Source: an uncultured Actinomycetes bacterium (lineage in GTDB: Bacteria > Actinomycetota > UBA4738 > HRBIN12). Taken from it: a DNA stretch of 64,000 nucleotides. The notes beneath the pieces were generated by a model. The model was not told the origin of the DNA. It was given only the letters and a program-made list of their open reading frames with translations, and made no database searches. This document shows positions 1-64,000 of the stretch, one piece after another. The DNA lies in the NCBI GenBank assembly GCA_963778545.1, contig CAVZUW010000003.1, forward strand, positions 26,365 through 90,364, written 5' to 3'. The translations under genes and the position numbers were made by a program. Numbering within the stretch: position 1 is the stretch's first letter; the number at the start of each line of letters is the position of its first letter.

Positions 1-198
1 GTAGGTGAGGAACCGCACGTTCTTCACCGTGACCGGCGCCGTCGAGACGGCGGAGGAAAGGATGGCCTCGCGGGCGGCGTCGGCGTAGATCGGCCCGGCG
101 ACCAGCACGCCGATCGTGAAGCCGAGCGTGACCACGATCGCCAGACCCAGCAGACGCTGGGCGAAGAACCGCTTCAGCAGGAACCGCAGGGTCGCCAT
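1..198 (-). CDS. ABC transporter permease (FtsX/MacB-like), N-terminal 66 codons only; the gene runs off the window edge
   Basis: Reverse translation from ATG (196-198) gives MATLRFLLKRFFAQRLLGLAIVVTLGFTIGVLVAGPIYADAAREAILSSAVSTAPVTVKNVRFLTY, a typical FtsX-family N-terminal TM helix. Absent from the ORF track because truncated. Confidence 0.5.
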   Translation of the reverse strand, partial: MATLRFLLKRFFAQRLLGLAIVVTLGFTIGVLVAGPIYADAAREAILSSAVSTAPVTVKNVRFLTY

Positions 199-323
199 GA
201 CAGCACGAACGCCGCCGAAAAGAGGCGGCGAGTCACTCGATGATACGCTGACCCGGCGGGCCCGAGATGGGCCGCGGAACCCACACCGAACGCCCCCCGA
301 AGAGCGCGACAGGAGCCTCCGAG

Positions 324-1484
324 ATGGACCGTCCCGAGATCATCCTGGCCCCCGGCCCGACCCCGATCCCGCCCGAGGTGCTGCTCGCGCAGGGGAGCCC
401 GCTCGTGTACCACCGGGGTCCGGGGTTCGGCGGCCTGATGCGGGACGTGACCGCCCGGTTGAAGGAGCTCTACCGCACCGAGAGCGCCGACGTCTTCCTG
501 ATGACCTCGTCGGGGACGGGCGGGCTCGAGTCGGCGGTCCAGAACGTGTTCTCGCCGGGGGACGAGGTGCTGGTGCCGCTCGCCGGGTTCTTCTCGGAGC
601 GCTGGAGCAAGCTCGCGGAGGCGCACGGCCTGGTCGTTCGCAAGCTCGAGTACGAGTGGGGTCGCAAGATCGTTCCCGAGGAGGTCGCGGCCGCGCTCGC
701 CGAGCATCCGGTCAAGGCCGTCCTGCTCACGCACTCCGAGACCTCGACCGGCGTGATCCAGCCGATCCGCGAGCTCGCCCGCGTCGCGAACGAGGCCGGC
801 GCGCTCGTGGTCGTGGACGTGGTCTCGAGCCTGGGAGCGGTGCCGTTCGCGTTCGACGAGTGGGGGATCGACGTCGCGGTCGGCGGCTCGCAGAAGGCGC
901 TGTCCGCGTCGCCCGGGATCGCGTTCGTCGCGATCTCGCAGCGCGCGTGGGCGATGCACCGCACCGCGACCATGCCCCGCTTCTACTTCGACTGGTCGAT
1001 CTACCGGGAGTTCGCCGAGCGCAAGGATCCCGAGAACCCGTGGACGCCGGCGATCAGCGTGATGCAGGGTCTGCACGCGGCGCTCGAGCTCTACTTCCAG
1101 GACGGCGTCGACGTCGCGCTGGAACGCCACCGAACGCTCTCGCGCGCGGTCAAGGACGGCGCGCAGGCGCTCGGGCTCGACCTGTTCGGGGAGGGCCTGG
1201 ACGACAACTGGACCGTCACCGCGATCCGCGCGCCCGAGGCCGCGGACGCCGACACGATCAGCGACCGGATGCGGTCGGACTTCGGCTGCGTGATCGCCCC
1301 GGGGCAGGGACCGCTCAAGGGGACCGTGTTCCGGATCGGGCACTTCGGGTACTTCAGCGAGCTCGACATCGTCCGGGGTCTGGCCGCGCTCGAGATGACG
1401 CTCGAGCGGCTCGGGCACCCGGTCAAGCGCGGCGCGGCCGTCGGCGCGGCCGAGGGCGTCTTCCAAGACGCGTTCGGCGCCTGA
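324..1484 (+). CDS. Class V PLP aminotransferase (phosphoserine / serine-glyoxylate aminotransferase type), directly upstream of serA
   Basis: ORF 267-1484. Internal ATG at codon 20 (MDRPEIILAPGPTPIPPEVL...) matches the N-terminus of class V aminotransferases. GGSQKAL (Lys) motif present. Adjacent to serA. Confidence 0.75.
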   Translation: MDRPEIILAPGPTPIPPEVLLAQGSPLVYHRGPGFGGLMRDVTARLKELYRTESADVFLMTSSGTGGLESAVQNVFSPGDEVLVPLAGFFSERWSKLAEAHGLVVRKLEYEWGRKIVPEEVAAALAEHPVKAVLLTHSETSTGVIQPIRELARVANEAGALVVVDVVSSLGAVPFAFDEWGIDVAVGGSQKALSASPGIAFVAISQRAWAMHRTATMPRFYFDWSIYREFAERKDPENPWTPAISVMQGLHAALELYFQDGVDVALERHRTLSRAVKDGAQALGLDLFGEGLDDNWTVTAIRAPEAADADTISDRMRSDFGCVIAPGQGPLKGTVFRIGHFGYFSELDIVRGLAALEMTLERLGHPVKRGAAVGAAEGVFQDAFGA

Positions 1485-1520
1485 CGCTGGAGCGAGCGGA
1501 GCCGTGCGGGTGGGCGGGTC

Positions 1521-3104
1521 ATGAGGGTCCTGGTCACCGAGAAGCTGTCCGACGCGGGTCTCGATCTCCTCCGTAAGGACTTCGAGGTGGATGTGCGTCC
1601 CGAACTCGCGACCGAGGGCCTCCCACGAGCCATCGCGCCGTACGACGCGCTCGTCGTTCGGTCGCAGACGCAGGTCACCTCGGACGTGATCCAGGCGGGC
1701 GACAACCTCAAGGTCGTCGCGCGCGCGGGGATCGGGCTCGACAACGTCGACGTCGACGCCGCGACGCGACGCGGCGTGATGGTGGTGAACGCGCCCTCGT
1801 CGAACATCGTCTCGGCCGCCGAGCACACGATCGCCCTGCTGCTCGCGCAGGCTCGGAACATCCCGCAGGCGCACGAGGACCTGAAGCAGGGCCACTGGGA
1901 CCGCGCGAAGTGGCAGGGCGTCGAGCTCCAGGGCAAGACGCTCGGGATCGTGGGGCTCGGGCGCGTGGGGGCGCTCGTCGCGCAGCGGAGCGTCGCGTTC
2001 GGGATGCGCGTGATCGCCTACGACCCCTACGTGCCGCGCGAGCGCGCCAAGGAGATGGGCATCGAGCTGATGCCGAGCCTCGAGGCGCTGCTCGTGCAGT
2101 CGGACTTCGTCACGATCCATCTGCCCCGCTCGCCCGAGACCGAGGGTCTGATCGGGGAGCGCGAGCTCGCGCTCGTGAAGGAGGGCGCGCGGCTGGTGAA
2201 CACCTCGCGCGGCGGGATCGTCGACGAGCAGGCGCTCGCGAAGGCGCTCGAGGAGGGCCGGGTCGCCGGCGCCGCTCTCGACGTGTTCGAGCACGAGCCG
2301 CCGCAGGACTCGCCGCTGTTCGGGTTCGAGCAGGTGGTGACGACCCCCCACCTGGGCGCCTCGACGGCCGAGGCGCAGGACAAGGCCGGGACCTCGGTGG
2401 CCGAGATGGTGCGCCTGGCGCTGAACGGCGAGTTCGTCCCGTACGCCGTGAACGTCTCGGCCGCCGCGGAGGTTCCCGAGCTCGTCCGCCCGTTCCTCCC
2501 GCTCGCCGAACGCCTCGGAGCGCTCCTCACCGGCCTCGCCGAGGGCGCGGTGAGGACCGTGCAGGCCCAGTACCTCGGCCGGATCGGCGAGGCGGACACG
2601 CGGGTGCTCACGCTCGCGGTGGTCAAGGGCGTGCTTCGGGGCGTCGTGCACGAGCCCGTGTCGTTCGTGAACGCGCCGATCATCGCGCGCGAACGCGGGA
2701 TCGCGATCAGCGAGATGCGCTCCTCGGTCTCGAGCGACTACGTGAACCTGATCTCGGTGACGGCCGAGACCGACCAGGGCGAGGTCTCGGTCGCGGGGAC
2801 GCTCGTCGGCAAGCGCAACGACCAACGCGTCATGCACGTGAACGGCTACGACATCGAGATGGCGCCGGCCACCAACATGCTGTTCTTCGAGTACGAGGAC
2901 CGTCCCGGGGTGATCGGCACGGTCGGCACGATCCTCGGCGAGCACGAGGTCAACATCGCGACGATGGACGTGGGTCGCGCGTCTCGCGGCGGAACCGCAT
3001 TGATGGGGCTCACGCTCGACAGCCCCGCGGGTCAGGACGTGATCGACGAGATCACCTCGTCGATCGGCGGCCGAGCCGCGAGGTTCATCGTCCTGCCCGA
3101 CTGA
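1521..3104 (+). CDS. serA: D-3-phosphoglycerate dehydrogenase, long form with ASB and ACT domains
   Basis: 527 aa. NAD-binding GIVGLGRVG motif, 2-hydroxyacid dehydrogenase catalytic motifs and a C-terminal ACT domain. Confidence 0.9.
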   Translation: MRVLVTEKLSDAGLDLLRKDFEVDVRPELATEGLPRAIAPYDALVVRSQTQVTSDVIQAGDNLKVVARAGIGLDNVDVDAATRRGVMVVNAPSSNIVSAAEHTIALLLAQARNIPQAHEDLKQGHWDRAKWQGVELQGKTLGIVGLGRVGALVAQRSVAFGMRVIAYDPYVPRERAKEMGIELMPSLEALLVQSDFVTIHLPRSPETEGLIGERELALVKEGARLVNTSRGGIVDEQALAKALEEGRVAGAALDVFEHEPPQDSPLFGFEQVVTTPHLGASTAEAQDKAGTSVAEMVRLALNGEFVPYAVNVSAAAEVPELVRPFLPLAERLGALLTGLAEGAVRTVQAQYLGRIGEADTRVLTLAVVKGVLRGVVHEPVSFVNAPIIARERGIAISEMRSSVSSDYVNLISVTAETDQGEVSVAGTLVGKRNDQRVMHVNGYDIEMAPATNMLFFEYEDRPGVIGTVGTILGEHEVNIATMDVGRASRGGTALMGLTLDSPAGQDVIDEITSSIGGRAARFIVLPD

Positions 3105-3343
3105 CCGCGGAACGTTCGCGTTCGGCGTCCTTCGCTTGTGACGTTCGTCACACCTGCTTCCTTCGCACGGGCTCCGCTGTTACACTCCGTCGATCATGAG
3201 GCGACTCCAGGTGTCGTTCGGGAGCAGGAAGACGGGTCTCATCCCGTTCTTCATCGCGGCCGTCTAGCGGTCGCAACCCCCGCCTCTCCGGCGGGACCCC
3301 GAACCACCGTCCCTCGATCCAACCGAGCAACAGGAGTCGTCCG

Positions 3344-4600
3344 ATGCGCACCTACTCACAACCTCGCAGCGCCGTCCGAAGGCTCGCCCTCGCACGCCTG
3401 ATCTCGATCACGGGCGGCGCGGCCGCGTTCGCGGCGCTGAACTTCACCGTCTACGAGCGGACCGGCTCGGCGGCGTGGCTCTCCGCGTCCCTGCTGCTCA
3501 CGTTCGGGGTGTCCGGCGTGTTCGCGCCGCTCGGCGGGATGCTGGGCGACCGGTTCGACCGCAAGCGCGTGATGATCGCGTCCGATCTCGCGGGCGCGGC
3601 ATGCTTCCTCGCGCTGGCGTTCGTCCACGAGCCGGTGCTGCTGATCTCGCTGGGGTTCGTCGCGGCGGTCGTCGAGGCGCCGTTCTGGTCCGCCTCGGCC
3701 GCGGCCGTCCCCAACCTGGTCGGCAAGGACGACCTCGCGTGGGCGAACGGCCTGCTCCAGGTCGGAGGGAACGCGGGGATCATGCTCGGTCCAGCGCTCG
3801 GAGGCGTGCTGCTCGCGGCGATCGGGCCGGGGATGGTGTTCGGCCTGAACGCGTTCTCGTTCGTCGTGTCGGCCGCGATCATCGCGACCGTCTACGGACG
3901 GTTCGCGGAGGATCGCACGGAGCACGACGACGAGCACCGGGGGTTCCGGGCCGGCTTCGTGTTCATCGCGCGTGACCGCGTGCTGCGCACGATCGTGCTC
4001 GCCTGGGTGGCGCTCGTGTTCGGGATCGGCCTCGCGATGGTGGCCGACGTGCCGCTCGCGGAGCTGTTCGGGTCGGGCTCGACCGGCTACGGGTTGATGA
4101 TCGGCGCGTTCGGCGCCGGGTCCGTGATCGGGTCGCTCGCCGGGCGCAAGCTGCACGAGCGCAACGAGGCGCGCGCGCTGATCCTCGGCACGATCGTGAT
4201 GGGCGCCACCACGGCGGGCATCGCGCTCTCTCCCTGGTTCCCGCCGATCCTCGCGCTGCTCCTCGTGTGCGGGGCGGCCGACGCCGTGATCATGATCGCC
4301 GACCGCAGCATCCAGCAGCGTCGGACGCCCGACGCGGTCCGGAGCCGCGTGGTGGGCGCGTCGGAGGCGATGATCGACATCGCACTCTCGATCGGGTTCG
4401 TCCTGGGAGGTCCGGCCGTCGCGGCGCTCGGCCCGAGGGCCACGTACGCGATCGGGGGAGCGTGCGGCCTGCTCGGCGCGGTGGTGCTGGTGCCCGTGCT
4501 GCGCGCCTCGAAGCGCGCGAGCGCGGCCGCGGCCGAGGTCGAGGACGTGCGGGAAGCCAACGAGGCGGACGAGCGCGTCGTCGCTCGGGTCGCAGGCTAG
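3344..4600 (+). CDS. MFS transporter (paralogue 1 of 3 in tandem)
   Basis: 418 aa with 12 predicted TM helices. GDRFDRKRVM motif in loop 2-3. AGGAG RBS upstream. Confidence 0.8.
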   Translation: MRTYSQPRSAVRRLALARLISITGGAAAFAALNFTVYERTGSAAWLSASLLLTFGVSGVFAPLGGMLGDRFDRKRVMIASDLAGAACFLALAFVHEPVLLISLGFVAAVVEAPFWSASAAAVPNLVGKDDLAWANGLLQVGGNAGIMLGPALGGVLLAAIGPGMVFGLNAFSFVVSAAIIATVYGRFAEDRTEHDDEHRGFRAGFVFIARDRVLRTIVLAWVALVFGIGLAMVADVPLAELFGSGSTGYGLMIGAFGAGSVIGSLAGRKLHERNEARALILGTIVMGATTAGIALSPWFPPILALLLVCGAADAVIMIADRSIQQRRTPDAVRSRVVGASEAMIDIALSIGFVLGGPAVAALGPRATYAIGGACGLLGAVVLVPVLRASKRASAAAAEVEDVREANEADERVVARVAG

Positions 4601-4617
4601 ACGGAGGTCGGGGGGCG

Positions 4618-5832
4618 GTGGACACTCAGCCGGTGACCGCCCCCCGATCCGCCGTTCGAAGGCTGGCGACCGCCCGGTTGATCTCGATCACGGGCGGGGC
4701 CGCGGCCTACGCGGCGCTGAACTTCACGATCTTCGAGAAGACCGGTTCGGCCTCGTGGGTCGCGCTGTCGCTGCTGCTCACCTTCGGCGTCCTGGGGTTC
4801 ATCGGGCCGCCGGCAGGCATCCTCGGCGACCGCTTCGACCGGCGGAAGGTCATGATCGCCTCGGAGCTGGCCGGAGCGGTGTGCTTCGGGATGATGGCGC
4901 TCTCGTCCGAGCCATCCTGGCTCCTGACGTGGGCGTTCCTGTCCGCGGTCGCGGAGGCGCCGTTCTTCTCGGCCTCCGAGGCGGCGATCCCCAACGTCGC
5001 CGGCCCCGAGCTCACGACGTGGGCGAACAGCCTCGTCAGCGCGAGCCGGCTCTCCGGGATCGCGGTCGGCCCGGCGCTCGGCGGGGCGCTGCTCGCGGTG
5101 TCGAACAACCCCGACCTCGTGTTCGGCGTGAACGCGGTGTCGTTCGTCCTGTCCGCGTTGATCATCATGAGCGTCCGCGCTCGATTCTCGGGGGAGCGAG
5201 GCGACGAGGAGTTCGGCGGGCTGCGGGCCGGCTTCCGGTTCCTTCGCCACGACCGCGTCCTGCGAACCCTGCTCTTCGCGTGGGTCGTGTTCATCTCCGG
5301 GATGGGGATGTCGATGGTCGCGGACGCCCCGTTGGCCGCGGTGTTCGACGCCGGGTCGTTCGGGTTCGGACTGCTGATCACCGCGTGGGGAGGCGGCTCG
5401 GCGATCGGGTCCCTGATCGCCAAGCGCATGCGGGAGGGGAGCGAGGGGACCTGGCTCGTGCGCGCGGGGATCGTGATCGCGGCGACCGGCATCGGCATCG
5501 GCATCTCGCCGTGGTTCGGCCTGGCCCTGGGGCTGATGTTCGTCATGGGCCTGGCGGACGGGACGACGATCGTCGCCGAGACCAACCTTCGGCAGCGACG
5601 GGCGCCCGACGCCGTTCGCAGCCGGGTCTCGGCCGCCTTCATGGGCGTGATGCACGTGATGCTTGCGTTCTCCTACGTCGTCGCTGCGTTCGTGGTCCCG
5701 TGGCTCGGGCCGAAGCCCACCTACCTGATCGGCGGCACGACGGCCGGGCTGGCGGTGATCGTGCTGATGCGGATGCGGCGGTACCTCGAGCTCGATGAGG
5801 CCGCGCGGCTCGAGGGTTCCGAGGCGACATGA
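4618..5832 (+). CDS. MFS transporter (paralogue 2)
   Basis: GTG start after a GGAGG RBS, 18 nt past the paralogue-1 stop. N-terminus VDTQPVTAPRSAVRRLATARLISITGGAAAYAALNF parallels paralogue 1. GDRFDRRKVM motif. Confidence 0.75.
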   Translation: MDTQPVTAPRSAVRRLATARLISITGGAAAYAALNFTIFEKTGSASWVALSLLLTFGVLGFIGPPAGILGDRFDRRKVMIASELAGAVCFGMMALSSEPSWLLTWAFLSAVAEAPFFSASEAAIPNVAGPELTTWANSLVSASRLSGIAVGPALGGALLAVSNNPDLVFGVNAVSFVLSALIIMSVRARFSGERGDEEFGGLRAGFRFLRHDRVLRTLLFAWVVFISGMGMSMVADAPLAAVFDAGSFGFGLLITAWGGGSAIGSLIAKRMREGSEGTWLVRAGIVIAATGIGIGISPWFGLALGLMFVMGLADGTTIVAETNLRQRRAPDAVRSRVSAAFMGVMHVMLAFSYVVAAFVVPWLGPKPTYLIGGTTAGLAVIVLMRMRRYLELDEAARLEGSEAT

Positions 5833-7034
5833 CCGCCCCCCGCGCGGCCGTCCGGCGCCTGGCGCTCGCGCGCTTGATCTCGGTCACCGGGAGCGCGGCG
5901 GCGTACACGGCGCTGATGTTCGAGATCTACGACCAGACCGGTTCGGCGGTGTGGCTCGCGGCGGCATTGCTCGTCACCGAGGGCGTGAGCGGCGCGGTCG
6001 GGCCCTTCGCGAGCGTGCTCGGGGACCGGTTCGACCGCCGCACCGTGATGATCGTGTCCGACCTGGCGGCGGCGGCCTGCTTCGCCGGCATGGCGTTGGT
6101 CGCCGAGTCACCCGGCCCGCTGGTGCTGATCGCGTTCCTGTCCGCGCTCGCCGAGGCGCCCTTCTGGCCGGCCTCGAGCGCGGCGATCCCGAACCTCGTT
6201 CCCCAGGACCAGGTCAGCTGGGCCAACAGCCTGGTCGCGATCGGCCGCAACGTCGGGATCATGGTCGGGCCGGCGATCGGCGGGATCCTGCTCGCGCTGG
6301 TGGGAGCGCCGTGGGTGTTCGCGATCAACGCCGCGTCGTTCGTGCTCTCCGCGATGCTCGTCGTCTCGGTGCGCGCCGACTTCGCGGGCGACCGAACCGA
6401 CGAGGCAGAGCACCACGGGATCTGGGCGGGCTTCCGGTTCCTGGTCCGCGAGCCGGTCCTGCGGAGGCTCTCGGTCGCGTGGATCGTCCTGGTCCTCGGG
6501 ATCGGGATGGCGATGGTCGCCGACGTACCGTTGACGGACCTGTTCGATGCCGGGTCGGCCGGGTTCGGGCTGATGATCGGGCTCTGGGGCGCCGGGTCGG
6601 TGCTCGGCTCCCTGGCGGGACGCTGGCTCACGCCCCAGACCGAGCTGCGATGGCTCGTGCTCGGGACCGCGTCCGTCGCGTGCGTCGGCGTCGCGATCGC
6701 GCTCTCGCCGTGGTTCGCGCTGGTCCTCGCGCTGAACGTCGCCTGGGGCATCGGCGACGGTCTCACGAGCGTCGCCGAGGAGAACATCCTGCAGCGGCGA
6801 ACGCCCGACTCGGTCCGCAGCCGGGTGCTCGGTGCCGTCGAGGGCCTGTTCCATGGGGGGCTGGCCGTCTCGTACATCGCGGCCGCATTCGTCCTGCCGG
6901 TGGTCGGCGCGCGCGGGATGTACGCGATCGCGGCGGTGGCCGCCGGGCTCGCGGTGCTCGTCCTGCTGCCTCTGCTGGCGCGCGGCGCGGAGCTCGGCAC
7001 CGAGGCTGCCGCGACCGCCGAGACCGCACCATGA
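5829..7034 (+). CDS. MFS transporter (paralogue 3)
   Basis: 401 aa. ATGA start/stop overlap with paralogue 2. Same N-terminal and GDRFDRRTVM motifs. Confidence 0.8.
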   Translation: MTAPRAAVRRLALARLISVTGSAAAYTALMFEIYDQTGSAVWLAAALLVTEGVSGAVGPFASVLGDRFDRRTVMIVSDLAAAACFAGMALVAESPGPLVLIAFLSALAEAPFWPASSAAIPNLVPQDQVSWANSLVAIGRNVGIMVGPAIGGILLALVGAPWVFAINAASFVLSAMLVVSVRADFAGDRTDEAEHHGIWAGFRFLVREPVLRRLSVAWIVLVLGIGMAMVADVPLTDLFDAGSAGFGLMIGLWGAGSVLGSLAGRWLTPQTELRWLVLGTASVACVGVAIALSPWFALVLALNVAWGIGDGLTSVAEENILQRRTPDSVRSRVLGAVEGLFHGGLAVSYIAAAFVLPVVGARGMYAIAAVAAGLAVLVLLPLLARGAELGTEAAATAETAP

Positions 7035-7041
7035 TGGTCGC

Positions 7042-7584
7042 GTGGAACCGCTGAGCGGGCACCTGCTGATCGCCGGGACCTCCCTCCTGGACCCGAACTT
7101 CCGCCGCGCGGTCGTCCTGATCGGTCACCACGACGACGAGGGCGCGGTCGGGGTCGTGTTGAACCGCGCGAGCGAGGTCGAGGTCGCCGTGGCGGTGCCG
7201 CCGCTCGCGAGCCTGGTGGAGCCGGGCGACCGGCTGTTCATCGGTGGGCCGGTCTCGTCGCAGTCGGCGGTGGTCGTGGCCGATTTCGAGAACCCCGAGG
7301 CGGCCGAGGTGGTGGCCTTCGACTCGGTGGGGTTCCTGCCCGAGGAGGCCGACGCCGCGTCGATCGGCGGCCTCCGGCGGGCTCGGGTGTTCGCCGGCTA
7401 CGCCGGGTGGGGCGCCGGCCAGCTCGAGGCCGAGCTCGGCGAGGGCTCGTGGATCACCGAGCGCGCCCTCGCGACCGACGTGTTCACGGACGACCCCGAC
7501 GCGCTGTGGGCCGATGTGCTCCGCCGCAAGGGTCCGGAGTACCGCCTGATGTCGACGATGCCGTTCGACCCGGACCTCAACTAG
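7042..7584 (+). CDS. YqgE/AlgH family protein (UPF0301)
   Basis: GTG start 7042 (VEPLSGHLLIAGTSLLDPNFRRAVVLIGHHDDEGAVGVVLNR...). Conserved LLDPNF and GYAGWGAGQLE motifs of the family. Confidence 0.7.
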   Translation: MEPLSGHLLIAGTSLLDPNFRRAVVLIGHHDDEGAVGVVLNRASEVEVAVAVPPLASLVEPGDRLFIGGPVSSQSAVVVADFENPEAAEVVAFDSVGFLPEEADAASIGGLRRARVFAGYAGWGAGQLEAELGEGSWITERALATDVFTDDPDALWADVLRRKGPEYRLMSTMPFDPDLN

Positions 7585-7625
7585 CGGCTAGGCTCGCGCA
7601 CCGTCCACCGAGCAGGGGAGCAACG

Positions 7626-8783
7626 ATGGCGTCCGAGACGTTCACGTTCTACGTCCAGCCCTGGTACCGGAAGTCGCCGTACTTCGAGGCGACCAAGCGA
7701 CACGGCTGCAAGAGCTGGGGCCTGTACAACCACATGCTGCTGCCGACCCTGTACGACGACCCGGTCACCGAGTACGAGGCGCTGCTCCACGACGTCACGC
7801 TGTGGGACGTCGCCGTCGAACGGTGCGTCGAGGTCAAGGGTCCGGACGCGTTCGACCTCGTGAACCTGGTCACCTGCCGCGATCTCACGAAGGTCCAGCC
7901 GATGCAGGCGCGCTACGTGCTGCTCACCGCGCCGTGGGGCGGCATCGTGAACGACCCGGTGCTGCTGCGTCTGGATCGGAACCGGTTCTGGCTGGCGCTC
8001 GCCGATTCGGACGCGCTGCTGTACCTGGCCGGCGTCGCGGGCGCGCGGGGGATGGACGTCGCGATCTTCGAGGCCGACGTCGCGCCGATGCAGATCCAGG
8101 GCCCGCGTTCCAAGGACCTGATGCGCGACCTGTTCGGCGATGCGGTGGCCGACCTCCGGTACTACTTCTGCGCCGAGGCCGAGGTCGACGGCATCCCCGT
8201 GGTGATCAGCCGTACCGGATGGACCGGCGAGGTCGGCTACGAGCTCTATCTCCAGGACACCAGCCGCGGCGACGAGCTCTTCGAGCGCGTGTTCCAGGCG
8301 GGAGAGCCGCACGGGATCCGCGTGATCGCGCCGAGCGAGGCGCGGCGGATCGAGGCCGGGATCTTCAACTACGGCTCGGACATCAGGGTCGAGGACACCC
8401 CGCTGCACGTGAGCGGGCTCGAGAAGTTCGTCGAGTGGGATCAGGAGGCGGACTTCCTCGGCCGCTCGCGGCTGGAGGAGATCCGCGACGGCGACCTGCT
8501 CGACCGCAAGCTCGTCGGGATCGACATCGGGGGCGAGCCCATGACCGACGAGGGCGCGCTCAACGACTTCTGGCCGTTGGTCAAGGGCGAGGCCCGGCTC
8601 GGCAGGGTGACCGCGGGCGCCTGGTCCCCCCGGCTCGAACGCAACATCGGCTACGCGTGGGTGCCGATCCGGTGGGAGGCGCCCGGTTCCGGGTTCGAGG
8701 CCGAGACGCCGCGGGGGCGGGTCCCGGTCACGGTCGCCGGGCTGCCCTTCGTCGACCCGTCCAAGGACATCCCGAAGTCGTAG
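7626..8783 (+). CDS. Aminomethyltransferase family protein (GcvT / DmdA-like folate-dependent demethylase)
   Basis: ATG 7626 after a GGGGAG RBS. 385 aa with GcvT fold motifs (TGWTGEVGYELY, GRVTAGAWSP). Confidence 0.8.
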   Translation: MASETFTFYVQPWYRKSPYFEATKRHGCKSWGLYNHMLLPTLYDDPVTEYEALLHDVTLWDVAVERCVEVKGPDAFDLVNLVTCRDLTKVQPMQARYVLLTAPWGGIVNDPVLLRLDRNRFWLALADSDALLYLAGVAGARGMDVAIFEADVAPMQIQGPRSKDLMRDLFGDAVADLRYYFCAEAEVDGIPVVISRTGWTGEVGYELYLQDTSRGDELFERVFQAGEPHGIRVIAPSEARRIEAGIFNYGSDIRVEDTPLHVSGLEKFVEWDQEADFLGRSRLEEIRDGDLLDRKLVGIDIGGEPMTDEGALNDFWPLVKGEARLGRVTAGAWSPRLERNIGYAWVPIRWEAPGSGFEAETPRGRVPVTVAGLPFVDPSKDIPKS

Positions 8784-8794
8784 CCTCGGACGTC

Positions 8795-9581
8795 ATGAGC
8801 GACTCGATCCGGTTCGACACCGCGGCCGGTCACTACGACACGACCCGGGCGATCTCCGACGAGTCGATGGAGCGCACGATCTCGCTCCTCGCCTCCGAGC
8901 TCCGGGACCGCGGCCGCGGTGCTCGAGGTCGGGGTCGGGACCGGCCTGCTCGCGCTCCGGCTCCACGATGCCGGGATCCCCGTCTCGGGCCTCGACCTGT
9001 CGGCCCCGATGATGGCCAAGCTCGTCGAGAAGGCGGGCGGCGAGCCACCGTTCCCGCTCGTGCTCGGCGACGCCACGAACATGCCCTTCGTGGATGGAGG
9101 GTTCGGCGGCGCGTACCTGCGGTGGGTGCTGCACCTGATCCCCGACTGGCGGGGCGCGCTCGCCGAGATGGCGCGGGTGGTACGTCCCGGGGGCGTGCTG
9201 GTCGTGTCGCTGGGAGCGTTCGACGAGGTGAGCACGGCGGTGCGCGCTCGGTTCTCCGAGATCACCGGCGTGTCGACCGATCCCGTCGGCCTGATGTGGG
9301 ACAACCACGACGAGCTCGACGCCGAGCTCGAACGGCTCGGCGGGCGGCTCCGCCTCCTCCCCCCGATCCCCGAGGAGGAGGAGGAGACGCTCGGATCGTT
9401 CCTGGACTGGATCGAGGAGGGTCGATGGTCCTGGACCTGGCACGTCCCCGAGGACGCTCGCCGCGACGCCGTCCGGCAGCTCCGACCCTGGGCCGCGGAG
9501 CGCTTCGGCCCGCTCGACGAGGTCGAACGCTACGAGCTCGAGACCGTGTGGCACGCGTACGACCTGCCCGGCGGAGGCTGA
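8795..9581 (+). CDS. Class I SAM-dependent methyltransferase with a +1 frameshift near 8905-8920
   Basis: N-terminus MSDSIRFDTAAGHYDTTRAI...ASELRDRG is in frame 2. Core VLEVGVGTGLLAL...(motif I)...VVRPGGVLVV is in frame 0 (ORF 8919-9581). A single base shift joins them. Confidence 0.7.
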
Positions 9582-9685
9582 ACCCGGACCCTGACCAGCC
9601 GCTATCCTGTCGCAACCGGGCCGAGGCCCCAGGAACCGATCGAGACCACGAACCAGAACCACGACCGCTCCGAGGAGGCTCCGAG

Positions 9686-10612
9686 ATGCCGATCACCGAG
9701 GTCGAGAAGATCTGGAAGGACGGGGAGCTCGTCGACTGGGCCGACGCGAACGTCCACGTGCTCTCCCACGCGGTGCACTACGGCAGCGGCGTGTTCGAGG
9801 GGATCCGCGCGTACGAGACCGCTCGAGGCCCGGCGGTCTGGCACCTCGACGAGCACCTGAAGCGCCTGTTCCGCTCGGCGAAGCTGTACCACATGGAGAT
9901 CCCGTACTCGATCGAGGCGATCACCGACGCGACGAAGGACGTGATCCGCGCCAACGGGTTGAACGCGTGCTACGTCCGCCCGCTGGTCCTCCGCGGATAC
10001 GGCGAGATGGGCGTGAACTCGCTCAACGCCCCCGTGAACGTGTTCATCGCGGTCTGGCCCTGGGGCGCCTACCTGGGCGAGGACGCGCTCGAACAGGGCG
10101 TGCGCATCAAGATCTCGTCGTGGCGGCGGAACTCCCAGAACGCGCTGCCGTCCTCGGCGAAAGCCTCGGGCCAGTACATCAACGGCGTGCTCGCCAAGAT
10201 CGAAAGCCTGAAAGCCGGGTATGACGAAGCCATCATGCTGAACGAGCAGGGGTTCATCACCGACGGTTCGGGGGAGAACGTGTTCATCGTCCGCGACCGG
10301 GTGCTGACCACGCCGCCGATCTCGGCCGGCTGCCTGGACGGCATCACGCGCGGCAGCGTCCAGACGATCGCCCGCGACCTCGGCTACGAGGTCACCGAGG
10401 AGAACCTGGTCCGCACCGACCTGTACAACGCGGACGAGTGCTTCTTCACCGGCACCGCCGCCGAGATCACGCCGATCCGCGAGGTCGACGACCGAGCCGT
10501 GGGCGAGGGGCACCGCGGTCCGATCACCAAGGAGCTGCAGGGCGCGTTCTTCGCCGCGACCAAGGGCGAGACCGACAGCTACGCCTCCTGGCTCACCTAC
10601 GTGAACGACTGA
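9686..10612 (+). CDS. ilvE: Branched-chain amino acid aminotransferase
   Basis: ATG 9686 after a GAGGAGG RBS. 308 aa, fold-type IV PLP enzyme. Motifs GVFEGIRAY, ASGQYINGVLAKIE and FFTGTAAEITPI. Confidence 0.9.
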   Translation: MPITEVEKIWKDGELVDWADANVHVLSHAVHYGSGVFEGIRAYETARGPAVWHLDEHLKRLFRSAKLYHMEIPYSIEAITDATKDVIRANGLNACYVRPLVLRGYGEMGVNSLNAPVNVFIAVWPWGAYLGEDALEQGVRIKISSWRRNSQNALPSSAKASGQYINGVLAKIESLKAGYDEAIMLNEQGFITDGSGENVFIVRDRVLTTPPISAGCLDGITRGSVQTIARDLGYEVTEENLVRTDLYNADECFFTGTAAEITPIREVDDRAVGEGHRGPITKELQGAFFAATKGETDSYASWLTYVND

Positions 10613-10616
10613 GCGC

Positions 10617-13194
10617 GTGACCGACCAGCCCGCCATCGGAGAGCGCGTGGACGACGACGAGGCTCGCTACCGCCTACCCCGCACCGTCCTCCCCCGTCGC
10701 TACGACCTGGTCCTCGAACCCGACCTGGAGGCCGTGACGTTCACCGGCTCGGAGACCGTGACGATCGAGGTGACGGAGCCGGTCGACGAGATCGTGCTCA
10801 ACGCGGCCGACCTCGAGGTGGGACCCGGGCGGCTCGAGGGTCCCGGCGGCACGCTCGAGGTCTCGACGATCCGCCTGGACCCGGAGACCGAGCGCGCGCA
10901 TCTGCTGCTGTCGGGGACGGCGGAGCCGGGGGAGTGGACGCTGCACCTGGAGTTCCGCGGGAGGCTCTCGGAGCAGCTGCAGGGGTTCTACCGCTCGACC
11001 TACACGGACGACGCGGGCGTCACCCACCCGATCGCGACCACGCAGTTCGAGTCCACCGACGCGCGCCGGGCGTTCCCCTGCTGGGACGAGCCGGATCTGA
11101 AGGCCGTGTTCGGCGTCACGCTGGTGGCGCAGGACGGGCTCCTCGCGATCTCGAACGGCCCCGAGATCTCGCGCGAGCCGGCCGAGCACGGACGCGTCCG
11201 CGTGCGGTTCGACGACACGATGGCGATGTCGACGTACCTGGTCGCCTTCGTCGTGGGCCCGCTCGAGGCCACCGAACCCGTCGACGTCGACGGGGTGCCG
11301 CTCCGGATCGTGTACCGGCCCGGCAAGGACGACCTCACGGCGTTCGCGAGCGAGGTCGGGGCGTTCAGCCTGCGGTTCTTCGCCGACTACTACGGGATCC
11401 CGTACCCGGACAAGAAGATGGACATGGTCGGGCTGCCGGACTTCGCGCAGGGCGCGATGGAGAACCTCGGGTGCGTCACCTACCGCGAGAGCCTCCTGCT
11501 GGTGAACCCGGACAACGCCACCCAGCCCGAGGTCGCCACGGTCGCCGACGTGATCGCGCACGAGCTCGCGCACATGTGGTTCGGCGACCTCGTGACGATG
11601 CGCTGGTGGAACGGGATCTGGCTGAACGAGGCGTTCGCGACCCTGATGGAGCTGCTGGCGGTGGACGCGTACCGCCCCGACTGGGAGCGGTGGAGCCAGT
11701 TCCTGCGGTCGCGCGCGATCGCGTTCGAGGTGGACGCGCTCGAGAGCACACGCTCGATCGAGTACCCGGTGCGCTCGCCCGACGACGCGGCCGGGATGTT
11801 CGACATCCTCACGTACACGAAGGGCGCGGCGGTCCTTCGGATGCTCGAGCAGTACCTGGGCGCCGAACGCTTCCGCGACGGGATCCGCCGGTACCTGGAC
11901 GAGCACCGGTTCGGCAACACCGAGACGCACGACCTGTGGGACGCGATCGAGAAGGCCACGGGCGAGCCCGTCCGCCGGATCATGGACGGCTGGATCTGGC
12001 AGGGCGGATACCCGCTGGTCTCGGCGCGGCTGCGCGACGGGAAGGTCGAGCTCGGGCAGCGCCGGTACCTGATCTCGGGCGAGGACGACGACACGGTGTG
12101 GGACGTGCCGCTGCTCGTCCGCACGCTCCGCGGGGACCGAACCCGTGCTGATCGAGCCCGGCGGCGTCTCGATCGAGGTCCCCGGCGACGGCCCGGTCGT
12201 CGTGAACGCCGGCGTGCACGCGTTCGTCCGCGTCGAGTACGACGACGAGCTGCTCGGACGGCTCACCGCGGACCTGCGCTCGCTCTCGACCGACGAGCGG
12301 ACGCAGCTCGTGGACGACACGTGGGCGGCGGTGGTCGCCGGCCGGCGCTCGCCGGTCGACTTCTGCCGGTTCGCGGAGTCGTTCGCCGAGGAGACCGAGC
12401 TCCCGGTGTGGCAGTCGTTGCTGCAGGGGCTCGCGTGGTGCGAGCGCTTCCTCACGGACGGCCCGCGCGAGCACTTCCGGTCGTGGATCCGCGGGCTGCT
12501 GTGGCCGGCGATCGAGCGGATCGGCTGGGAGCCGCGCGAGGGCGAACGCGACCTGGACAAGCCGCTCCGCGGCGCGCTGATGGCGGCGCTCGGCGTCCTC
12601 GGCGCGGATCCCCAGGCGTTCGGCATGGCGATGGAGATCGAGCGCGAGGCGCGCGGCGACGGCCAGGTCGACCCCTCGCTGGTGGCGGCCTCGGTCGCGA
12701 TCGTGGCCGCGGGTGGGACGCCGGAGGACTTCGAGCGGTACCTCGAGGCGATCGGTTCGGCGCGGACGCCCCAGGAGGAGCTCCGGTACCTGTACGCGCT
12801 CCCGGACTTCCGGGACGCCGGGCTCGTCCAGCGGACCGTGCAGATGACGCTGTCCGGCGAGATCCGGACGCAGAACGCGCCGGGCGTGCTCGCGCGGGCG
12901 GTCGCGAACCGCGAGCACGGAGATCGAGCGTGGGCGTTCCTCAAGGAGCACTGGGACGAGATCGTGTCGAAGCTCGCGCCGACGACGCTCGTCTACGCGG
13001 CCGACGGCGTTCGGTACCTCACGGAGCCCGAGCAGGTCGAGGACGCGGCCTCGTTCTTCGCGGCACACCCGATCCCGCAGTCGGCGCTCCAGCTCCGGCA
13101 GATCCTCGAACGCCAGCGCGTGAACCAGACGTTCCGCGATCGCGCGACCCCCGAGCTCATGGCCGCGTTCTCTGCCGGCCCCGAGCTGGGGTAG
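10617..13194 (+). CDS. pepN: Aminopeptidase N (M1 family) with a +1 frameshift in a GGGG run at 12132-12135
   Basis: Frame 0 carries GAMEN and HELAHMWFGDLVTMRWWNGIWLNEAF (HEXXH-E). The ERAP1-like C-terminal domain continues in frame 1 (ORF 12145-13194). Deleting one G restores ...TLRGTEPVLIEPGG. Confidence 0.85.
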
Positions 13195-14134
13195 TCCCGG
13201 CCTCGTCGGCGATCGCTTCGAGGTCGCCGTTCGCGCCGCAGACGACCACGGCGACGTGCTCGCTCGGTTCGGCGACGTACGCGCCAGAGAGCAGCGCCGC
13301 GAGCGCGGCCGCGCCGCCCGGCTCCGCGAAGATCCGGACCTCGTGCCAGAGCCGGCGCTGCGCCTCGAGGATCTGGTCGCCCGAGACCAGGACGACGCGT
13401 TCGACGTGCTTCGAGACGATCTCGAACGCGATCTCGCCCGCGCGCTTGGTGCCGAGCGAGTCCGCCGCGTACCCGCCGTAGGTGACGTCGACCGGCCCGC
13501 CCGCCGCGAGCGCCGCGGTCATCGAGGTGCTCGTCTCGGGCTCGACGCCGATCACGCGCGTCCGGCCCTCGTACCACGCGCCGATGCCGCCGATCAGCCC
13601 GCCGCCGCCGATCGCCACGAGCACGGTGTCGGCGTCTGGGACCTGCTCGGAGAGCTCGGCGCCGACCGTGCCCTGGCCGGCGACGATCTCGGGCTGGTCG
13701 TACGCGTGCAGCACGAGCGCGCCGCTCTCCTCGGCTCGGGCGCGGCTCGCGTCGAGCGCCTCGTCGTAGTACCCGTCGACGACCGTGACCTCGGCGCCGA
13801 GCGCCCGGATCCCGTCCGCCTTGACCTTCGGCGAGTTGGAGGGCACGAAGATCTCGGCGCCGTGCCCGAGCGTTCGCGCCGCGTACGCGACCGCCAGCCC
13901 GAAGTTCCCGCCCGACGCCGCGATGACGCCGACGTCGGGAACCTCGGAGGCGAGCAGCTTGTTGAACGCGCCCCGCGGCTTGAACGAGCCCGTGTGCTGC
14001 GTGAGCTCGAGCTTCAGCGTGACCCGGCCCTCGAGCCCGAACGCACCCGGCCCGAGCTCGAGCACCGGCGTGCGGCGCACGTAGCCGTCGATCCGCTCTC
14101 GCGCGGCATCGACGTCGGCTCGTCCGAAGGTCAC
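13157..14134 (-). CDS. Threonine/serine dehydratase (fold-type II PLP enzyme)
   Basis: 325 aa with GSFKPRGA PLP-lysine motif and glycine-rich GGGGL loop. GTG start. Confidence 0.8.
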   Translation of the reverse strand: MTFGRADVDAARERIDGYVRRTPVLELGPGAFGLEGRVTLKLELTQHTGSFKPRGAFNKLLASEVPDVGVIAASGGNFGLAVAYAARTLGHGAEIFVPSNSPKVKADGIRALGAEVTVVDGYYDEALDASRARAEESGALVLHAYDQPEIVAGQGTVGAELSEQVPDADTVLVAIGGGGLIGGIGAWYEGRTRVIGVEPETSTSMTAALAAGGPVDVTYGGYAADSLGTKRAGEIAFEIVSKHVERVVLVSGDQILEAQRRLWHEVRIFAEPGGAAALAALLSGAYVAEPSEHVAVVVCGANGDLEAIADEAGTTPARGRQRTRP

Positions 14135-14143
14135 CGACGCAGG

Positions 14144-15238
14144 CTAGCGGTCGAGCCGGTAGAAGCGGAGGAAGTCGTGGTCGATCGGCAGGACCGAGAC
14201 CGCGTCGAACCCCGCCTCCTTCGCGTAGCGCTCGAACGTGTCCTGGCGCATGACGGTGCCGGTCGCCGCGGACGAGGGGTCGTCCATCGCCGAGGGCAGA
14301 CAGCACAGGACGCTGTACGCGTAGAAGAGCCGCTCGGTCTCGCTCGCCGGGGCCGTGAACGCGTCCTCGGTCCGCTCGTCGGCCACGATGAGCGTGCCGC
14401 CGGGCTTGAGCATCTCGCGGATCGCGCCGAGCACCGCGACGGGTTGCGACAGGTCGTGGATCGACTCGATCACCGTCGCGAAGTCGTACGCACCCTTGAG
14501 CGCCGGTTCGGCCGCATCTCTGGCCTCGAACTTCACCCGATCGGCAACCCCCGCCTCGGCGGCGTTGCGCCGGGCGATCTCGATCGAGTACTCGTCGAGG
14601 TCGAACCCATCCACGGTGATGTTCGGGTACGCGCGGGCGAGCGAGATCGCGGCCCAGCCGACGCCGCACGCGACGTCCGCGACCTTCGCGCCGTTCGACA
14701 GCCGCTCGTGGAGGTCGGGGATCGAGCGCAGGTACTCGGTGCCGAACGACCCGACGAGCCACCACCGGTTGAAGTCGCCCTGCGCCTCGATCATGTCGCG
14801 ACCGTAGGCGTCCCACGGCACCGGGCCGCCGGACCGGAACGCCGAGACGAGCTCGGGCATCACGCCGGCGATCGCGACGAACGACTTGCAGAACGCCGCG
14901 ATCCAGTACGGGCTCTCCGGGTCCAGGAGCGGTTCCGCGTGCCCGGTGGGGAACCCGTACCGCCGCTGGTCGGGGTCCGCCGACACGTCGTCGACGGTGA
15001 CGATCCCGGCCGCCGCCTGCTGCTCGAGCCACTCCCGCGCGTACCGGGGGAAGATCCCCGTCTCGCTCGCCAGCTGTGGGGCGGTCATCGATCCGTTCCG
15101 GTGCATCGCGCGGTAGAGCCCGAGGGTGTCCCCCAGGTACACCGTCAGGACCTCCGACATCCCCAGGGTTGCCGCGAACAGCCGCTCCACGAGCCCGTCT
15201 CGTTGTTCCTCCGTCACGCTCACAGGTCCCTCCTCCAC
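14144..15238 (-). CDS. SAM-dependent methyltransferase with an N-terminal winged-helix dimerisation domain (O-methyltransferase-like)
   Basis: 364 aa. Motif I VADVACGVGW and a post-I acidic residue. The N-terminal 90 aa are wHTH-like. Confidence 0.75.
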   Translation of the reverse strand: MEEGPVSVTEEQRDGLVERLFAATLGMSEVLTVYLGDTLGLYRAMHRNGSMTAPQLASETGIFPRYAREWLEQQAAAGIVTVDDVSADPDQRRYGFPTGHAEPLLDPESPYWIAAFCKSFVAIAGVMPELVSAFRSGGPVPWDAYGRDMIEAQGDFNRWWLVGSFGTEYLRSIPDLHERLSNGAKVADVACGVGWAAISLARAYPNITVDGFDLDEYSIEIARRNAAEAGVADRVKFEARDAAEPALKGAYDFATVIESIHDLSQPVAVLGAIREMLKPGGTLIVADERTEDAFTAPASETERLFYAYSVLCCLPSAMDDPSSAATGTVMRQDTFERYAKEAGFDAVSVLPIDHDFLRFYRLDR

Positions 15239-15323
15239 GCCGTTGGGCTCCGGGTCGATGGATACTCGACGGGGCTCCGGCGGGCGTCAAACGCGCGCCG
15301 CGGCCCACCGTTTGACATACGCG

Positions 15324-16838
15324 GTGGCTCGTTCCTATCGTTCGGAACCGAACGACCTTCCCCGAGGAGAGGAGCCCCCTACGGGCGGAACCGCCGAGAT
15401 CGAGGGCGTCGAGGTCTCGACCGAGCACTGGATCGGCGGCGAGCGGGTCGGCTCGTCGGAGACCTTCGAGGACGTCTCGCCGATCGACGAGCAGGTCATC
15501 GCCGAGGTCGCGCGCGGCGGCCGAGCCGAGGCCGACCGAGCCGTGGCGGCGGCCCGGGGTGCGTTCGACACGTGGGGGCGGACCTCGGCGGCCGACCGCG
15601 CCAAGGTCCTGCACCGGATCGCCGAGCTCGTCGAGGAGCGCGTCCCCGAGCTCGCGCCGGTCGAGACGCGCGACAACGGCTCGCTCCTGCGCTCGCACCT
15701 GAACTCAGTCATGCCGCGGGTCGCGAGGAACTTCCGCTTCTTCGCCGACCAGCTCACCGAGCTCGGCGACGAGGCGTTCGAGATGAACGAGTTCGTGAGC
15801 CGCACCGAGTGGGACCCCTCGGGCGTCACGGTCGTGATCACGCCGTGGAACGCGCCGCTGATGCTCGCGACGTGGCGCATCGCGCCGGCGCTCGCCGCCG
15901 GCAACAGCGTGGTCGTCAAGCCGCCCGAGTGGGCGCCGCTGACCGCATCGCTCCTGGCCGACATCACGCGCGAGGCCGGCTTGCCCGACGGCGCGTTCAA
16001 CGTCGTGCAGGGGATCGGCGAGGAGGCCGGCGCCGCGCTCACGGGGCACCCCGGTGTCGACCGGATCGCGTTCACCGGCTCGATCGAGACCGGGAAACTC
16101 GTCGCGCAGGCCGCGGCCGCGAACCTCACGCCCACGTCGCTCGAGCTCGGAGGGAAGTCGCCGTTCGTTGCGTTCGCCGACGCCGACCTGGACGCGGTCG
16201 TGAAGCAGGCCGTGAACCAGTTCGACAACGCCGGGCAGGTCTGCCTGGCGGGGACGCGGCTGATCGTCGAACGCTCGATGCACGACATCTTCCTCGAACG
16301 CTTCCTCGAGGCCGCCCGCGCGATCCGCCAGGGCGACCCGCGCGAGGAGACCACCGACATCGGGCCGCAGATCACGCGCGAGCACTTCGAGCGCGTGGAC
16401 GGGTTCGTGCAACGCGCGAAGGCGGAGGGGGCGGAGGTCCTGCTCGGCGGTGGTCCGAACGAGGAGCTCGGGGGCCTGTTCTACCGGCCGACGCTGTTCG
16501 GCTCCGTCCCCGAGGGCGCCGAGGTGCTCCGCAAGGAGGTGTTCGGGCCCGTCCTCACGCTCCAGACGTTCGAGACCGAGGACGAGGCGATCGCGCTCGC
16601 CAACGAGACCGACTACGGCCTGGCCGCGATCCTGTACACCGGCGACCGCGAGCGCGCCGAACGCGTCTCCGAGCGCCTGGTCGCCGGCACGGTCTGGGTG
16701 AACTGCTTCTTCGTGCGCGACCTGCGCGCGCCGTTCGGCGGCGCGAAGTCCTCGGGCGTCGGGCGCGAGGGCGGCGTCTACAGCTTCGATTTCTACGCGG
16801 ACGTCAAGAACGTCTGCTCGGCCCCCTGGGAGGCATAG
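15324..16838 (+). CDS. hpaE: 5-carboxymethyl-2-hydroxymuconate semialdehyde dehydrogenase (HpaE/HpcC-type aldehyde dehydrogenase). Start uncertain
   Basis: Full-length alignment logic to HpcC (HWIGGE...TPWNAPLML...ELGGKSP...CLAGTR). Candidate starts are GTG 15324 or ATG 15258. A strong GGAGGAGAGGAG RBS at 15362-15373 is followed by no canonical start codon. Confidence 0.7.
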   Translation: MARSYRSEPNDLPRGEEPPTGGTAEIEGVEVSTEHWIGGERVGSSETFEDVSPIDEQVIAEVARGGRAEADRAVAAARGAFDTWGRTSAADRAKVLHRIAELVEERVPELAPVETRDNGSLLRSHLNSVMPRVARNFRFFADQLTELGDEAFEMNEFVSRTEWDPSGVTVVITPWNAPLMLATWRIAPALAAGNSVVVKPPEWAPLTASLLADITREAGLPDGAFNVVQGIGEEAGAALTGHPGVDRIAFTGSIETGKLVAQAAAANLTPTSLELGGKSPFVAFADADLDAVVKQAVNQFDNAGQVCLAGTRLIVERSMHDIFLERFLEAARAIRQGDPREETTDIGPQITREHFERVDGFVQRAKAEGAEVLLGGGPNEELGGLFYRPTLFGSVPEGAEVLRKEVFGPVLTLQTFETEDEAIALANETDYGLAAILYTGDRERAERVSERLVAGTVWVNCFFVRDLRAPFGGAKSSGVGREGGVYSFDFYADVKNVCSAPWEA

Positions 16839-17723
16839 ATGGGTGAGATCGTCGGCGCGGCGCTCGTGGCACACGTCCCCACGATCATGCTGCCGGAAGA
16901 GGTACGGCTCGAGATCAACGAGGGCAAGGAGATCACGCTCGTCCCGGGCCTGCACCGCATCAAGTCCGAGAACCTGGACCGGCTCCAGCCGGACGCCGTG
17001 ATCGTGTTCGACACGCACTGGGAGTCCACGTTCGAGCACATCGTGACGAGCCACGAGCGCCGGCAGGGGAAGTTCACCAGCCACGAGCTCCCCCGCGGCA
17101 TGAAGCAGATCCCGTACGACATGCCGGGCGACCCCGAGCTCGCGAACCTGATCGCCGCGCAGGCCGAGGGCCGCGACGACTGCTGGATCCTCGCGAACGA
17201 CGACCCGTACCTCCCGCTCTTCTACGGCACGGTCAACATCTGGACGTTCCTCGGCGATCCCAAGACCGCCTGGCTCAGCGTGGCCCTGAATCAGTGCTGC
17301 GACACCGACGACTTCCTGCTGTTCGGCCGGCTGATCGGCGACGCGATCCGCCAGAGCGAACGCCGGGTGGTGCTCCTCGCCTCGGGAGGGATGACGCACC
17401 GCTTCTTCAACTTCAAGGATCTCCGCCAGCGCGAGAGCCAGAAGGCGCCGGACAACATCTACGACCGGAAGTACTACGACGCCGACATGGGGGTGCTCGA
17501 GAAGTTCGGCAAGGGCGACCACGCCGGCGTGATCGATGGGATGCCCGAGTACCGCAAGGCGTACCCGGAGGGGCATTTCGGGCACTACCTGATGATGGCC
17601 GCGGCGCTCGGCGGAAGGGACTGCACCGCAACCGGAGAGCTGTTCAGCGAGTACGAGGCCTCGGTGGGCACGGGTCAGGTGCACGTGTGGTTCGAGCAAC
17701 CCGAGGGGGGCTGGACGGCGTAG
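16839..17723 (+). CDS. hpaD: 3,4-dihydroxyphenylacetate (homoprotocatechuate) 2,3-dioxygenase, LigB-type class III extradiol dioxygenase
   Basis: 294 aa. VIVFDTHW, LASGGMTHRF and SVGTGQVHVWF match E. coli HpcB. The ATG abuts the hpaE stop. Confidence 0.8.
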   Translation: MGEIVGAALVAHVPTIMLPEEVRLEINEGKEITLVPGLHRIKSENLDRLQPDAVIVFDTHWESTFEHIVTSHERRQGKFTSHELPRGMKQIPYDMPGDPELANLIAAQAEGRDDCWILANDDPYLPLFYGTVNIWTFLGDPKTAWLSVALNQCCDTDDFLLFGRLIGDAIRQSERRVVLLASGGMTHRFFNFKDLRQRESQKAPDNIYDRKYYDADMGVLEKFGKGDHAGVIDGMPEYRKAYPEGHFGHYLMMAAALGGRDCTATGELFSEYEASVGTGQVHVWFEQPEGGWTA

Positions 17724-17775
17724 GCCCGCCGGGGTAGGAAGCACCAGCAGATCCGTTCATCGGAGGGAGGGGTCC

Positions 17776-19246
17776 GTGGAAGGCGAACGACCGTTGGTGG
17801 TGACCGAGGAGTACGAACGCCTCGGCGGCAAGAAGCTCTCGCTGATCGACGTGCTCGCGCAGTCGGTCGGCTTCATGGGGCCGGTGTTCAGCGCAGCGTT
17901 CATCATCCCGCTGATCATCGGCGTGAACGCGTCGGGTCGAGGCGCGGGAACCTCCGCCGCGCTCGCCGTGTTGATCGCCGGGATCGGCGTGTTCGCGCTC
18001 GGCTGGATCGTGGCGCAGTACGCGAAGAAGATCCACGCCGCGGGGTCGCTGTACGACTACGTCTCGAACGGGCTCGGCAAGACGATCGGCGCCGCGACGG
18101 GATGGTTGTACTACGGCGGCACGATCATCCTCACGACCGGGCTGGGGTTGCTGATCGGCGGATACGTCCACGACAACCTCCTGCCGGTCCTGGAGATCGA
18201 CCTCGACCTGCCGATCTGGGTGTGGGACACGATCTTCGCGCTCGGCCTGTTCGCCGTCCTGTACTTCGGCGTGCAGATCTCGACGCGGGTGCAGCTCACG
18301 CTCGCGCTGATCTCGATCGCGGTGGTCCTGATCTTCTTCATCACGGTGATCGCCGACCTCGGGGGCGACAACGACATCGCGAAGGCGTTCGACCCGTCGC
18401 CGGCGGGTGGGTTCAGCGGGATCCTGTTCGGCGTGCTGTACGGGGTGCTGATCTTCGTCGGGTTCGAGACCGCGGCGAACCTGGCGGAGGAGACCGCGGA
18501 GCCCAAACGCGCGATCCCACGGGCCGTGCTCGGGGCCGTGGCGATCGTGTCGGTCTTCTACCTGATCGCGGCCTACGTCGAGGTCGCGGGGTTCGGGTTC
18601 GACCTCTCGGTGATCACGAGCCCGGAGGTTGCCGGCGCTCCGCTGTTCGCGCTCGGCGCCCCACCGGGCCCGCCGGGGTCGGAGTTCTGGCTGAAGATCC
18701 TGCTGGTCGTCGTGTTCCTCGACATGCTGGCGGTCTATGTCGGGGCGGCCGTCGCGTCGACCCGCGGCGTGTTCGCGATGGCTCGGGATCGCCGACTCCC
18801 GGGTGGGCTCGCCAAGGTGTCGAAGCGCTACGGGACGCCGGTGGCCGCGATCGTGCTGCTCATGGTCGTGCAGGCGATCCTGATCGTGGTGTCCGAGGCG
18901 AACGACACGCTCCTCGCGTTGCCGGGGCTGCCCGCACTACTTCTCGGTCTTCGTGTGGTGCGCGACGTTCGGAGGCTTCGCGCTCCTGGTCGTGTACTTC
19001 CTGATGTCGATCGGGGCGTTCCGCGGCGTCGGGGAGGACAAGGCGACCGCCGGCCTCATCGTCGCGGCGCTCGTGGGGATCGCGATCACGGCGGCGGCGA
19101 TCTTCGGGTCGTTCTACAAGGTGACGAGCCCGACGCTGCTGGCTCCGTGGTCGGCCGTGATCTGGTTCGCGATCGGCTTGATCTACATGGCGCTGGTCAA
19201 GGGACGCGAGCCCGCGAGCGACGCGCTGGCGGACCTCCGCACGTAG
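17776..19246 (+). CDS. APC-family amino acid permease with a +1 frameshift in a GGGG run at 18924-18927
   Basis: TM-rich N-terminal 385 aa in frame 1. The C-terminal 97 aa (ORF 18953-19246, HYFSVFVWCATFGGFALLVVYFLMSIGAF...) is in frame 2. Deleting one G gives LALPGCPHYF. Confidence 0.8.
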
Positions 19247-19260
19247 CGTCTGATGTCCGG

Positions 19261-19290
19261 AGGGGGAGGCGGGGCCGTCCGGCCCCGCCT
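19261..19290 (+). terminator. Perfect 12-bp stem / 3-nt loop hairpin (GAGGCGGGGCCG-tcc-CGGCCCCGCCTC) 15 nt after the permease stop
   Basis: Inverted repeat read directly in the sequence. No U-tract, as is common in high-GC genomes. Confidence 0.5.
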
Positions 19291-19355
19291 CGTCCTCATC
19301 CTGAGCGAGAACCACACGCTCGATCCCGGCGCGCGATCTCGGGGCGCTGGTTCGG

Positions 19356-20210
19356 ATGGCCGTCGATGCCGAAGCGGCGGGGTTCGACGCCGTGATGGTG
19401 AGCGAGCACGTCGTGCTCGGTCGCGGGGCGGACGCCGGCGGGATGCCCGAGAACCCGCGCGACTACGCGCTGCCCGGGAACCAGGACCCGTCGACGCCCT
19501 GGCCGGACGCGCTCACGATGCTCGCGGCGGTCGCGTCGGCGACGTCACGGCTCCGGCTGGTCGCGAGCTCGATCATCGCGCCGCTCCGTCACCCGCTGCT
19601 GCTGGCCAAACAGCTCGCGACGCTCGACCTGCTGTCCGAGGGACGCCTGGTCGTCCAGCCGACGGTGAGCTGGCACCGGCCCGAGTACGAGGCGCTCGGG
19701 GTGCCGTTCGAGCGGCGCGGCGAGCTGCTCGACGAGCACCTGGCCGCGTGGCGCGTGCTCTGGCGCGACTCGCCGGCGTCGTTCGAAGGTCGCCACTACC
19801 GCTTCTCCGACGTCTGGCTGGAGCCCAAGCCCTTCCGGCCGGAGGGCCCGGCATTGTGGTTCGGCGGCGAGACGATGCACGACCGGCTTCTGAGGCGGCT
19901 GGTCGAGTTCGGGAGCGGGTTCAACCCGCTCGGGCGCCCGAGCGACGAGGATCTCGAGCGGTTGCGTTCGGGGATGAAGGCCGTCGGCCGAGACCCCGCC
20001 GAGCTCGAGATGGTGGGCGGGACGCGAGGGCGGTTCGACGGCCCGGACGGCGTGGCCGATCTGGGCGAGGCGCTCGCGTCGATCCCCGCGCAGCTCGAAC
20101 GCGGCTTCACCACGATCTGCATCAAGCCCTCGCAGTTCATCGACGACCCACGCGAGATCCCCGCGTTCTGCCGCGAGGTCGTCGAACGCGTCGACGCGCT
20201 CGTGAGCTAG
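19356..20210 (+). CDS. LLM-class (luciferase-like) flavin/F420-dependent oxidoreductase. The N-terminus may be longer
   Basis: 284 aa from the first ATG, beginning MAVDAEAAGFDAVMVSEH, which is normally ~30 residues into the LLM fold. Upstream frame 0 reads ARDLGALVRM with no start and frame 2 reads LVLILSENHTLDPG, so an unresolved start or frameshift near 19320-19340 is likely. Confidence 0.7.
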   Translation: MAVDAEAAGFDAVMVSEHVVLGRGADAGGMPENPRDYALPGNQDPSTPWPDALTMLAAVASATSRLRLVASSIIAPLRHPLLLAKQLATLDLLSEGRLVVQPTVSWHRPEYEALGVPFERRGELLDEHLAAWRVLWRDSPASFEGRHYRFSDVWLEPKPFRPEGPALWFGGETMHDRLLRRLVEFGSGFNPLGRPSDEDLERLRSGMKAVGRDPAELEMVGGTRGRFDGPDGVADLGEALASIPAQLERGFTTICIKPSQFIDDPREIPAFCREVVERVDALVS

Positions 20211-20590
20211 GTCGAAGGGCCGTCGACCTCGATCGTCGGCGGGCCGTCGCCGCCGGCACGGATCACGACGCTCCGCGAGGGCTCGTCGCCCGGCGTGCTC
20301 TCGCGATGGACGAGACCGCTCGGGATCACGAGGAAGTCGCCGGCTCCGGCCCGGACGGCCTGCCGGCCACCCTCGCCGAAATCGATCGCCACGGAACCCG
20401 ACATGACGTAGACGATCGTGTCGTGGCCCCCGTGGTGGTGCCAGCCGCTCACGAGGCCGGGCTCGGTCGTCGTGAGCCCCGCCCACAGGCCCGGCTTGGC
20501 GAACGCCTGCCGCCGGTGGATCTCGGGCGGCCCCTCGATCTCGACGAGCTCGTCCGGTCCGATCCGCACGGCGTCCTGTACCTGGCTCAC
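20207..20590 (-). CDS. Cupin-domain protein
   Basis: 127 aa. Cupin motifs WHHHGGHDTIVYVMSG and GDFLVIPSGLVHRE. Confidence 0.65.
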   Translation of the reverse strand: MSQVQDAVRIGPDELVEIEGPPEIHRRQAFAKPGLWAGLTTTEPGLVSGWHHHGGHDTIVYVMSGSVAIDFGEGGRQAVRAGAGDFLVIPSGLVHRESTPGDEPSRSVVIRAGGDGPPTIEVDGPST

Positions 20591-20602
20591 GCGACCACCC
20601 CC

Positions 20603-21949
20603 TCAGATGACGTCGAAGTAGCGCCGTCGTTCCCACTCGCCGACGGCGCCGGGGGACAGGAACTGCTCCCACTCCCACCGGCCCGCCTCCGCGTAGTGCG
20701 CCACCACGTCCTTGCCGAACGCCTCGGGCGCGAACGCGCCGTCGCGGAAGCGTTCGACCGCCTCGCCGAGCGTGGTCGGCAGCGGCGCGACCGGGCGCTC
20801 GAAGTCGGCGCCCATCAGCGGCTCGCCAGGCTCCGCGTCGGTCTCGATCCCGTCTCGAGCCGAGGCGAGCAGCGCAGCGATCGCGAGATAGGGATCCACG
20901 TCGGCGCCGGGCACGCGCCACTCGAGCCGGGTGGACTCGGGCGATTCGGTGAGCACGCGGCACGAGACCATGCGGCTGTCGAACCCCCACGACAGCCCGT
21001 TGCCCGAGAACTCGCCGCTCGTCGTCCGGCGGTACGAGTTCACCGTGGGCGCGTAGAACGGCATGAGCTCGGGCGCGCGTTGCAGCACACCGCCGATCGC
21101 GTGACGGAGCGTCGTCGAGATCCCGTCGCCGTCCTCCGCGTCGTGGAACACGTTGCGGCCGTCGCCGTCGACGAGCGAGAGATGCAGATGGCACGACGAG
21201 CCGGTCGTATCGGCGAACGGCCGCGCCATGAACGTGACCGCCATGCCGGCGTTCGACGCGAGCGTGCGCATCGCGAGCTTGAAGAGCAGGTGCCGGTCGG
21301 CCATCTCGAGCGCCCGCTGGTACTCGAGGTTGATCTCCCACTGGCCGAGGCCCCACTCGACCTGGCTGGTCCACGGTCCGAGCTCCGAGGCGGCGAGCGC
21401 GTCCCGAACGCCCGAGAAGAAGCCCTCGTACCGGTCGCCCGCCTGGATCGTGTAGTCGGCTCGGGCGAGCGTGGTGGGGACGAGCGTCTCGTAGCCGTTC
21501 GCGCGACCCTCGTCGTAGCTGCCGTGGTACAGCGCGAACTCGAGCTCGCTCGCGACCTGCGCGGTCAGGCCGGACTCGGCGAGTCGCTCGACCTGCCGCC
21601 GAAGGATCGTTCGCGGCGCCACCGGCGCGAGCTCGTCCGAACCCATCTCGGCGAAGTCGGCCACGCAGATCGCCGTGCGTTCGAGCCAGGCGGCCGGCCG
21701 CAGCGTCCCCAGGTCCGGGACGAGCCGGACGTCGTGCCACCCGGTGTGGTGCCCGGTGTACTCCTGCACGGGACCCGGCCACTGGTCGACGTCCCAGCCG
21801 AGGACGCAGGAGCTCAGCGGGATCCCCTCGTGCACGACCCTGCGGAACACGTCGACCGACACGCGCTTGCCGACCGGGCGCCCGGTCACGTCCGCCGAGG
21901 TCACGATCACCGTCCCGAACCCGTCCAGATCTGTGAGCTCGAGCGTCAT
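20603..21949 (-). CDS. Glutamine synthetase family protein (type III / gamma-glutamyl-amine ligase-like catalytic domain)
   Basis: 448 aa from ATG 21949 (MTLELTDLDGFGT...). GS catalytic motifs (SCHLHLSL, NSYRR). ATGA overlap with the upstream SDR gene. Confidence 0.85.
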   Translation of the reverse strand: MTLELTDLDGFGTVIVTSADVTGRPVGKRVSVDVFRRVVHEGIPLSSCVLGWDVDQWPGPVQEYTGHHTGWHDVRLVPDLGTLRPAAWLERTAICVADFAEMGSDELAPVAPRTILRRQVERLAESGLTAQVASELEFALYHGSYDEGRANGYETLVPTTLARADYTIQAGDRYEGFFSGVRDALAASELGPWTSQVEWGLGQWEINLEYQRALEMADRHLLFKLAMRTLASNAGMAVTFMARPFADTTGSSCHLHLSLVDGDGRNVFHDAEDGDGISTTLRHAIGGVLQRAPELMPFYAPTVNSYRRTTSGEFSGNGLSWGFDSRMVSCRVLTESPESTRLEWRVPGADVDPYLAIAALLASARDGIETDAEPGEPLMGADFERPVAPLPTTLGEAVERFRDGAFAPEAFGKDVVAHYAEAGRWEWEQFLSPGAVGEWERRRYFDVI

Positions 21950-23511
21950 CGGGTCAGCCACCCCCCGTCGACCGGCAGCAGCGCGCCGGTGATGAACGAC
22001 GCGTCGTCCGAGAGCAGGAACGAGATCGCCGCGGCGACGTCCTCGGGTTCGCCGACGCGGGGGACCAGGAGCCGGTCCTTCATCGAGGCCCACGCCTCGG
22101 GCGAACGCAGGTCGGCGCCGGGGATGAACGAGGTCGCGATCGGTCCCGGCGCGACCGCGTTGACGCGGATGCCGCGGTCGGCGAGCTCGACCGCGAGCGC
22201 CTTCGTCAGCATCTTCACGCCGCCCTTCGATGCGTTGTAGTGCACCTGCGGGTGGCCCGTGGAGGCGACCACGACCTCGGACTCGATCGTCGCGAGGTTC
22301 ACGATCGCCCCGCCGCCCGCGCTCGCGATCACCGGCGCGATCGCCTGCGTCACCAGGTACATCCCCTTGAGGTTCGTGTCCAGGACGAGGTCCCATTCGT
22401 CCTCGGCGAGCTCGTCGAGCGTCGACATCCGGACGAGGCCGGCGTTGTTCACGAGGTAGTCGATGTGCCCGAACGCGTTCACCGCGCCGTCGCGAGCGCT
22501 CTCGATCTCGGAGCGATCGCGCACGTCGGCGTCGAACGCCACGCCGGTCCCGCCGCCGTCCGCGATCGCCGCCACCGTCTCCTCGGCCGCCTCGAGCTGG
22601 ATGTCGACCACGGCCACCGCGGCGCCCTGCGACGCCAGCCGGAGCGCGGTGGCGCGGCCGATGCCGGAACCGGCGCCGGTGATCATCGCGATCTTCTCCG
22701 AATGGTCGAAGCTCACTGGCAGCTCCTGCTGGTACGCGACCTCGGTGAGGTCCATCGCGAGCCCGCCGCCGTCGGCGACGAGCGAGGTCCCGGTGACGAT
22801 CGACGACTCGTCGCTCGCGAGGAACAGGCAGCACGCCGCGATCTCGTCGGCGGTCGCCGGTCGACGGAGCGGGGTGTACTTGGTCACGAGGGCGTAGGCC
22901 TCGTCGAGCGAGATCCCGCGTTCGGTCACCAGGTCCTCCATCGCGCGATCGCCCATCTCGGTGATCACCCAGCCCGGACAGATGGCGTTCGCGCGGATGC
23001 CCTTCGGGCCGTAGTCGACGGCGATCGAACGCGCGAGCCCGTTCATGGCCGCCTTCGAGGTGCCGTAGGCGGCGCTCTCGGTGCCGCTCACGAACGCGTT
23101 CACGCTCGAGATCAGGACGATCGAGCCGCCGCCGCGTTCGATCAGCGGTGGGATCGCGGCCCGCGCGAGCCGGAACGCTCCGGTCAGGTTCACGTCGAGC
23201 GTCCTCTGCCAGCGCTCGTCGTCGACGTCCGCCGCGGCCCCGCCGAACCCCAGACCCGCGTTGGCGACCACGACGTCGAGCCCGCCGAACGCCTCGACCG
23301 CCGTCGCGACCGCCGCGCGGACGTGCCCGTCGTCCGCCGTGTCGCCGGCGAAGGCGAGGCCGCCGGTCTCGGCGGCGACCTCCTCGAGCGGCTCGGCGCG
23401 GCGGCCCGTCACGACGACCTTCGCGCCCTCCCGCGCGAAGAGCCGAGCCGCGGCGGCGCCGATCCCGGTCCCGCCCCCGCTGACGATCGCCACCTTGCCC
23501 TCGAGCCGCAT
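21946..23511 (-). CDS. Fused tandem short-chain dehydrogenase/reductase (two complete SDR domains in one reading frame)
   Basis: ATG 23511 with a GGAGG RBS. Domain 1 has TGGGTGIG...YGTSK. Domain 2 starts around MDLTEV...ITGAGSGIG...YNASK (internal ATG 22755). There is no stop between the domains. Confidence 0.75.
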   Translation of the reverse strand: MRLEGKVAIVSGGGTGIGAAAARLFAREGAKVVVTGRRAEPLEEVAAETGGLAFAGDTADDGHVRAAVATAVEAFGGLDVVVANAGLGFGGAAADVDDERWQRTLDVNLTGAFRLARAAIPPLIERGGGSIVLISSVNAFVSGTESAAYGTSKAAMNGLARSIAVDYGPKGIRANAICPGWVITEMGDRAMEDLVTERGISLDEAYALVTKYTPLRRPATADEIAACCLFLASDESSIVTGTSLVADGGGLAMDLTEVAYQQELPVSFDHSEKIAMITGAGSGIGRATALRLASQGAAVAVVDIQLEAAEETVAAIADGGGTGVAFDADVRDRSEIESARDGAVNAFGHIDYLVNNAGLVRMSTLDELAEDEWDLVLDTNLKGMYLVTQAIAPVIASAGGGAIVNLATIESEVVVASTGHPQVHYNASKGGVKMLTKALAVELADRGIRVNAVAPGPIATSFIPGADLRSPEAWASMKDRLLVPRVGEPEDVAAAISFLLSDDASFITGALLPVDGGWLTR

Positions 23512-23574
23512 CTCGCCTCCTCGATGGGCATAGTCTGCCCTACCGGCGGTCGATGAGCGCGGGGAGGTCGGTGC

Positions 23575-24162
23575 GTGGCGAACATGCAACCGCTGCGGCG
23601 CGAGGAGCACCCGGAGCTCGAGGAGCTCTTCCGGCTGTACGACGACACGTTGTCGTTCGTCCCGAACAGCCTGTTCACGATGGCCCGCCGCCCCGAGATC
23701 CTCCGGGCGTTCAGCGAGCTGATCACCCAGATCTGGCGGACGGGCACGGTCCCGGTCGGGCTGAAGCCGCTCGTCGCGATCGTGGCGAGCACCGCGGCGG
23801 GCTGCCGGTACTGCCAGGCGCACGAGACCGTCGACGCGAAGATGCGCGGGGTCGACGAGGTCAAGATCGCCGAGATCTGGGACTTCGAACGCTCACCGCG
23901 CTACTCGGAGGCCGAGCGCGCAGCGCTGCGGTTCGCGCGCGACGCGAGCGTCGTCCCCAACGCCGTCACGCCCGAGCACTTCGAGGACCTCCGCGAGCAC
24001 TGGGACGACGGCGAGATCGTCGAGATCCTCGCGGTCGTCGGTCTGTTCGGTTTCCTGAACCGCTGGAACGACTCGATGGCGACCGACCTCGAGGAGATCC
24101 CCACCGTGTTCGCCGGGCGGACGATCGGGGCCCACGGGTGGGAGCCGGGGAAGCACGGATGA
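23575..24162 (+). CDS. Carboxymuconolactone decarboxylase / AhpD-like family protein
   Basis: 195 aa. AhpD-core CxxxH-type motif (GCRYCQAHE). Confidence 0.75.
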   Translation: MANMQPLRREEHPELEELFRLYDDTLSFVPNSLFTMARRPEILRAFSELITQIWRTGTVPVGLKPLVAIVASTAAGCRYCQAHETVDAKMRGVDEVKIAEIWDFERSPRYSEAERAALRFARDASVVPNAVTPEHFEDLREHWDDGEIVEILAVVGLFGFLNRWNDSMATDLEEIPTVFAGRTIGAHGWEPGKHG

Positions 24163-25337
24163 CGTTCGGCGAGCAGATCACCCTCGAGGAGCTCGAGCGG
24201 GACCCGTACCCGATCTACGCGCGCCTGCGCGACGAGGAGCCGGTCGCGTGGGTTCCGGCGGTGCAGCTGTGGCTCGTCACGCGGTACGAGGACGTCCGGA
24301 CGGTCGACCTGTCGCCCGAGGCGTTCACGGCCGCGACCGACCCCTCGACGCTGAACCGCACGATGGGCGTCAACATGCTCGGCTCCGAGGGCCCGGACCA
24401 GCAGCGGGTCCGGCGCGTGGTCGAGCCGCCGTTCCGCCCGCGCGACGTCGAGGAGCGGACGAAGGGGATGATCCCGGCGCTCGCGAACGAGCTGATCGAC
24501 GGCTTCGAGGCGCGGGGGGAGGCCGACCTGTTCACCGAGTTCGCCGACCCGATGAGCGTGCGCTCGCTCCGGTTCATGCTCGGGCTCGACGAGGTCGCGT
24601 GGGAGGACCTCCTGCGCTGGAACCAGGGCCTGATGCTCGGGCTCGCGAACTTCGAGGGCGACCCAGCCAAGCAGGCGCCGGCCGACCAGGCGAGTGCGTC
24701 GCTGTCCGAGGTGATCGACCGCGTCCTGGACCGGCTCGCGGACGAGCCCGACGGCTCCGTGCTTTCCGCGATGCTCCACCACGATCGGGACGGCGACCGC
24801 ATGTCACGCGAGGAGATCGTCGCGAACACCAAGCTGATGCTCTCGGGCGGGCTGCAGGAGCCGCGTGACGTGATCGCACTCGTGCTCCACGCGCTCGGCT
24901 CGAACCCCGAGCAGCTCGAGGAGGTTCGCGCGGACCGGCGGCTCGTCAAGCCGGCGGTCGAGGAGACGCTGCGGTGGGCGGGACCCGTCGGCACGTCGAC
25001 GCGGCAGACGACCGAGACGACCGAGCTCGCGGGCGTGAAGCTCGAGGAGGGCGCGCTGATCGGCGCGGTGCTCTCGAGCGCGAACCGCGACCCTCGCCGG
25101 TTCACGGATCCCGACCGGTTCGACGTCCACCGAAAGGAGGGCGCGCACCTGGCGTTCGCGGTCGGGAATCACTTCTGCCTCGGCGCGTGGTTCGGGCGGC
25201 ATCTCGCGCGCGTCTCGCTCGAGATCCTGCTCGACCGACTGCCGGGTCTGCGGCTCGACCCCGACCGCCCGGCGACGTTGTCGGGTTGGGAGTTCCGAGC
25301 CCCGGATTCCACCTGGGCCCGCTGGGATCGCAGCTAG
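24159..25337 (+). CDS. Cytochrome P450
   Basis: 392 aa. EETLRW (ExxR) and haem-ligand loop FAVGNHFCLGAWFGR. ATGA overlap with the upstream AhpD-like gene. Confidence 0.9.
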   Translation: MTFGEQITLEELERDPYPIYARLRDEEPVAWVPAVQLWLVTRYEDVRTVDLSPEAFTAATDPSTLNRTMGVNMLGSEGPDQQRVRRVVEPPFRPRDVEERTKGMIPALANELIDGFEARGEADLFTEFADPMSVRSLRFMLGLDEVAWEDLLRWNQGLMLGLANFEGDPAKQAPADQASASLSEVIDRVLDRLADEPDGSVLSAMLHHDRDGDRMSREEIVANTKLMLSGGLQEPRDVIALVLHALGSNPEQLEEVRADRRLVKPAVEETLRWAGPVGTSTRQTTETTELAGVKLEEGALIGAVLSSANRDPRRFTDPDRFDVHRKEGAHLAFAVGNHFCLGAWFGRHLARVSLEILLDRLPGLRLDPDRPATLSGWEFRAPDSTWARWDRS

Positions 25338-25546
25338 ATCGAGCACGAGGTTAAGGCTGGGTCAAGGATCCGGAGTGCGCGAACGCCGGAGGGAGCAACA
25401 CGGGGAGCGGAAGCGGTTCGGGCTCCGGCTCCGGCTAGGGGGGAAGGGAGGCTTCCCCGCCAGGTTGAGCCGTGCGGAAGTCGCGCCCTCTCGCGGGTTC
25501 GACCGTGCCCTCCAAGTCGGGCAAACGGGCAGGGGCCCGGGACGTC

Positions 25547-25585
25547 CCCGAACCCCTGCCCGTGCTGCGGTGCGATCGGCCTGCA
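25547..25585. terminator. Bidirectional hairpin (GGGCAGGGG...CCCCTGCCC) between the convergent P450 and secreted cupin genes
   Basis: 9-bp GC stem with a 17-nt loop, read directly in the sequence. Confidence 0.4.
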
Positions 25586-25597
25586 GCGTCGGCGGCC

Positions 25598-26063
25598 CTA
25601 CGTGACGTCGCAGTCCTCCGGCTGCGGCTGGTCGATCCGGGGACTACCGTCGGTCGGCACCTTGAAGAACACCACTCCGAGTTCGACGGGCTCCGTGGTC
25701 TCGTTCCGCCCGACGTGAACGGTCGATCGGGAGCTCCACGAACGCGTCCCCTGGTTCGTAGACCAGCGGGGCGCAGTCCTCCGCGTGGTACACGGTGAAG
25801 GTGCCCGACTTGACGGTCACGAGCGTCCGGCCCGGATGTGTGTGCCAACCGGTCGACGAGTTCGGTCCGAACGTGAAACTCGCCACGACGGTGTTCGTGT
25901 TGGGTTTGGCGCGGAACTCGAACTTCTCCTCGGTCGCCCCCGCTCCCAGCACCTCGGAAACAACGGAGCCGGTTGGCCCTGTCGCGATCGCCACGCCGGA
26001 GAGCGTGAGCGACACGGCCATGATCGAAAGAGCGACCACCCACTTGCTGCGGTACTTCATCAT
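25598..26063 (-). CDS. Secreted cupin-domain protein (GWHTHPG family) with a +1 frameshift near 25715-25730
   Basis: Signal peptide MMKYRSKWVVALSIMAVSLTLSGVAIA. Cupin core ...GWHTHPGRTLVTVKSGTFTVYHAEDC...GDAFVELPID. After the shift the frame reads VHVGRNETTEPVELGVVFFKVPTDGSPRIDQPQPEDCDVT and ends at the TAG whose complement is at 25598-25600. Confidence 0.65.
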
Positions 26064-26308
26064 CGTTCCTCCCTCCTCGGATTTCGCGTGATACGCCGAT
26101 CCGCGAGCGCTCCGCCCGTTGTGCGTCCTCCTTCCCTCCGTCGCCGTTTGACTGTCCTCCCGAGGTGAACCGCGGGAGGCTCGGGAGCGATGCGGAGCTC
26201 GAGCTCGCGACCATTCCAGTCGGCGGGCCGCCTCCGCGCTACCGTGCCAGCACGGCAGTCAGTTCACGACCGCATGGCTGGTCTCAAGCGGACTAATCTT
26301 TGGATCCG

Positions 26309-27442
26309 ATGCACCTGCCACGCCGCCCCGCCCGCGCCGAGGTCGTCGGTTCTCTCCTGCGGCCGACCGCTCTACGAGAGGCCATCGACACCTTCTACGA
26401 GCGGGGGCATTCGGCCGTCCTGGATGAGGAGCGCGAGAAGGATCGGACCGCGCTCCGTGAGATCGAGGACGAAGCCATCCGTGGAGCCGTCCAGCGGCAG
26501 ATCGATCTCGGCTTGGATGTTGTTACGGACGGCGAGTTCCGGCGATGGATGTTCATGAACTCGTTCTACGACGCGGTGTCGGGGATCCGGACGGGCAAGA
26601 CCGTGACCTTTCGGAACGACCGTGGCGAGGACGTCGAGCTCGCCGTCCACGAGGTCGTCGAACCCCTCAAGCAGGTCGATTCCCCTGCCGCTCGGGAGGC
26701 AGCGTTCATGGCGAGTGTGACGGCCGGGCATCCCTTCAAGGTCACGCTGCCAGCCGCTTCCATCTTCCTGCACCCGTTCACGACCGTGACGCCGGCATAC
26801 CCGTCGGTGGACGAGTTCGCCGCCGAGGCGATCCGTATCGAGCAGCGGCTCGTTCAGGACATCCTCTTTGCCGCGCCGGATATCCGATTGCAGTTCGACT
26901 TCCCGCTCTACCCCTACCTCGTCGACCCGGCGTGGGTCGAGCGCTTCGAGGCGCGCGGTCATCGCCTGGCCGATCTGGTCGACGCTGCGGTGGCAGCCGA
27001 CACCGCGGTGCTCGAGGGCATCCCCGACGACGTGACCGTGGCGCTCCACATCTGCCGCGGGAACTACCGCTCGTCGTGGATGTGCGAGGGCTCGCTCGAA
27101 CCGGTCGCCGAGCGCGTGTTCGGCGAGCTCCCCTACGACGCTTTCCTGGTCGAGTGGGACGACCTCGGTCGCGACGGCGGGTTCGAGCCCGTGCGGTTCC
27201 TCAGGAAGGGTTCCACGATGGTCATGGGGATCGTCTCGACCAAGACGCCGACGCTCGAGGACGAGGAAGAGCTCGTGCAGAAGATGGAGGCGGCGGCGAG
27301 CCACGTCGGCGGGATGGAACGGCTCGCGATCAGCCCGCAGTGCGGGTTCGCGAGCGTGATGGTGGGCAACGAGATCGACGAGGACGCGCAGTGGCGCAAG
27401 CTCGAGCTCATAGCCCGCGTCGCCGATCGGATCTGGGGTTAA
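26309..27442 (+). CDS. Cobalamin-independent methionine synthase catalytic-domain family protein (MetE C-terminal-like, Meth_synt_2)
   Basis: 377 aa. Motifs HICRGNYRS and ISPQCGF are typical of the MetE-like UroD/MetE fold. Confidence 0.75.
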   Translation: MHLPRRPARAEVVGSLLRPTALREAIDTFYERGHSAVLDEEREKDRTALREIEDEAIRGAVQRQIDLGLDVVTDGEFRRWMFMNSFYDAVSGIRTGKTVTFRNDRGEDVELAVHEVVEPLKQVDSPAAREAAFMASVTAGHPFKVTLPAASIFLHPFTTVTPAYPSVDEFAAEAIRIEQRLVQDILFAAPDIRLQFDFPLYPYLVDPAWVERFEARGHRLADLVDAAVAADTAVLEGIPDDVTVALHICRGNYRSSWMCEGSLEPVAERVFGELPYDAFLVEWDDLGRDGGFEPVRFLRKGSTMVMGIVSTKTPTLEDEEELVQKMEAAASHVGGMERLAISPQCGFASVMVGNEIDEDAQWRKLELIARVADRIWG

Positions 27443-27521
27443 CGCCCTCGCGTTACCTCGTCCGTCGGAGCAGCGCGAGGACCCTACACTTGGCCGTACC
27501 ACAACCTTGCCGGCGGTGCGC

Positions 27522-28217
27522 ATGCAGGACGACCTCAACATCGAGATCGCGGGGACCCTTTCCGAAGGGGAAGGCAAGGATGCGCACGCGCGATCTCCGA
27601 AAACCGGCTGGGAGGAGGTCGTCGAGATCCTGGAGGCGTTCCTCCTCGCCTTCGTCGCGATCGCGACCGCGTGGAGCGGGTATCAGGCGGCGAGGTGGGA
27701 CGGCCGTGAAGCGGAGCTCTACGCGCAGGCCTCGACGATCCGTGTTCGTGCGGACCAGATCCTGACGCTCGGGGGACAGCAGCGCCTGCTCGACGTCACC
27801 ACGTTCAACACGTGGATCGAAGCACGGTTCGAGGGTCGAACGGAGCTGATGGCGCTGTACGAACGTCGCTTCAGCCCCGAGTACAAGGTCGCATTCGATG
27901 CCTGGCTCGCGACCGAGCCGTTCTCGAACCCGGAGGCTCCGCCCGGGCCCAGCTTCATGCCCGAGTACGTCAACCCCCAGCTCGAGCGGGGAGCGGCGAT
28001 GAACGAACTGGCCGCACGCAGGTTCGAGGAGGGAACGATCGCGAGGGGCCACGCCGACGATTACATCCGGACGACCGTGATGCTCGCGACGGTGCTGTTC
28101 CTCATCGCGCTCTCGCAGCGGTTCAGGGTCCGGCGCGTTCGCTACGGCGTCCTCGGGGTGGCGGGCGGACTGATGATCTTCGGGCTCGTGACGATCCTCA
28201 CGTTCCCCCGCCTGTGA
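27522..28217 (+). CDS. Hypothetical membrane protein (DUF4337-like). N-terminal amphipathic region plus a C-terminal TM helix
   Basis: ORF 27507-28217. ATG at codon 6. C-terminal hydrophobic helix TTVMLATVLFLIALS and a second helix GVAGGLMIFGLVTILTF. Confidence 0.5.
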   Translation: MQDDLNIEIAGTLSEGEGKDAHARSPKTGWEEVVEILEAFLLAFVAIATAWSGYQAARWDGREAELYAQASTIRVRADQILTLGGQQRLLDVTTFNTWIEARFEGRTELMALYERRFSPEYKVAFDAWLATEPFSNPEAPPGPSFMPEYVNPQLERGAAMNELAARRFEEGTIARGHADDYIRTTVMLATVLFLIALSQRFRVRRVRYGVLGVAGGLMIFGLVTILTFPRL

Positions 28218-28243
28218 GTTCCGAGACCGGTAGCATCCGAACG

Positions 28244-29656
28244 ATGACCGAGGCCGACGTCCCGCTGCGGCTCGACGCCCCGCGCGAGGAGGTGCTCGAG
28301 CACGCGGCCAAGCTCGTCGCGGAGGCCTGGCAGAGCTTCGACCGGTACCGGCCCGAGGAGCCCCCGCTCGACGAACGCGTCCGCCGGCTCCTGCAGACCG
28401 AGCTCCCGACGACGCCCGGTTCGGCGCACGAGGCCGTCGACGATGCCGCCCGGATCCTCGACGAGTCGATCGCGCAGCCGCGGCCGCGGTACTTCGTCGG
28501 GGTGGGTTCGAGCGGTCTGGAGATCGGGACGATCGGCGATCTGCTCGCGCACACCTACGACATCAACCTCGCGGTCGACGCGCGCGCCGCGACGCTGATC
28601 GAGAAGCAGGCGGTCCGGTGGGCGGCCGAGTTCATCGGGTACGCGCCCGACGCCGCCGGTGCGTTCACGAGCGGCGGGACCGTCTCGAACACGACCGCGC
28701 TCGCCGCGGCGCGCGAACACGCGCTGCCCGGCTCGCGGTACGAGGGGCTCGGCGGCAAGCGCGTGGCGATCTACTGCTCGCAGGAGGTGCACTACTCGGT
28801 CACCCGGGCCGTCGAGACGCTCGGCGTCGGCTCGGCGAACCTGCGGGCGATCCCCCTCGGGGCCGAACGCGGGCTCGAACCCGATGCCCTCGCCGGGGCG
28901 ATCGACCGGGATCTCGCGGACGGCGTGACGCCGATCGCGGTGGTCGCGACCGCCGGTACGACGCTCACCGGTGCGATCGATCCGCTCGAGGCGATCGCGG
29001 ACATCTGCGAGGAGCGCGGGGTGTGGTTCCACGTCGACGGCGCGTACGGGCTGCCCGCGGTCGCCGCGCGCCCGGAGCTCTTCGCGGGGTTCGAGCGCGC
29101 GCACTCGGTCGCGGTCGACGCCCACAAGTGGCTCTACCTGCCGAAGGCGTGCGGGGTCCTCCTGGTGCGGAACCAGGAGGACCTGGTGGCGTCGTTCGGG
29201 CACGAGCAGGGGTACCTGCCGCACCAGCGGCACGAGCTCCACGCGATGGACACGACCTTCGAGTACTCCAGGCCCTTCCGCGCGCTGAAGTTCTGGCTGG
29301 CGATGCGGGTGCACGGGGCCGCGGCGTTCGCCGAGGCGATCGAACGCAACCTGGCCCAGGCGCAGCTCCTGTACGACACGGTGTCGGCGCGGGACGACTT
29401 CGAGGCGCTCGGGCCGCCGAAGCTGTCGATCGTCGCGTTCCGTCACGCTCCCGCGAGCGCCGGCGACGTCGGCGCGCACAACGAGCGGCTGGCCGAGGCG
29501 ATCCAGGCCGACGGGCGCGTCTGGATGTCGAGCGCGCTGATCGACGGCGAGGTCTGGCTCCGGCCGTGCTTCGTGAACTTCCGAACCACCGAGGAGGACG
29601 TGCTCGACGTGGTCGAGATCGCCGCCGAGATCGGCGAACGCCTCGCCACCGTTTGA
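28244..29656 (+). CDS. Group II PLP-dependent amino-acid decarboxylase (DABA/tyrosine/glutamate decarboxylase-like)
   Basis: 470 aa from ATG 28244. Motifs TSGGTVSNTTAL and SVAVDAHKWLYLPKACG (PLP lysine). Confidence 0.85.
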   Translation: MTEADVPLRLDAPREEVLEHAAKLVAEAWQSFDRYRPEEPPLDERVRRLLQTELPTTPGSAHEAVDDAARILDESIAQPRPRYFVGVGSSGLEIGTIGDLLAHTYDINLAVDARAATLIEKQAVRWAAEFIGYAPDAAGAFTSGGTVSNTTALAAAREHALPGSRYEGLGGKRVAIYCSQEVHYSVTRAVETLGVGSANLRAIPLGAERGLEPDALAGAIDRDLADGVTPIAVVATAGTTLTGAIDPLEAIADICEERGVWFHVDGAYGLPAVAARPELFAGFERAHSVAVDAHKWLYLPKACGVLLVRNQEDLVASFGHEQGYLPHQRHELHAMDTTFEYSRPFRALKFWLAMRVHGAAAFAEAIERNLAQAQLLYDTVSARDDFEALGPPKLSIVAFRHAPASAGDVGAHNERLAEAIQADGRVWMSSALIDGEVWLRPCFVNFRTTEEDVLDVVEIAAEIGERLATV

Positions 29657-29714
29657 GGGACGCCCGCCCGTCTAGACTGCTCACGCTGAACACACGGAGG
29701 GGAGCTCACCGGAG

Positions 29715-30209
29715 ATGACCGAGCCGTTGGTCGGTGTCGTGATGGGGTCGGCGTCCGATTGGGACACGATGCAACACTGCGCCCAGCAGCTGGAGGCGTT
29801 CGGCGTCCCGTTCGAGACCCGGGTGCTCTCGGCACACCGGACGCCGAAGGAGCTCGCGGCCTGGATCGAGGACGCCGAGTCCCGTGGCGTCGAGGTCTTC
29901 ATCGCCGCCGCGGGCATGGCGGCCGCGCTCCCCGGCGTCGTCGCCGCCCACACCACCAGACCCGTGCTCGGGGTGCCGATGGAGTCCAAGCTCGCGGGCG
30001 GGCTCGACTCGCTGCTCTCGATGGTGCAGATGCCGGGCGGGATCCCGGTCGGCGTGCTCGCCGTCGGCAAAGCCGGAGCGGTGAACGCGGCGATCCTCGC
30101 GACCCAGGTGCTCGCACGCTCGCAGCCCGGGTTGGACGAGGCCGTGCGGAAGCACCGTGAGGCCAAGGCGGCCGAGATCCTGGCCAACCTCGATCCTTCC
30201 GAGGCTTGA
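29715..30209 (+). CDS. purE: 5-(carboxyamino)imidazole ribonucleotide mutase
   Basis: 164 aa. GVVMGSASDW, AHRTP and GVPMESK motifs. Confidence 0.9.
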   Translation: MTEPLVGVVMGSASDWDTMQHCAQQLEAFGVPFETRVLSAHRTPKELAAWIEDAESRGVEVFIAAAGMAAALPGVVAAHTTRPVLGVPMESKLAGGLDSLLSMVQMPGGIPVGVLAVGKAGAVNAAILATQVLARSQPGLDEAVRKHREAKAAEILANLDPSEA

Positions 30210-30212
30210 CCG

Positions 30213-30479
30213 GTGGCCTACCTGACGTGTCCGTGGTGCCTCACGCCGCAGCTGATCGCTGACGAAGCGCCCGAGTACCGGTGCTACACGTGCGCCGCCG
30301 AGGTCCGGTTCTTCAAGTGCCCGAACTGCTCCCTCGTGCAGACCGTGAGCAAGCAGTGGCGGATGTTCACCTGCGGCAAGTGCGACACGAAGCAGGACCT
30401 GCCGTTCCGCTGGGGCTACGATCGGGCGTCGACGGCGGTACGTGTCGAGGGGACCGGGAAATCCTGGCCCCCGTTGTGA
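30213..30479 (+). CDS. Small zinc-ribbon protein (four CxxC pairs)
   Basis: 88 aa. CPWC...CYTC...CPNC...CGKC. GTG start 4 nt after the purE stop. Confidence 0.5.
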   Translation: MAYLTCPWCLTPQLIADEAPEYRCYTCAAEVRFFKCPNCSLVQTVSKQWRMFTCGKCDTKQDLPFRWGYDRASTAVRVEGTGKSWPPL

Positions 30480-30480
30480 G

Positions 30481-31353
30481 TCAGCTCCGGCGCCGGTAGG
30501 CCCACCAGCCCAGGCACGAGGCGAACAACCCGAGCGCCATCATCCCTCCGAAGCTGATCAGGCCCGGCAGGCGTTCGATCACCACGATCGGGATCGGCTG
30601 CTGGTCGAGCAGCTGCGTCATCTCGCGCGTCGTGAACCCGACGTTCTCGGCCCGGGCGATCATCGCGTCCTGCCAGACGAACCACACCATCGAGGAGAGC
30701 AGCGCGACGCCCAGACCCGCGACCGTGACGAGGATCGAGAGCACGGGGTTGAGGATCCCGGGCATCGACCACCCGCGTTGGAAGCCGTAGAAGAACCACA
30801 GGAGGCCCGACGCGGCCAGCATGACCGCCAGCACCGTGCCCACGGTCCCGACGAAGGCGGCGTGGCCTCGCACGGTGACCTCCACCACGAGGGCCTCCAC
30901 CGTGTCGGTCGCCGGCTGGGTGATCGTGAGGTGCGCCCAGGGCTCCTTCACCGCGAAGAAGGCCAGGACCCCGGCGACGGTCGCCGCCATCCCGGCCCAC
31001 AGCATCCACATGTCCGGGCCGAACGCACGCCGGGAGTTCGGGATCGCGCGGTGCGTCGACGGGTCCGAGAGCGGTGAGGTCGGGGGGCCGCTCGACCAGG
31101 TGTCACGGGGCGGGGCCGAGCCGAACGGCGCGGCGGCCGGCTTGGGCGGCGCCGCGACGGTCACCGACGGTGCGGTCGCGAACGACTCGGCGACCGGTTC
31201 GGTCTGGCCCGACGGGGAGCTCTGCTTGCCGGGAGGGCTCGCCGGGGGGGCGGTCTCGAGGTCGATCTCGCCGTCGCGCAGGTTCCGGCGACAGTGCGTG
31301 CACCGGACCACCGAGTCCCGGATCTCGCCACCGCAGTGCGGGCAGGTCTTCAC
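30481..31353 (-). CDS. Zinc-ribbon domain membrane protein: N-terminal CPHCGGEI...CTHC ribbon, Pro/Ser-rich linker, 4-TM C-terminal domain
   Basis: GTG at 31353 (VKTCPHCGGEIRDSVVRCTHCRRNL), parallel to the ATG-initiated paralogue at 57045. The C-terminal 180 aa are strongly hydrophobic. Confidence 0.6.
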   Translation of the reverse strand: MKTCPHCGGEIRDSVVRCTHCRRNLRDGEIDLETAPPASPPGKQSSPSGQTEPVAESFATAPSVTVAAPPKPAAAPFGSAPPRDTWSSGPPTSPLSDPSTHRAIPNSRRAFGPDMWMLWAGMAATVAGVLAFFAVKEPWAHLTITQPATDTVEALVVEVTVRGHAAFVGTVGTVLAVMLAASGLLWFFYGFQRGWSMPGILNPVLSILVTVAGLGVALLSSMVWFVWQDAMIARAENVGFTTREMTQLLDQQPIPIVVIERLPGLISFGGMMALGLFASCLGWWAYRRRS

Positions 31354-31391
31354 CCGATGAGTTTCGACGCGCCCGGATCGGCCCTTGAGGC

Positions 31392-32957
31392 TCAGCCCTC
31401 CGGGGGCGCTTCCGTGCCCGGCGGCTCGGGGACGGTGAGCTCGCGAAGCCTGCCCTCCGCGGCCGTGCGGGCTGCGGCGTGGGCGGGTTCGTGCCCGGTC
31501 ATCGTGCGCAGGAAGACGTCGCGTTCGAGCGACAGGAGCCGGACATGGGTCGCGGCGACCACGGTGGCGGTCCGGGGCACGTCGCGGAGCAGGGCGATCT
31601 CGCCCACGTGGGCACCGGGCCCGAGCCTGGCCACATGGCTCCCGTTCGAGGACACGTCGGCCTCGCCCGACGCGATCACGTAGACGCGGTCGCCGACGTC
31701 GCCCTCGCGGATGATCGTGGTCCCGGCGTCGACGACGAGCGGGACGCTGTTGCGGGCGAGCCGTTCGACGGCCGCGACCGGGAGCGGCTCGAACAGCGAC
31801 GTCCGTCGCAGGAGCGCCAGGTCGTCCGTCGGGACCCTCGCGCCGACGTCCACGGCCCGCAGCTGGCGCCGAAGCACCAGGAACGTCACCGGGATGATCG
31901 CGCCGGCGATCGCGAACGTCCACCGCGCACCGATCAGCGTGGCGAGGACCGCGGCGGCGAACGCGCCGAGCCCCTCGCTCCCCATGTAGACGGACTCGAG
32001 GACGCCGAGGGACCGGGTGAGCTTCTGGTCGGGGATCAGGCGTTGGAGCATCGTCCTGCCCGAGACGTCGTACAGGACGGCGCCCGAGCCCGCGACGCCG
32101 AGCAGGAGCGGCGCGAGCGCGGGGACGGCCCCGATCGCCGCGACGGGAACGCCGTACAGGAACGAGCCCGTTCGGAACGCGGGGAACAGCCGTTCACGGC
32201 TCCCGGCGACGACCGCGAAGGCCGCGCCGATCACCCCGCCCACACCCAGCGCGGCGTTCAGCGCGCCGACGCCGGTCTGACCGATCCCGAGCACCTCGAG
32301 CGCGAGCAGGACGATCAGGGTGTCGATGAATCCGAGGACGAACGTCCACAGTCCGAGGGTCCCGATCAGTACCCGCGGGCGTGGATCGGACCAGACGTAG
32401 CGGAACCCCGCGCCGAGCTCGCTCAGACCCGCGGAGGTCCGCTGCTGCGGATCCGGTGGCGGCGCCTGGCTGTGGACGCCGTACAGCAACACGGCGCCGA
32501 CGCCGAGCAGCACGGCGAGCGCCGCGTAGACGAGCCCGACCCCCGGGACGCCGAGCGCGGCCCCGAGAGCGAAGAAGGCCGTCGCGATCAGCGGACCAAA
32601 CAGGACGCAGCTGCTCTCGATCAGGCCTGCCGCCGTGTACGCCGTGGTGAGCTCGGTCGGGTCGCGCGCGAGCCAGGGGAGCAGGGCTCCGTGCGTCGGC
32701 CGCACGAGCGTGAGGAGCCAGCCCACCGAGCAGGCAGCGGCGTAGATCACGATCGAGGGCGCGTCGAGCAGCGCCGCGACGGCGGCGAGCACGCACGCCA
32801 CGCTCATCGACGCCTCCGCGAGCATGAAGACCTTCTCGCGCGGGAACCGGTCGCCCAGGACCGAACCGAGCGGCGCGATGATCGCGGCGGGGATGAGCTG
32901 GACCAGCGAGATGATCCCGACCACAGCCGCCCCGCCCTGGTCGAACGCGAACACCAT
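31392..32957 (-). CDS. MFS transporter fused to a C-terminal cyclic-nucleotide-binding (cNMP) domain. The true N-terminus probably lies upstream (in-frame TM1 continues to about 33150 without a canonical start)
   Basis: 521 aa from ATG 32957. The cNMP domain has GDVGDRVYVIASGEADV and GEIALL. Upstream in-frame translation IDDPPAEAASALSEIKRDLVVSARALAASFRNPDLARAQLAFVAFSICEWASFIAL looks like an MFS TM1, but the only start candidates before the TAA are CTG/ATC. Confidence 0.75.
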   Translation of the reverse strand: MVFAFDQGGAAVVGIISLVQLIPAAIIAPLGSVLGDRFPREKVFMLAEASMSVACVLAAVAALLDAPSIVIYAAACSVGWLLTLVRPTHGALLPWLARDPTELTTAYTAAGLIESSCVLFGPLIATAFFALGAALGVPGVGLVYAALAVLLGVGAVLLYGVHSQAPPPDPQQRTSAGLSELGAGFRYVWSDPRPRVLIGTLGLWTFVLGFIDTLIVLLALEVLGIGQTGVGALNAALGVGGVIGAAFAVVAGSRERLFPAFRTGSFLYGVPVAAIGAVPALAPLLLGVAGSGAVLYDVSGRTMLQRLIPDQKLTRSLGVLESVYMGSEGLGAFAAAVLATLIGARWTFAIAGAIIPVTFLVLRRQLRAVDVGARVPTDDLALLRRTSLFEPLPVAAVERLARNSVPLVVDAGTTIIREGDVGDRVYVIASGEADVSSNGSHVARLGPGAHVGEIALLRDVPRTATVVAATHVRLLSLERDVFLRTMTGHEPAHAAARTAAEGRLRELTVPEPPGTEAPPEG

Positions 32958-33236
32958 CAGCGCGATGAAGCTCGCCCACTCGCAGATGCTGAACGCGACG
33001 AACGCGAGCTGCGCGCGGGCGAGATCGGGGTTGCGGAACGACGCGGCCAGGGCTCGAGCCGAGACGACGAGGTCGCGTTTGATCTCGGAGAGCGCGGAGG
33101 CCGCCTCAGCGGGCGGATCGTCGATCGGGGTGCCCTTCTCGTTCGGGTCCGGTGGCCCGCGGGTGGGCCGCGGGGCCTCACGTTACGCTCCCGCGCCCCC
33201 TTCCATCCCGCAGCGGGACCTCGGTAGCCTTGACCC

Positions 33237-34148
33237 ATGGCTACCGCCGTGTGGACGGGCACCCTGTCGTTCGGGCTGATCACGCTCCCGGTGCGGCTGT
33301 ACCCGGCGACGCAGCCCAAGGACGTGCGCTTCCACCTGTACGACCGCGAGGGCCGTCGGATCCGCTACCAGCGGGTCGTCGAGGCGGAACTCGGCGCGTC
33401 GTCGGACCGGGAGGAGCCCGCGACGCCGGAGCCCGGCGCGGACGAGCCCGAGACCTCGGCGCGCGACGAGCGCGCGACGAGCTCGGGATCGGTCGAGACC
33501 CCCGTCGCGTGGGACGACGTCGTGCGCGGCGTCGAGACCGAGGAGGGCGAGCTCGTCACGGTGCCGAAGGAGGAGCTCGAGCGGATCCGTCCCGAACGGA
33601 GCCGTTCGATCGACATCGAGGATTTCGTCGAGCTCGAGCAGATCGACCCCGTGTCCTTCGACAAGAGCTACTACGCGATCCCGATGACGCCCGAGGCGAC
33701 CAAGCCCTACGTGCTGTTCCACCACGCGATGCGCGAGGCGGGGCGGATCGGGATCGGGCGGTTCGTGCTGCGGACCAAGCCGCATCTCGTCGCGATCCGA
33801 CCGATGGAGAAGGTCCTGGCCGTCGAGACGATGTTCTTCGGCGACGAGGTCCGAGATCCGGCCGAGCTCGCTCCCGGCCTGGACGGCGTCGAGGTCGACG
33901 AGCGCGAGTTGGACCTCGCGGTCACGCTCATCGAGACCCTGAGGACGGAGTGGGATCCCGGCCGGTACGCCGACACGTACCGAGAGGAGCTCCTCCGCAT
34001 GCTCGCGGAACGATCGCCGACGAGGGGCGCCCAGGTTGAGCCGTCCTCGGCGGGCGGGTCGCCGGTCGAGGAGCTGATGGCCGCCCTCAAGGAGAGCGTC
34101 GCCGCAGCCAAGCGCGACCGAACCCGGACGGAGAAGGCGATCGGCTAG
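33237..34148 (+). CDS. ku: Ku protein (non-homologous end-joining DNA-binding protein)
   Basis: 303 aa. N-terminus MATAVWTGTLSFGLITLPVRLYPATQ matches bacterial Ku. Contains an acidic low-complexity insertion (ELGASSDREEPATPEPGADEPETSARDERATSS) where the Zn loop normally is. Confidence 0.85.
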   Translation: MATAVWTGTLSFGLITLPVRLYPATQPKDVRFHLYDREGRRIRYQRVVEAELGASSDREEPATPEPGADEPETSARDERATSSGSVETPVAWDDVVRGVETEEGELVTVPKEELERIRPERSRSIDIEDFVELEQIDPVSFDKSYYAIPMTPEATKPYVLFHHAMREAGRIGIGRFVLRTKPHLVAIRPMEKVLAVETMFFGDEVRDPAELAPGLDGVEVDERELDLAVTLIETLRTEWDPGRYADTYREELLRMLAERSPTRGAQVEPSSAGGSPVEELMAALKESVAAAKRDRTRTEKAIG

Positions 34149-34158
34149 GTTCCGAGGC

Positions 34159-34866
34159 TCAGGCGAGCGCCACGTCGACCAGGATGAGCTCGCTGGTCGC
34201 GTTCGCCGAGATCTCGACGTGTTCCTCGCCGGTGATCTGCGCGGCGGATCCGGTCTGCATCCGCTCGCCGTTCACCTCGACATCGCCCTCGATCACGTAG
34301 AGGTACCCGCCGCGTCCCGGCGCGAGCTGATGCTCGACCGAGCGACCGGCGTTCAGGCGCGAGACGAACACGTGGGCGTCCTGGTGCACGAGCACGGCGT
34401 CGCCGCCGTCACCGCTGATCGCCTTCAGGAGCGTGTCGGTGCGGTCCGCCGGGGTGAACACCTTCTGCTCGACGCCGGGCGCCAGACCGCGTTCGGCGGG
34501 CATGATCCAGATCTGGATGAAGCGCATCGGCTCGGTTTCGGACGCGTTCTGTTCGGAATGGTTCGCGCCGCTCCCGAGCGTCATCCGCTGCACCGAACCT
34601 GCGGGCAGCGGTCCCGGCGACCCGCCCACGTCGTCCTCGTGGCGGAACATCCCCGCGACCACGTAGGTCAGCCCCTCGATGTCGCGGTGCGGATGCATCG
34701 GCCACACGGCGCCGGGCACGAGCCGGTCGTCGTTGAACACGCGCATCGTGCCGAACCGCGTGTACTCGGGGTCGACGTAGCTGTCGAACGAGTAGTGCCA
34801 CCGGGCGCGGAACCACCCGCCTTCCACGTCGGAGATCTCGTCGTCCGTGCGGATCTTCAGCGGCAT
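34159..34866 (-). CDS. Pirin family protein (bicupin)
   Basis: 235 aa. Pirin metal-site motifs HPHRDIEGLTYVV...H...E. Confidence 0.85.
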   Translation of the reverse strand: MPLKIRTDDEISDVEGGWFRARWHYSFDSYVDPEYTRFGTMRVFNDDRLVPGAVWPMHPHRDIEGLTYVVAGMFRHEDDVGGSPGPLPAGSVQRMTLGSGANHSEQNASETEPMRFIQIWIMPAERGLAPGVEQKVFTPADRTDTLLKAISGDGGDAVLVHQDAHVFVSRLNAGRSVEHQLAPGRGGYLYVIEGDVEVNGERMQTGSAAQITGEEHVEISANATSELILVDVALA

Positions 34867-35187
34867 CTCCGCCGAAGCCTACCCGGCGAGCCTGCTCGCG
34901 AGGACGTCCACCTTCTCGATCGTCGGGGGCTCGGACAGGAGCTCGCCCGCCTTCTCCATCAACGCCGTGGCGATGGGTCCGGACAGGTGCACGTCGCGAC
35001 CGGAGCGTGAGGTCCGCGACGAGCCGGATATGGGAGGACGCCCACCTGCGAGGGGCGAGGCGGACGTCCTCCTTGTTGCCAGACCTCGTTGGTACCCGCC
35101 CCTGGGTCGAGGAAACCGCGCAGCGTTTCTGCGTCCCCGTTGCGGGAACACCCTGGAGGTAGGCACCGGAAGGAGGGAGTCGACCAG

Positions 35188-35784
35188 ATGGCGAACGCTT
35201 CGGCGCACCGGCTCGGGCGAGTCCTCGCGATCGCGCTCGTCCTCGCTGCCGCGACCGTCCTCCATGCGAGCGACGCGACGGCCGGGGGCGCCTGCACGAT
35301 CACGGGCACGGCCGGCGACGACCGGCTACGCGGAACCAACGGTCCCGATGTGATCTGTGGGCTCGGAGGCGACGACCGGATACGCGGTCGTTTGGGGAAC
35401 GACCTGATCCGAGGGGGAGACGGCAACGACAACCTCTTCGGCAACGCCGGCAGCGACCGGCTCGTCGGCGGGTCGGGGAGCGACTTCATGGTGGCGGGCC
35501 GAGGTCGCGACCTTTCGCTCGGTGGAGCAGGCTCGGACTTCAGCGGGGTCAGCTCTCAGGGTTCGGACCGATGGAGCGGCGGGCCGGGCATCGATCACCT
35601 GACCGACTTCAGTGGGGCTGACCGCATCTCGGGAGGGACGGGGGCCGATGGTTGCCTCGCGACCGAGGACGGTGTGGGTGACGACACGATCCGTGGCGGA
35701 CCCGGGCGTGACGTTGGGGACGCCGATGACGGCGACACCGTGTCGAGCCTCGAGATCCAAGGGCGTGTCTGTTTCGCGGACTGA
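35188..35784 (+). CDS. Secreted RTX (haemolysin-type calcium-binding) repeat protein
   Basis: ATG 35188 after a GGAAGGAGGGA RBS. Signal peptide. At least 8 GGxGxDxL/I/F nonapeptide repeats (GGDDRIRG, GGDGNDNLFG, GGSGSDFMVAG...). Confidence 0.75.
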   Translation: MANASAHRLGRVLAIALVLAAATVLHASDATAGGACTITGTAGDDRLRGTNGPDVICGLGGDDRIRGRLGNDLIRGGDGNDNLFGNAGSDRLVGGSGSDFMVAGRGRDLSLGGAGSDFSGVSSQGSDRWSGGPGIDHLTDFSGADRISGGTGADGCLATEDGVGDDTIRGGPGRDVGDADDGDTVSSLEIQGRVCFAD

Positions 35785-35876
35785 CGTCGTGGAGGGACGG
35801 CACTTCGGTATCTGACGAGTGCCCCTCGAACCCATCAGACTTCGGGGACGCCGACCTCGAAGCCTACGAGGGGAGC

Positions 35877-38597
35877 CTAGCCACCGGGTGCCTGGTCGAC
35901 CCGGACGTGATCCAGGTTCATCGTGAAGGTCTTGGAAGCGTTGTCACCGATCTGGACCCATCCGATCGGGGTGGTGCCCGTGTTCGCGGACCAGGCGTTC
36001 ACGATGCGGACGCCGTCCCGGTACAGGTCCCAGGTCGTGGCCGACCCGACCGTGCCGCACAGCTCCACGGAGTGCCACCCCGAGCCGAGCGCCACGCCGG
36101 AGTTGAGCTGGACGCCCGAGACGTCCGAGCGCAGGGTCAGCGTGTTGGTGGAAGAGACGAAGGCCTTGATGATGGGCCCGTTCGACGCCGTGCGGAGTCG
36201 GAACAGGTCGACGTTGTTGCCCGATGCCAGGTTGACGCTCGCACTCAGGCAGGCCTGCGGGTAGGTCTGCGCGAGCGTCTTGTTCGCGAACGCGCTCTGG
36301 TTGACCACCTGAGCCCGCGCCGAGGGTGCCGACGGGCTTCCGGCGCCCGCATCGATCGTGAGCCGGGTCGTCGAGCTCCAGCCGGCGAGGTTGGCGAAAT
36401 CATCGGCGAAGATCGCTCCGGCCGCCGAGGACACGGTGATCGGCGCTGACTCGGGGCTGGAAACGCTCGCGTTGTTCATCGCGTCGACCGCATCGACCGC
36501 GTAGGTATGCATCGAGCCGGCCGCCAACCCCGTGTCGGTGAACGACGTGGCGGTCGTGGAGCCGATGGAGGACCCACCACCATCGCGGTAGACGCGGTAG
36601 GTGATCGGCGGCGAGTCGTCCGTGGAGCCGGCCCAGGCGATCTGGATCGTGCCTGCGGAGGGACTCGTTCCGGTGGGCGTCCCCGGGACGGTCGGAGGCA
36701 CGAAATCCGGCGTGCTGCTCTCGCCGGGTGCCTGGTCGACCCGGACGTGATCCAGGTTCATCGTGAAGGTCTTGGAAGCGTTGTCACCGATCTGGACCCA
36801 TCCGATCGGGGTGGTGCCCGTGTTCGCGGACCAGGCGTTCACGATGCGGACGCCGTCCCGGTACAGGTCCCAGGTCGTGGCCGACCCGACCGTGCCGCAC
36901 AGCTCCACGGAGTGCCACCCCGAGCCGAGCGCCACGCCGGAGTTGAGCTGGACGCCCGAGACGTCCGAGCGCAGGGTCAGCGTGTTGGTGGAAGAGACGA
37001 AGGCCTTGATGATGGGCCCGTTCGACGCCGTGCGGAGTCGGAACAGGTCGACGTTGTTGCCCGATGCCAGGTTGACGCTCGCACTCAGGCAGGCCTGCGG
37101 GTAGGTCTGCGCGAGCGTCTTGTTCGCGAACGCGCTCTGGTTGACCACCTGAGCCCGCGCCGAGGGTGCCGACGGGCTTCCGGCGCCCGCATCGATCGTG
37201 AGCCGGGTCGTCGAGCTCCAGCCGGCGAGGTTGGCGAAATCATCGGCGAAGATCGCTCCGGCCGCCGAGGACACGGTGATCGGCGCGGACGCAGGACTCG
37301 GTGGCCCCGTGTTCACCTCGTCGCTCGCGACGACCACGTAGGTGTGCGTGCTCGCGGCCGCGAGCCCCGTGTCGGTGAAGGACACGTTCGGGCCGGCACT
37401 CACGACGCTCCCCACCGGTGCCGGACCGCCGTCGCGATAGACGCGATAGGTGAGAGTCGCGTCGTCGGGGTCGGTCGCCGCCGACCAGGTAAGGGCGATC
37501 GCCCCCGGAGCGCCCGCTGCGCCGCTCGGCTGTCCGGGCGCCGTGGGCGGAGTGGTGTCATCGGGCGGCGAGGCCACAGCGGTGAAGTACGGGTCGGCCC
37601 CCATCGCGGTGAAGGCCGTCAATGAGGAGGCGCTGGAGTCGATCAGGAAGTTGCACCCGGGGTTCGCCCAATCGACGGTGTTGAAGTAGAGCGCGGCGCG
37701 GAACGATTCCCATCCGGGTGACTTGAGCAGGGCCCGGGCGTCGTTGAACCACTGCGCCTTGCGGCCGGGCACCGATGGATCCTCCACGGTGCCGAACTCG
37801 GGAAGCATCAGAGGGATCGTGGGATGGTTCTGACCGAACAACCGGAGAGGGTTCACGATATCGAAGAACGATTTCCAGGGACCGTTCGGGAAGCCTGCCT
37901 TGCAGTTATGCCAGTTGTACGCGTCTGCTCCGATCGCGTCGACGTACCCATCGCCCGGATACCAGTTCGCCGCGGCGTGCTCGCCTGTGATCCAGAAGGC
38001 TTCATCCGTGAGCGTCCAGACGAACTGCGCATTGACCGTCCCTTCGGCCTCGAAGACGTTCCACACCCGCCGCCAGGCATCGATGTAGTCGGTGCTCGTC
38101 CCGAGATCGTCGTTCCGCATCATCTCCGGTTCGGGTGAGAACAAGAAGTAGAGCGGCGCGCCGTAGTCGCGGATACGTCGCGCCCAGCTCACGAGGTCGT
38201 TGTAGACGGGTGATCCCACTGGTGCGTCGGCGATGGTCCTCCACAGCACGGGCGTGCCGTTCCCGTATCGGGTGGCTAGCGAGAGGAAGAGCGTGTGGTT
38301 CGTATCGCGCATCCACAGATCCAATGGCGTGGGGAATGCCGAGTCCCAACGGTCGAACTCCCGTATGGCCGCCAGCGGACGACCGATGTCCGCCTCGATG
38401 TTCCCGATCTCCTGCTGCGTGACGGGCACGGGATGGGCGCCGAGGATGATGGTCGGGAGCGCGGGGTCGGCGGACGCGGGCAACGGAGCGCCGACCACCC
38501 CTGACGCACATGCCACGGCCACAAGGAGCACGAACACCACGGGCGCGAAGAGGCCGGTGGGCTCGCCTCGACGTCGCCGCTGAGGTGTGAGCGTCAT
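35877..38597 (-). CDS. Secreted multidomain glycoside hydrolase, GH26-like (mannanase family) catalytic domain + [FN3 + ~185-aa jelly-roll/ConA-like module] x2
   Basis: 906 aa from ATG 38597 (MTLTPQRRRRGEPTGLFAPVVFVLLVAVACASG is a signal peptide). GH26-like region WRRVWNVF...WTLTDE...WYPGDGYVDAIGADAYNW...EFG. Two FN3-like segments and a duplicated C-terminal module. Confidence 0.8.
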   Translation of the reverse strand: MTLTPQRRRRGEPTGLFAPVVFVLLVAVACASGVVGAPLPASADPALPTIILGAHPVPVTQQEIGNIEADIGRPLAAIREFDRWDSAFPTPLDLWMRDTNHTLFLSLATRYGNGTPVLWRTIADAPVGSPVYNDLVSWARRIRDYGAPLYFLFSPEPEMMRNDDLGTSTDYIDAWRRVWNVFEAEGTVNAQFVWTLTDEAFWITGEHAAANWYPGDGYVDAIGADAYNWHNCKAGFPNGPWKSFFDIVNPLRLFGQNHPTIPLMLPEFGTVEDPSVPGRKAQWFNDARALLKSPGWESFRAALYFNTVDWANPGCNFLIDSSASSLTAFTAMGADPYFTAVASPPDDTTPPTAPGQPSGAAGAPGAIALTWSAATDPDDATLTYRVYRDGGPAPVGSVVSAGPNVSFTDTGLAAASTHTYVVVASDEVNTGPPSPASAPITVSSAAGAIFADDFANLAGWSSTTRLTIDAGAGSPSAPSARAQVVNQSAFANKTLAQTYPQACLSASVNLASGNNVDLFRLRTASNGPIIKAFVSSTNTLTLRSDVSGVQLNSGVALGSGWHSVELCGTVGSATTWDLYRDGVRIVNAWSANTGTTPIGWVQIGDNASKTFTMNLDHVRVDQAPGESSTPDFVPPTVPGTPTGTSPSAGTIQIAWAGSTDDSPPITYRVYRDGGGSSIGSTTATSFTDTGLAAGSMHTYAVDAVDAMNNASVSSPESAPITVSSAAGAIFADDFANLAGWSSTTRLTIDAGAGSPSAPSARAQVVNQSAFANKTLAQTYPQACLSASVNLASGNNVDLFRLRTASNGPIIKAFVSSTNTLTLRSDVSGVQLNSGVALGSGWHSVELCGTVGSATTWDLYRDGVRIVNAWSANTGTTPIGWVQIGDNASKTFTMNLDHVRVDQAPGG
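35881..36437. repeat. Copy 1 of a 557-bp perfect direct repeat (part of an 840-bp tandem duplication inside the GH26 gene)
   Basis: 35881-36437 is identical to 36721-37277 (period 840 bp). The identical 113-aa and 180-aa antisense ORFs in the track arise from this. Confidence 0.85.
36721..37277. repeat. Copy 2 of the 557-bp perfect direct repeat
   Basis: See copy 1. The flanking ~280 bp (FN3 segments) have diverged. Confidence 0.85.
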
Positions 38598-38797
38598 CCG
38601 ATGGGGCGGTCGACCCCCGGTGAGGGACTCGACCGACGGCGCATCGTAGACGGGGGTGGGGCCGAGGCGCAATCCTTCATCCGGATGAAGATCCTCGTCG
38701 GGATCATGCGGCCTAGAGGGATTGCTTCCGGGGTGCCACGCGTGAGTGGCGAGGCAATGAGGCGACGCCGCCCGTAGACGTCGATCTGCGTTCCCTG

Positions 38798-38841
38798 GTG
38801 CGCCGGGGAGGACTCGAACCTCCGACCCGCTGCTTAGAAGG
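38798..38841. repeat. 44-bp direct repeat identical to the 3' part of tRNA-Arg(TCT) (49833-49876); candidate attR of an integrated element
   Basis: GTGCGCCGGGGAGGACTCGAACCTCCGACCCGCTGCTTAGAAGG occurs at both positions. It covers the acceptor 3' strand, T-arm, variable loop and the 3' anticodon stem/loop. Confidence 0.75.
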
Positions 38842-38999
38842 TATGCGGGAGCGGAACGACGTGCGAACATGCCTGGACGCACCGTATCGAGCGAGCGGAA
38901 TGCGCTTAGTTAGCGGGTCGGGTCACGGTGCATTGGGCTGTCCGAGCCGCCGCGTACGGTACCTGTGCTTCCCCCCGACTACGTCCGAGCGAGGTGGTC

Positions 39000-39242
39000 A
39001 TGACGTTGCGACCGTTGGCCCCGCGATGCCAGCGGGTAGACGATGACATCCAATGCAGGTTCGATGCCGTGCGGCGGGTGCTCATCGTCGGCGGTGACCC
39101 GCCGGACCCCGATCAGTCGGGCTTCGCTGGGACGATCTACACGGTCCAGGTCTGCAAGCAGCACGACCCCGACCCGCGCCAGTCGATGCCGATCCCCCGT
39201 CCTCCGGGTTCCGTGCCGATCGGGGAACGTCCGCACTTGTAG
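39000..39242 (+). CDS. Hypothetical small protein
   Basis: ORF 38928-39242 (internal ATG 39000). No recognisable domain. Confidence 0.3.
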   Translation: MTLRPLAPRCQRVDDDIQCRFDAVRRVLIVGGDPPDPDQSGFAGTIYTVQVCKQHDPDPRQSMPIPRPPGSVPIGERPHL

Positions 39243-39302
39243 GGCGCAGCGAAATCGTGGCCGGAGGCCTAATTCCCCATCAGCGGGAGTAGGCTCCTAG
39301 CC

Positions 39303-39668
39303 GTGGACCATGCCCCCATTCCTCCAGAGCAGTACCGGGCGGGTGTACCACTTCTCTTTCTCGAACTGTTGGCGAAGTCCCCGCGCAACGGCGGAGAGGA
39401 AGCGGTGCAGAAGTACTACGAACTTCGTGATGCGAGAATGATGACACTGGCGAAAGGGACCGCCGCGGCGGCGGTCTCCATCTTGACTGCTTGGTTCATA
39501 CCCTTCCTCAAGAATGAGTACGAGGACGCCCCGGAGTGGTTGATCTTGTGGCCCCCTCTTGCGTTGCTCGTCGTATTGGTGATTGCAGGGGGACTGGCTT
39601 TCATCAACCTAAACAGGATTCACAAATCGCTCATCCGAGCGATGTCTCTCTTGGAGCTCTACCGATGA
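39303..39668 (+). CDS. Hypothetical 2-TM membrane protein in a lower-GC segment
   Basis: 121 aa with two C-terminal TM helices (AAAAVSILTAWFIPFL; LILWPPLALLVVLVIAGGLAFI). AT-richer codons (aaa, ttt, att) are atypical for this genome. Confidence 0.55.
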   Translation: MDHAPIPPEQYRAGVPLLFLELLAKSPRNGGEEAVQKYYELRDARMMTLAKGTAAAAVSILTAWFIPFLKNEYEDAPEWLILWPPLALLVVLVIAGGLAFINLNRIHKSLIRAMSLLELYR

Positions 39669-40177
39669 GGATCGTCGCCGGATCCACAGCGTTTCTTACT
39701 GCCTTGTCCCTTCTAGCTACTGGACTCGCCGTGGCCCTTGCTTTGGTGTGGATCATTCAGCAATCGCGAATGAAATCGGCCAGGGAGAGGGTGGCGGAGT
39801 CCCCGGTCTGGGATCAAGTCGTAGGGTTCTGGACCGAGTCTAAGACGCAGTCAGAGGGCGCCTTTATCAGTCAAGTCCAAGAAAGAATCTCGACGCTTGG
39901 GCAGATATCCGTCAGGTTCGGACGGGTTCTCGACGGGGAGGAGGTCGCCTCTCGGCTTCGCGAGGCGCTCCCGGACGCGAGACAGTTGGAGCAACGACTT
40001 CGCAAGGAACTAGAGAAACAGGGCAGGGTCGTTGGTGCAATCAGTCACTTCCCGATAGAGACGTTGGATGGGAATCAGGAGGCGCTGCTCGTGAGCTACC
40101 TCAGAGAGTGGAAAACGCTAAGGGATCTGGAGGATCGCCTAAGCCGAGAGATATCCCGCCTCTCATTCGCTCTCTGA
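39665..40177 (+). CDS. Hypothetical membrane-anchored coiled-coil protein (N-terminal TM helix)
   Basis: ATGA overlap with the previous gene. MRIVAGSTAFLTALSLLATGLAVALALVWII TM helix, then a charged helical region (RLREALPDARQLEQRLRKELEKQ). Confidence 0.55.
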   Translation: MRIVAGSTAFLTALSLLATGLAVALALVWIIQQSRMKSARERVAESPVWDQVVGFWTESKTQSEGAFISQVQERISTLGQISVRFGRVLDGEEVASRLREALPDARQLEQRLRKELEKQGRVVGAISHFPIETLDGNQEALLVSYLREWKTLRDLEDRLSREISRLSFAL

Positions 40178-40245
40178 CTCGCCGGGGATCACGTCCTCGG
40201 TTGGACGCTTGGGTCCCCCCGCGCCCCGTGCCGAATTCCTCCACG

Positions 40246-40390
40246 TCCCTCATGCTCCCCCGACTTCGAACGAGCCGACAGGATCGGCGAGTTCTGGAGT
40301 TACCGCAGAGCCGCACCTTCGCCGAGTTACTGATCGACTGCGAAAAGAGGATCAGGTGCTGCGAGCGGTGCTGGTCGGAATGTTGCGAGA
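40246..40390. repeat. Copy 1 of a ~145-bp imperfect direct repeat in a 770-bp non-coding stretch
   Basis: Roughly 85% identical to 40643-40790. Shared core ...GGATCGGCGAGTTCTGGAG.TACC..CAGAGCCGCACCTTCGCCGAG...TGATCGACTGCGA... Confidence 0.5.
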
Positions 40391-40642
40391 GGGCCAGCGC
40401 TGGGGTCCCTCCTAGGAACACCCAACCGGCGAGAGTACGTCGATTGAGCGATGCGCACCCTCCTCGGCGTTCCTACGATTCTGATGCGGTTCAGGGACAC
40501 CGGGCTTGCTGTGGTCGGGCCACCGCAAGGGCCTCCCCTCAGGACCATCGAACGGGTCCGCTCGGTGTCCCTGACCGACCACAAGATCACCGAGCCATCG
40601 GGCTTCCCCGCCCCGGTCGGAAGCGAGGGACGGGGCCGGTGT

Positions 40643-40790
40643 TCTCAATGCTCCCCGACTTCGAAACGCCCCACCGGATCGGCGAGTTCTGGAGCTACCC
40701 ACAGAGCCGCACCTTCGCCGAGCTGTTGATCGACTGCGAGGAGGATCGGACGCTCCGTGCGGTGTTGGTCGGATGCTCCGGGAGACTCAG
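40643..40790. repeat. Copy 2 of the ~145-bp imperfect direct repeat
   Basis: See copy 1. The indels between copies do not preserve a reading frame, which argues against protein coding. Confidence 0.5.
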
Positions 40791-40945
40791 CAGGGGCGCT
40801 AGGTGCGGTCGGGAACCGCCCCGCACGGCGAGCAGTCGGAGAAGTTCGCATTCTGTAGGGATTCTGGGGAGTAGACCTTCGGCGGGGCGGCTCCCCAACT
40901 CGTCCGACTGTGTGGCCGGCTTCCAGATGCCACGATTCGCGGGTT

Positions 40946-41287
40946 ATGGCGATCATCGAGATGATCGGAAGGCCCGACTCACGCCCATACGTCGTGGTTC
41001 GGGGACGGTTGACCGACGAAGACGAGGGACGCCTGCTCGCACGTGTCCTGACTTCGCGCCATGTCGATGTCGTGGTCGATCTATGTGAGATCGACGAGGT
41101 GACGGACGAGGGTTGCACCGCGATCAAGAACGTGGCCGAGCACATGGATAAGGATCAGACGATGGTGGTGGTGTACGTCCCCGACCGGGAGGCGACTCGA
41201 CCCCTCGAGCGATCCGGGATTACGGATGATGGCCGGATCGTGCTCGTCGCAGCCTCGCCGTCTCGTCGTATCAGTCTCGAGGTCTGA
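40946..41287 (+). CDS. STAS-domain protein (anti-sigma-factor antagonist-like)
   Basis: 113 aa from ATG 40946. Beta-alpha pattern MAIIEMIGRPDSRPYVVVRGRL...VVVDLCEIDEVTDEGCTAI typical of SpoIIAA/STAS. Confidence 0.6.
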   Translation: MAIIEMIGRPDSRPYVVVRGRLTDEDEGRLLARVLTSRHVDVVVDLCEIDEVTDEGCTAIKNVAEHMDKDQTMVVVYVPDREATRPLERSGITDDGRIVLVAASPSRRISLEV

Positions 41288-41471
41288 CACCCTGGGACAC
41301 CGCGAGCCCGCACCGTACGGCGAGCCGGCGGTCTGAGTCCGCACCGCGAGCCGTCATACACGGGCTGTAGAGCGCTCAGGCGACTCGACCGGCGGCCAAC
41401 CGCGCACGCAGAGTTCGGCGCGAGGAGGTGGGCTATGCATTCGAAGGTCTGCACAGTCTTCCGGACCTAGA

Positions 41472-41723
41472 GTGGCCTCCATGGGTCGCCGCGAGCACGA
41501 CATCTACGAGCATGCCGTCGGCGCGGTGATCGCGCAGGCCGCTGAGGAGAAGCGCGACATCTACGAGCACGCCGTCCTCGCGGTGATCGCGCAGGCCGCC
41601 AGGGAGACCGAGAGGGCCGGCGGGGAGCGCGAGCCTCGTCCGGGCGGAGGAATGAGGGGCATCTGGATCGGGCTCGCCCTATCTCTCCCTATCTGGGGCG
41701 TGATCATCTGGTGGCTGTCATGA
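41472..41723 (+). CDS. Small membrane protein with an internal 20-aa tandem repeat
   Basis: 83 aa. DIYEHAVGAVIAQAAEEKR / DIYEHAVLAVIAQAARETER (60-bp tandem duplication in the DNA). C-terminal TM helix IWIGLALSLPIWGVIIWWL. Confidence 0.45.
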   Translation: MASMGRREHDIYEHAVGAVIAQAAEEKRDIYEHAVLAVIAQAARETERAGGEREPRPGGGMRGIWIGLALSLPIWGVIIWWLS

Positions 41724-41875
41724 GGAACGAATCGTTGAAGTCACCAAGGAGGCGGCGCTCCACTGTCGGAGACCGCCTCGGCGTCACGCCCCGGCACTGG
41801 GCGCACCGGGAGCCCACGCCGCACGGCGAGCCGGGCTGGTGGTCGGAGGACGCAGCGCAGTAGCGTTGCCGCTAA

Positions 41876-42463
41876 GTGCAGAAGCCCGCGTTCATCCTGG
41901 GGGCGCTCGCCCTGGCCGCGATGCTGGCCGCCTGCGGTGGCAGCGGGCCGACCACCGAGAAGGATGGGGAGGGAGCGGTCTGGTCCACCCCCCACGCCTC
42001 CTGGGGCGTCAACCACGCGGGGGTGAAGGTCGGCAGCACATGGTCGGCAGGAGGCGTCCTGCTGTGCAGGACGGGCGAGGCCGTGCCAACGATCGCATCG
42101 GTCGTCCCGGTCCAGGTGTCCGGGGACGTGGAACTCGACAACATCGGGGTCCGCACCGCGAAGAGACCGGGGCCGAGTGGTCCCGCACCCACGGACACCT
42201 ACCTCGTCGGGACGATGCACGGCAAGCCCCCGGGCCTGCAAGCTCCGAGAGGCTACGTCGTGCCGAACGACTGCGGCGATGGTCCCGACGGCAGCCCGGT
42301 CGGCGATCCGATCGGCGAGGTCGTCGTCACGATGACCAGGACGGGGGCCTCCGGCGGCGCGCTGGACGGTCTGCGGGTCGCCTACACCGTCGATGACGAC
42401 GACGAGCAGCACGTCTTCGACATCCACTTCCACTTCGGGTTCAACAAGGCTCAGAGCCGGTAG
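41876..42463 (+). CDS. Lipoprotein, hypothetical
   Basis: GTG start. Signal peptide with lipobox LAACGG. 195 aa, Gly/Pro-rich, no known domain. Confidence 0.6.
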   Translation: MQKPAFILGALALAAMLAACGGSGPTTEKDGEGAVWSTPHASWGVNHAGVKVGSTWSAGGVLLCRTGEAVPTIASVVPVQVSGDVELDNIGVRTAKRPGPSGPAPTDTYLVGTMHGKPPGLQAPRGYVVPNDCGDGPDGSPVGDPIGEVVVTMTRTGASGGALDGLRVAYTVDDDDEQHVFDIHFHFGFNKAQSR

Positions 42464-42520
42464 CGGTGGAAGGGCCGGGCTCGCAGCGGACCCGACCCCT
42501 CCACCCGGGAGACCGTCCCA

Positions 42521-42820
42521 TCACGTCAGCCTGACCGTCGGCGGGTAGTCGCGGGACAGCTCGACGTCGAGGAGGTCCTCCTCCAATAGCGCTGCGGCCA
42601 TCCGGCCAGCCTCGGTGTCGACCAACCGGATCCTCATCTCGGCCGGCGTGAGCCGCTCGGCACAACCGACGATGTGCCGCCCGGCCCTCCAACGGACGCC
42701 GTCGTATACGTCCTGCTCGAGCATGAGCCTGAGCCGCCTTCCCATAGGCAGGCTGCCGAGCCCTGGCTCCAGCTGCGCCGCGATGACCGCCTCCGCCGTC
42801 GTCGGTTGTGCCGTCCTCAT
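42521..42820 (-). CDS. Hypothetical protein (element-borne)
   Basis: 99-aa ORF. Start overlaps the stop of the upstream gene. Confidence 0.4.
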   Translation of the reverse strand: MRTAQPTTAEAVIAAQLEPGLGSLPMGRRLRLMLEQDVYDGVRWRAGRHIVGCAERLTPAEMRIRLVDTEAGRMAAALLEEDLLDVELSRDYPPTVRLT

Positions 42821-43303
42821 CGCTCCTTCTTCCGCTCCCGGATCGCGGCGACCTCCGCGGCCTGTTGCCGGGCTCCTGCCTCGAGCTCCTCCTCCAGGAA
42901 TCGCGGCTTGGGCCGCTGACTGAACTCCTCTGCGGGCGACGCGTAGGCGGGATCGCCGGCCATGAGCGACTCGAACGGCGTCGACCCCTCCTGCGCCGGG
43001 ACGCCGGCGGCGATGGGCACCACCACAGCAGCGGCGGCACTCTCAGCCGCGATCCGGGCCAACCGCTCACGCTCTTCACGCAGCAGATCGCCGAGCACCT
43101 CGCGGCGCACGCATCGCCGACCCAGGTCGTCCTCGACGATCTCGACGCCGCGCTCGAGCAAGGACGAGCTCCCAGCCGACGATGGGTTCGGTGAGGTCGA
43201 GCGACAGATGCCCGATCGGGACCAGCTCGGCCTCGTTCAACCACTGCTTCGCGGCTCTGCGGGCGATCTCGGCGCCCTCGTTCGGTTCGATGTTCTCGTT
43301 CAT
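42817..43303 (-). CDS. Hypothetical phage-related protein with a frameshift near 43150-43165
   Basis: ORF 43076-43303 (MNENIEPNEGAEIARRAAKQWLNEAELVPIGHLSLDLTEPIVGWELVL) continues in ORF 42817-43161 (LERGVEIVEDDLGRR...). Confidence 0.4.
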
Positions 43304-43399
43304 CCTTCACTCCTTCCCTTGTAGACGTGGATCCTCGGGGTTGGCGCATGTTCGACCCTGGTCACACCGTCAAAGGCGATCATCGCCGCGAGCGCCGCC

Positions 43400-44742
43400 G
43401 CGATCGGTGCGCCCTGGGCAACGTCCAGGTCCGGGCGCGGTCCAGACGGTCCCGGCGATCAACCCAGGTTGGCGACGTGCCGCCGCAGCACGCGATCACC
43501 GTCGTGTGACAGGCGCTGCTCGAGGACGGCGTCGAAGAACTGCTGACCACTGCAACGCGAGGCGCTGCGGGCTCCTGGGGACCTTGGTGATCGGCAGGCC
43601 TTCCTCGGCGAGCATCCAGCAGCACCCACGACCAGTCGTGCCTCCGAACACAGGAACTCGTGGACGTTGTAGCGGGCCCAGACGGCCCGGAGCTCGTCGG
43701 CGACGTCGGAGGGATCGACGCGCTCGGCCTCCTCCCAGACCTGATCGGGAAGACGTGCGGCTCGTCGAGCGTGCAGCCGACGATCGCGACGGTGTCGCGA
43801 GCGCGAGCGGCGACGAACGCGACGACGACCTTGGTTCCCTCGGGGATGGCGCGGGCGACCGGCGGCGGCCTCCCACACCCCGTCTGCGAACGCGACGTCG
43901 CGCCCGGTCGTCCATTGGTTCAGGTGCAGCCGTCTGAACTGGTTCTCCGGGAGACGCCGAGCCATATCGACGAGGCGGGCCTGGACCAGGAACGGGTCCG
44001 GCACACGAAGGGCGGGGTTCGCGAGCCGCCACGTCCTCGGCGAGCGGTAGTCGGCCTCGGAGTCTTGGGGAAGACCGACCCACCGATACAGGAACCGCGG
44101 GTCCTTGCCCTCCTCGCCCTCGCGGACGAGATCACCCAGCAGCGAGCCGCGGTCGTAGCCGGCGGTGCGAGATCCCGAGCAGCAGCGGCTCGGTCCGCGC
44201 GCCGAACCCGGACTCGAGGACGTCCCACAACTCGCGCGACGGCTGGACGTGGACCTCGTCGAAGATGACGGCGCTCGGGCGCAGGCCGTGCTTGAGCGGC
44301 GCGTCGGCGCTCATCACCCGCCAGACCAGTCGGTGCCGGGGTCCTCGATCGCGTCGCGGAAGATCCGAAGCGTCGCCGACAGCCGCGGGGAGAACTCGAC
44401 CATCCGCTTGCCGGCGTCGAAGACGATGCGCGCCTGCGGCTTGTCGCCGGCGACCGAGATCACCTCGGCGCCGTAGGTCCCATCGGCGACGAGCATCTTG
44501 GTCCCGACCGCGGCCGCGATCTCCGACTTGCCGTTCTTCCGCGGCAGGCCCCACAGCGCGCGGGTGTAGCACGCGGTGGCCTGCGTGACCTCCCGGAACA
44601 ACTCGGTCAGGAAGTCGCGCTGGAACGCGCGGAGCTTGAACGGCCGGCCCGCCCACCGGTCGGAGGTGTGCCGGAGCTCGCCCTCGATGAAGCGGACCGG
44701 ATCGACGCGGACGAGGCCCCGAGCGCGAGCGCGCTCGGCCAT
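43400..44742 (-). CDS. Terminase large subunit, interrupted by at least two frameshifts. 3' end approximate
   Basis: Walker A GLPRKNGKS in ORF 44314-44742. ...AVIFDEVHVQPSRELWDVLESGFGARTEPLLLGIS in ORF 44132-44656. Nuclease region PENQFRRLHLNQWTTGRDVAFADGVWEAA, ELRAVWARYNVHEF and FFDAVLEQRLSHDGDRVLRRHVANLG in ORFs 43459-44083. Confidence 0.7.
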
Positions 44743-44859
44743 CAGCGTCGCCTTCCGATACTTCTCGGCGAGCTCCTGCTGGAGCGACTTACCTCGGAGC
44801 TGCGACAGGCCGATATGCGTCAGAGCGCGACGGGCTCCCGCCGAACTCGACCGCCAGAC

Positions 44860-45210
44860 GAGCCACCAGGGCGACGGCCTGGCGACCAGGCTCGGAAGGC
44901 CGGGTTCAGGATCGCCCCCCGGCTGCCGGTGACGCAGAGCTCCCCTTCCTCGAGCTCTGCGCGGCGCGCTCGGCCATGCCGACGGCGACGGCGAACTGAC
45001 GGAGCAGCGGCAGGTGGATCGACTGGAGCGCCCCGGCCTCGGCCAGCGGCTCGGCGACCTGGGTCCAGGCCTCCTGCTCGACCGGGCCGAGGTCCGCCGG
45101 CGGCTCCGGGACGGCCTCCAGCGGGGCGAAGCGGATCGGCTGGGGCAGGGCGCGCTTGCCGGGGTTGCCTCGGCGCTTGGCGATCTCGACGGGGACGGGT
45201 CTACGGGGCA
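44860..45210 (-). CDS. Terminase small subunit, P27 family, C-terminal part frameshifted. Coordinates approximate
   Basis: MPRRPVPVEIAKRRGNPGKRALPQPIRFAPLEAVPEPPADLGPVEQEAWTQVAEPLAEAGALQSIHLPLLRQFAVAVGMAERA matches the P27 small terminase family. The C-terminus continues in another frame (...GAILNPAFRAWSPGRRPGG...). Confidence 0.55.
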
Positions 45211-45212
45211 TC

Positions 45213-45475
45213 GACGTCCTCCCAGTCCGGGCCACCTTCCCAGCCAGGACCGCCGGCCAGGAAGCGACGCAGGACCTCGCGGATCTCCTCTGCTCGCGCC
45301 GGGGGGGCCACATCACGGCCTGCATGTAGAGCTGGTCGTCTGGCGTTAGGGCGGTGGAGAGCATGAACACGCCGGTGAGCTCGTCGCCGGGGCGGGTCAG
45401 GACCTTCCGGGCGATCTCGGCGACCTCGTTCAGCGCCTCATCGCTCGGAAGCGTCACCTTCGGTCGGTTCTTCAC
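45213..45475 (-). CDS. Hypothetical small phage protein with a frameshift in a C7/G7 run at 45302-45308
   Basis: VKNRPKVTLPSDEALNEVAEIARKVLTRPGDELTGVFMLSTALTPDDQLYMQAV, then after a 1-nt shift ...PPARAEEIREVLRRFLAGGPGWEGGPDWEDVDAP*. Confidence 0.35.
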
Positions 45476-45610
45476 GTCATCCTCTCCTTCTGGGCCGTTC
45501 TGGGGCGTTCTGGGGCCTGGTACAAGCCCTGGTACAAGCCGGCGGGAAGTGCGGCGGCGCACACCGGCCAAGATGTGGCGGTACTAGCAGCGCGGCTCAA
45601 AGAATCGGTC

Positions 45611-45957
45611 TTCATCGCCGACCTCGCTTCCGCTTCTTCCCGATCTCCGAGTCGCGGTGGTTCTTCTCGTTCGCGTGCATCGCGCACAACGACTGAAGGT
45701 TCTCCTCGTTGTCGTCCTCCACCGAACGCCTTGGCCTGGATGTGGTCGACCGTGGTCGCGACCGCGCCACAGACTCGACAGCCGGGCTCGAGCCGGAGGT
45801 GGGCGGCCCGGATCTTGGGCCAACGTGAGCCGTAGTCCCGCCCTGCGGTGACCCACCCTCCGCCTCGACGGGTGTGGTCGGGGCACCTGCCGCCGTACCT
45901 GGTGCGGTTGGGGCAGCCTGGCTCGGCGCACTGAACGGGCAGCAGGTTCAGGCTCAT
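45611..45957 (-). CDS. HNH endonuclease with a +1 frameshift at the GGTGGAGGA run (~45715-45725)
   Basis: MSLNLLPVQCAEPGCPNRTRYGGRCPDHTRRGGGW...CRVCGAVATTVDHIQAKAFGG, then the shifted frame gives EDDNEENLQSLCAMHANEKNHRDSEIGKKRKRGRR*, completing the HNH motif (DH...N...LC..CHN.K). Confidence 0.7.
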
Positions 45958-46119
45958 GCCGTCCCGCCGTTCAGCACGTGCTCGACCACGATCGCGGTCC
46001 ACGTAGCACGGCCAGGTGGAGGCTCCACGCCGAGGGTGTTCAGCTCGAACGCGGCGGCCGTCTTCGGGCTGCCTGCGCCGGCGTGTGCAACCAGGGTCTC
46101 GCGGACGGTCCGGGCGATC

Positions 46120-48172
46120 TCACCCAGGGGATACAGTGCCGAAGACCCTGGCCCATCCTGGCCCACCGCCTCTGACCTGCGGGAATCGCTCTGAGCCACC
46201 CTGGCCCGGATCCTGGCCCAGCGTGGCCTGGGCCGGGATGGGCCGGGGTCCGTCCAACTGTTCTTCCAGGAGATCGTCATCGTCGGGGTCGGCTGGGCCT
46301 CGGAGGCCGATGCCCTCGATGTATCGGTCTCGGATCTCGCTCGCAGGGGTCCGGTGCCGAACCTCACGCAGGCCGGGGTAGGCGGCGTGCAAGTCTCGGA
46401 ACAGCACCGCCTTGGTGCCGGCGCGGTCCTTGCCCTCGTCCTGGCACCAGTCCTTCCACGCCGTCCAGAGCTCGTCCTTGCGAACCTCATGGACCGGCAC
46501 CGACGACGCAACGGTCCCGTACGAACGCGGAGACCGGGGAAGCGAGATCCTGGAGGCGCTGGAGGGCGGCCTCGGGACGACTGCGGGCATCTCGAAGTAG
46601 CCGCGAGCGTTCAGGCGATCCAGACCGTCGAGGGACCAGTTGAAGATGCCGGGTGCCTCGGCCAGCAAGGCATCGGTGAGCCCTGGGTCCTCCTGTCCGA
46701 AGAAGCTGTTCGTGAGCACCAGGACGATGAACCGGGACGCGAGGGCGCCGGATGCGTCGGTGAACCTGGGGACCTCGTTCGTCAGGACCATGAACCGCGT
46801 CGGGAGTCTGCCCGTCCAGGGGTCGCGGTACTTCCGGTCGATCGTCAGCGAGTCCTCGCCGGAGATCGACAGCAGCCGCTCGACCGCGACCGTCCCGTCC
46901 GCCCGCGTTGATAGGCGTGCATCGGAGATCAGCCCGAGCGGTCTTCCGATGAGCGGGGACAGGCCGAAGTTGGTCGTGAGCCCCGCGAGGGTCGGCGCGG
47001 CGACGTTGTGGGCGCCCAGCAGACCGGTCAGGACGCGACCGATCGTGCCCTTGCCCGAGCGGAGCGGCCCGACGAGCATGAAGATCTTCTGCAGGTCCGT
47101 GCCGCCTCCCAGGATGTAGCCCATCACCTCGGCCAGCGCGTCACGGGACTGCTCGTCCTCGGGCCACAACTCCTCGAGGAACCGGAGCCACCGGGCCGGG
47201 CGTCGGCGCCGTGCGGTCGTACTCGAACGGCAGGACATGCGGGGCGAAGTACGCGGGGGTGTGCGGGATCAGCTTGCGCGTCGAGATGGTCAGCAGCCCG
47301 TTCGCGAGTGGCACAACCTGACCCTGGTCCTCCCCCACGATCCACGCCGGCGTGGTGATGTGCATGTCCAGGTGGGTGTTGGCCCGGATGGCGTCGATGA
47401 GGTCGGCGATCTTGTAGCGGGTCGGCTCGAAGTCGACGAGCTCCACGTCGTCCTTGACCTTCTTCCAGTACTTGGCGCCGTCCAGCCACCGGTACAGGTC
47501 GCTCTCGAGACGGCGTTCGTCGAACTCGGGCCACGAGGTGCCGTCGTAGCGGTGGAACGTGTTGCGGTGATGGCGGACGAGCGACTCGACGACGTCATCG
47601 GGGTAGTGGTGCTCCAGGAACATCTTCCCGACGGCGTAGGGGTTCGACGGCGCGGGGACGGTCAGCGTCTCGACCGGCGCCAGCTTGGGCAGGTCCCGCG
47701 TGAACTCGTCGTGGAGGTCTTCGGCCGTCGGGTCCGTCACGCCGGCCTCCTCAGGTCGTGGCCGAGCTCGCGCCAGCGGTCCAGGTCGGTCGTCGAAGGC
47801 AGAGGGCGTCGGCATTCCGGGGCAGCGATCGTGGCCGCGACGCAGGAGCCGGCGGTTCGCGTCGATAACGTCACGCGGTACGCGCTGGTCGCCCTCGAAC
47901 AGGTGGCGGCAGCCCCGCCAGATCGCGGTCTCGAGGAACGCCGCGTTCTCCGAGCGGCGAGTTCGGGCCATCATCTCGAGCAGCGCCTTGCACTTCGCTT
48001 CGACGGTCAGCTCGGGATCGTCGGCGACGAGACGGGCGGCGGTCTCCCAGCGCCTGATCTCGGCGAGGACTCGTTCGGTCGCTTCGTCGGTGTAGGATTC
48101 GGGCTGGCGGTACGTCTTGGTAGTGGCGTTGGCCCCGGAGCCCTCCGGGGCCGTTCGCTGTCCAGGGTTCAT
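46120..48172 (-). CDS. Phage/plasmid primase, P4/D5 family (primase C-terminal domain plus D5-type NTPase), frameshift in 47141-47238
   Basis: ORF 47141-48172 (...NGLLTISTRKLIPHTPAYFAPHVLPFEYDRTAPTP) and ORF 46120-47238 (RWLRFLEELWPEDEQSRDALAEVMGYILGGGTDLQKIFMLVGPLRSGKGT...) together make the TIGR01613-like domain and a Walker A motif. Confidence 0.8.
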
Positions 48173-48420
48173 CCCGAACCACCCGACCTGCGAGCAGCCC
48201 GGACCTTGGCGCTCTTGTAGGCTAGGCCGAGCATGTAGGCCTTGCGGGCGTGCTCGGCACGACGTGCGCGCTCGGCGGGATCCAGCACTCCGTCGGGATC
48301 GACCTGACGCTCGAACCGCTCGGCGTTGGCCTTGCGGGCTGCCTCCGTCGTCTTACGCGCATCGTGCATCGAATGCGCGGCGACTTGGTGGCGAAGGGAC
48401 TTCTCAACGACTGAACCCAC
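48169..48420 (-). CDS. Hypothetical small basic protein (element-borne)
   Basis: 83-aa ORF reads protein-like (AERARRAEHARKAYMLGLAYKSAKVRAAR). No known domain. Confidence 0.4.
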   Translation of the reverse strand: MGSVVEKSLRHQVAAHSMHDARKTTEAARKANAERFERQVDPDGVLDPAERARRAEHARKAYMLGLAYKSAKVRAARRSGGSG

Positions 48421-48559
48421 GGCCCACCTCCTCGGTGGTCACCGTGGGTCCCTGGTCCCACGACACCCGGCGTCTGCCGGAGAGCCGATATCGAGGGTGA
48501 TTCTAGGGGTCCGGCGTACGACGTGCAACGACGGCGTCGCTGACAGGACTTGCCCGTCC

Positions 48560-48797
48560 CCGGTGTCCGCCGACGGAAGTGGACGGCCACGCTACCGTCG
48601 CGTTGTGCCGTCTCGAACTCGGTCTTCTCGATCGCCACCACACCGTGCTTCGGACACATCGACACGACGGAGTACTCGCCCTCCAGCACGATGTCGGCCG
48701 CGCTTCGGACGCCGACCCACCGCTCCCATGTTCCGGGTCTCAGGCGCCGGCCACAGATCTTCCCGCGACCGTCAGAGATGCCACACAGCAGCTTCAC
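48560..48797 (-). CDS. Putative small Cys-rich (zinc-finger-like) protein, translationally coupled to the integrase. 3' end uncertain
   Basis: GTG at 48797 overlaps the integrase stop (GTGA). VKLLCGISDGRGKICGRRLRPGTWERWVGVRSAADIVLEGEYSVVSMCPKHGVVAIEKTEFETAQRDGSVAVHF. Downstream the frame degenerates to Arg/Pro-rich junk. Confidence 0.3.
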
Positions 48798-49738
48798 AGC
48801 CGATCCCCCGGCGCGGTCCGTCGATGGGCGTCGTCGAGAGCGCGTTCGGCGGCGACGCACGAGCCGTAGCGCGACAGCATCGAGCGGCTGCGCCAACCGG
48901 CGAGGGCCATCAGGTTCTCGCCCTCGACGCCGTCGGCCATCCTGTCGTGGGCGAAGGTGTGGCGGAACCGGTGCAGGTTGATGCGCTCGTCGATCCCGGC
49001 GTCCCTGGCCCGCTTGCGGACGATCTGGGCGATGCCGTTGTCGGTGAGCGGTCCCGCGAGACCGAGCCACAGGTTCGGCAAGTGCGCAGCGCGGTGTCCG
49101 GCGCGGGCGCGCAGGTAGCGGTCGAGCGCCTGGGCGCACTTGTGGCCGAAGGCGACGGTGCGGATGCGCCGACCCTTGCCGGTCACGGTGGCCTGTCGGA
49201 GCCGGAGGTCGATGTCGTCCGTGGACAGGTTCGTCAGCTCGGCACGCCGGCAGCCGGTGTCCACGAACATGCGGATGATCGCCAGGTCTCGCCGGTCGGC
49301 GAAGGCCGTCCCCGAACACGCCTTGATGAGCGCGGCGAGCTGGTCGTCGGCGATCACCGGGACGGGCTGCTCGGGGACGATCGGCGGGTGCATGTTCACC
49401 ATCGGGGAGACGCTGATCTCGCCGTCGGAGACGGCCCACCGGAAGAACTGTTGGAGCCCCCGATAGCGGATGTGCACCGAGGTCGGACTCACGCGCTTGA
49501 GCTCGGCGGCAACGAACGCCTCGACGTGTTCCCGCGTGATCGCGTCCACGCGGGTCGGCATACCGGAGCGCTCGAGGAACGCGGCGAACAACTCGACGGC
49601 GTCTAAGTAGGTGCTCGTTGTACGGGGCGACAGGTTGCGCGCCGCGAGCGCGATCTCGAACGACTGCGCGAGCCGACGGACGTCACCGAGGTCGGATGCG
49701 TCACGCCGGCGTGACGCCTTGGCGGTCCTGGTCCCCAT
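48794..49738 (-). CDS. Tyrosine-type site-specific integrase/recombinase
   Basis: 314 aa. N-terminal SAM-like domain. C-terminal catalytic motifs R...(HRFRHTFAHD)...RY with ...LSRYG. Located 95 nt from the tRNA-Arg 3' end. Confidence 0.9.
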   Translation of the reverse strand: MGTRTAKASRRRDASDLGDVRRLAQSFEIALAARNLSPRTTSTYLDAVELFAAFLERSGMPTRVDAITREHVEAFVAAELKRVSPTSVHIRYRGLQQFFRWAVSDGEISVSPMVNMHPPIVPEQPVPVIADDQLAALIKACSGTAFADRRDLAIIRMFVDTGCRRAELTNLSTDDIDLRLRQATVTGKGRRIRTVAFGHKCAQALDRYLRARAGHRAAHLPNLWLGLAGPLTDNGIAQIVRKRARDAGIDERINLHRFRHTFAHDRMADGVEGENLMALAGWRSRSMLSRYGSCVAAERALDDAHRRTAPGDRL

Positions 49739-49833
49739 ATCCTCCTGCCTGTCCAGTTAGCGGCTCACTATGCGGTGTGCATGAGGTGAGCGTCAATCGA
49801 GGGAGGCTGGATATGACCTCTGACCTGGGGTTG

Positions 49834-49908
49834 TGCGCCGGGGAGGACTCGAACCTCCGACCCGCTGCTTAGAAGGCAGCCGCTCTGTCCAGACTGAGCT
49901 ACCGGCGC
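49834..49908 (-). tRNA. tRNA-Arg (anticodon TCT)
   Basis: 75-nt cloverleaf read on the minus strand: GCGCCGG-TA-GCTC/AGTCTGGACA/GAGC-G-GCTGC/CTTCTAA/GCAGC-GGGTC-GGAGG/TTCGAGT/CCTCC-CCGGCGC-A. Confidence 0.9.
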
Positions 49909-50009
49909 GTCATGAGCGTGTGCCCGAGGGACCCTATCGGGCCGCGTCCTCGGATGCGACTCTCGATCCGGTGAGGGCACGAGGCGAGATCGCAGAACGG
50001 TTCGCCGAC

Positions 50010-50489
50010 ATGGCTCAGAGTGTAGGTGACGGGAGGTGCCTGCGGAGGACCTCCGTCGAGTTGGGAGCGAGGGACGAGAAGGTGTCGAGATGGGAATCGC
50101 CGCTCATCGACGTCATCCTGTGGGCGTTCGCGCTCGTGGCGACCGGGGTCACCATGTGGTATTCGCTGGGACCCCGACCTCCTGGCCACGGTTCCGACAA
50201 GGACCTTCACGCGGTTGCCTACTTCGTGAACACCCTCGCGGTCCTGCTCGCCTTGGTCTGGCGGCCGGGCCGGGCGCCGCGTCGATACGACGGGTGGGCG
50301 CTGCCGGTCGCGCTCGGGATCCTGATGCTCGGCGGGGTGATCGAGATCGCGCAGGCGGGGTTCGCCGACCGAGATGCGCAGTTCGGCGATTGGATCGCGG
50401 ATGCGGTCGGCGTCGTGCTCGCCCTCTGGGTGTTCACCGTGATGCGCTGGGTGTCGGATCGGCGACGACGCGAGCATCCGACCCCGTGA
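50010..50489 (+). CDS. VanZ-like family membrane protein
   Basis: ORF 49833-50489, but its first 59 codons overlap the tRNA. ATG 50010 (or GTG ~50081). VanZ-type helices HAVAYFVNTLAVLLALVW...GGVIEIAQ. Confidence 0.65.
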   Translation: MAQSVGDGRCLRRTSVELGARDEKVSRWESPLIDVILWAFALVATGVTMWYSLGPRPPGHGSDKDLHAVAYFVNTLAVLLALVWRPGRAPRRYDGWALPVALGILMLGGVIEIAQAGFADRDAQFGDWIADAVGVVLALWVFTVMRWVSDRRRREHPTP

Positions 50490-50558
50490 AGGTCCGCATC
50501 CGGAGCGGCATGGACGTCTTCGGGGCGGGACGACGTACCCGGCGTCAGCAGAGGATGC

Positions 50559-50726
50559 TCACGCCACCGGGCCGATCAACAGCCCCAGGACGATCAACAC
50601 GATGCCGTGGATCGCGCCTCCTCGGATCAGGGTGATGACCCCGGCGATCACCAGGAGCCCCGCGACGACCCACAAGATGGTGGACACCGCGCCTCCGCAT
50701 CCCCCCGCTGCTATCAGAAGGTTCAT
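50559..50726 (-). CDS. Putative 55-aa hydrophobic membrane peptide (not in the ORF track)
   Basis: Manual reverse translation gives MNLLIAAGGCGGAVSTILWVVAGLLVIAGVITLIRGGAIHGIVLIVLGLLIGPVA*. Two predicted TM helices. Confidence 0.35.
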   Translation of the reverse strand: MNLLIAAGGCGGAVSTILWVVAGLLVIAGVITLIRGGAIHGIVLIVLGLLIGPVA

Positions 50727-50951
50727 CCTGTCTCCCTTTCGCGACGGCAGTCGAACGTGCGTCCGACATCCTGCCTCACGACGAGCGGCCGCACCACCGT
50801 GATCGTCCGCTCGGACCGTGCGCTCGGACCGTGCGCTCGGCTCAACCCCTCGGAAGACCTCGATCCGGGCGGCACGTCTCGTCCGTTCTCCGACCGCCCC
50901 TGCCCAGATCCGGCGAACCCACCGACCGAGGAGAGAGGCCTGCGGGGCCGA

Positions 50952-52452
50952 TCAGAACATGACCGACGCCGTGTTGGAGCAGACGGTCGTGTTGTACTCG
51001 CAGACCTTGTAGACGATCGTCCCGCCGTTGGTCATGACCACGTCCGTGAACGTGCCCGTGTTGGCCGCCGCCCCGAAGTTCACGCCGTCGCGGTACAGCG
51101 ACAGGTACTGCGACGTCGCGCCCGTCCACGTGAGTGTCACGAGCTTCACGGTCGCGAAGAACGTCTGCCCGCTCGCGGTCAGCGTGAACGTCCCCGGTTC
51201 GGGCGGTGGAGGCGGTGGAGGCGGTGGAGGCGGCGGAGGTGGCGGGGGCGGCGGGGGTGACGCCGTGAAGCCCGAGAACAGCAGGCGGTTCGGCGAGCCA
51301 GAGCCGGGGCTCTTCACGACCCCCTGCGTCGCGCTCGAGGTGATCGTCGAGGCGACCTGGGCGGGGGTGGCGGTCGGGTTCGTCTCGAGGTAGGTGGCGA
51401 CCACGCCCGCGACGTGTGGCGTCGCCATCGACGTGCCGCTGATCGTGTTCGTGGCGGTGTCGCCCGAGCCCCATGCGGAGGTGATGTTCACGCCCGGCGC
51501 GAACACGTCCACGCAGGTACCGATGTTCGCCCACGACGCCTTCGTGTCGGTCGAATCGACGGCGCTCGACGGTGAGCGCCGCCGCGACCCTGGCCGGCGA
51601 GCTGTTGCACGCGTTCGCGGCGAACCCGAAGATGTTGCCGTTCCCGGCGGCGATCGCGTACGTCACACCGTCGCTGATCGACCTCGAGACGGCCTGGTCC
51701 ATCGCCGTCGACGCCGAGCCGCCCAGGCTCATGTTCGCGACGGCGGGCTCGCCGGGGTCGTGGTCCTGGGTCACCCAGTCGATGCCCGCGACGACCTGGG
51801 ACGTGCTGCCCGAACCCTGGCAGTTCAGGACCCGGACGGCGACGAGGTTCACCTGCTTGGCGACGCCGTACGTCGAACCGCCGATCGTCCCGGCGACGTG
51901 CGTGCCGTGGCCGTGGCAGTCATCGGCGCTCCCGCCGTCGATCGCGTCGAACCCGCTCGTCGCGCGCCCGCCGAACTCCTGGTGCGAGAACCGGATCCCG
52001 GTGTCGATCACGTACGCGGTCACGCCGCTCCCGGTCGCCGTGTACGTGTACGCGTTGTCGACCGGCAGCGAACGCTGGTCGATACGGTCGAGGCCCCAGG
52101 TCGCCGGCGTCTGCGTCTGGGACAGGCGCACCACCGCGTCCTGCTCGACGTACGCGACGCGTGGGTCGCGACTCGTCCGGAGCGCCTGCGCCCGAGACAT
52201 GTCGGCGACGAACCCGTTCAACGCGGACGAGAACACGCGCTGCACGCTGGCTCCGTACGCACGCTGCATACCGGTCGCGACGAACCCGGGTGCCCGAGGT
52301 ACCGGGGATCGCAGCACGACGATGTAGCGGCCGGGGATCGCGTGACGGTGGAGGATCAAGCGGCCGGGACGGGCTGACGCCGGTCCGGCTCCCCACACCA
52401 GCAGGCCCGCGATCAGGGACAGGACGGTGAAGGTTCGGAGATGGCGACGCAT
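50952..52452 (-). CDS. Secreted subtilisin-like serine protease (S8) with a poly-Pro linker and C-terminal beta-domain; +1 frameshift near 51553-51570
   Basis: Signal peptide. Catalytic D (VIDTGI), H (HGHGTHVAG) in ORF 50842-52452. The S-containing segment GTSMATPHVAG is in ORF 50952-51512. The shift-restored junction reads ...[31 protein letters not shown]. 20x Pro linker. Confidence 0.85.
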
Positions 52453-52632
52453 CGCTCAGACCCCCTCAGGTCATAGGACGTCCATGTGCGACTCTGGGGC
52501 GATTCTGTGCGCCCGCCCGCCGGCGCCGCATCGGCCGAAGGGCTACGGCTCGAGCACGACGGGGTCCGAACGGCCACACCCGGAGAGGGGACGGCCCCCG
52601 CCTCGGCGGTCCTCGGGCGTAGCATCCGAACC

Positions 52633-53037
52633 ATGCCGGCGAAACGCAAACCCGCCGCGTCGAAACCGAAGACGACCAAGCCCACGAAGAGCCCGAAGAT
52701 GCCGACCGCCGGGCCGAAGACGGTCCGGCGCTTCGACGAGCTCGCCGAGACCTTCGTCGCGCGGGGCGCGACCCGTTCGCAGATGTTCGGGATGCCGGTG
52801 CTCAAGGCGGGGGACAAGGTGTTCGCCGGGACGTTCGGCGACGCGATGACGTTCAAGCTGGGGCCCGACGATCTCGAGAAGGCCCGATCGCTGACGGGCG
52901 TCGAGGCGTTCGAGCCGATGAAGGGCCGCCCGATGAAGGAGTGGGTGCTGGTCCCGCTCGCGCAGGCGAAGCGCTGGTCCGATCTCGCGGAGCGAGCGTT
53001 CGAGTACCTCTCAGGGACTCGACGTCCGCGGATCTAG
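52633..53037 (+). CDS. MmcQ/YjbR-like small protein with a Lys/Pro-rich N-terminal tail
   Basis: ATG 52633. KPAASKPKTTKPTKSPK tail, then MFGMPVLKAGDKVFAGTFGDAMTFKLG...MKEWVLVP, a YjbR/MmcQ-like pattern. Confidence 0.5.
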   Translation: MPAKRKPAASKPKTTKPTKSPKMPTAGPKTVRRFDELAETFVARGATRSQMFGMPVLKAGDKVFAGTFGDAMTFKLGPDDLEKARSLTGVEAFEPMKGRPMKEWVLVPLAQAKRWSDLAERAFEYLSGTRRPRI

Positions 53038-53640
53038 CCGGCGTCGAGCCGCGCGGCCAGCGACGTCGCGGCCGCGCTCGGTGAGCCCGCTCGCCACGAC
53101 CACGTCTCCGCTCGTGATCGGCGCCTGCACGGTGGGTGCGGACACGATCCGCCCGTCGACGAGGATCGCGATCCGCGAACCCATGGCGGTCTCGGTGGCG
53201 GTCTGGAGGGCGGCGGTCCCGTCGGCCGTCAGGTTGACCGAGATCGACCAACCGGTGCTCGGCGGCGCATCCGGTGCGGCCCCCGCGTTCTCGATATCGC
53301 TTGCGTCCACGAAGCCCGGGCCGAGCACGTACTTGTCCCCCGCAGGTCCGAGCAGGACGATGCGCGGCGCGTCCAGGGCGGCTCCGACGCAGTCTCGGAG
53401 CCCTTCGCCTCGAACCGCGCACGTGAGCTCGGTCTGGTCCCAGGCGGCCGCGGATCTCGGCACGACCTCGATCACGGGACGCAGCTGGAACGCTCCGCCG
53501 TCCGAGGCGACCGTCGAACCCGACGGCGGCGGTGTGTCCTGGGTGGAGCTGCACGCCGAGGCGATCACGAGCGCGAGGAGCCACAAGGCCAACCGACGAT
53601 CTCGTTGGGTTCCGGTCGCTCCGCCCGCGCGCCGAACCAT
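53011..53640 (-). CDS. Lipoprotein with a SecD/SecF-P1-like periplasmic domain. C-terminus uncertain
   Basis: Lipobox LVIASAC. ...AILVDGRIVSAPTVQAPITSGDVVVASGLTE resembles the SecD head-domain signature. Confidence 0.5.
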   Translation of the reverse strand: MVRRAGGATGTQRDRRLALWLLALVIASACSSTQDTPPPSGSTVASDGGAFQLRPVIEVVPRSAAAWDQTELTCAVRGEGLRDCVGAALDAPRIVLLGPAGDKYVLGPGFVDASDIENAGAAPDAPPSTGWSISVNLTADGTAALQTATETAMGSRIAILVDGRIVSAPTVQAPITSGDVVVASGLTERGRDVAGRAARRRLDPRTSSP

Positions 53641-53657
53641 CGCGCGAGGTCCGAGAC

Positions 53658-54077
53658 CTACAGGGGCGGCGAGTCGAGGATCTTCCGGGTGCGCTTGGCC
53701 ATACCCTCGAGCAGGCGGATCGCGAGGTCGGGCTCCTTGCGCAGGAGCTTGCGGAACTCCGACCGTTCGATCCTCACGGTCTCGAGCGGCGTCTCGGCGA
53801 CGACGGTCCGACTCCGGGAGTCGCCGTCCAGCAGCGAGAGCTCGCCGAAGAACTCGCCGCGTCCGAGCTCGGCCTCCTTCTTCCCGCCCGGCGTCGTGCC
53901 GGCGACCACCTTCGCCTTGCCGTTCGTGATCACGTAGAACGCCTTACCCGGGTCGCCCGCCTTCACGATCACCTGCCCCTCGCGGTAGATGCGCTCCTCC
54001 GACAGCGAGGCGACCCGCGAGAGGTCCATGCGCGTGCAGCCCTCGAACAGCGGGACCCGCCCGAGGAGGTTGACCAT
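53658..54077 (-). CDS. Cyclic-nucleotide-binding domain protein (stand-alone cNMP-binding/Crp-like sensor domain)
   Basis: ATG at codon 20 of ORF 53658-54134 (MVNLLGRVPLFEGC...). GEFFGELSLLDGDSRSRTVVA cNMP-binding signature. Confidence 0.7.
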   Translation of the reverse strand: MVNLLGRVPLFEGCTRMDLSRVASLSEERIYREGQVIVKAGDPGKAFYVITNGKAKVVAGTTPGGKKEAELGRGEFFGELSLLDGDSRSRTVVAETPLETVRIERSEFRKLLRKEPDLAIRLLEGMAKRTRKILDSPPL

Positions 54078-54178
54078 GGGGCGGCGCGCACTTGCCATGC
54101 CAGGCATGGTCGCAGCCGTCGGCCCGGGGCGCAAACGGCGACCGTCGGGGTTCGGAACCGCGACGCTAGGATGGCGCG

Positions 54179-55738
54179 ATGGCGCGGACCGTCTCCTCGT
54201 TGATCGCGGGCCGAGCGCGCGAGGACGCCCCCGGCGGCACGCAGGACGTCCCGAACCCCGCCCGGCTCGACGAGATCGTCGCCACCGTCGGCCTGGCCGA
54301 CGCCACGACCTTCGTCGAGGCCTGCGCGGCGGCTCGGAGCGCGCAGCGAGACTGGGCGCGCGTCCCGGCGCCCGTGCGCGGGCGCGCGATCCAGCAGCTC
54401 GGGCGCCTGGTCGAGGACAACGCCGAGACGCTCGCGCGGATCATGACCCGCGAGATCGGCAAGCCGATCGCGGAGGCGCGCGGTTCGGTCCAGGAGGTCG
54501 TCGACACGTGCAACTTCTTCGTGTCGGAGGGACGGCGGCTCTACGGGATGACCGTCCCGTCCGAGCTCCCGGACAAGCAGCTGTTCACGTTCCGCAACCC
54601 GGTCGGCGTCGCGGCGATCGTCACGGCGGGGAACTTCCCGGTCGCGGTCCCGTCGTGGTACCTGGTCCCGGCGCTCCTGTGCGGCAATGCGGCCGTGTGG
54701 AAGCCGGCCGAGTACGCGCCCGCCACCTCGGAGGCGCTCGCCCAGCTGTTCCTGCATGCCGGCTTCCCCGACGGGGTGTTCAACATGGTGCTCGCCGACG
54801 GGGCCTCGACGTTCGAGGGGCTCTCGCAGGCGCTCGAGGCGGGGCTGGTCGACAAGGTCGGGTTCACGGGTTCGAGCGAGGTGGGGCGGCGGCTCGGCGA
54901 GCTCTGCGGGCGCCACCTGCAGACGCCGTGTCTGGAGCTCGGCGGCAAGAACCCGCTCGTCGTGATGCCCGACGCCGACCTCGAGCTCGCCGTCGAGGGC
55001 GCCCTGTTCAGCGGGTTCGGCACGGCGGGGCAGCGGTGCACCTCGCTGGGCACGGTGATCGTGCACGAGGGCGTGCACGACGAGTTCCTCGATCGCTACG
55101 CCGAGGCCGTCGAGACCGCGCCGATCGGCGATCCGTTCGAGGACGTGCTGTATGGGCCGATGATCTCGTCGCGCTTCTGCGAACGCTTCCTCGGGTGGCT
55201 CGACTGGGTGCAGCCGCACCACACGCTCCGCGGCTCGACCGGCAAGGGCAGGATCACGCCCGACAGCCCTCGCGAGGGGTTCGTCGGTGACCCCGATGGG
55301 GGTCTGTTCGTGCACCCGACGATCGTCGACGGCGTCACGATGGACGACGACCTCTACAAGCAGGAGACGTTCGGGCCGATCGTGGGGGTGGCGTCGTTCG
55401 GCGACTTCGACGAGGCGATGGCGCTCGCGAACGGCCACGGCTACGGACTGTCGGCCTCGATCTACACGACGGACCCGCTCAACGTGTTCCGGTTCCGCGA
55501 GCGCATCTCTGCGGGCATGGTGAGCGTGAACAACTCGACGACCGGCGCCGAGGCCCACCTGCCGTTCGGGGGCAACGGGCGGAGCGGCAACGGGGCGCGG
55601 CAGTCCGGCGTGTGGGTGCTGGATCAGTTCACGCGCTGGCAGGCGATGAACTGGGACTACTCGGGCAAGCTGCAGAAGGCCCAGATGGACGTCGCGGACG
55701 TCTCGGCCGACCCGTCGTTCCGGCTGACCGAGCCGTGA
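54179..55738 (+). CDS. Aldehyde dehydrogenase family protein
   Basis: 519 aa. ELGGKNP and catalytic Cys GQRCTS motifs. Confidence 0.85.
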   Translation: MARTVSSLIAGRAREDAPGGTQDVPNPARLDEIVATVGLADATTFVEACAAARSAQRDWARVPAPVRGRAIQQLGRLVEDNAETLARIMTREIGKPIAEARGSVQEVVDTCNFFVSEGRRLYGMTVPSELPDKQLFTFRNPVGVAAIVTAGNFPVAVPSWYLVPALLCGNAAVWKPAEYAPATSEALAQLFLHAGFPDGVFNMVLADGASTFEGLSQALEAGLVDKVGFTGSSEVGRRLGELCGRHLQTPCLELGGKNPLVVMPDADLELAVEGALFSGFGTAGQRCTSLGTVIVHEGVHDEFLDRYAEAVETAPIGDPFEDVLYGPMISSRFCERFLGWLDWVQPHHTLRGSTGKGRITPDSPREGFVGDPDGGLFVHPTIVDGVTMDDDLYKQETFGPIVGVASFGDFDEAMALANGHGYGLSASIYTTDPLNVFRFRERISAGMVSVNNSTTGAEAHLPFGGNGRSGNGARQSGVWVLDQFTRWQAMNWDYSGKLQKAQMDVADVSADPSFRLTEP

Positions 55739-56964
55739 GCGACGACCTGACGCGCATCCGCGCCGGGTGGCTGGTCGACGTCGTCGCCGGCGAGGTGCTC
55801 CGAGATCGGGTCATCAACGTCCGCGGCGACCGCATCGAATCGGTCGGCGACGACGACGGCACGCCGGTCGAACTCGATCTAGCCCACCACACGGTGCTCC
55901 CGGGGCTGATCGATTGCCATGCCCACCTGATCGGCGAGATCGAGGGCGGGCACGGGTACGCGGCGCTCGTGCAGCGGACCGGGGCGCAGGAGGCGCTCAC
56001 GGGCGTTCGGAACGCGCGCGACACGGTGCTGGCCGGGTTCACGAGCGTCCGCGACGTCGGGACCTTCCGGGCGTTCGTGGACGTGGCGCTGCGCGACGCG
56101 ATCGAGGCGGGCGATGTGGTCGGACCGCGGATGCTCTGCGCGGGCGCCTACGTGACGAGCTCCGGCGGCGGCGGCGACGTGACCGGTCTCGCGCCCGACG
56201 TCGACGCCGTGATCCCGCGCGAGCTCCGGTTCGGCGTCGCGAACTCGGTCGACGAGGTACGCCGGGTGGTGCGCGAGATCCTCCACGGCGGCGCCGACTT
56301 CATCAAGGTCATCGCGACCGGCGCGGTCCTGACCGAGGGCACCGTCCCGTCGGCGCCCGAGTTCAGCGAGGCCGAGATCCGGGCGGCGGTCGAGGAGGCC
56401 GCGCTGTACGAGACCCACGTCGCCGCCCACGCGCACGGCGCCGAGGGCATCAAGCGGGCGGTCCGCGCCGGCGTGCGTTCGATCGAGCACGGCTCGCTGA
56501 TGGACGACGAGTCGATCGCGCTGATGGCCGAGCACGGCACCTACCTGGTCGCGGACGTGTGGATGGGGGACTGGACGATCGAGCAGGGCGAACGCGAGGG
56601 CTGGTCGCCGAACGTGATGCGCAAGCTGCGCGAAACCACCGACGTGCAGCGCGAGGGGTTCGCCAAGGCCGTCGAGGCGGGGGTCCGGATCGCGTTCGGG
56701 ACCGACAGCGGGACCTACCCGCACGGGATGAACGCGCACCAGTTCACGACGATGGTCAAGCTCGGGATGACCCCGATCGAAGCGATCAGCTCGGCCACCG
56801 TGGTCGCCGCCGAGCTCCTCGGGTGGCGAGATCGGGTGGGCGCGATCGAGCCAGGGCTGTTGGCCGACCTCGTCGCCGTTCGGGGCGACGTGATGAGCGA
56901 CGTCGGGCTGCTGACCGATGTCGACGTCGTGATGAAGGGTGGAAGGATCCTCACGGCGGGCTGA
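55735..56964 (+). CDS. Metal-dependent amidohydrolase family protein
   Basis: GTG 55735 overlaps the ALDH stop (GTGA). HxH metal motif (IDCHAHL), HAHGAEG and the distal Asp (FGTDSG). Confidence 0.8.
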   Translation: MSDDLTRIRAGWLVDVVAGEVLRDRVINVRGDRIESVGDDDGTPVELDLAHHTVLPGLIDCHAHLIGEIEGGHGYAALVQRTGAQEALTGVRNARDTVLAGFTSVRDVGTFRAFVDVALRDAIEAGDVVGPRMLCAGAYVTSSGGGGDVTGLAPDVDAVIPRELRFGVANSVDEVRRVVREILHGGADFIKVIATGAVLTEGTVPSAPEFSEAEIRAAVEEAALYETHVAAHAHGAEGIKRAVRAGVRSIEHGSLMDDESIALMAEHGTYLVADVWMGDWTIEQGEREGWSPNVMRKLRETTDVQREGFAKAVEAGVRIAFGTDSGTYPHGMNAHQFTTMVKLGMTPIEAISSATVVAAELLGWRDRVGAIEPGLLADLVAVRGDVMSDVGLLTDVDVVMKGGRILTAG

Positions 56965-57044
56965 GCCGGTTTTCCTCAGGTCGGGGTCCCGGGTACGCTG
57001 TCGAGCCTGTCGCCGGCTACGCGGAACACGGAAGGAGCGCGCCG

Positions 57045-57558
57045 ATGAAGACCTGTCCGTACTGTGCCGAGGAGATCAAGGACGCGGCGATCAAGTGCCG
57101 CTGGTGCGGATCGTGGCTCGTCGATGAGATCCCGGCTTCGGCGGAGACGCCGCCCGAGAAGTCCGAGGCAGCGGAGGCGGAAGAGCCCAAGGTCGAGGAG
57201 AAGGCCGTCGCCCCTCCGCAGGCCACGATGATGGCGCCGGTCCCCGCCGCCCAGCCCAGGGTCGAAGCCGCTGCCGCTGCGCAGGCGCCTGCCGCGGCGA
57301 CCGCCGAGCCCGCGGCCGAGCCCAGGCGAGCCCGGCGGCAGGCCCCGCCCCGAAGCCAAGATCGAGTTCACGCACACGGGTTCGCGCTACCTGCTCGGGT
57401 ACGCGCCGGATCACTTCGGGATCTGGGATCGGAACACGCCGCAACAGCCCGTCGAGACCTTCCCGCGCAACGACGACGGTTGGGCCGCGGCATGGGCTCG
57501 CTACGCTTCCATCGAGACGAGCTGGATGGATCTGCGGACCGGTCAGAAATCCGGCTAG
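57045..57558 (+). CDS. Zinc-ribbon protein (paralogue of the 30481-31353 N-terminus): ribbon + Ala/Pro/Glu linker + conserved C-terminal domain; +1 frameshift inside the linker (~57310-57350)
   Basis: GGAAGGAG RBS, then [25 protein letters not shown]. After the shift the frame reads ...PEAKIEFTHTGSRYLLGYAPDHFGIWDRNTPQQPVETFPRNDDGWAAAWARYASIETSWMDLRTGQKSG*. Confidence 0.6.
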
Positions 57559-57574
57559 GGCCGTGTGGCCTGCG

Positions 57575-57611
57575 TCGAGCGGGCGCCGGGACTCGAACCC
57601 GCACCACGAGC
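57575..57611 (-). other. Degenerate partial copy of the tRNA-Gly 3' portion (34/37 identities). Putative relic attachment site
   Basis: TCGAGCGGGCGcCGGGAcTCGAACCCGCACCACgAGC against tRNA-Gly TCGAGCGGGCGaCGGGAaTCGAACCCGCACCACcAGC (58168-58204), same orientation. Confidence 0.4.
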
Positions 57612-57747
57612 GCTGTGGGCTGATCCTCTCGTCCCGCCGACCTGCGCAGATGCGCGGCGAAGGGCACGTCCCAGGCCGGGACGGATTTGCAGGTGGAGGT
57701 TTCTCTCCCCTATCGTTCGAGGCCGCTGCCACTGGGAGGGGGGAGCC

Positions 57748-58119
57748 ATGCTTCGCAAGTCGATCCTCGTTCTGGCCCTGACGCTCGTGGTGTTCGTCAC
57801 GGGTGCCGGACCGGCACAGGCCGGTGGTTGGGATCTGATCAGCGACCGGAACGGTCACGGTCGGGTGACCCTTCGCGCATGGACCCGCAACTATCCCCAG
57901 GTCGCGTTCACGGCCAACCACGCCGGAACGAGGATCAGCGTCGATATCACGGTCGACTGTGCGGACGGCTATCACTTCGACGACACCTGGACCGACGGAG
58001 GTCGGAGGTTCGTCTTCAGGCTCCGCGGGCTGGCTGACAACGGCCGCTGCAACCACACGTTCCGGGTTCGGGCGAACGATTCGTTCCCGAGGTTAGAGCT
58101 GGCGGTCTGGGCGCGATAG
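57748..58119 (+). CDS. Small secreted protein, hypothetical
   Basis: ATG after a GGGAGGGGGGA RBS. Signal peptide MLRKSILVLALTLVVFVTGAGPAQA. Two Cys (CADG...CNH). 123 aa. Confidence 0.55.
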   Translation: MLRKSILVLALTLVVFVTGAGPAQAGGWDLISDRNGHGRVTLRAWTRNYPQVAFTANHAGTRISVDITVDCADGYHFDDTWTDGGRRFVFRLRGLADNGRCNHTFRVRANDSFPRLELAVWAR

Positions 58120-58170
58120 GGATCCCCTAACCGGTCAGGCCTGGACGCCTGAACGGTCTTTGACCGGTCG

Positions 58171-58241
<71 letters not shown>

Positions 58242-58263
58242 GGGTCGGCCAAGCCTAGCAAGC

Positions 58264-58572
58264 TCACAGGAGCGCCCGGGCGAGCGCCGTCGTCACCGTC
58301 GCCAGGATCACGACCAGGAGCAGCGGCGCCTTCCGCCAGATCGCGATCGCGGCGACCGCGACGCCGAGCACGCGTTCGTCGACCGCGAGCGCCTGGCCAC
58401 TCCCGAACGTCTGCACCGCGACCAGCGCGCCGAGCAGGGCGGGCGCCAGGAGCTCGATCACGCGCGAGAGACCCTCGGGGAGCGGGCGGCCCCCGAGCAG
58501 CACGGGACCGATCGCCTTGATCGCGATCGTGCCGGCGCCGACCAGCGTGACGACGAGCCAGGTCTGGCTCAT
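58264..58572 (-). CDS. azlD: Branched-chain amino acid transport protein AzlD
   Basis: 102 aa with 3 TM helices. ATGA overlap with azlC. Confidence 0.7.
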   Translation of the reverse strand: MSQTWLVVTLVGAGTIAIKAIGPVLLGGRPLPEGLSRVIELLAPALLGALVAVQTFGSGQALAVDERVLGVAVAAIAIWRKAPLLLVVILATVTTALARALL

Positions 58573-59222
58573 CGCCTCAACCCGATGAGGCAGGCGGCGC
58601 CGGCCGCGATGATCGGCACCCCGGCGGGCGCGAACGGCGTGAGCGCCAGGGCGATCGCCGCCCCGAGGAGGGCGGCGGCGACGTGCCGCCGGTCGCGCGC
58701 GAGCGGGACGAGCAGCCCGAGGAACAACGCCGCGAAGGCCGCGTCGAGCCCGAACGTGGCCGGGTCGCCGATACCCGAACCGACGAGCGCGCCGATCGCC
58801 GTGCCGGCGACCCACGACAGGTAGAGGACGACCCCGGCGCCGAGCAGCATGCTGCGGGAGAAGCGTCCCTCGCCCTCGGCGGCGATCGCCCAGGACTCGT
58901 CCACGACGAGCTGCGCGTGCACGAACCTGGACCACAGGGAGCCGGTCAGGTACGGCGCCACCGAGATGCCGATCGGGGCGTAGCGCGCGTTCAGCAGGAG
59001 CGCGGCCGCGACCGCCGCGGCCACGGTCCCGCCGTCGCGCAGCACCGAGACCGAGGCGAACTGCGCCGAACCCGCGAAGGTCGTCGCCGACATCACGATC
59101 GGGGCGAGCCAGCCGAACCCGACCGCGCGTGCGATCACGCCGAACGAGATGCCGAACCCGACGACGGCCACCGCGAGCGGACCCACGGCTCGAGCCCCGT
59201 CGCGGAAGGTCCGTTCGGCCAT
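58569..59222 (-). CDS. azlC: Branched-chain amino acid transport protein AzlC
   Basis: 217 aa from ATG 59222 (MAERTFRDGARAVGPLAVAVVGFGISFGV...). AzlC-family TM pattern. Confidence 0.8.
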   Translation of the reverse strand: MAERTFRDGARAVGPLAVAVVGFGISFGVIARAVGFGWLAPIVMSATTFAGSAQFASVSVLRDGGTVAAAVAAALLLNARYAPIGISVAPYLTGSLWSRFVHAQLVVDESWAIAAEGEGRFSRSMLLGAGVVLYLSWVAGTAIGALVGSGIGDPATFGLDAAFAALFLGLLVPLARDRRHVAAALLGAAIALALTPFAPAGVPIIAAGAACLIGLRR

Positions 59223-59292
59223 GACCAACGGTAGCAACCTCTCGGTGGCGGCCCGAGGTTCCCGCTCGAGCTCGACCGCTAGAGTGCGCGAC

Positions 59293-60147
59293 GTGAACGT
59301 TCCCTTCCGGCTCGTCGACGTGTTCGCGCCGCGACCGCTCGCCGGGAACCAGCTCTGCGTCGTGCCGGGACCCGCCGACCTGGAGGACGCGACGATGCAG
59401 GCCATCGCGAGGGAGATCGGCTTCTCCGAGACGACGTTCGTGACCGAGAGCGGTGACGACCGCTACGCGATGCGGATCTTCACGCCGGCATCGGAGCTCC
59501 CGTTCGCGGGGCACCCGACGCTCGGGACGGCGTTCGTGTTGGTGAGCGAGGGGCGTGTGAGCTCGCCCGCGACGCAGGTCGTGGCCGCGGGCGAGATCCC
59601 GGTCGAGGTGGATCTCGAAGCCGGCACCGCGTGGATGACGCAGCTCCCGCCAGCGTTCGGGCCCGTCTTCGAGGATCGCGAGCTGATCGCCCGCGCGATC
59701 GGTCTCGAGGCGAGTGATCTCGACCCCGACCTCCCGGTCCGGACCGTCTCGACCGGTCTGCCACCGACGATCGTGCCGCTCCGCGACGCCGAGACGCTCC
59801 GGCGCGCCGTCCGGAACGCCGCGGTGGTGGCGGAGGCGGTCGCGGCCTCGGGTGGGGAGGACCTGTACCTGTTCGCGGTCACCGGGGAGGGCGTCACCGC
59901 GCGGATGTTCGATGCGGAGCTCGGCGTCGGGGAAGACCCGGCGACGGGGTCGGCGGCGGGTGCGCTCGGCGCCTACCTGGCCGAGCACGATCTGGCCGGC
60001 ATGCCGGGCTCGGTGCTGATCCGCCAGGGCGGGCAGGTGGGGCGGCCGAGCGAGCTGTTCGTCGAGACCAGCAGCGAGGACGGGGCATGGCGCGTCCGGG
60101 TCGGGGGAGGCGTCCACGTGGTCGGCCGGGGGACGTTCGAGCTCTGA
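59293..60147 (+). CDS. PhzF family phenazine-biosynthesis-like isomerase
   Basis: GTG 59293. VDVFAPRPLAGNQLCVV and ETTFV motifs. 284 aa. Confidence 0.8.
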   Translation: MNVPFRLVDVFAPRPLAGNQLCVVPGPADLEDATMQAIAREIGFSETTFVTESGDDRYAMRIFTPASELPFAGHPTLGTAFVLVSEGRVSSPATQVVAAGEIPVEVDLEAGTAWMTQLPPAFGPVFEDRELIARAIGLEASDLDPDLPVRTVSTGLPPTIVPLRDAETLRRAVRNAAVVAEAVAASGGEDLYLFAVTGEGVTARMFDAELGVGEDPATGSAAGALGAYLAEHDLAGMPGSVLIRQGGQVGRPSELFVETSSEDGAWRVRVGGGVHVVGRGTFEL

Positions 60148-60183
60148 ACGTGCCGTCTCGACCGCGCCCGGATCCCGTTCCTC

Positions 60184-60633
60184 GTGCCTCGACGGAAACG
60201 GAGGCACCCTCGTAGGCTTGCGTCCGTGCGCGTCCGCGTCGTCGTCCTGATCGTGCTGATCACCGGCAGCCTGGCCTGGGTCGGGACGCAGGCCCTATCC
60301 GGCAACCTCGTCTACTACGTCACGCCGACCGAGCTCCTGCACCAGCACCCGGCCCCGAACGAACGCCTGCGGCTCGGCGGCCAGGTCGTGCCGGGCTCGC
60401 TGCACGACGTCGCCGACGGCGTCGACTTCGTCGTGACCGACGGCACCACCAGGATGACCGTGGTCCACACGGGCTCGACGCCCGCGCTGTTCAAGAGCGG
60501 GACCGGCGTGGTGCTCGAGGGCATCTACGGGACGGACGGCGCGTTCCACTCGGACAACATGCTCGTCAAGCACGGCGAGGAGTACCGCCCGCCGCTACCC
60601 GGCGAGACGCCGCCACCCGACGAGGTGACCTGA
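60184..60633 (+). CDS. ccmE: Cytochrome c-type biogenesis protein CcmE (haem chaperone)
   Basis: N-terminal TM anchor, then VYYVTPTEL...RLGGQVVPGS...FVVTDG...V.HTG..P.LFK.G.GVVLEG...F.SD..LVKH motifs. Confidence 0.8.
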   Translation: MPRRKRRHPRRLASVRVRVVVLIVLITGSLAWVGTQALSGNLVYYVTPTELLHQHPAPNERLRLGGQVVPGSLHDVADGVDFVVTDGTTRMTVVHTGSTPALFKSGTGVVLEGIYGTDGAFHSDNMLVKHGEEYRPPLPGETPPPDEVT

Positions 60634-62649
60634 TGCCGGCGTTGGTCGGCACGCTGTCGCTCGCGCTGGCACTCGCCCTCGCGGTCTACGGGGTGACGGC
60701 TGCGATCGTCGGTGCGCGGACCGGCCGCCCGCGCGTGGTCGAGAGCGCGCGCACGGCGGCGTACTCGCTGTTCGCGCTCGTCGTCGTCGCGAACCTCGCG
60801 ATGCTCGCGGCACTTCTCGCGAACGACTTCTCGTTGCGCTACGTCGCATCGAACTCCAGTCGCGCGACCCCCACCTTCTTCAAGATGCTGGCGCTCTGGT
60901 CCGCCGACGAGGGCTCGCTGCTGCTGTGGAACCTCGTCCTCGGCGGCTACCTCGCCGCCGTCGCCTTCCGGTTCCGCCGCCGCCGCCCCGAGACCTTCCC
61001 GTGGGCGCTCGCGGTGATGTTCGGCATCTCGGCGTTCTACCTCGTCTTGGTGCTCGGGCCAACGACGCCGTTCGCGACGCTCGCCATTCGCGCCACCCGA
61101 CGGGCGGGGACCGCTCCCGCTGCTCCAGAACCATCCACTGATGGCGGCGCACCCGCCGTTCCTGTACCTCGGGTTCATCGGGTTCACGGTGCCGTTCGCG
61201 TTCGCGATCGCGGCGTTGATCACCGGGCGGGTGAGCGACGCGTGGATGCGGATCACGCGCCGGTGGACGATCTCGGCCTGGATCTTCCTCACGATCGGCC
61301 TGACGCTGGGCGCGCTCTGGTCCTACAGCGTCCTCGGCTGGGGCGGGTACTGGGCGTGGGACCCGGTCGAGAACGTCGCGCTCCTGCCGTGGCTGATGGG
61401 GACCGCGTTCCTGCATTCGGTGTTGGTGCAGGAGCGCCGCGGGATGCTGAAGGTCTGGAACCTGTCGCTGATCGTCGGGACGTTCGCGCTGACGGTCCTC
61501 GGGACGTTCCTGACGCGGGGGAGCATCCTCGCCTCGGTCCACACGTTCGCCGAATCGATCGTCGGGCCGCTGTACCTCGCGTTCCTCACCGTCGTGCTGC
61601 TCGGGGGGTTCGGGTTGATCGCGTGGCGCCGCGAGTCGCTCCGCGCCGAGGCGACGTTCGACACCCCGTTGTCGCGCGAGAGCGTGTTCCTCGGCAACAA
61701 CGTCCTGTTGCTGGTGCTCACGTTCACGGTGCTGATCGGCACGATCTACCCATTGCTCGCCGAGGCGGTGACCGGTGGCAAGGTCTCGGTCGGCTCGCCG
61801 TTCTTCAATCGGAACACCGCTCCGGTGGCGCTGCTGCTCCTGTTCCTGATGGGCATCGGACCGCTCCTGCCGTGGCGGGCGGCCTCGGCGTCCGCCGTCC
61901 TGCGCCGGCTGCAGGTGCCGATGTGGGCGGCGGCGGCGACCGCGGCGCTCCTCGCGCTGGTCGGAGCCGGGGTCGTGGCGGTGATCGTGTTCGGACTGGC
62001 GGCCTTCGTAGCCGCGGCGACGATCGCCGAGATGGTCCGCGGCGTCCAGGCGCAGCGGCGCGCGCACGCGATCTCGGTCGGCGCGGCGATCCGGGCGGCG
62101 GTGTCGAGGAACCGCCGGCTCTACGGCGGGCTCGTCGTCCACCTGGGCCTGATCGTCGCGGTCGTCGGCGTGTCGTGGGCCGCGCTCTCAGACCGCTCTT
62201 CGGAGGTGACGATCGCCCGCGGCGAGGTCGTGCACGCCCAGGGCTACGACCTGCGCTTCGACCGGCTCACGACCCGCGACGAGCCGCAGCGACGGGTCCT
62301 GGTCGCCGAGCTCACGGTCCTCGACCCCCAGACCGGACAGGAGGTCGTCCGGCTCCAGCCGTCGCTGAACCTGTACCCGGCGGCGTCCGAGCCGATCGGC
62401 ACGCCGTCGATCCGGGTCGGCACGCCCTTCAACGGCATGGTCGACCTGTACGCGTCCCTCGTCACGGTCGAGAACGGCACGCGGGCCTCGTTCCGCTTCT
62501 TCGTCAACCCGGGGATCGGGCTGCTGTGGTTCGGCGGCGCGGTGATGGCGTTCGGCGGCATCGTGGCGGCCTGGCCGTCCCGGCCGCGTGCGGCCAGCCC
62601 CCGCGGTCCCGAACCCCTCGCCGAGCGTCGCGAGGAGGTGACGGTGTGA
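60633..62649 (+). CDS. ccmF: Cytochrome c-type biogenesis protein CcmF (haem lyase), +1 frameshift near 61085-61095
   Basis: Frame 0: ...FKMLALWSADEGSLLLWNLVLGGYLA... Frame 1 (ORF 61141-62649): ...PLLQNHPLMAAHPPFLYLGFIGFTVPFAFAIAAL...WAWDPVEN... (WWD domain and the Pro-rich haem-handling motifs). Confidence 0.85.
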
Positions 62650-63245
62650 GCGTCGGCGTCGACGAGAAGGACGAGGCCGCCGAGCCGGAGGGCCGCGCGC
62701 GTTCGCGGCGCAGGTGGCGGACCGTCGCGATCGTGCTCGCGCCCCTGGTGCTGTTCGCGCTGCTGCTCGCCTCGGGCCTCGGGCGCGATCCGCGGGCGCT
62801 CCCGAGCGAGCTGATCGGACAGGCGGCGCCGACCTTCGCGCTGCCGAGGCTCGACGCCGGTGGCACGATCGATCTCGACGACCTGCGGGGGCAGGTGGTC
62901 GTCGTGAACTTCTGGGCGTCGTGGTGCGTGCCGTGCCGCGAGGAGCACGACGCGCTCGCGGCCGCGTGGGGCCGGTACCGGGAGCGGGGCGTCGTCGTGC
63001 TCGGCGTGTCGTTCGAGGACACGAAGGAGTCGGCGCTGGCGTTCCGGGACGAGCTGAAGGGGGACTGGCCGCTCGCCGACGACCCCGGCTCGCGAACGGC
63101 GATCGCGTACGGCGTGTTCGGGGTCCCCGAGACCTTCGTGATCGCGCCGGACGGGACGATCGCGGCGAAGACGACCGGCGCCGTCACCTACGAGTGGCTC
63201 ACCGACGAGATCGAGGGAGCGCTCCGGGCCGGGAACGTCGAGTGA
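62646..63245 (+). CDS. ccmG: Thiol:disulfide interchange protein CcmG/DsbE (TlpA-like thioredoxin)
   Basis: GTG overlaps the ccmF stop. TM anchor. NFWASWCVPCREEHD thioredoxin motif. Confidence 0.8.
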   Translation: MSVGVDEKDEAAEPEGRARSRRRWRTVAIVLAPLVLFALLLASGLGRDPRALPSELIGQAAPTFALPRLDAGGTIDLDDLRGQVVVVNFWASWCVPCREEHDALAAAWGRYRERGVVVLGVSFEDTKESALAFRDELKGDWPLADDPGSRTAIAYGVFGVPETFVIAPDGTIAAKTTGAVTYEWLTDEIEGALRAGNVE

Positions 63246-63719
63246 GCGGCCGAACGCGCTCGTTCGCGGTGCTCGCCGCGGCGATCGCGGTCGTCGGGCT
63301 CGCCGCCCTCATCGCGTCGCGGTGGTTCGGACCCGACCCGGACGCTCGACGAACGCGTGCACGAGATCGGCGCCGGGTTGCGGTGCCCCGTATGCCTGAA
63401 CCTCTCGGTCGCCGACTCCCCGTCGAAGCTCGCCGGTGAGATGCGCTCCGAGATCGAGACCCAGCTTCGCGCCGGCCGGAGCCCCGACCAGATCCGCGCG
63501 TTCTTCATCGATCGCTACGGCGAGTGGATCCTGCTGTCGCCGCGTCGGCACGGGTGGAACCTCCTGCCGTGGGCCGTGCCGATCGTCGGCCTGCTGGCGG
63601 GCGTCGCGCTGTGGGTGGCGTTCGTCCGGCGTCGCGCGCCCGCGCCCGCCGGCGAGGTGACCGAGACCGAGCACCGACGCATCGAGCACGAGCTCGCGGA
63701 TCTGGAGGAACCCGGGTGA
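63242..63719 (+). CDS. ccmH: Cytochrome c-type biogenesis protein CcmH, +1 frameshift near 63335-63345
   Basis: GTG overlaps the ccmG stop. N-terminal TM in frame 2 (VSGRTRSFAVLAAAIAVVGLAALIASRWFGPDPD). Then ORF 63357-63719 frame: LDERVHEIGAGLRCPVCLNLSVADSPS...RYGEWILLSP (LRCxxC haem-handling motif). Confidence 0.7.
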
Positions 63720-63750
63720 ACCCGAGGATGGACGCGGACCGGGGGCGCGG

Positions 63751-64000
63751 GTGAACCCGATCGCGATCTCGTTCGCCGTCGCCGGGCTCGCGCTCGTCGC
63801 GGGCGTCGGGGTGATCGCTGGCTATCTCCGCGAGGCGCCGGCGCCGGTCGAGCCGCTCGCCGACCCGCTCGAAGACCGTCGCGAGGCGCTGCTGCGATCG
63901 CTGGCCGACCTGGAGGATGCGCACGCGTCGGGAACACTCGACGCCGCCGACTACCACCGGCTCCGCGAACAGACCGAGGGCCGCATGGCGCGCGTGCTCC
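63751..64000 (+). CDS. CcmI/CcmH-C-like membrane protein, 5' partial (continues beyond the window)
   Basis: GTG 63751. VNPIAISFAVAGLALVAGVGVIAGYL TM helix, then RREALLRSLADLEDAHASGTLDAADYHRLREQTEGRMARVL, typical of the CcmI N-terminus. Confidence 0.45.
   Translation, partial: MNPIAISFAVAGLALVAGVGVIAGYLREAPAPVEPLADPLEDRREALLRSLADLEDAHASGTLDAADYHRLREQTEGRMARVL

Follow-up and report, generated by a model that had tools for sequence, protein, structure and literature searches.

Watson and Warr reportedly noted in 2019 that the indel errors left behind in long-read consensus assemblies fragment gene calls. R10.4 Nanopore bins with less than about 40-fold coverage have been reported to need short-read polishing against fragmented genes (PMC9262707). 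The Microflora Danica (MFD) catalogue is Nanopore-only, having been assembled with Flye (--meta --nano-hq) followed by a single Medaka round; signs of error in its lower-coverage MAGs were described by the authors (PMC12313526). Here we analyzed a 64,000-nt stretch of the genome of an uncultured Actinomycetes bacterium (contig CAVZUW010000003.1, hereafter the window), in which an earlier note, made from the letters alone, had counted at least 14 single-base frameshifts and had judged them to be probable assembly indels rather than pseudogenes. More shifts than that exist, 11 confirmed in chromosomal genes and about 25 or more in an integrated element, and the attribution is supported by the private nature of the lesions, by the behavior of sister assemblies, by the selection that has been kept, and by the lack of nonsense codons. 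We consider it highly probable (roughly 0.9), judging from the sequence comparisons described below, that the frame breaks are consensus errors of a low-coverage long-read metagenome assembly and not mutations of the organism.

Frame breaks in the chromosomal genes

All 11 confirmed chromosomal shifts are net +1, and they occur at a density of about one per 4-5 kb; two of them (22717 and 53070) had not been listed before. Comparison with orthologues, a check that the earlier note had proposed, was performed using relatives with 87-95% nucleotide identity, which read through the window's shift sites in a single frame. All chromosomal events that could be polarised are insertions present in the window alone, as judged against two to five relatives covering each site, and the one-base events comprise 10 insertions and no deletions (sign test, p = 0.002). 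The claim that almost all shifts are +1, with a uniform direction, therefore holds for the chromosome (10:0) but fails inside the integrated element, where the shifts run in both directions and about one third are of the -1 type. Each gene that had been listed does change frame at or near the place originally given, although for the element gene at 43303-42820 the change was seen by eye only.

On the plus strand, the extra base in the SAM-methyltransferase gene lies at 8917 (within 8915..8919, GGCCG[C]GGTG, with the inserted base bracketed here and below), just 5' of motif I (VLEVGVGTG); it is absent from the relatives L041, L002 and L003, and Methyltransf_11 is read downstream in the other frame. 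In pepN, encoding an M1 aminopeptidase, the insertion is at 12126 (12124..12128, ACG[C]TCC); Peptidase_M1 is read in one frame and ERAP1_C in another, and in L002 the orthologue occupies one ORF of 861 aa. The gene had been correctly named, but the shift had been placed in the GGGG at 12132-12135, a run that is equally long in L041. The amino-acid permease gene likewise shifts as claimed (18928..18932, CT[G]CCC, net +1 relative to five relatives), but the extra base is more simply located at 18930 than in the GGGG run at 18924-18927. A shift regarded as possible at about 19320-19340 in a gene labelled 'LLM' oxidoreductase was confirmed as an extra A at 19323 (19321..19325, CTCG[A]TCC), which is absent from four to five relatives and whose removal restores a 318-aa ORF collinear with that of L041; the 'LLM' family label itself found no match in Pfam or NCBIfam.

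Further along the same strand, the net +1 in the Zn-ribbon gene (57318..57345) falls within an Ala/Pro-rich, length-variable linker in which the exact lesion is ambiguous, and after repair the product (170 aa) can be aligned over its whole length with one ORF in five relatives (L081-L085). The insertion in ccmF is at 61087 (61085..61089, GCCA[T]TCG) and is absent from L081, L082 and L085, with positions 5-96 and 110-577 of TIGR00353 matching in two frames. In ccmH the extra base is at 63320 (63318..63322, TCG[C]GGT), after the signal peptide and ahead of the CXXC domain, and positions 24-140 of the CcmH profile match in the second frame; here again the gene had been identified correctly, but not the place (63335-63345). 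Orthologue coverage is full-length for pepN, the permease gene and the Zn-ribbon gene.

Four shifts lie in genes on the minus strand. The insertion at 22717 (22715..22719) falls a few nucleotides upstream of an SDR gene's stop codon, where it abolishes the overlap of stop and start codons (GTGA), so that two SDR genes are read as one 522-aa ORF holding two adh_short domains; five of the five relatives covering the site differ from the window. The insertion at 53070 (53068..53072), in a gene encoding a SecDF_P1_head domain, is about 14 codons before the gene end, resulting in an altered C-terminus, and is absent from L081, L082, L083 and L085. The S8 protease gene contains an extra base at 51568 (51566..51570, ACCGT[C]GAGC in the sense direction) that is absent from L082, L083 and L085, and its Peptidase_S8 match (Pfam) is divided between two frames, at positions 1-176 and 178-276. 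For the secreted cupin, a three-frame reading indicated a net +1 within 25722..25740, and positions 3-69 of the Cupin_2 profile bridge the repaired junction, but, as the site is not covered by any close relative, the exact extra base is not placeable.

Frame breaks in the 11-kb integrated element

The integrative element (38798..49876) is bounded by exact 44-nt direct repeats at 38798-38841 and 49833-49876, the second of which is inside a tRNA-Arg gene. It has an intact integrase and a perfect pair of 44-nt att repeats, suggesting that the element is recent or still active. Indels are far denser here than in the chromosome. In terL (43303..44745, minus strand), where at least two shifts had been noted, a three-way DNA alignment that included L138 and L139, two intact copies from JGI, revealed about 13 indel events. 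The insertions lie near 44586 (+2), 44570, 44167, 43862, 43645, 43617, 43544 and 43450, the deletions near 44719, 44327, 43744, 43466 and 43323. The assignment of these events as lesions of the window is backed by both intact copies. Three terL fragments match phrog_9 at positions 188-301, 306-357 and 358-473, with coordinates continuous across the frames, and after repair by hand the protein shares 83-87% identity with intact TerL proteins (472-482 aa). The adjacent P27-family terS (44746..45211, minus strand) contains four events relative to L139 (-1 at 44964 and +1 at 44885, 44827 and 44747), and positions 3-90 of Terminase_4 bridge the repaired junctions; together, the repaired TerS and TerL share 81-87% identity with intact homologues.

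Further affected genes of the element are also on the minus strand. A small phage ORF shifts by net -1 (or +2) at a G7/C7 run, as had been proposed, with the run located at 45301-45307, and intact homologues of 85-90 aa, including five of 87-90 aa, align gap-free across the junction. The HNH endonuclease gene has a net +1 at about 45718 (45712..45724), the Pfam HNH domain bridges the repaired junction, and L086 provides a single-frame match over residues 23-110. In the primase/D5-like gene (46492..47200), a +1 at about 47198 (CCC, where a relative has CC) divides the phrog_6088 match into positions 357-471 and 471-763 in two frames, and each of more than 14 intact homologues is split at 47198/47181. 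DNA alignment with L089 revealed an additional, compensated pair in this gene that had not been listed (+2 near 46580 and +1 near 46494), leaving about 28 codons out of frame; a further +1 near 47640 was suggested by L089 only, while the other homologues and the GC3 signal favor no shift. For the hypothetical gene running from 43303 down to 42820, part of the region 42817-43303 in which a shift had been claimed, a three-frame reading by eye points to a probable +1 at 43145..43160, and no homologue was present among the fetched loci; the relatives retrieved via the primase show no synteny over terS-terL, and neither the cupin gene nor this 43.3-42.8 kb gene had a homologue among them. On the plus strand, a paralogous repeat pair (40300..40780, spacing 395 versus 396 nt) contains three shifts not listed before, near 40302, 40345 and 40775, which are visible because the two repeat copies encode the same peptide in different frames.

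The terS-terL region reaches about one event per 120 nt, roughly 30 times the chromosomal density and in both directions, and defective integrated elements are common. Both observations would fit a situation in which the chromosomal shifts are artefactual while the element is a cryptic prophage or satellite in genuine decay, with real frameshifts in its packaging genes. We consider this very unlikely. Despite about 17 indels, no nonsense codons are present in the frame-corrected terS and terL, and neither gene has a deletion longer than 2 nt. In terL, the substitutions specific to the window are distributed over the codon positions as in the intact relatives (ratio 0.70, compared with 0.75 and 1.16), and the intact integrase and perfect att repeats also argue against decay. 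If the breaks in the element are consensus errors like those of the chromosome, the consensus would have retained both insertions and deletions there. We conjecture that the many errors in the element reflect support by few reads, as might be the case if it were carried by only part of the population; alternatively, reads from related elements may have been mixed in at polishing.

Sister assemblies and the sequence context of the extra bases

If the frame breaks arose during assembly, other assemblies of the same kind should carry similar lesions at other sites. L041 and L085 each contain 13-14 private one-base insertions and four deletions in coding sequence, at positions unlike those of the window, and L085 has its own, independent extra base in ccmH, 17 nt further on than the window's. 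Pooled, the long-read sister assemblies contain 0.79 events per kb, compared with 0.055 in apparent short-read contigs covering the same genes (JGI/SPAdes/MEGAHIT; p = 6e-8), with L081, L082 and L085 assigned to Nanopore from contig naming and ENA accession series, and L001, L002 and L083 to short-read platforms from contig naming and source. L041 is labelled as an MFD MAG, and the platform is documented only for MAGs with that label. The events in the long-read sisters comprise 32 insertions and 9 deletions; the insertion bias of this pipeline has been seen here only, in three assemblies. The window's proteins are on record from NCBI and ENA only, which is the source pattern of MFD assemblies. 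We infer from these data that the window was assembled in the same way as its long-read sisters, most likely a Nanopore-only assembly made with Flye and one round of Medaka.

The claim that several shifts lie in G/C homopolymers was not borne out. A census of homopolymers identified 115 runs of at least 5 bases, and only one of them (45301-45307) coincides with a shift. The inserted base copies a neighbor in 5 of 11 cases, which is about chance level, and the insertion sites share no common sequence context; the lesions are all 1-2 nt. Thus, of the two sources of systematic insertion that had been suggested, long-read consensus error fits the data, but homopolymer miscounting is not supported, the sites being ordinary and non-repetitive. 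Two more specific sources were considered and rejected. Several sites resembled, by eye, merged SNP alleles, in which the extra base is the allele of another strain, but the excess of mismatches in the 6 nt that flank each insertion on both sides (density 0.098, compared with a background of 0.067) is not significant (p = 0.11) and the sister assemblies have no such excess. A shared error or methylation motif was suggested by CG[C]GGTG at two insertion sites, yet this 7-mer occurs 54 times in the window and its link to insertions is not systematic. In the chromosome, the process would be one in which stray single bases, nearly all of them insertions, remained in the consensus at ordinary, non-repetitive positions.

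Alternative explanations, consequences and known systems

A further possibility is that the single-base frameshifts were truly acquired, very recently, in roughly a quarter of the genes. The lesions are present in the deposited sequence, both halves of each gene are well conserved, as very recent inactivation would leave them, and, since the relatives are 5-13% diverged, lineage-specific events are possible in principle. Such pseudogenisation is nonetheless very unlikely. About 35 frameshifts would have accumulated unaccompanied by a single nonsense codon, larger deletion or IS insertion, and the earlier statement that in-frame stops and larger deletions are absent proved true wherever it could be checked. 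Selection also is not relaxed: window-specific substitutions downstream of the shifts number 33, 17 and 135 at codon positions 1, 2 and 3 (ratio 0.37), and the ratio in unbroken control genes is the same (0.37), indicating that purifying selection is unrelaxed downstream of the shifts, although this test is blind to extremely recent mutations. Recent pseudogenisation would moreover require the simultaneous loss of pepN and of the essential respiratory-maturation genes ccmF and ccmH, and it would leave unexplained why the pattern recurs, at other sites, in unrelated sister assemblies of the same apparent technology but not in those from short reads. The 10:0 bias towards insertions is also opposite to that of spontaneous bacterial indels, which Mira, Ochman and Moran are said to have found in 2001 to be biased towards deletions and towards repeats.

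A variant in which the extra bases are real, and belong to an actinobacterial population or subpopulation with an unusual insertion-prone process that acts at non-repeat sites, affects a large share of the genes and is too recent to have left a trace of selection, strikes us as highly improbable. Programmed ribosomal frameshifting (of which the +1 type had been named in the earlier note as a refuting case) or transcriptional slippage that restores the frame, which the uniform +1 direction in chromosomal genes and the net +1 of prfB-type frameshifting might bring to mind, is effectively refuted by the single-frame orthologues in every relative. The context of every site is different, with no conserved shift site or slippery motif in common, and the affected genes have no functional link to each other.

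Consensus error thus remains the preferred reading, and if the frame breaks are sequencing or assembly mistakes, their importance is for the quality of annotation, not for biology. Automated annotation would fragment about 17 genes or call them pseudogenes, including ccmF and ccmH (cytochrome c maturation), pepN, the permease gene and the packaging genes of the element, and would show two SDR genes as falsely fused. MAGs of this type would bias pseudogene counts, metabolic reconstructions, pangenomes and calls of satellite or prophage 'intactness'. Because the errors are not limited to homopolymers, fixes that address only homopolymers would miss them, and integrated elements can far exceed the surrounding chromosome in errors.

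Among known systems, the window bears a superficial similarity to the reductive genomes of Mycobacterium leprae and recent host-restricted pathogens, in which mass pseudogenisation likewise produces a high fraction of interrupted genes. In those genomes, however, real decay is accompanied by nonsense mutations, deletions of many sizes, IS insertions and relaxed selection, none of which was found in the window. The classic Nanopore error is the miscounting of homopolymers, often with loss of bases, whereas the window's chromosome contains insertions at non-repetitive positions. The closest match is provided by the residual indels of long-read (Nanopore and PacBio) assemblies (Sereika et al. 2022, PMC9262707), which, like those of the window, are private single-base indels that break conserved genes, are commoner in lower-coverage metagenome bins, and are likewise carried by the window's sister MAGs that are, or appear to be, Nanopore-only.

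Frame breaks in the chromosomal genes

The window is actinobacterial DNA of 70% G+C, and a scan of GC3 and codon position shows clear coding segments in which the frame changes, at several places, on the same strand and without a gene boundary. The earlier note had counted at least 14 single-base frameshifts; the observation is real, as three-frame reading, profile coordinates and orthologues agree on the genes it listed, but the tally was too low. The pepN, permease and methyltransferase orthologues in a relative (L002) are single ORFs, each of which matches the window in two pieces in different frames, and adjacent frames also share the profiles of Peptidase_S8 (positions 1-176 and 178-276) and CcmF (TIGR00353; positions 5-96 and 110-577). 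The Pfam domain of the repaired cupin crosses the junction, a single ORF in 5 relatives matches the repaired Zn-ribbon protein over its full length, and deletion of the A at 19323 in the gene labelled "LLM" yields a 318-aa ORF collinear with that of another relative, L041. Nucleotide alignments place one extra window base, absent in every covering relative, at 8917, 12126, 18930, 19323, 51568, 61087 and 63320. Two further window-private insertions had escaped the first reading: one at 22717, a few nucleotides before a stop codon, abolishes a GTGA stop/start overlap and joins two SDR genes as a 522-aa ORF with two adh_short domains, and one at 53070 changes the final ~14 codons of a SecDF_P1_head-domain gene.

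All 11 chromosomal events are net +1; ten of them resolve to one-base indels, every one an insertion (sign test p = 0.002). The description of the shifts as almost all +1 therefore holds outside the integrated element described below, but not inside it, where both directions occur. The proposed association with homopolymers is not borne out: among 115 runs of at least 5 bases in the window, a shift coincides with a 7-base run only. The GGGG at 12132-12135, suggested as the pepN shift site, is equally long in L041, with the extra base 6-9 nt upstream, and in the permease an insertion at 18930 costs one mismatch, against three for an insertion in the suggested run at 18924-18927. The inserted base copies its neighbour in 5 of 11 cases, about chance level for DNA of this composition. 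A sequence motif shared among insertion sites was ruled out. Window-private one-base indels also lie in intergenic DNA (33150, 33176, 54100, 56966 and 56992, those near 56966 and 56992 being deletions), where they look the same as real indels at 5-8% divergence.

The mobile element and its indels

Exact 44-nt direct repeats (38798-38841 and 49833-49876, the latter within tRNA-Arg) mark the ends of the element, which is 11 kb long, and a tyrosine integrase adjoins the tRNA. It also carries genes for a D5/DUF5906 primase-helicase, HNH, terS and terL; no capsid genes were recognised within it, which gives it the look of a phage satellite. Intact terL relatives (70-87% identity) on 17 soil-metagenome contigs (P0121-P0137) indicate that the family is widespread. 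In three relatives (L082, L083 and L085), window position 35003 is joined directly to 50952, so that the 35.0-50.95 kb region is variable throughout; the missing 16-kb stretch (35004-50951) contains a big secreted ORF, the element, tRNA-Arg and a VanZ-like gene. A 1001-aa ORF (35877-38882, minus strand; weak fn3, RGI-lyase and GH26 matches) includes an exact 563-nt direct repeat (35884-36446 and 36724-37286, spacing 840 nt or 280 codons). This perfect identity is odd because the flanks have diverged, with one nearby 74-nt stretch 77% identical and the remainder barely alignable, and the repeat could reflect either a domain duplicated very recently or a duplication introduced in assembly.

The terL gene is divided among three ORFs across which phrog_9 coordinates are continuous. 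Repaired by hand, its product (425 aa) is 83-87% identical to intact JGI/ENA terL proteins (472-482 aa) over 98-100% of its length. Set against the intact copies L138 and L139, the gene has ~13 events (8 insertions, 5 deletions), of which one mutually compensating -1/+1 pair, near 43466/43450, was positioned by eye. Four events affect terS, in which Terminase_4 crosses the repaired junctions. Each of more than 12 intact primase homologues is split at 47198/47181 in its match to the window; alignment with one locus (L089) shows a +1 in a CCC run at 47198, and also a +2 near 46580 that is compensated by a +1 near 46494, with ~28 codons out of frame in between. The Pfam domain of the repaired HNH protein crosses its junction, and the frame change in the short ORF that contains the 7-base run (45301-45307) is confirmed by intact 87-90-aa homologues, which align gap-free over the junction; it amounts to -1 net or, just as well, +2. 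Three more events emerge from two paralogous repeats at 40.3 and 40.7 kb, whose common peptide is read in a different frame in each copy, and reading by eye suggests a candidate shift in a hypothetical gene (43303-42820). The element total is thus ~25 or more, and density in terS-terL reaches ~1 per 120 nt, versus ~1 per 4-5 kb in the chromosome. The earlier note had seen no in-frame stop codons or larger deletions, and the ~17 terS and terL indels are indeed accompanied by no nonsense codon and no deletion > 2 nt. The left arm of the element contains the paralogous unit pair (40258-40739, ~395 nt apart, encoding a conserved "PDFE..RIGEFWSYPQSRTFAELLIDCE" peptide) and a tandem 57-nt repeat (41494-41607, 88% identity).

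Single-base lesions in sister assemblies

Species-representative genomes searched with the intact aldehyde dehydrogenase (15396-16835) yielded close relatives among uncultured Actinomycetota MAGs only: L041 (CAVUTN010000006.1; MAG labelled MFD00962.bin.2.114), with 90-95% nucleotide identity, and L001 and L002 (the latter a SPAdes-named contig), with 86-91%. A second set, found via the aldehyde dehydrogenase at 54179-55735, comprises L081, L082 and L085 (ENA assemblies with "contig_N" names) and L083 and L084 (JGI contigs), and spans window 27.9-35.0 kb and 50.95-64 kb at 92-95% identity.

Over ~14 kb of aligned coding sequence, L041 shows 14 one-base insertions and 4 deletions of its own; the counts for L085 are 13 and 4 over ~15 kb (~1.2 per kb in both), and L081 and L082 have a few such private indels. 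These lesions are of the same class as those of the window, at other positions. A separate break interrupts the "LLM" gene of L003, another Microflora Danica (MFD) MAG, and ccmH of L085 has an extra base of its own, 17 nt from that of the window. L001, L002 and L083 have essentially no such lesions. The pooled rate is 0.79 per kb in long-read-type sisters (L041 classed by its MFD label; L081, L082 and L085 by appearance only) versus 0.055 per kb in short-read-type contigs (classed from contig naming and source; p = 6e-8), and insertions in the sisters outnumber deletions 32:9 (p = 4e-4). The consensus of the window and of its long-read sisters has stray single bases, mostly insertions, at non-repetitive sites. 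The public contigs of L041, L085 (ERZ25039579 contig_47840) and L003 have even more private single-base indels than the window; among the genes they break are pepN, the permease, an MFS transporter and a PhzF-like gene. L041 also has ~1.06 kb (4031-5095) between genes adjacent in the window (10614 and 10653), which may be an inserted gene or IS element.

The window probably derives, as does L041, from an MFD-type Nanopore-only assembly. The MFD long-read catalogue is Nanopore-only, built with Flye (--meta --nano-hq) and one round of Medaka polishing, and its authors, checking for Nanopore-associated errors, found that coding density was reduced in MAGs of lower coverage (PMC12313526). According to published benchmarks, R10.4 Nanopore bins below ~40-fold coverage still need short-read polishing against fragmented genes (PMC9262707).

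Selection and the origin of the frame breaks

Window-unique substitutions downstream of the shifts in six genes fall 33/17/135 on codon positions 1/2/3, a (1+2)/3 ratio of 0.37 where ~2 is neutral, and the ratio in eleven control segments is identical (72/42/309; 0.37). In terL it is 0.70, versus 0.75 and 1.16 in intact relatives. Purifying selection is unrelaxed downstream of the breaks.

With a probability of roughly 0.9, therefore, the frame breaks are assembly errors, as the earlier note had proposed: the lesions are private to the window, the same kind occurs in long-read sisters, selection is unrelaxed, and the terS and terL indels are nonsense-free. The genome bin may be low-coverage, and the element may be backed by very few reads or by mixed reads from related elements, which is plausible because some relatives lack it and its family is abundant in soil metagenomes; few or mixed reads would bring indel density near the raw-read level. 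A merging of strain-polymorphism alleles into extra bases had no statistical support.

Real decay confined to the element would account for the indel density and mixed direction there, and is somewhat more plausible than genome-wide decay, but is contradicted by the selection test, the lack of nonsense codons, the intact integrase and the perfect att repeats. Real, very recent pseudogenisation across the window keeps a formal, small probability, yet would need ~35 frameshifts unaccompanied by lesions of other kinds, a bias toward insertions, the loss of ccmF, ccmH and pepN all at once, and a coincidentally like pattern in unrelated assemblies of the same technology. Programmed frameshifting is excluded, as orthologues are single-frame and the sites have no common context.

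Read as assembly errors, the frame breaks are no biological feature, and their value is as a caution for annotation and for analyses using long-read MAGs. Natural bacterial indels are biased toward deletions and toward repeats, whereas the chromosomal events here show the opposite spectrum, insertions at non-repeat sites.

Follow-up and report, generated by a model that had tools for sequence, protein, structure and literature searches.

A conserved gene cluster with a putative gamma-glutamyl-amine ligase, a CYP255-related P450 and ring-cleavage genes in an uncultured soil actinomycete lineage

In the E. coli Puu pathway and in the AtdA1/NpaA1 systems for aniline and 1-naphthylamine, ligation to glutamate by an enzyme resembling glutamine synthetase (GS-like) precedes oxidation, and a class-I amidotransferase-type hydrolase frees the glutamate. 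The isopropylamine (ipu) pathway, exemplified by P. aurescens pTC1, proceeds through gamma-glutamylation, P450 oxidation, dehydrogenases and amidotransferase-type hydrolysis; its P450 oxidizes an alkyl group and comes with a dedicated ferredoxin and reductase. GlnA4 has no assimilatory role: it is a gamma-glutamylethanolamide synthetase, with Phe (F331) at the E327 position (PMC6529630); the predicted route of its pathway in S. coelicolor (SCO1610-1615) involves a dehydrogenase, an aldehyde dehydrogenase (ALDH) and a hydrolase. Among systems for aromatic compounds, the CYP255 enzymes GcoA, AgcA and SyoA and the CYP1232 family are aryl O-demethylases with an unusual Gln-Glu pair, which is needed for CYP255-type monooxygenase and peroxygenase activity (PMC11842817), and the homoprotocatechuate pathway comprises HpaD, HpaE, HpaG, HpaH and HpaI.

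We compared these systems with a cluster in a 64-kb stretch of DNA (hereafter, the window) from an uncultured actinomycete. As in the Puu and AtdA1/NpaA1 systems, a GS-like ligase is present, and fuller clusters include PuuC- and PuuD-like genes; however, an FAD oxidase and a Rieske dioxygenase are both absent. The gene classes recall the ipu order of steps, whereas the ipu cluster is without ring-cleavage genes. Shared with the GlnA4 pathway are the flap residue Phe at E327, an SDR directly beside the ligase and an amino-acid/ethanolamine-type permease nearby; however, the window ligase is only 35-38% identical to a GlnA4-like protein and to 5dm3, and its module has two SDRs, no hydrolase and no PuuC-type ALDH, and is embedded among ring-cleavage, P450, MetE-like and decarboxylase genes. 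The window P450 shares the heme Cys motif and Gln-Glu pair of the CYP255 and CYP1232 enzymes, but it is 37-40% identical to them, lacks an adjacent GcoB-type reductase, and its gene, coupled in translation to one for a CxxC AhpD-like protein, is followed by a MetE-like gene. As for the homoprotocatechuate pathway, an ALDH precedes a LigB-family dioxygenase, their top models are HpaE and HpaD, and an HpaG-like FAH enzyme occurs in sister genomes and on plasmids; however, all scores fall under the equivalog cut-offs, an MppR-like Adc-family protein replaces the hydratase and aldolase, and the window itself covers the first two steps only.

Gene content, couplings and frame breaks

The whole cluster spans ~15.3-29.7 kb of the window (about 14 kb); an earlier note had placed it at 19356-25337, which is its middle only. 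Its features are as follows.

15324..16838, + strand: aldehyde dehydrogenase, HpaE-like (ring-cleavage semialdehyde dehydrogenase type; Pfam Aldedh 5e-160)
16839..17723, + strand: LigB-family extradiol ring-cleavage dioxygenase, HpaD-like (Pfam LigB 7e-22)
17776..19246, + strand: APC-family amino-acid/amine permease, in two frames (Pfam AA_permease 1.4e-39)
19253..20210, + strand: F420-dependent LLM-class oxidoreductase (NCBIfam TIGR03619, Rv2161c family; 19356-20210 without the N-terminal part)
20207..20590, - strand: small cupin (Pfam Cupin_2 3e-12)
20603..21949, - strand: GS-like, predicted gamma-glutamyl-amine ligase, 448 aa (Gln-synt_C 1.7e-84)
21946..22716, - strand: SDR-B (relatives carry a 55-65% identical SDR directly upstream of GS)
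22713..23511, - strand: SDR-A (a separate gene in relatives)
23575..24162, + strand: CMD/AhpD-like protein with CxxC motif (Pfam CMD 1.7e-14)
24159..25337, + strand: cytochrome P450, CYP255/CYP1232-related by structure-sequence matches
26300..27442, + strand: MetE-like (Meth_synt_2) protein (HxC...C zinc-site motifs kept; nearest structure 1ypx)
28244..29656, + strand: group II PLP-dependent amino-acid decarboxylase (Pfam Pyridoxal_deC 1.2e-54)

Based on third-position GC profiles and Pfam/NCBIfam matches, the LLM, cupin, GS-like, CMD and P450 genes and two SDR domains reported in the earlier note are all present, and both translational couplings are real: ATGA at 21946-21949 overlaps an SDR stop with the GS-like start, and ATGA at 24159-24162 overlaps the CMD stop with the P450 start. 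Only ~63 bp separate the divergent SDR and CMD operons, and the APC permease lies upstream of the noted block. The ring-cleavage pair, the MetE-like protein and the PLP decarboxylase had been passed over. In the ring-cleavage pair the order is ALDH then dioxygenase, with the LigB gene abutting the ALDH stop codon; the ALDH start is uncertain (GTG at 15324 versus homology to relatives from 15396).

The "fused double-SDR" described earlier is probably an artifact. In seven relatives, mostly short-read-type MAG assemblies, the TGA of the first SDR overlaps the GTG of the second (..CC-GTGAGC..), whereas the window reads ..GCCAGTGAGC.. at about 22717-22720, where one extra base places SDR-A and SDR-B in one frame. 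In these relatives the two SDRs are separate genes with a GTGA overlap, and the merged frame is probably a sequencing or assembly error.

Frame breaks also affect the permease, the LLM gene and the housekeeping gene PepN, which likewise lies in the window (break near 12130). A surplus C near 18918, in a CCC run, splits the permease, and an intact 478-aa orthologue (L003) aligns with frame 1 to 18909 and with frame 2 from 18926. The N-terminal ~25 codons of the LLM gene lie in another frame, with a break near 19322, and are recovered from ATG 19253. All three genes are unbroken in the short-read-type MAG L003. In close relatives from the same long-read MAG type (L063, L082), frames are broken independently at sites of their own, so that the breaks are most simply explained as assembly indels. 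Alternatively, the four breaks in the window, which fall within 13 kb, could represent real pseudogenization in a decaying remnant that has lost its initiating ligase and hydroxylase, its hydrolase and its lower pathway while the rest drifts, and the window's 64 kb do lack a second ligase (GS2), a CYP125-like P450 (P450b), an FAH enzyme, an Adc-family aldolase, an amidotransferase-type hydrolase and MarR. We consider this improbable, as third-position GC is 0.90-0.95 on either side of every break, the window proteins are 83-98% identical to intact orthologues, and short-read-type MAGs L002-L005 have this reduced architecture in intact form; in addition, the sister long-read MAGs break elsewhere and independently, and one window break consists of a surplus C within a homopolymer.

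The ligase module and the P450

The GS-like protein retains the metal, ATP and glutamate residues but has lost those of the ammonium site, with Phe at E327; Cys replaces S53, and Tyr179 is missing. Every glutamine synthetase and PuuA equivalog model in NCBIfam scored below cut-off. From its sequence, the protein is predicted to be a gamma-glutamyl-amine ligase, not a glutamine synthetase. The nearest cultured relative, from Mycolicibacterium brisbanense (54% identity), lies in a gene set of permease, C26 hydrolase, SDR, GS and ALDH (one member of the sister group examined); this context and the residue pattern agree with the gamma-glutamylation-type enzyme proposed earlier.

In the phylogenetic tree, GS-like proteins of Mycolicibacterium, Amycolatopsis, Rhodococcus and Dormibacteraeota form the sister group of the window clade (bootstrap 99), which is also sister (bootstrap 87) to a group containing the C. 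salexigens ethanolamine-pathway protein 5dm3 and a Streptomyces GlnA4-like protein, which stood in for authentic S. coelicolor GlnA4. The earlier note took a grouping with GlnA3/GlnA4 to indicate an assimilatory enzyme, a premise that is wrong for GlnA4 (PMC6529630). Because GlnA4 is not assimilatory, grouping near GlnA4-like proteins supports gamma-glutamylation. SDR-B also precedes the GS-like gene in the same four taxa, and the SDR directly upstream of GS in the related loci L039-L066 is 55-65% identical to SDR-B. PuuA is 29% identical to the window protein, NpaA1 (8wwu) matches it with only 143 bits, and IpuC, at 34% identity, falls outside its clade. Together, the ligase and its two SDR partners correspond to a GlnA4-type amino-alcohol module.

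The best structure-sequence matches of the P450 are 6g71 (270 bits, 39.7% identity), SyoA 8u09 (252 bits, 37.5%) and GcoA (230 bits, 36.7%), identities just below the usual 40% family line. The protein carries the Gln-Glu pair in the I-helix (..SGGLQEPRD..) and the heme Cys motif, and we found no ferredoxin or reductase near it, including in a ferredoxin search of the spacer. It is related to the CYP255/CYP1232 aryl O-demethylases (PMC11842817), not to the ipu-kind alkyl hydroxylases to which it had been likened. The earlier proposal of an ipu-type route for alkylamines is highly doubtful; it would have the P450 hydroxylate a gamma-glutamyl alkylamide on its alkyl group, the SDRs and an ALDH oxidize the product, and a hydrolase encoded elsewhere free the amino acid. 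The ipu-like cluster on Paenarthrobacter aurescens pTC1 does share gene classes (ALDH, SDR, amidotransferase, P450, ferredoxin, reductase and IpuC), and sister genomes of the lineage have a second P450 of CYP125/124-like type, a family that hydroxylates terminal methyl groups; however, the kind of P450 in the window and its lack of a ferredoxin or reductase, the position of IpuC in the tree, and the tie between the ALDH and a ring-cleavage dioxygenase argue against it.

Cultured homologues of the window P450 occur in aromatic clusters with no linked GS-like gene; on Rhodococcus and Rhizobium plasmids they adjoin ferredoxin and reductase, protocatechuate dioxygenase, or HpaB/C-like genes. The coupled CMD/AhpD-like protein (CxxC context ..AAGCRYCQAHE..) scored 65 bits against TIGR01926 (peroxidase-related), under the cut-off, and only 11 of the 28 related loci contain its gene.

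The ring-cleavage pair and neighboring enzymes

The top NCBIfam model of the ALDH is HpaE (524 bits, under the 638 cut-off), and the ALDH encoded ahead of LigB on Streptomyces plasmids shares 62-66% identity with the protein. The LigB-family protein scored 141 bits against HpaD_Fe (cut-off 316); its top solved structure is 8iq8, a 3,4-dihydroxyphenylacetate 2,3-dioxygenase, and plasmid homologues adjoining GS-like and P450 genes share 49-53% identity with it. The LLM protein exceeded the TIGR03619 cut-off (192.6 versus 166.9 bits) and is 64% identical to the LLM of a Streptomyces canus plasmid cluster. The MetE-like protein matched PRK06520 at 223 bits, under the cut-off, and its gene adjoins the P450 in 27/28 related loci. 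For the decarboxylase, the top structure is 4obu, with desferrioxamine-pathway and DOPA decarboxylases next, and the top NCBIfam models are diaminobutyrate and aspartate decarboxylases, with low scores; the gene adjoins the APC permease in deeper-branching relatives. The cupin is confined to the closest relatives (5/28 loci). Jointly, the similarities of the ALDH, LigB, MetE-like and decarboxylase proteins point to an aromatic substrate.

The decarboxylase, the MetE-like enzyme and the F420 enzyme would also fit biosynthesis of a small molecule or cofactor specific to the lineage: a decarboxylated amino acid, borne on glutamate as the gamma-glutamyl amide, would be tailored by the P450, the SDRs, the MetE-like methyltransferase-type enzyme and the F420 reductase, and LigB would open its ring. 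Glutamate serves as a carrier in some natural-product pathways, and the cluster lies beside housekeeping genes in all genomes sampled from this lineage, whose genomes are small (3.45 Mb for the chromosome of one relative). We nevertheless regard this as very improbable: we found no core biosynthetic enzyme, product-assembly ligase or cluster-specific exporter; there are an APC permease of the importer type and MarR or TetR regulators; in full versions the degradative lower pathway, Hpa-like and Puu-like, is complete and finishes with a hydrolase; and the plasmid copies in cultured bacteria resemble catabolic islands.

Conservation, fuller clusters and a proposed pathway

The cluster is conserved in at least 28 genomes of an uncultured soil actinomycete lineage. 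Counted across 28 related loci of ≥18 kb from species-level genomes, the GS gene is present in all 28, SDR-A and the MetE-like gene in 27 each, the P450 and decarboxylase in 26 each, LigB in 25, APC in 24, ALDH in 21 and LLM in 20. Between architectures the decarboxylase is translocated and the LLM gene inverted, and both remain in the cluster; the neighboring genes are thus co-conserved despite rearrangements, which supports the interpretation in the earlier note. Conservation throughout an entire uncultured soil lineage makes the xenobiotic substrate suggested in that note unlikely. Proximity by itself says little here, because PepN is also syntenic in the lineage.

Sister genomes have a second ligase, a CYP125-like P450, a class-I amidotransferase-type hydrolase (peptidase C26), an HpaG-like hydrolase and an MppR-like aldolase in addition. 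In one operon with gaps of ~20-80 nt, GS2, SDR-A, SDR-B, GS, the CYP125-like P450 and LLM are joined, with the amidotransferase-type hydrolase, FAH enzyme and Adc-family gene beside it. The hydrolase that the earlier note sought outside the window is thus found in sister clusters of the lineage, and the window holds a trimmed version of a larger lineage cluster.

Beyond the lineage, the core of the fuller cluster is also found on plasmids of Streptomyces and Novosphingobium, which represent two phyla. The S. canus plasmid encodes a P450, GS, ferredoxin, reductase, MppR-like Adc, HpaE-like ALDH, LigB, HpaG-like FAH, TIGR03619 LLM, APC, PuuC-like ALDH and PuuD-like hydrolase; further genes on S. 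lunaelactis pSLUN1 encode a tyrosine-decarboxylase-like enzyme and MarR, and the Novosphingobium plasmid has a P450, GS and ALDH adjoining LigB. The ligase that co-occurs with LigB and ALDH on these cultured replicons is of the GS2 type, not the window's GS.

Two separate neighboring pathways, adjacent through inherited synteny only, could account for this gene content. The APC permease, SDR-A, SDR-B and GS-like ligase would use an amino-alcohol such as ethanolamine in a GlnA4-type module, and in a methoxy-aromatic module the CYP255-like P450 would demethylate a guaiacol- or homovanillate-type compound and LigB and ALDH would cleave the resulting catechol. A self-contained SDR-GS module with permease, C26 hydrolase and ALDH does stand alone in Mycolicibacterium and Streptomyces and fits the predicted GlnA4 pathway (PMC6529630), the plasmid homologues of the P450 lack a GS-like gene, and the position of PepN is kept as well. 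However, the sister-genome operon joins GS and both SDRs to GS2, the CYP125-like P450 and LLM, which belong to the LigB/ALDH-containing module of cultured plasmids; the cluster holds together through inversion and translocation; and the window module has no hydrolase or PuuC-type ALDH to complete an ethanolamine route. We consider two pathways possible but rather unlikely.

We tentatively favor, at somewhat less than even confidence, a single gamma-glutamylation-dependent pathway for catabolism of a phenolic arylethylamine (tyramine-, dopamine- or 3-methoxytyramine-type) with meta ring cleavage; from the observed gene identities, residue patterns, couplings and co-occurrence, we infer its substrate, its step order and the participation of all parts. 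A literature search found no paper describing such a pathway. In the full form, the APC permease would import the amine or its amino acid, from which the PLP decarboxylase would make the amine; the GS-like ligase would join the amine to glutamate, the P450 would generate a catechol, and the HpaD-like LigB dioxygenase would open the ring. The HpaE-like ALDH, HpaG-like FAH enzyme and MppR-like aldolase would then yield pyruvate and a gamma-glutamyl-aminoaldehyde (with a dopamine side chain, gamma-glutamyl-4-aminobutanal), and the PuuC-like ALDH and PuuD-like hydrolase would release GABA and glutamate. By inference from the homoprotocatechuate pathway, a 2-(gamma-glutamylamino)ethyl side chain would leave the exact PuuC substrate after the final aldol cleavage, which would explain why Hpa-like and Puu-like genes travel together. 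The window would hold a trimmed form of this pathway, retaining the permease, decarboxylase, one ligase with two SDRs, the ring-cleavage pair, the F420 LLM and the CYP255-like P450, which would make the catechol by O-demethylation, possibly with peroxide.

Gene content and reading frames of the cluster

The DNA has a GC content of ~70%, and six-frame ORF lists were consequently dominated by spurious frames. Genes were placed using third-position GC profiles and named with Pfam and NCBIfam models.

Genes and spacer of the cluster region (window positions)
15324/15396-16838, plus strand: aldehyde dehydrogenase (ALDH)
16839-17723, plus strand: LigB-family extradiol dioxygenase (LigB), abutting the ALDH gene
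17776-19246, plus strand: APC permease
19253-20210, plus strand: F420-type LLM oxidoreductase (LLM; TIGR03619, above cut-off)
20207-20590, minus strand: cupin, convergent with the LLM gene
20603-21949, minus strand: glutamine synthetase-like protein (GS; 448 aa)
21946-22716, minus strand: short-chain dehydrogenase SDR-B
22713-23511, minus strand: short-chain dehydrogenase SDR-A
23575-24162, plus strand: CMD/AhpD-like CxxC protein (CMD), divergent across ~63 bp
24159-25337, plus strand: cytochrome P450
~25338-26299: low-GC spacer of ~1 kb
26300-27442, plus strand: MetE-like protein
27507-28217, plus strand: membrane protein of no named family
28244-29656, plus strand: group II PLP decarboxylase
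29712-30209, plus strand: PurE

The two translational couplings described in an earlier note, one joining the GS gene to the upstream SDR gene and the other joining the CMD and P450 genes, are both real ATGA overlaps. A search for a riboswitch or leader RNA that would name a ligand found nothing credible between 13 and 31.5 kb.

The same note had reported a fused double SDR, a description that the orthologues contradict. In a tblastn comparison with 76 related loci, the 522-aa "double SDR" split at almost every locus into two halves that lay in different frames. In the junction alignment, the TGA of the first SDR overlaps the GTG of the second (GGAG..CC-GTGAGC, a GTGA overlap) in seven relatives, mostly short-read-type MAG assemblies, and the window has one additional base (near 22717). 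PRK06484, the model for a fused two-domain SDR, scored 350 bits against a cut-off of 713. Three further frame breaks affect the permease (near 18918, where a CCC run has gained a C), the N-terminus of the LLM oxidoreductase (near 19322), and aminopeptidase N (PepN), all of which are intact in the short-read-type MAG L003. PepN (10611-13194, plus strand), with peptidase M1 N-terminal and catalytic domains and ERAP1_C, is split over two frames near 12130, and its orthologue in L003 is a single intact 853-aa gene; the split is probably another assembly indel. Because sister long-read MAGs are broken at other places, and because coding signal and identity remain high across every break in the window, the SDR fusion and the other frame breaks are probably assembly indels.

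Loci L082 (ENA contig_7440_segment0) and L063 are noisy long-read contigs in which genes with abutting or overlapping stop and start codons were called as fusions (CMD-P450, 587 aa; ALDH-LigB, 741 aa). A natural CMD-P450 fusion (P0125) was considered as evidence of partnership and rejected as an artefact, since the noisy contig it comes from also joins the ALDH and LigB genes and has the GS gene in pieces. For this lineage, database "Rosetta-stone" fusions of this kind are no reliable evidence, and caution is advisable for long-read MAGs generally, as overlapping stop and start codons readily become false gene fusions.

Several features lie elsewhere in the window. The region ~38000-49908 resembles an integrated element: GC falls to 0.63-0.66, a tyrosine integrase gene (48794-49756, minus strand) lies directly beside tRNA-Arg(TCT) (49833-49908), and D5_N and DUF5906 primase-like genes occupy 46369-47752. 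An ORF of ~890 aa (35877-38564, minus strand) has weak GH26, fibronectin-III, and RGI-lyase-like matches and contains an 840-bp tandem duplication (repeats 35884-36183 and 36724-37023; at least 300 nt at 100% identity), which is either a very recent event or an assembly artefact. At 31392-33182 (minus strand), an MFS transporter carries a fused cyclic-nucleotide-binding domain at its C-terminus; this architecture is unusual and suggests transport gated directly by a nucleotide. Three consecutive paralogous MFS_1/MFS_3 genes of the "transmembrane secretion effector" type (3398-7034, plus strand) follow genes for a class-V aminotransferase and SerA. A Ku homologue (33234-34148, plus strand) adjoins a pirin/quercetinase-like bicupin (34159-34878, minus strand), with no LigD seen nearby. 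A second ALDH gene and an immediately adjoining amidohydrolase-family gene (54170-56964, plus strand) lie 30 kb from the cluster and are unlike the plasmid PuuC/PuuD-like pair described below (ALDH, 32%).

The ligase, the P450, and the ring-cleavage pair

The GS catalytic domain was recognized by Gln-synt_C (1.7e-84), and the protein keeps all metal, ATP, and glutamate ligands of E. coli GlnA (E129, E131, E212, E220, H269, H271, R321, R339, R344, E357, and R359). We also compared the ammonium-site residues (E327 flap, Tyr179, Asp50/Ser53); relative to true glutamine synthetase, Phe takes the place of the E327 flap residue and Cys that of S53, and a gap stands opposite Tyr179. The same kind of change has been reported for GlnA4 (F331) and PauA7 (PMC6529630). 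Besides this loss of E327, the protein scored 190.6 bits with GlnA (cut-off 429), 230 bits with gln_synth_III (cut-off 470), and 227 bits with GGputSyn, the PuuA model (cut-off 650), and thus fell below all curated glutamine synthetase and PuuA cut-offs. Its amino acid identity is 25% to E. coli GlnA, 29% to PuuA, 34% to IpuC of pTC1, and 35% to PDB entries 11zs and 5dm3. By bit score, 11zs (267) and 5dm3 (233) were well matched relative to the AtdA1-type NpaA1 (8wwu; 143).

Among the matches listed, the closest GS relatives (70-97% identity) are all MAGs labelled "uncultured Actinomycetes bacterium" or "Actinomycetota bacterium," many of them from a single long-read soil survey, and no cultured organism exceeds 54% identity; one relative, a closed 3.45 Mb chromosome (OY969934.1), has the reduced architecture of the window. 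The matches listed for GS and for the P450 were saturated by this same uncultured lineage, and informative contexts came from a plasmid collection.

In a neighbour-joining tree (100 bootstraps; 19 sequences, without authentic GlnA4), the window clade is sister (bootstrap 99) to a group from Mycolicibacterium, Amycolatopsis, Rhodococcus, Streptosporangium, Acidimicrobiia, and Dormibacteraeota, and the two together are sister (87) to a Streptomyces GlnA4-like protein with 5dm3 and 11zs. The GlnA4/Csal_0679-type comparison gave 35-38% identity with SDR adjacency present, the "GlnA4-like" reference having been picked by its gene context in S. viridifaciens and not being the characterized protein itself. 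That context brings together permease, GS, gamma-glutamyl-GABA hydrolase family, ALDH, and SDR genes; in M. brisbanense, the GS homologue lies inside a permease, peptidase C26, SDR, GS, and ALDH cluster. SDR-B is a conserved partner of GS, with 55-65% identity across phyla. Based on the residue pattern, the missed cut-offs, the tree position, and the homologue contexts, the protein is predicted to be a gamma-glutamyl-amine ligase of an uncharacterized subfamily, for which the amino-alcohol (GlnA4) type offers the nearest functional analogy.

The earlier note had proposed amine degradation of the ipu type and a comparison with the PuuA, IpuC, and AtdA1 clades; IpuC, PuuA, and GlnA all fall outside the window clade. 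The cluster shares its logic with the Puu, Ipu, GlnA4, and AtdA1 systems, but of their defining features it agrees only in ligase class, and we assign the ipu-type reading one of the smaller shares of probability. No class-I amidotransferase/peptidase C26 gamma-glutamyl hydrolase was matched anywhere in the 64-kb window; the hydrolase that the note suggested seeking beyond its block does occur in 9/28 sister loci, with further copies at locus edges, and in the modules of M. brisbanense and Streptomyces.

The P450 has the heme Cys motif FAVGNHFCLG, and its best solved relatives are 6g71 (270 bits; 39.7% identity), which we take to be CYP1232A24, SyoA (8u09; 252 bits; 37.5%), and GcoA (230 bits; 36.7%). 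Family membership conventionally requires at least 40% identity; at 37-40%, the protein is a relative of CYP255 and no clear member of a family. Its I-helix motif SGGLQEP aligns with Gln252/Glu253 of SyoA and Gln248/Glu249 of GcoA. This amide-acid pair replaces the usual acid-alcohol pair and is needed for the monooxygenase and peroxide-shunt activities of these aryl O-demethylases, and SyoA is active only with peroxide (PMC11842817). No ferredoxin gene and no reductase gene, including any of the GcoB, AgcB, or SyoB type, was found in the cluster or the spacer. The three aryl O-demethylase-type structures scored well ahead of biosynthetic P450s (~170 bits). The possibility that the cluster is biosynthetic likewise takes a smaller share of probability.

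The AhpD-like protein was also considered as an obligatory partner of the P450 and rejected, being found in just 11/28 related loci. The spacer downstream of the P450 gene has lower GC and holds only a fragment of a signal-peptide-bearing cupin (25644-26063, minus strand) with a garbled C-terminus; no small ferredoxin was found in this 1 kb. Since the gap is much shorter in relatives (87 nt in L030), the spacer resembles the remnant of an insertion.

The best model for the window ALDH was HpaE (524 bits; cut-off 638), and that for LigB was HpaD_Fe (141 bits; cut-off 316), with 3,4-dihydroxyphenylacetate 2,3-dioxygenase as best structure. The full homoprotocatechuate gene set (HpaD and HpaE equivalogs with HpaG, HpaH, and HpaI) is not present in the window; LigB and Aldedh are matched at family level, and the two genes follow the E-then-D order. 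No role could be assigned to the MetE-like protein, in which the zinc-site motifs are retained. For the group II decarboxylase, the best matches range from tryptophan and DOPA to lysine-type, diaminobutyrate, and aspartate decarboxylases, and its substrate cannot be read from sequence.

Conservation and full forms of the cluster

The note's grouping depended on the neighbours being conserved together, and they are. Across 28 loci of 18 kb or more, taken from distinct species-level genomes in the lineage, GS occurs in 28/28, SDR-A and the MetE-like gene in 27 each, the P450 and the decarboxylase in 26 each, LigB in 25, APC in 24, SDR-B in 23, ALDH in 21, LLM in 20, CMD in 11, and the cupin in five. 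Two architectures were seen, the reduced type A of the window lacking several genes of the full type B. In type B, one operon comprises a second ligase (GS2), SDR-A, SDR-B, GS, a CYP125-like P450, and LLM; another comprises ALDH, LigB, APC, decarboxylase, and MarR; and the opposite side carries a P450, the MetE-like gene, a class-I amidotransferase, an HpaG-like FAH enzyme, and an Adc-family gene. Between the types the decarboxylase gene has been relocated and the LLM gene inverted, and both remain in the cluster, which argues for selection on clustering.

A rather unlikely alternative is that the genes form side-by-side modules and not one pathway. PepN is likewise syntenic in the lineage, so synteny alone is no proof of shared function. 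P450 homologues on cultured replicons (43-45% identity) occur in two settings, with a GS-like gene in neither: in Rhodococcus opacus with ferredoxin, reductase, and protocatechuate dioxygenase genes, and in Rhizobium with APC permease, ALDH, and HpaB/C-like hydroxylase genes. Set against this alternative are the retention of both rearranged genes and the repetition of one theme around LigB homologues (49-53%) on plasmids of cultured bacteria.

On the plasmid of S. canus NBC_00633 (L087, 44.6-65.5 kb), the order is a P450 (52% to the type-B CYP125-like protein), a GS-like gene (37% to GS2), ferredoxin, reductase, an MppR-like Adc-family gene, ALDH (62% to that of the window), LigB (49%), HpaG-like FAH (70-75% to the type-B gene), TetR, a second P450, ferredoxin, TIGR03619 LLM (64% to that of the window), APC, an ALDH whose best model is PuuC (568 bits), and a PuuD-like hydrolase. 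Plasmid pSLUN1 of S. lunaelactis (L083) additionally carries MarR and a tyrosine-decarboxylase-like enzyme; on a Novosphingobium plasmid (L084), P450, GS, and ALDH genes adjoin LigB, with FAH and Adc genes also present. These contexts link a GS-like ligase, a P450, an HpaD/E-like pair, and Puu-like enzymes in two phyla plus the uncultured lineage, and this cluster of the cultured replicons, with its CYP125-like P450, is apparently uncharacterized.

A candidate pathway for phenolic amines

We tentatively favour a single gamma-glutamylation pathway for the window, at somewhat less than an even chance. The proposed steps are modelled on the established homoprotocatechuate and putrescine pathways, and the substrate and order are those we infer. 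A phenolic arylethylamine would be imported, or produced from an amino acid by the decarboxylase, and ligated to glutamate; the P450 would convert the ligated amine to a catechol, LigB would cleave the ring next to the hydroxyls, the HpaE-like ALDH would oxidize the semialdehyde, the FAH enzyme would isomerize and decarboxylate the product, and the MppR-like enzyme would hydrate and cleave the result. For proteins of the Adc family, aldolase activity is documented, as is induction next to a catechol dioxygenase in Saccharolobus (PMC7820114). If the carbons are traced as in the homoprotocatechuate pathway, a 2-(gamma-glutamylamino)ethyl side chain would end as gamma-glutamyl-4-aminobutanal, the substrate of PuuC, and PuuD would then release GABA and glutamate; this would explain the odd pairing of Hpa-like and Puu-like genes.

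The window keeps only part of this set, namely the SDR-linked ligase paralogue and, as its sole P450, one of the O-demethylase type; no FAH, Adc/aldolase, second ligase, or CYP125-like P450 was found in its 64 kb. Decay of the cluster in the window genome, to which these absences would be relevant alongside reading frames probably broken only in assembly, is a further alternative with a smaller share. Under the favoured single pathway, the type of this sole P450 points to substrates bearing methoxy groups, for example 3-methoxytyramine or homovanillate-like compounds. A joint reading of the two forms, which taken whole we consider unlikely, is that the full form (sister genomes and the S. canus, S. 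lunaelactis, and Novosphingobium plasmids) is an undescribed arylamine pathway and the window a derived form with a CYP255-like O-demethylase. In the full form, tyramine- or dopamine-type amines would be gamma-glutamylated, hydroxylated to catechols, and meta-cleaved, and the last two putrescine-pathway steps would lead via gamma-glutamyl-4-aminobutanal to pyruvate, GABA, and glutamate. In the window, a reductase-less, peroxygenase-capable O-demethylase coupled to the thiol AhpD-like protein would take over catechol formation from methoxylated substrates.

Bacterial gamma-glutamylation handles reactive amines, including putrescine, isopropylamine, ethanolamine, and aniline. To our knowledge, no described route combines it with catechol formation by a P450 and ring cleavage of the homoprotocatechuate type, and a literature search on gamma-glutamyl-tyramine or -dopamine catabolism, or on clusters of GS-like, P450, and extradiol dioxygenase genes, found nothing relevant. 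The pathway is directly testable, as the core cluster is found in three cultured strains (S. canus NBC_00633, S. lunaelactis MM109, and Novosphingobium sp. EMRT-2), and this recurrent full cluster is a more valuable lead than the window copy, itself of moderate interest. If the pathway is correct, a CYP255-like P450 lacking a nearby reductase gene, and perhaps able to act without one, would join the candidate catalysts of O-demethylation. Several widespread enzymes, annotated as "glutamine synthetase family," as Adc family, or as TIGR03619 F420 enzymes, would also gain a function, and the use of phenolic amines from plants and microbes by abundant uncultured actinomycetes of soil and by some streptomycetes would be explained.

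Follow-up and report, generated by a model that had tools for sequence, protein, structure and literature searches.

The window (the whole stretch of 64,000 nucleotides that was analyzed) contains on its minus strand a gene for a protein of 906 aa with a glycoside hydrolase family 26 (GH26) domain (Table 1). A single ORF holds an FN3 domain before each of two modules of ~182 aa, i.e., the [FN3][module][FN3][same module] architecture that had been predicted originally. The stop codon is located at 35877–35879. As the start we prefer the ATG at 38597, because a positively charged n-region (QRRRRGEP) then precedes the hydrophobic core, over the GTG at 38540 that was called in the public data, which hold the same protein (P0001) with 887 aa. 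With the mechanical start at 38882, the ORF would run across a tRNA-derived att repeat. Scans of positions 35600–39000 for promoters and terminators found none, a result that is weakly informative for an actinobacterium with 70% GC. Altogether, the gene is predicted to code for a secreted endo-glycanase of a soil actinobacterium, in which a catalytic domain of the lichenase branch is followed by two units, each composed of an FN3 spacer and the ~182-aa module.

Table 1. Features of the GH26 gene and of the neighboring island, with positions numbered along the window.
Feature	Coordinates	Strand	Description	Basis
Whole gene	35877..38597	-	906 aa; signal peptide, GH26, FN3a, module 1, linker + FN3b, module 2	ORF
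Predicted signal peptide	38469..38597	-	MTLTPQRRRRGEPTGLFAPVVFVLLVAVACASGVVGAPLPASA, followed by DP	Inferred from translation
GH26 catalytic domain	37563..38468	-	Lichenase (CtLic26A-like) branch	Pfam, profile, AF2, Foldseek
FN3a	37266..37562	-	Subtype following GH26 in all single-module homologues	tblastn coordinates
Module copy 1	36723..37265	-	aa 445–625; predicted ConA-like jelly roll, unnamed family	
Linker + FN3b	36426..36722	-	Linker ESSTPDFVPPTVPG; FN3 subtype distinct from FN3a	
Module copy 2	35880..36425	-	aa 725–906; C-terminus of the protein	
Exact repeat copy A	36724..37286		563 nt; end of FN3a + module 1	
Exact repeat copy B	35884..36446		563 nt; end of FN3b + module 2; proposed gene-conversion tract	
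att repeat	38798..38841		Copy of tRNA-Arg 3' end, one island end	Exact 44-nt direct repeat
Integrated element	38842..49832		~11 kb between att repeats, outside the gene	

The repeat that had been predicted upstream of the gene as the attR of an island is indeed an exact direct repeat, and its second 44-nt copy (49833–49876) is the 3' part of a tRNA-Arg(TCT) gene (49833–49908). The island genes include a tyrosine integrase (48794–49738) and a DUF5906 protein (46120–47238), and GC goes down to 0.63–0.66 at 38–42 kb. In a sister strain (L009) the site is empty and homology with the window resumes exactly at the att repeat, which confirms the 11-kb tRNA-Arg island. The att repeat is located 201 nt upstream of the GH26 start codon, and the ~200 nt of native DNA in between are 96% identical to those of the island-free strain.

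The catalytic domain gave a partial match to PF02156 (23.8 bits vs a cut-off of 20.2). The family also includes mannanases and beta-1,3-xylanases (PMC6556568), and the enzyme had been described as mannanase-like, an assignment that did not survive the comparison. A profile built from 20 homologues (A2) matched CtLic26A, the lichenase (beta-1,3-1,4-glucanase) domain of Clostridium thermocellum CelH (PDB 2bv9, 2vi0, 2cip), practically over its full length (E 5.6e-41, 273 of 302 positions, 16–288), while mannanases gave partial matches alone, with E values from 1e-9 to 1e-3. The AF2 model of the domain (pLDDT 94.3) alternates strands and helices in the (beta/alpha)8 barrel of clan GH-A, and the top seven Foldseek matches were all CtLic26 chains (E ~1e-19 to 1e-20), with TM-scores of 0.79/0.86 and an rmsd of 2.4 Å against 2vi0. 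Mannanases appeared in the same search with E 1e-11 and TM 0.65–0.68, compared to 6e-20 and 0.79 for the lichenase. As judged from the profile and the predicted fold, the catalytic domain falls within the lichenase (CtLic26A) branch of GH26 and not within that of the mannanases. In this family the acid/base Glu is found after strand 4 and the nucleophile Glu after strand 7. Glu156 (FSPEPE) and Glu267 (LPEFG), both invariant in the 20 homologues, align with the HEAN and AEF of CtLic26A, so that the HE(A/P) acid/base and AEF/PEF nucleophile motifs correspond, and we propose them as acid/base and nucleophile, respectively; the catalytic roles of the CtLic26A glutamates were reportedly described by Taylor et al. 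in 2005. However, the identity between both enzymes is only ~20%, a similarity at which specificity is unreadable, and their contexts differ, cellulosomal in the case of CelH and with FN3 and ConA-like accessory modules in the window.

The C-terminal module gave an all-beta AF2 model (pLDDT 96.5) with 323 Foldseek matches at E ≤1e-3, ConA-like domains throughout among the matches listed. On the basis of this model the module is a two-sheet jelly-roll beta-sandwich of the concanavalin A-like lectin/glucanase superfamily, in agreement with the ConA/LamG-type fold of the original prediction. That it belongs to no named family also held against Pfam, NCBIfam and PDB sequences, i.e., the window module had no Pfam match at E up to 10, NCBIfam gave nothing over it, and the module profile found nothing below E 0.3 among PDB sequences, the best match (E 0.3) being non-significant. 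Nearly all the aligned members (28 of 29) were equally without a Pfam match and the remaining one matched PF13385; among divergent copies, those in P0131 and P0133 score above the Pfam cut-off of PF14099 and that in P0028 above the one of PF13385. The jelly-roll fold is shared (TM 0.70–0.74) with Polysacc_lyase (PF14099), Laminin_G_3 (PF13385), TtX122 (8q2a, 8q29) and the PL20 glucuronan lyase (2zzj), but no solved structure is more than 15% identical. Structurally, the nearest solved domains of unknown function are TtX122A/B, which did not act on the polysaccharides tested and whose binding to plant cell-wall tissue was not significant (PMC10916295).

The resemblance to PF14099 and PL20 prompted the idea of a polysaccharide-lyase-like catalytic role, which was rejected as the leading one because the module alignment lacks an invariant His/Tyr pair of the lyase kind and there can be up to five copies per protein. 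The family is large, with ~1,500 representative clusters at 50% identity, and its members carry from one to five modules, located at the extreme C-terminus in 142 of 188 proteins. Such repeated and mostly C-terminal copies fit a binding module better than an enzyme. The module is found in addition behind beta-propellers, RCC1 and NHL domains, none of them a carbohydrate-active enzyme. Most likely, the modules act as non-catalytic glycan-binding or surface-targeting domains.

The two modules of the GH26 gene had been noticed as identical at every nucleotide. The identity is exact, and its extent had been set at 557 nt (35881–36437 and 36721–37277), with a start off by 3 nt and an end 9 nt too short; the longest exact match has 563 nt, at an offset of exactly 840 nt and in frame. 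It includes the last ~nine codons of each FN3 domain (SAPITVSS), the AAG linker and the entire module. Beside the repeat, identity drops sharply from 100% to 20–47% on both sides (30-nt windows), and the exact tract ends where homology itself is lost (APG-G-stop vs APG-ESSTPD). Tandem Repeats Finder reported nothing for this repeat, because the 840-nt period exceeds its maximum of 500. No further module copies were found in the 64-kb window beyond these two.

In spite of the identical modules, the FN3 parts have diverged, as had been pointed out before. FN3a and FN3b are 53% identical as proteins, with two indels; at the nucleotide level, 106 of 261 aligned sites (~40%) are different in every genome compared. 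The nearest relatives of FN3a are the FN3 domains of GH26 homologues, while FN3b is closest to FN3 domains from other proteins that bear the module (63–73% identity, vs 53% to FN3a). On the other hand, the FN3b orthologues of the window, L009 and L010 show merely 26–34 differences in 276 nt. FN3b therefore groups by position, and it is orthologous across three lineages, with orthologues in three related assemblies. The linker before FN3b resembles those found in multi-module homologues. A simple origin for the repeat would be a very recent tandem duplication of the 840-bp FN3 + module unit with later divergence of the FN3 part alone, and in its favor the offset is exact and in frame; exact FN3 + module repeats do exist in the module family, for example in the array of [FN3]n-module units of L007. 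However, FN3a and FN3b are 40% different and separated by two indels, with not a single difference in the 563 nt next to them. Besides, FN3b is common to lineages that are ~16% diverged in the GH26 domain, and FN3a is more distant from it than FN3 domains from other proteins are. The different subtype, the ~40% divergence and the orthology across three lineages argue against a simple 840-bp duplication, which we consider extremely improbable. Independent duplications in each lineage were also rejected, since the lineages share orthologous FN3b domains and linkers.

Relatives of the window bear on the process involved. In L010, ~16% diverged from the window in the GH26 domain, there are likewise two modules identical to each other. 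In both genomes the two copies show no differences over 563 nt (in L010 the exact run reaches 581 nt), and the modules of one genome show 33 differences from those of the other over the 563 sites. Hence, the modules group by genome, being identical within and different between genomes, while the flanking FN3b groups by position, the pattern of concerted evolution as far as the assemblies go. Had the copies evolved independently since the split of both lineages, at least ~33 differences would be expected, and by our own calculation the chance of finding none would be ~e^-33. We give a probability of roughly two in three to the reading that intragenic gene conversion maintains the identity of the copies, within a layout that would come from an old FN3b unit and not from a fresh duplication. 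Domain shuffling with another gene that bears the module would probably have produced the two-module layout; the second unit would not be a new copy of the first, given that FN3b is old, of a different subtype and part of a layout common to related lineages. Non-reciprocal homologous recombination between the module copies would then maintain both identical, along a tract going from the last beta-strand of the still-similar FN3 domains to the end of homology at the stop codon. The surviving sequence would be the ‘ANL’ form that single-module homologues and the first module of the sister strain carry, which suggests copy 1 as the donor.

The sister strain L009 preserves the order GH26-FN3a-m1-FN3b-m2 on a 312-kb, indel-rich contig that is probably long-read. 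Its module 2 is divergent, with 18 of 192 mismatches and a two-codon ‘SG’ insertion also present in the consensus of the wider family. Although L009 is a nearer relative of the window than L010, its copies are not homogenized, so gene conversion requires either two independent events or a later replacement in L009.

The number of modules in the orthologues, a comparison put forward in the original prediction, turned out to be variable. There are two in L009, L010 and L011 and only one, at the same locus, in L012 and L014. L010 and L011 are 99.97% identical and come from two separate SPAdes assemblies of different samples, and L014, with one module, is 99.6% identical to the two-module L010. 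L010, L011 and L014 trace back to ERZ15622940, ERZ14708816 and ERZ15656536, respectively. An identity of 563 nt would make the 840-bp unit prone to recombinational loss or gain, and this could account for the single-module forms found in close relatives.

The assembly itself has to be weighed here. Short-read assemblers can misjudge copy number and make near-identical repeats look exact. The true locus could have one module, through an unrolled loop or a chimeric contig, or two similar but non-identical modules merged and printed twice. Among the relatives, exact module pairs are confined to low-coverage SPAdes contigs (L010/L011 at 3–4x, L007 at 7x), the near-identical population of L014 assembles with a single module, and diverged copies appear on contigs that are probably long-read, with adjacent modules merely 82–91% identical in L009 and on ‘contig_N’ MAG contigs (L003, L004). 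Against an artifact, FN3b is unique sequence with module sequence in frame on both sides, and since an assembler cannot invent FN3b-module junctions, there must be two or more module copies; L009 has the same domain order on its 312-kb contig. A k-mer assembler would not merge copies with ~9% divergence and an indel, like those of L009, indicating that the copies of the window are at least nearly identical. We regard the artifact as unlikely. Even with two real copies, the 100% identity may overstate a real value of ~98–99%, since a repeat-merging de Bruijn-graph assembler prints both copies alike, and the number of modules could be above two. More generally, in metagenome assemblies the copy number and exactness of 500–600-nt repeats are assembler-dependent.

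The 3' half of the gene and its downstream flank have diverged only 5–9% between clades, compared to 16% in the GH26 domain, which suggests a mosaic history. This difference would fit a very recent import by homologous recombination, in which another strain or a paralogue supplied either a single module or the entire [module-FN3b-module] 3' end, instead of conversion between the two resident copies, and the module is found in many genes of related genomes. However, the 64-kb window is without any additional module copy, and import alone would not equalize the two copies within the gene, so that a homogenizing step would still be needed. Import appears distinctly improbable as an explanation. 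Among the three origins considered originally, i.e., recent duplication, gene conversion and assembly artifact, the comparative evidence favors gene conversion and disfavors a simple tandem duplication, with some contribution of the assembly to the exactness and the copy number still to be reckoned with.

Gene conversion is a known process, of which the locus is most likely a clear example rather than a novel type of system. Intragenic repeats evolve in concert in bacterial surface and multi-modular proteins, as in alpha C and Rib of group B streptococci with their identical tandem repeats. The similarity lies in long DNA-identical repeats within one secreted protein, closer within a genome than between genomes, with whole units apparently gained and lost. 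In contrast, the window has two copies only, separated by a spacer domain that is not homogenized, and they belong to a glycoside hydrolase of an environmental actinobacterium with no link to immune evasion. We see the locus as a compact and well-controlled case, from an uncultured bacterium, of concerted evolution within a gene.

The main value of these results is in annotation, i.e., the gene should be named as a lichenase-branch GH26 and not as a mannanase, and its C-terminal module represents a sizeable domain family that is mostly missed by current Pfam models. Two identical modules would presumably raise avidity. It is tempting, but rather speculative, to consider the module as a candidate for a new, large, actinobacterial CBM family, whose copies would be actively homogenized and whose 840-bp unit would be gained and lost within populations, so that recombination would tune the strength with which secreted enzymes bind the target or the cell surface. 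The family is a sensible choice for discovering CBMs by module walking. To our knowledge, almost no enzymes have been characterized from soil Acidimicrobiia (Ilumatobacteraceae-like). The module is common in their MAGs, and in a single-sequence scan of genome contigs its best matches, 56–69% identical, were found in MAGs of Ilumatobacteraceae and Acidimicrobiia.

The region contains a single long ORF on the minus strand ending at 35877, which translated from ATG 38597 gives a 906-aa protein with the domain order listed in the first table below. The mechanical ORF extends 285 nt further 5' of this likely start (window 38598-38882) and runs through a tRNA-derived att repeat, and the public version of the protein (P0001) starts at GTG 38540, leaving a signal peptide that lacks a charged n-region. 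The host is an Acidimicrobiia-like soil bacterium. In the assembled sequence the longest exact match at an offset of 840 is 563 nt (35884-36446 equal to 36724-37286), so that the duplicated identical module of the original prediction holds, its length of 557 nt being slightly off. In the 30-nt windows flanking the match, identity falls to 20-47%. The two FN3 domains share 53% of their residues, with two indels; at the nucleotide level, 106 of 261 aligned positions are different.

Features of the GH26 gene and its neighbourhood
Feature	Position	Strand	Remarks
Signal-peptide-like N-terminus	start of 906-aa protein	minus	translation
Catalytic domain	between signal-peptide-like N-terminus and FN3a	minus	
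FN3a	aa 346-444	minus	
Module copy 1 (m1), ~182 aa	aa 445-625	minus	
Pro/Thr linker + FN3b	aa 626-724	minus	
Module copy 2 (m2)	aa 725-906	minus	same module
RTX-repeat protein, 231 aa	35089-35784	+	downstream, convergent with gene; calcium-binding nonapeptide repeats, HemolysinCabind E 2e-33
Integrated element, ~11 kb, at tRNA-Arg(TCT)	38798-49876		exact 44-nt att repeats
DUF5906 protein	46120-47238		between att repeats
Tyrosine integrase	48794-49738		between att repeats

The comparison used the closest relatives in the protein's 90% cluster, together with their contigs.

Relatives compared
Contig	Assembly	Modules	Relationship
L009	312 kb, indel-rich (108 gaps in 6.2 kb), probably long-read	two, second divergent and truncated	GH26 2.5% diverged from window
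L010, L011	two separate SPAdes assemblies, 99.97% identical to each other	two, mutually identical	GH26 ~16% diverged from window
L012	JGI	one	sister to L010; same locus as window
L013	JGI	one	more distant, not syntenic
L014	SPAdes, 2.5x coverage, third sample	one	99.6% identical to the two-module L010 gene

The domain order of L009 (GH26-FN3a-m1-FN3b-m2) matches that of the window. Between its first and second modules 18 of 192 sites differ; the second also has the two-codon "SG" insertion that is typical across the wider family, and it is cut off by a deletion of ~1 kb that also removes most of the RTX gene. In L010 both modules are identical over 581 nt, and the window module differs from them at 33 of 563 sites. 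FN3b orthologues across the three lineages (window, L009 and L010) differ at 26-34 of 276 nt. On these comparisons FN3b groups by position and the modules by genome, the classic pattern of concerted evolution by gene conversion. Had m1 and m2 evolved independently since the split of the window and L010, at least ~33 differences between them would be expected, but none is seen. The identity of the modules is thus best explained as gene conversion between the two copies within the GH26 gene. FN3b is 63-73% identical to the FN3 domains of other module-bearing proteins, which are closer to it than FN3a, and therefore the second unit (FN3b and m2) was probably acquired by shuffling and not copied from the first. 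Neither the mechanism, gene conversion, nor the architecture is of a new kind.

The exact 100% identity and the figure of exactly two copies may reflect the assembly. Among the relatives, all the exact module pairs come from short-read contigs of low coverage (L010/L011 and L007), and adjacent modules on two MAG contigs, L003 and L004, and in L009 are 82-91% identical. However, copies 9% apart would stay unmerged in a k-mer assembler, so the near-identity in the window is real. In addition, the module-linker-FN3b and FN3b-module junctions are unique, in frame and homologue-like, and therefore the gene must have at least two module copies. Recombination between identical copies would cause the loss of the 840-bp unit and give rise to the single-module forms at this locus in L012 and L014; assembler behaviour would account for both equally well, the single module of L014 being either an assembler skipping the repeat loop or a real 840-bp copy-number polymorphism.

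Along window 35000-37300 the divergence between the clade of the window and that of L010 and L012 is mosaic (GH26 ~16%, modules only 6%, downstream flank 5-9%), which suggests recombination between lineages with a putative breakpoint inside the gene. L007 (SPAdes, 7x coverage) carries a different Acidimicrobiia gene with three modules. That gene contains two exact copies, 1134 nt apart, of an FN3 (281 nt) and of the module next to it (540 nt), at 2779-3602 and 3913-4736. This is another repeat homogenisation or recent duplication in the module family.

The catalytic domain narrowly passed the Pfam GH26 model (23.8 bits against a cut-off of 20.2). A profile built from 20 homologues aligned almost end to end with the GH26 lichenase CtLic26A of Clostridium thermocellum (E 5.6e-41), and only in part with GH26 mannanases (E 1e-9 to 1e-3). 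The AlphaFold model (pLDDT 94.3) superposed on CtLic26 structures with TM 0.79/0.86, rmsd ~2.4 A and E ~6e-20, followed by a mixed-linkage xylanase and then mannanases (E ~1e-11). Glu156 and Glu267, invariant among the 20 homologues, correspond in the alignment to the Glu-containing HE and AEF motifs of CtLic26A. Profile E-values, model superposition and the Glu pair together assign the domain to the lichenase branch of GH26, which does not imply substrate specificity; mannanases, xylanases and lichenases are all known within GH26 (PMC6556568).

Of all these results, the unnamed module family offers the most useful lead. On its own the module gave no Pfam hit at any E up to 10, and its profile had no significant match among PDB sequences; Laminin_G_3 was matched by one of 29 aligned members. 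Its AlphaFold model is all-beta (pLDDT 96.5) and falls in Foldseek among ConA-like jelly rolls (TM 0.6-0.74, identity 15% or less): TtX122 domains of unknown function, PL20 glucuronan lyase, the N-terminal half of the tetanus toxin Hc fragment and the Vibrio sialidase lectin domain. The nearest solved ones, TtX122, are uninformative for the module, being described as inactive on the polysaccharides tested and as not binding plant cell-wall tissue to a significant degree (PMC10916295). Divergent copies in proteins P0131 and P0133 pass Pfam Polysacc_lyase (PF14099) and one in P0028 passes Laminin_G_3, which places the family in the ConA-like clan, although current models largely overlook this family. 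At E up to 1e-3 it counts 1,531 representative clusters, of which 979 remain at E up to 1e-10. Of the 188 collected proteins in which a copy is near-complete, 102 carry a single one, 60 two, 21 three, four carry four and one carries five, and in 142 the last copy ends 12 residues or fewer from the C-terminus. The module usually follows an FN3 domain, and its partners include GH26, DUF5122 propellers, RCC1, NHL, Laminin_G_3, a metallophosphoesterase with CBM96, and malectin. Two Cys, D8, W16, P34-S35, R76, W117 and D172 are invariant, and no invariant His/Tyr pair was found among the aligned members. The multi-copy C-terminal pattern suggests that the module serves in binding or targeting and is not itself an enzyme.

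Upstream of the gene, an exact 44-nt repeat (38798-38841) copies the 3' end of tRNA-Arg(TCT) at 49833-49908. L009 is a precise empty site, with the tRNA-Arg directly followed by sequence resuming at window 38841, and thus the proposed island with an att repeat upstream of the gene is confirmed. GC is lower inside it (0.63-0.66 at 38-42 kb). About 200 nt of native DNA, 96% identical to L009, are left upstream of the gene, whose expression the island could possibly affect. Downstream, Pirin and Ku genes come after the RTX gene, an order syntenic in L009 and L010. The island also contains repeats at 40258-40343 and 40653-40739 (spacing ~395 nt) with 85-90% identity, as well as a tandem pair of 57 nt at 41494-41607 whose units are 88% identical.
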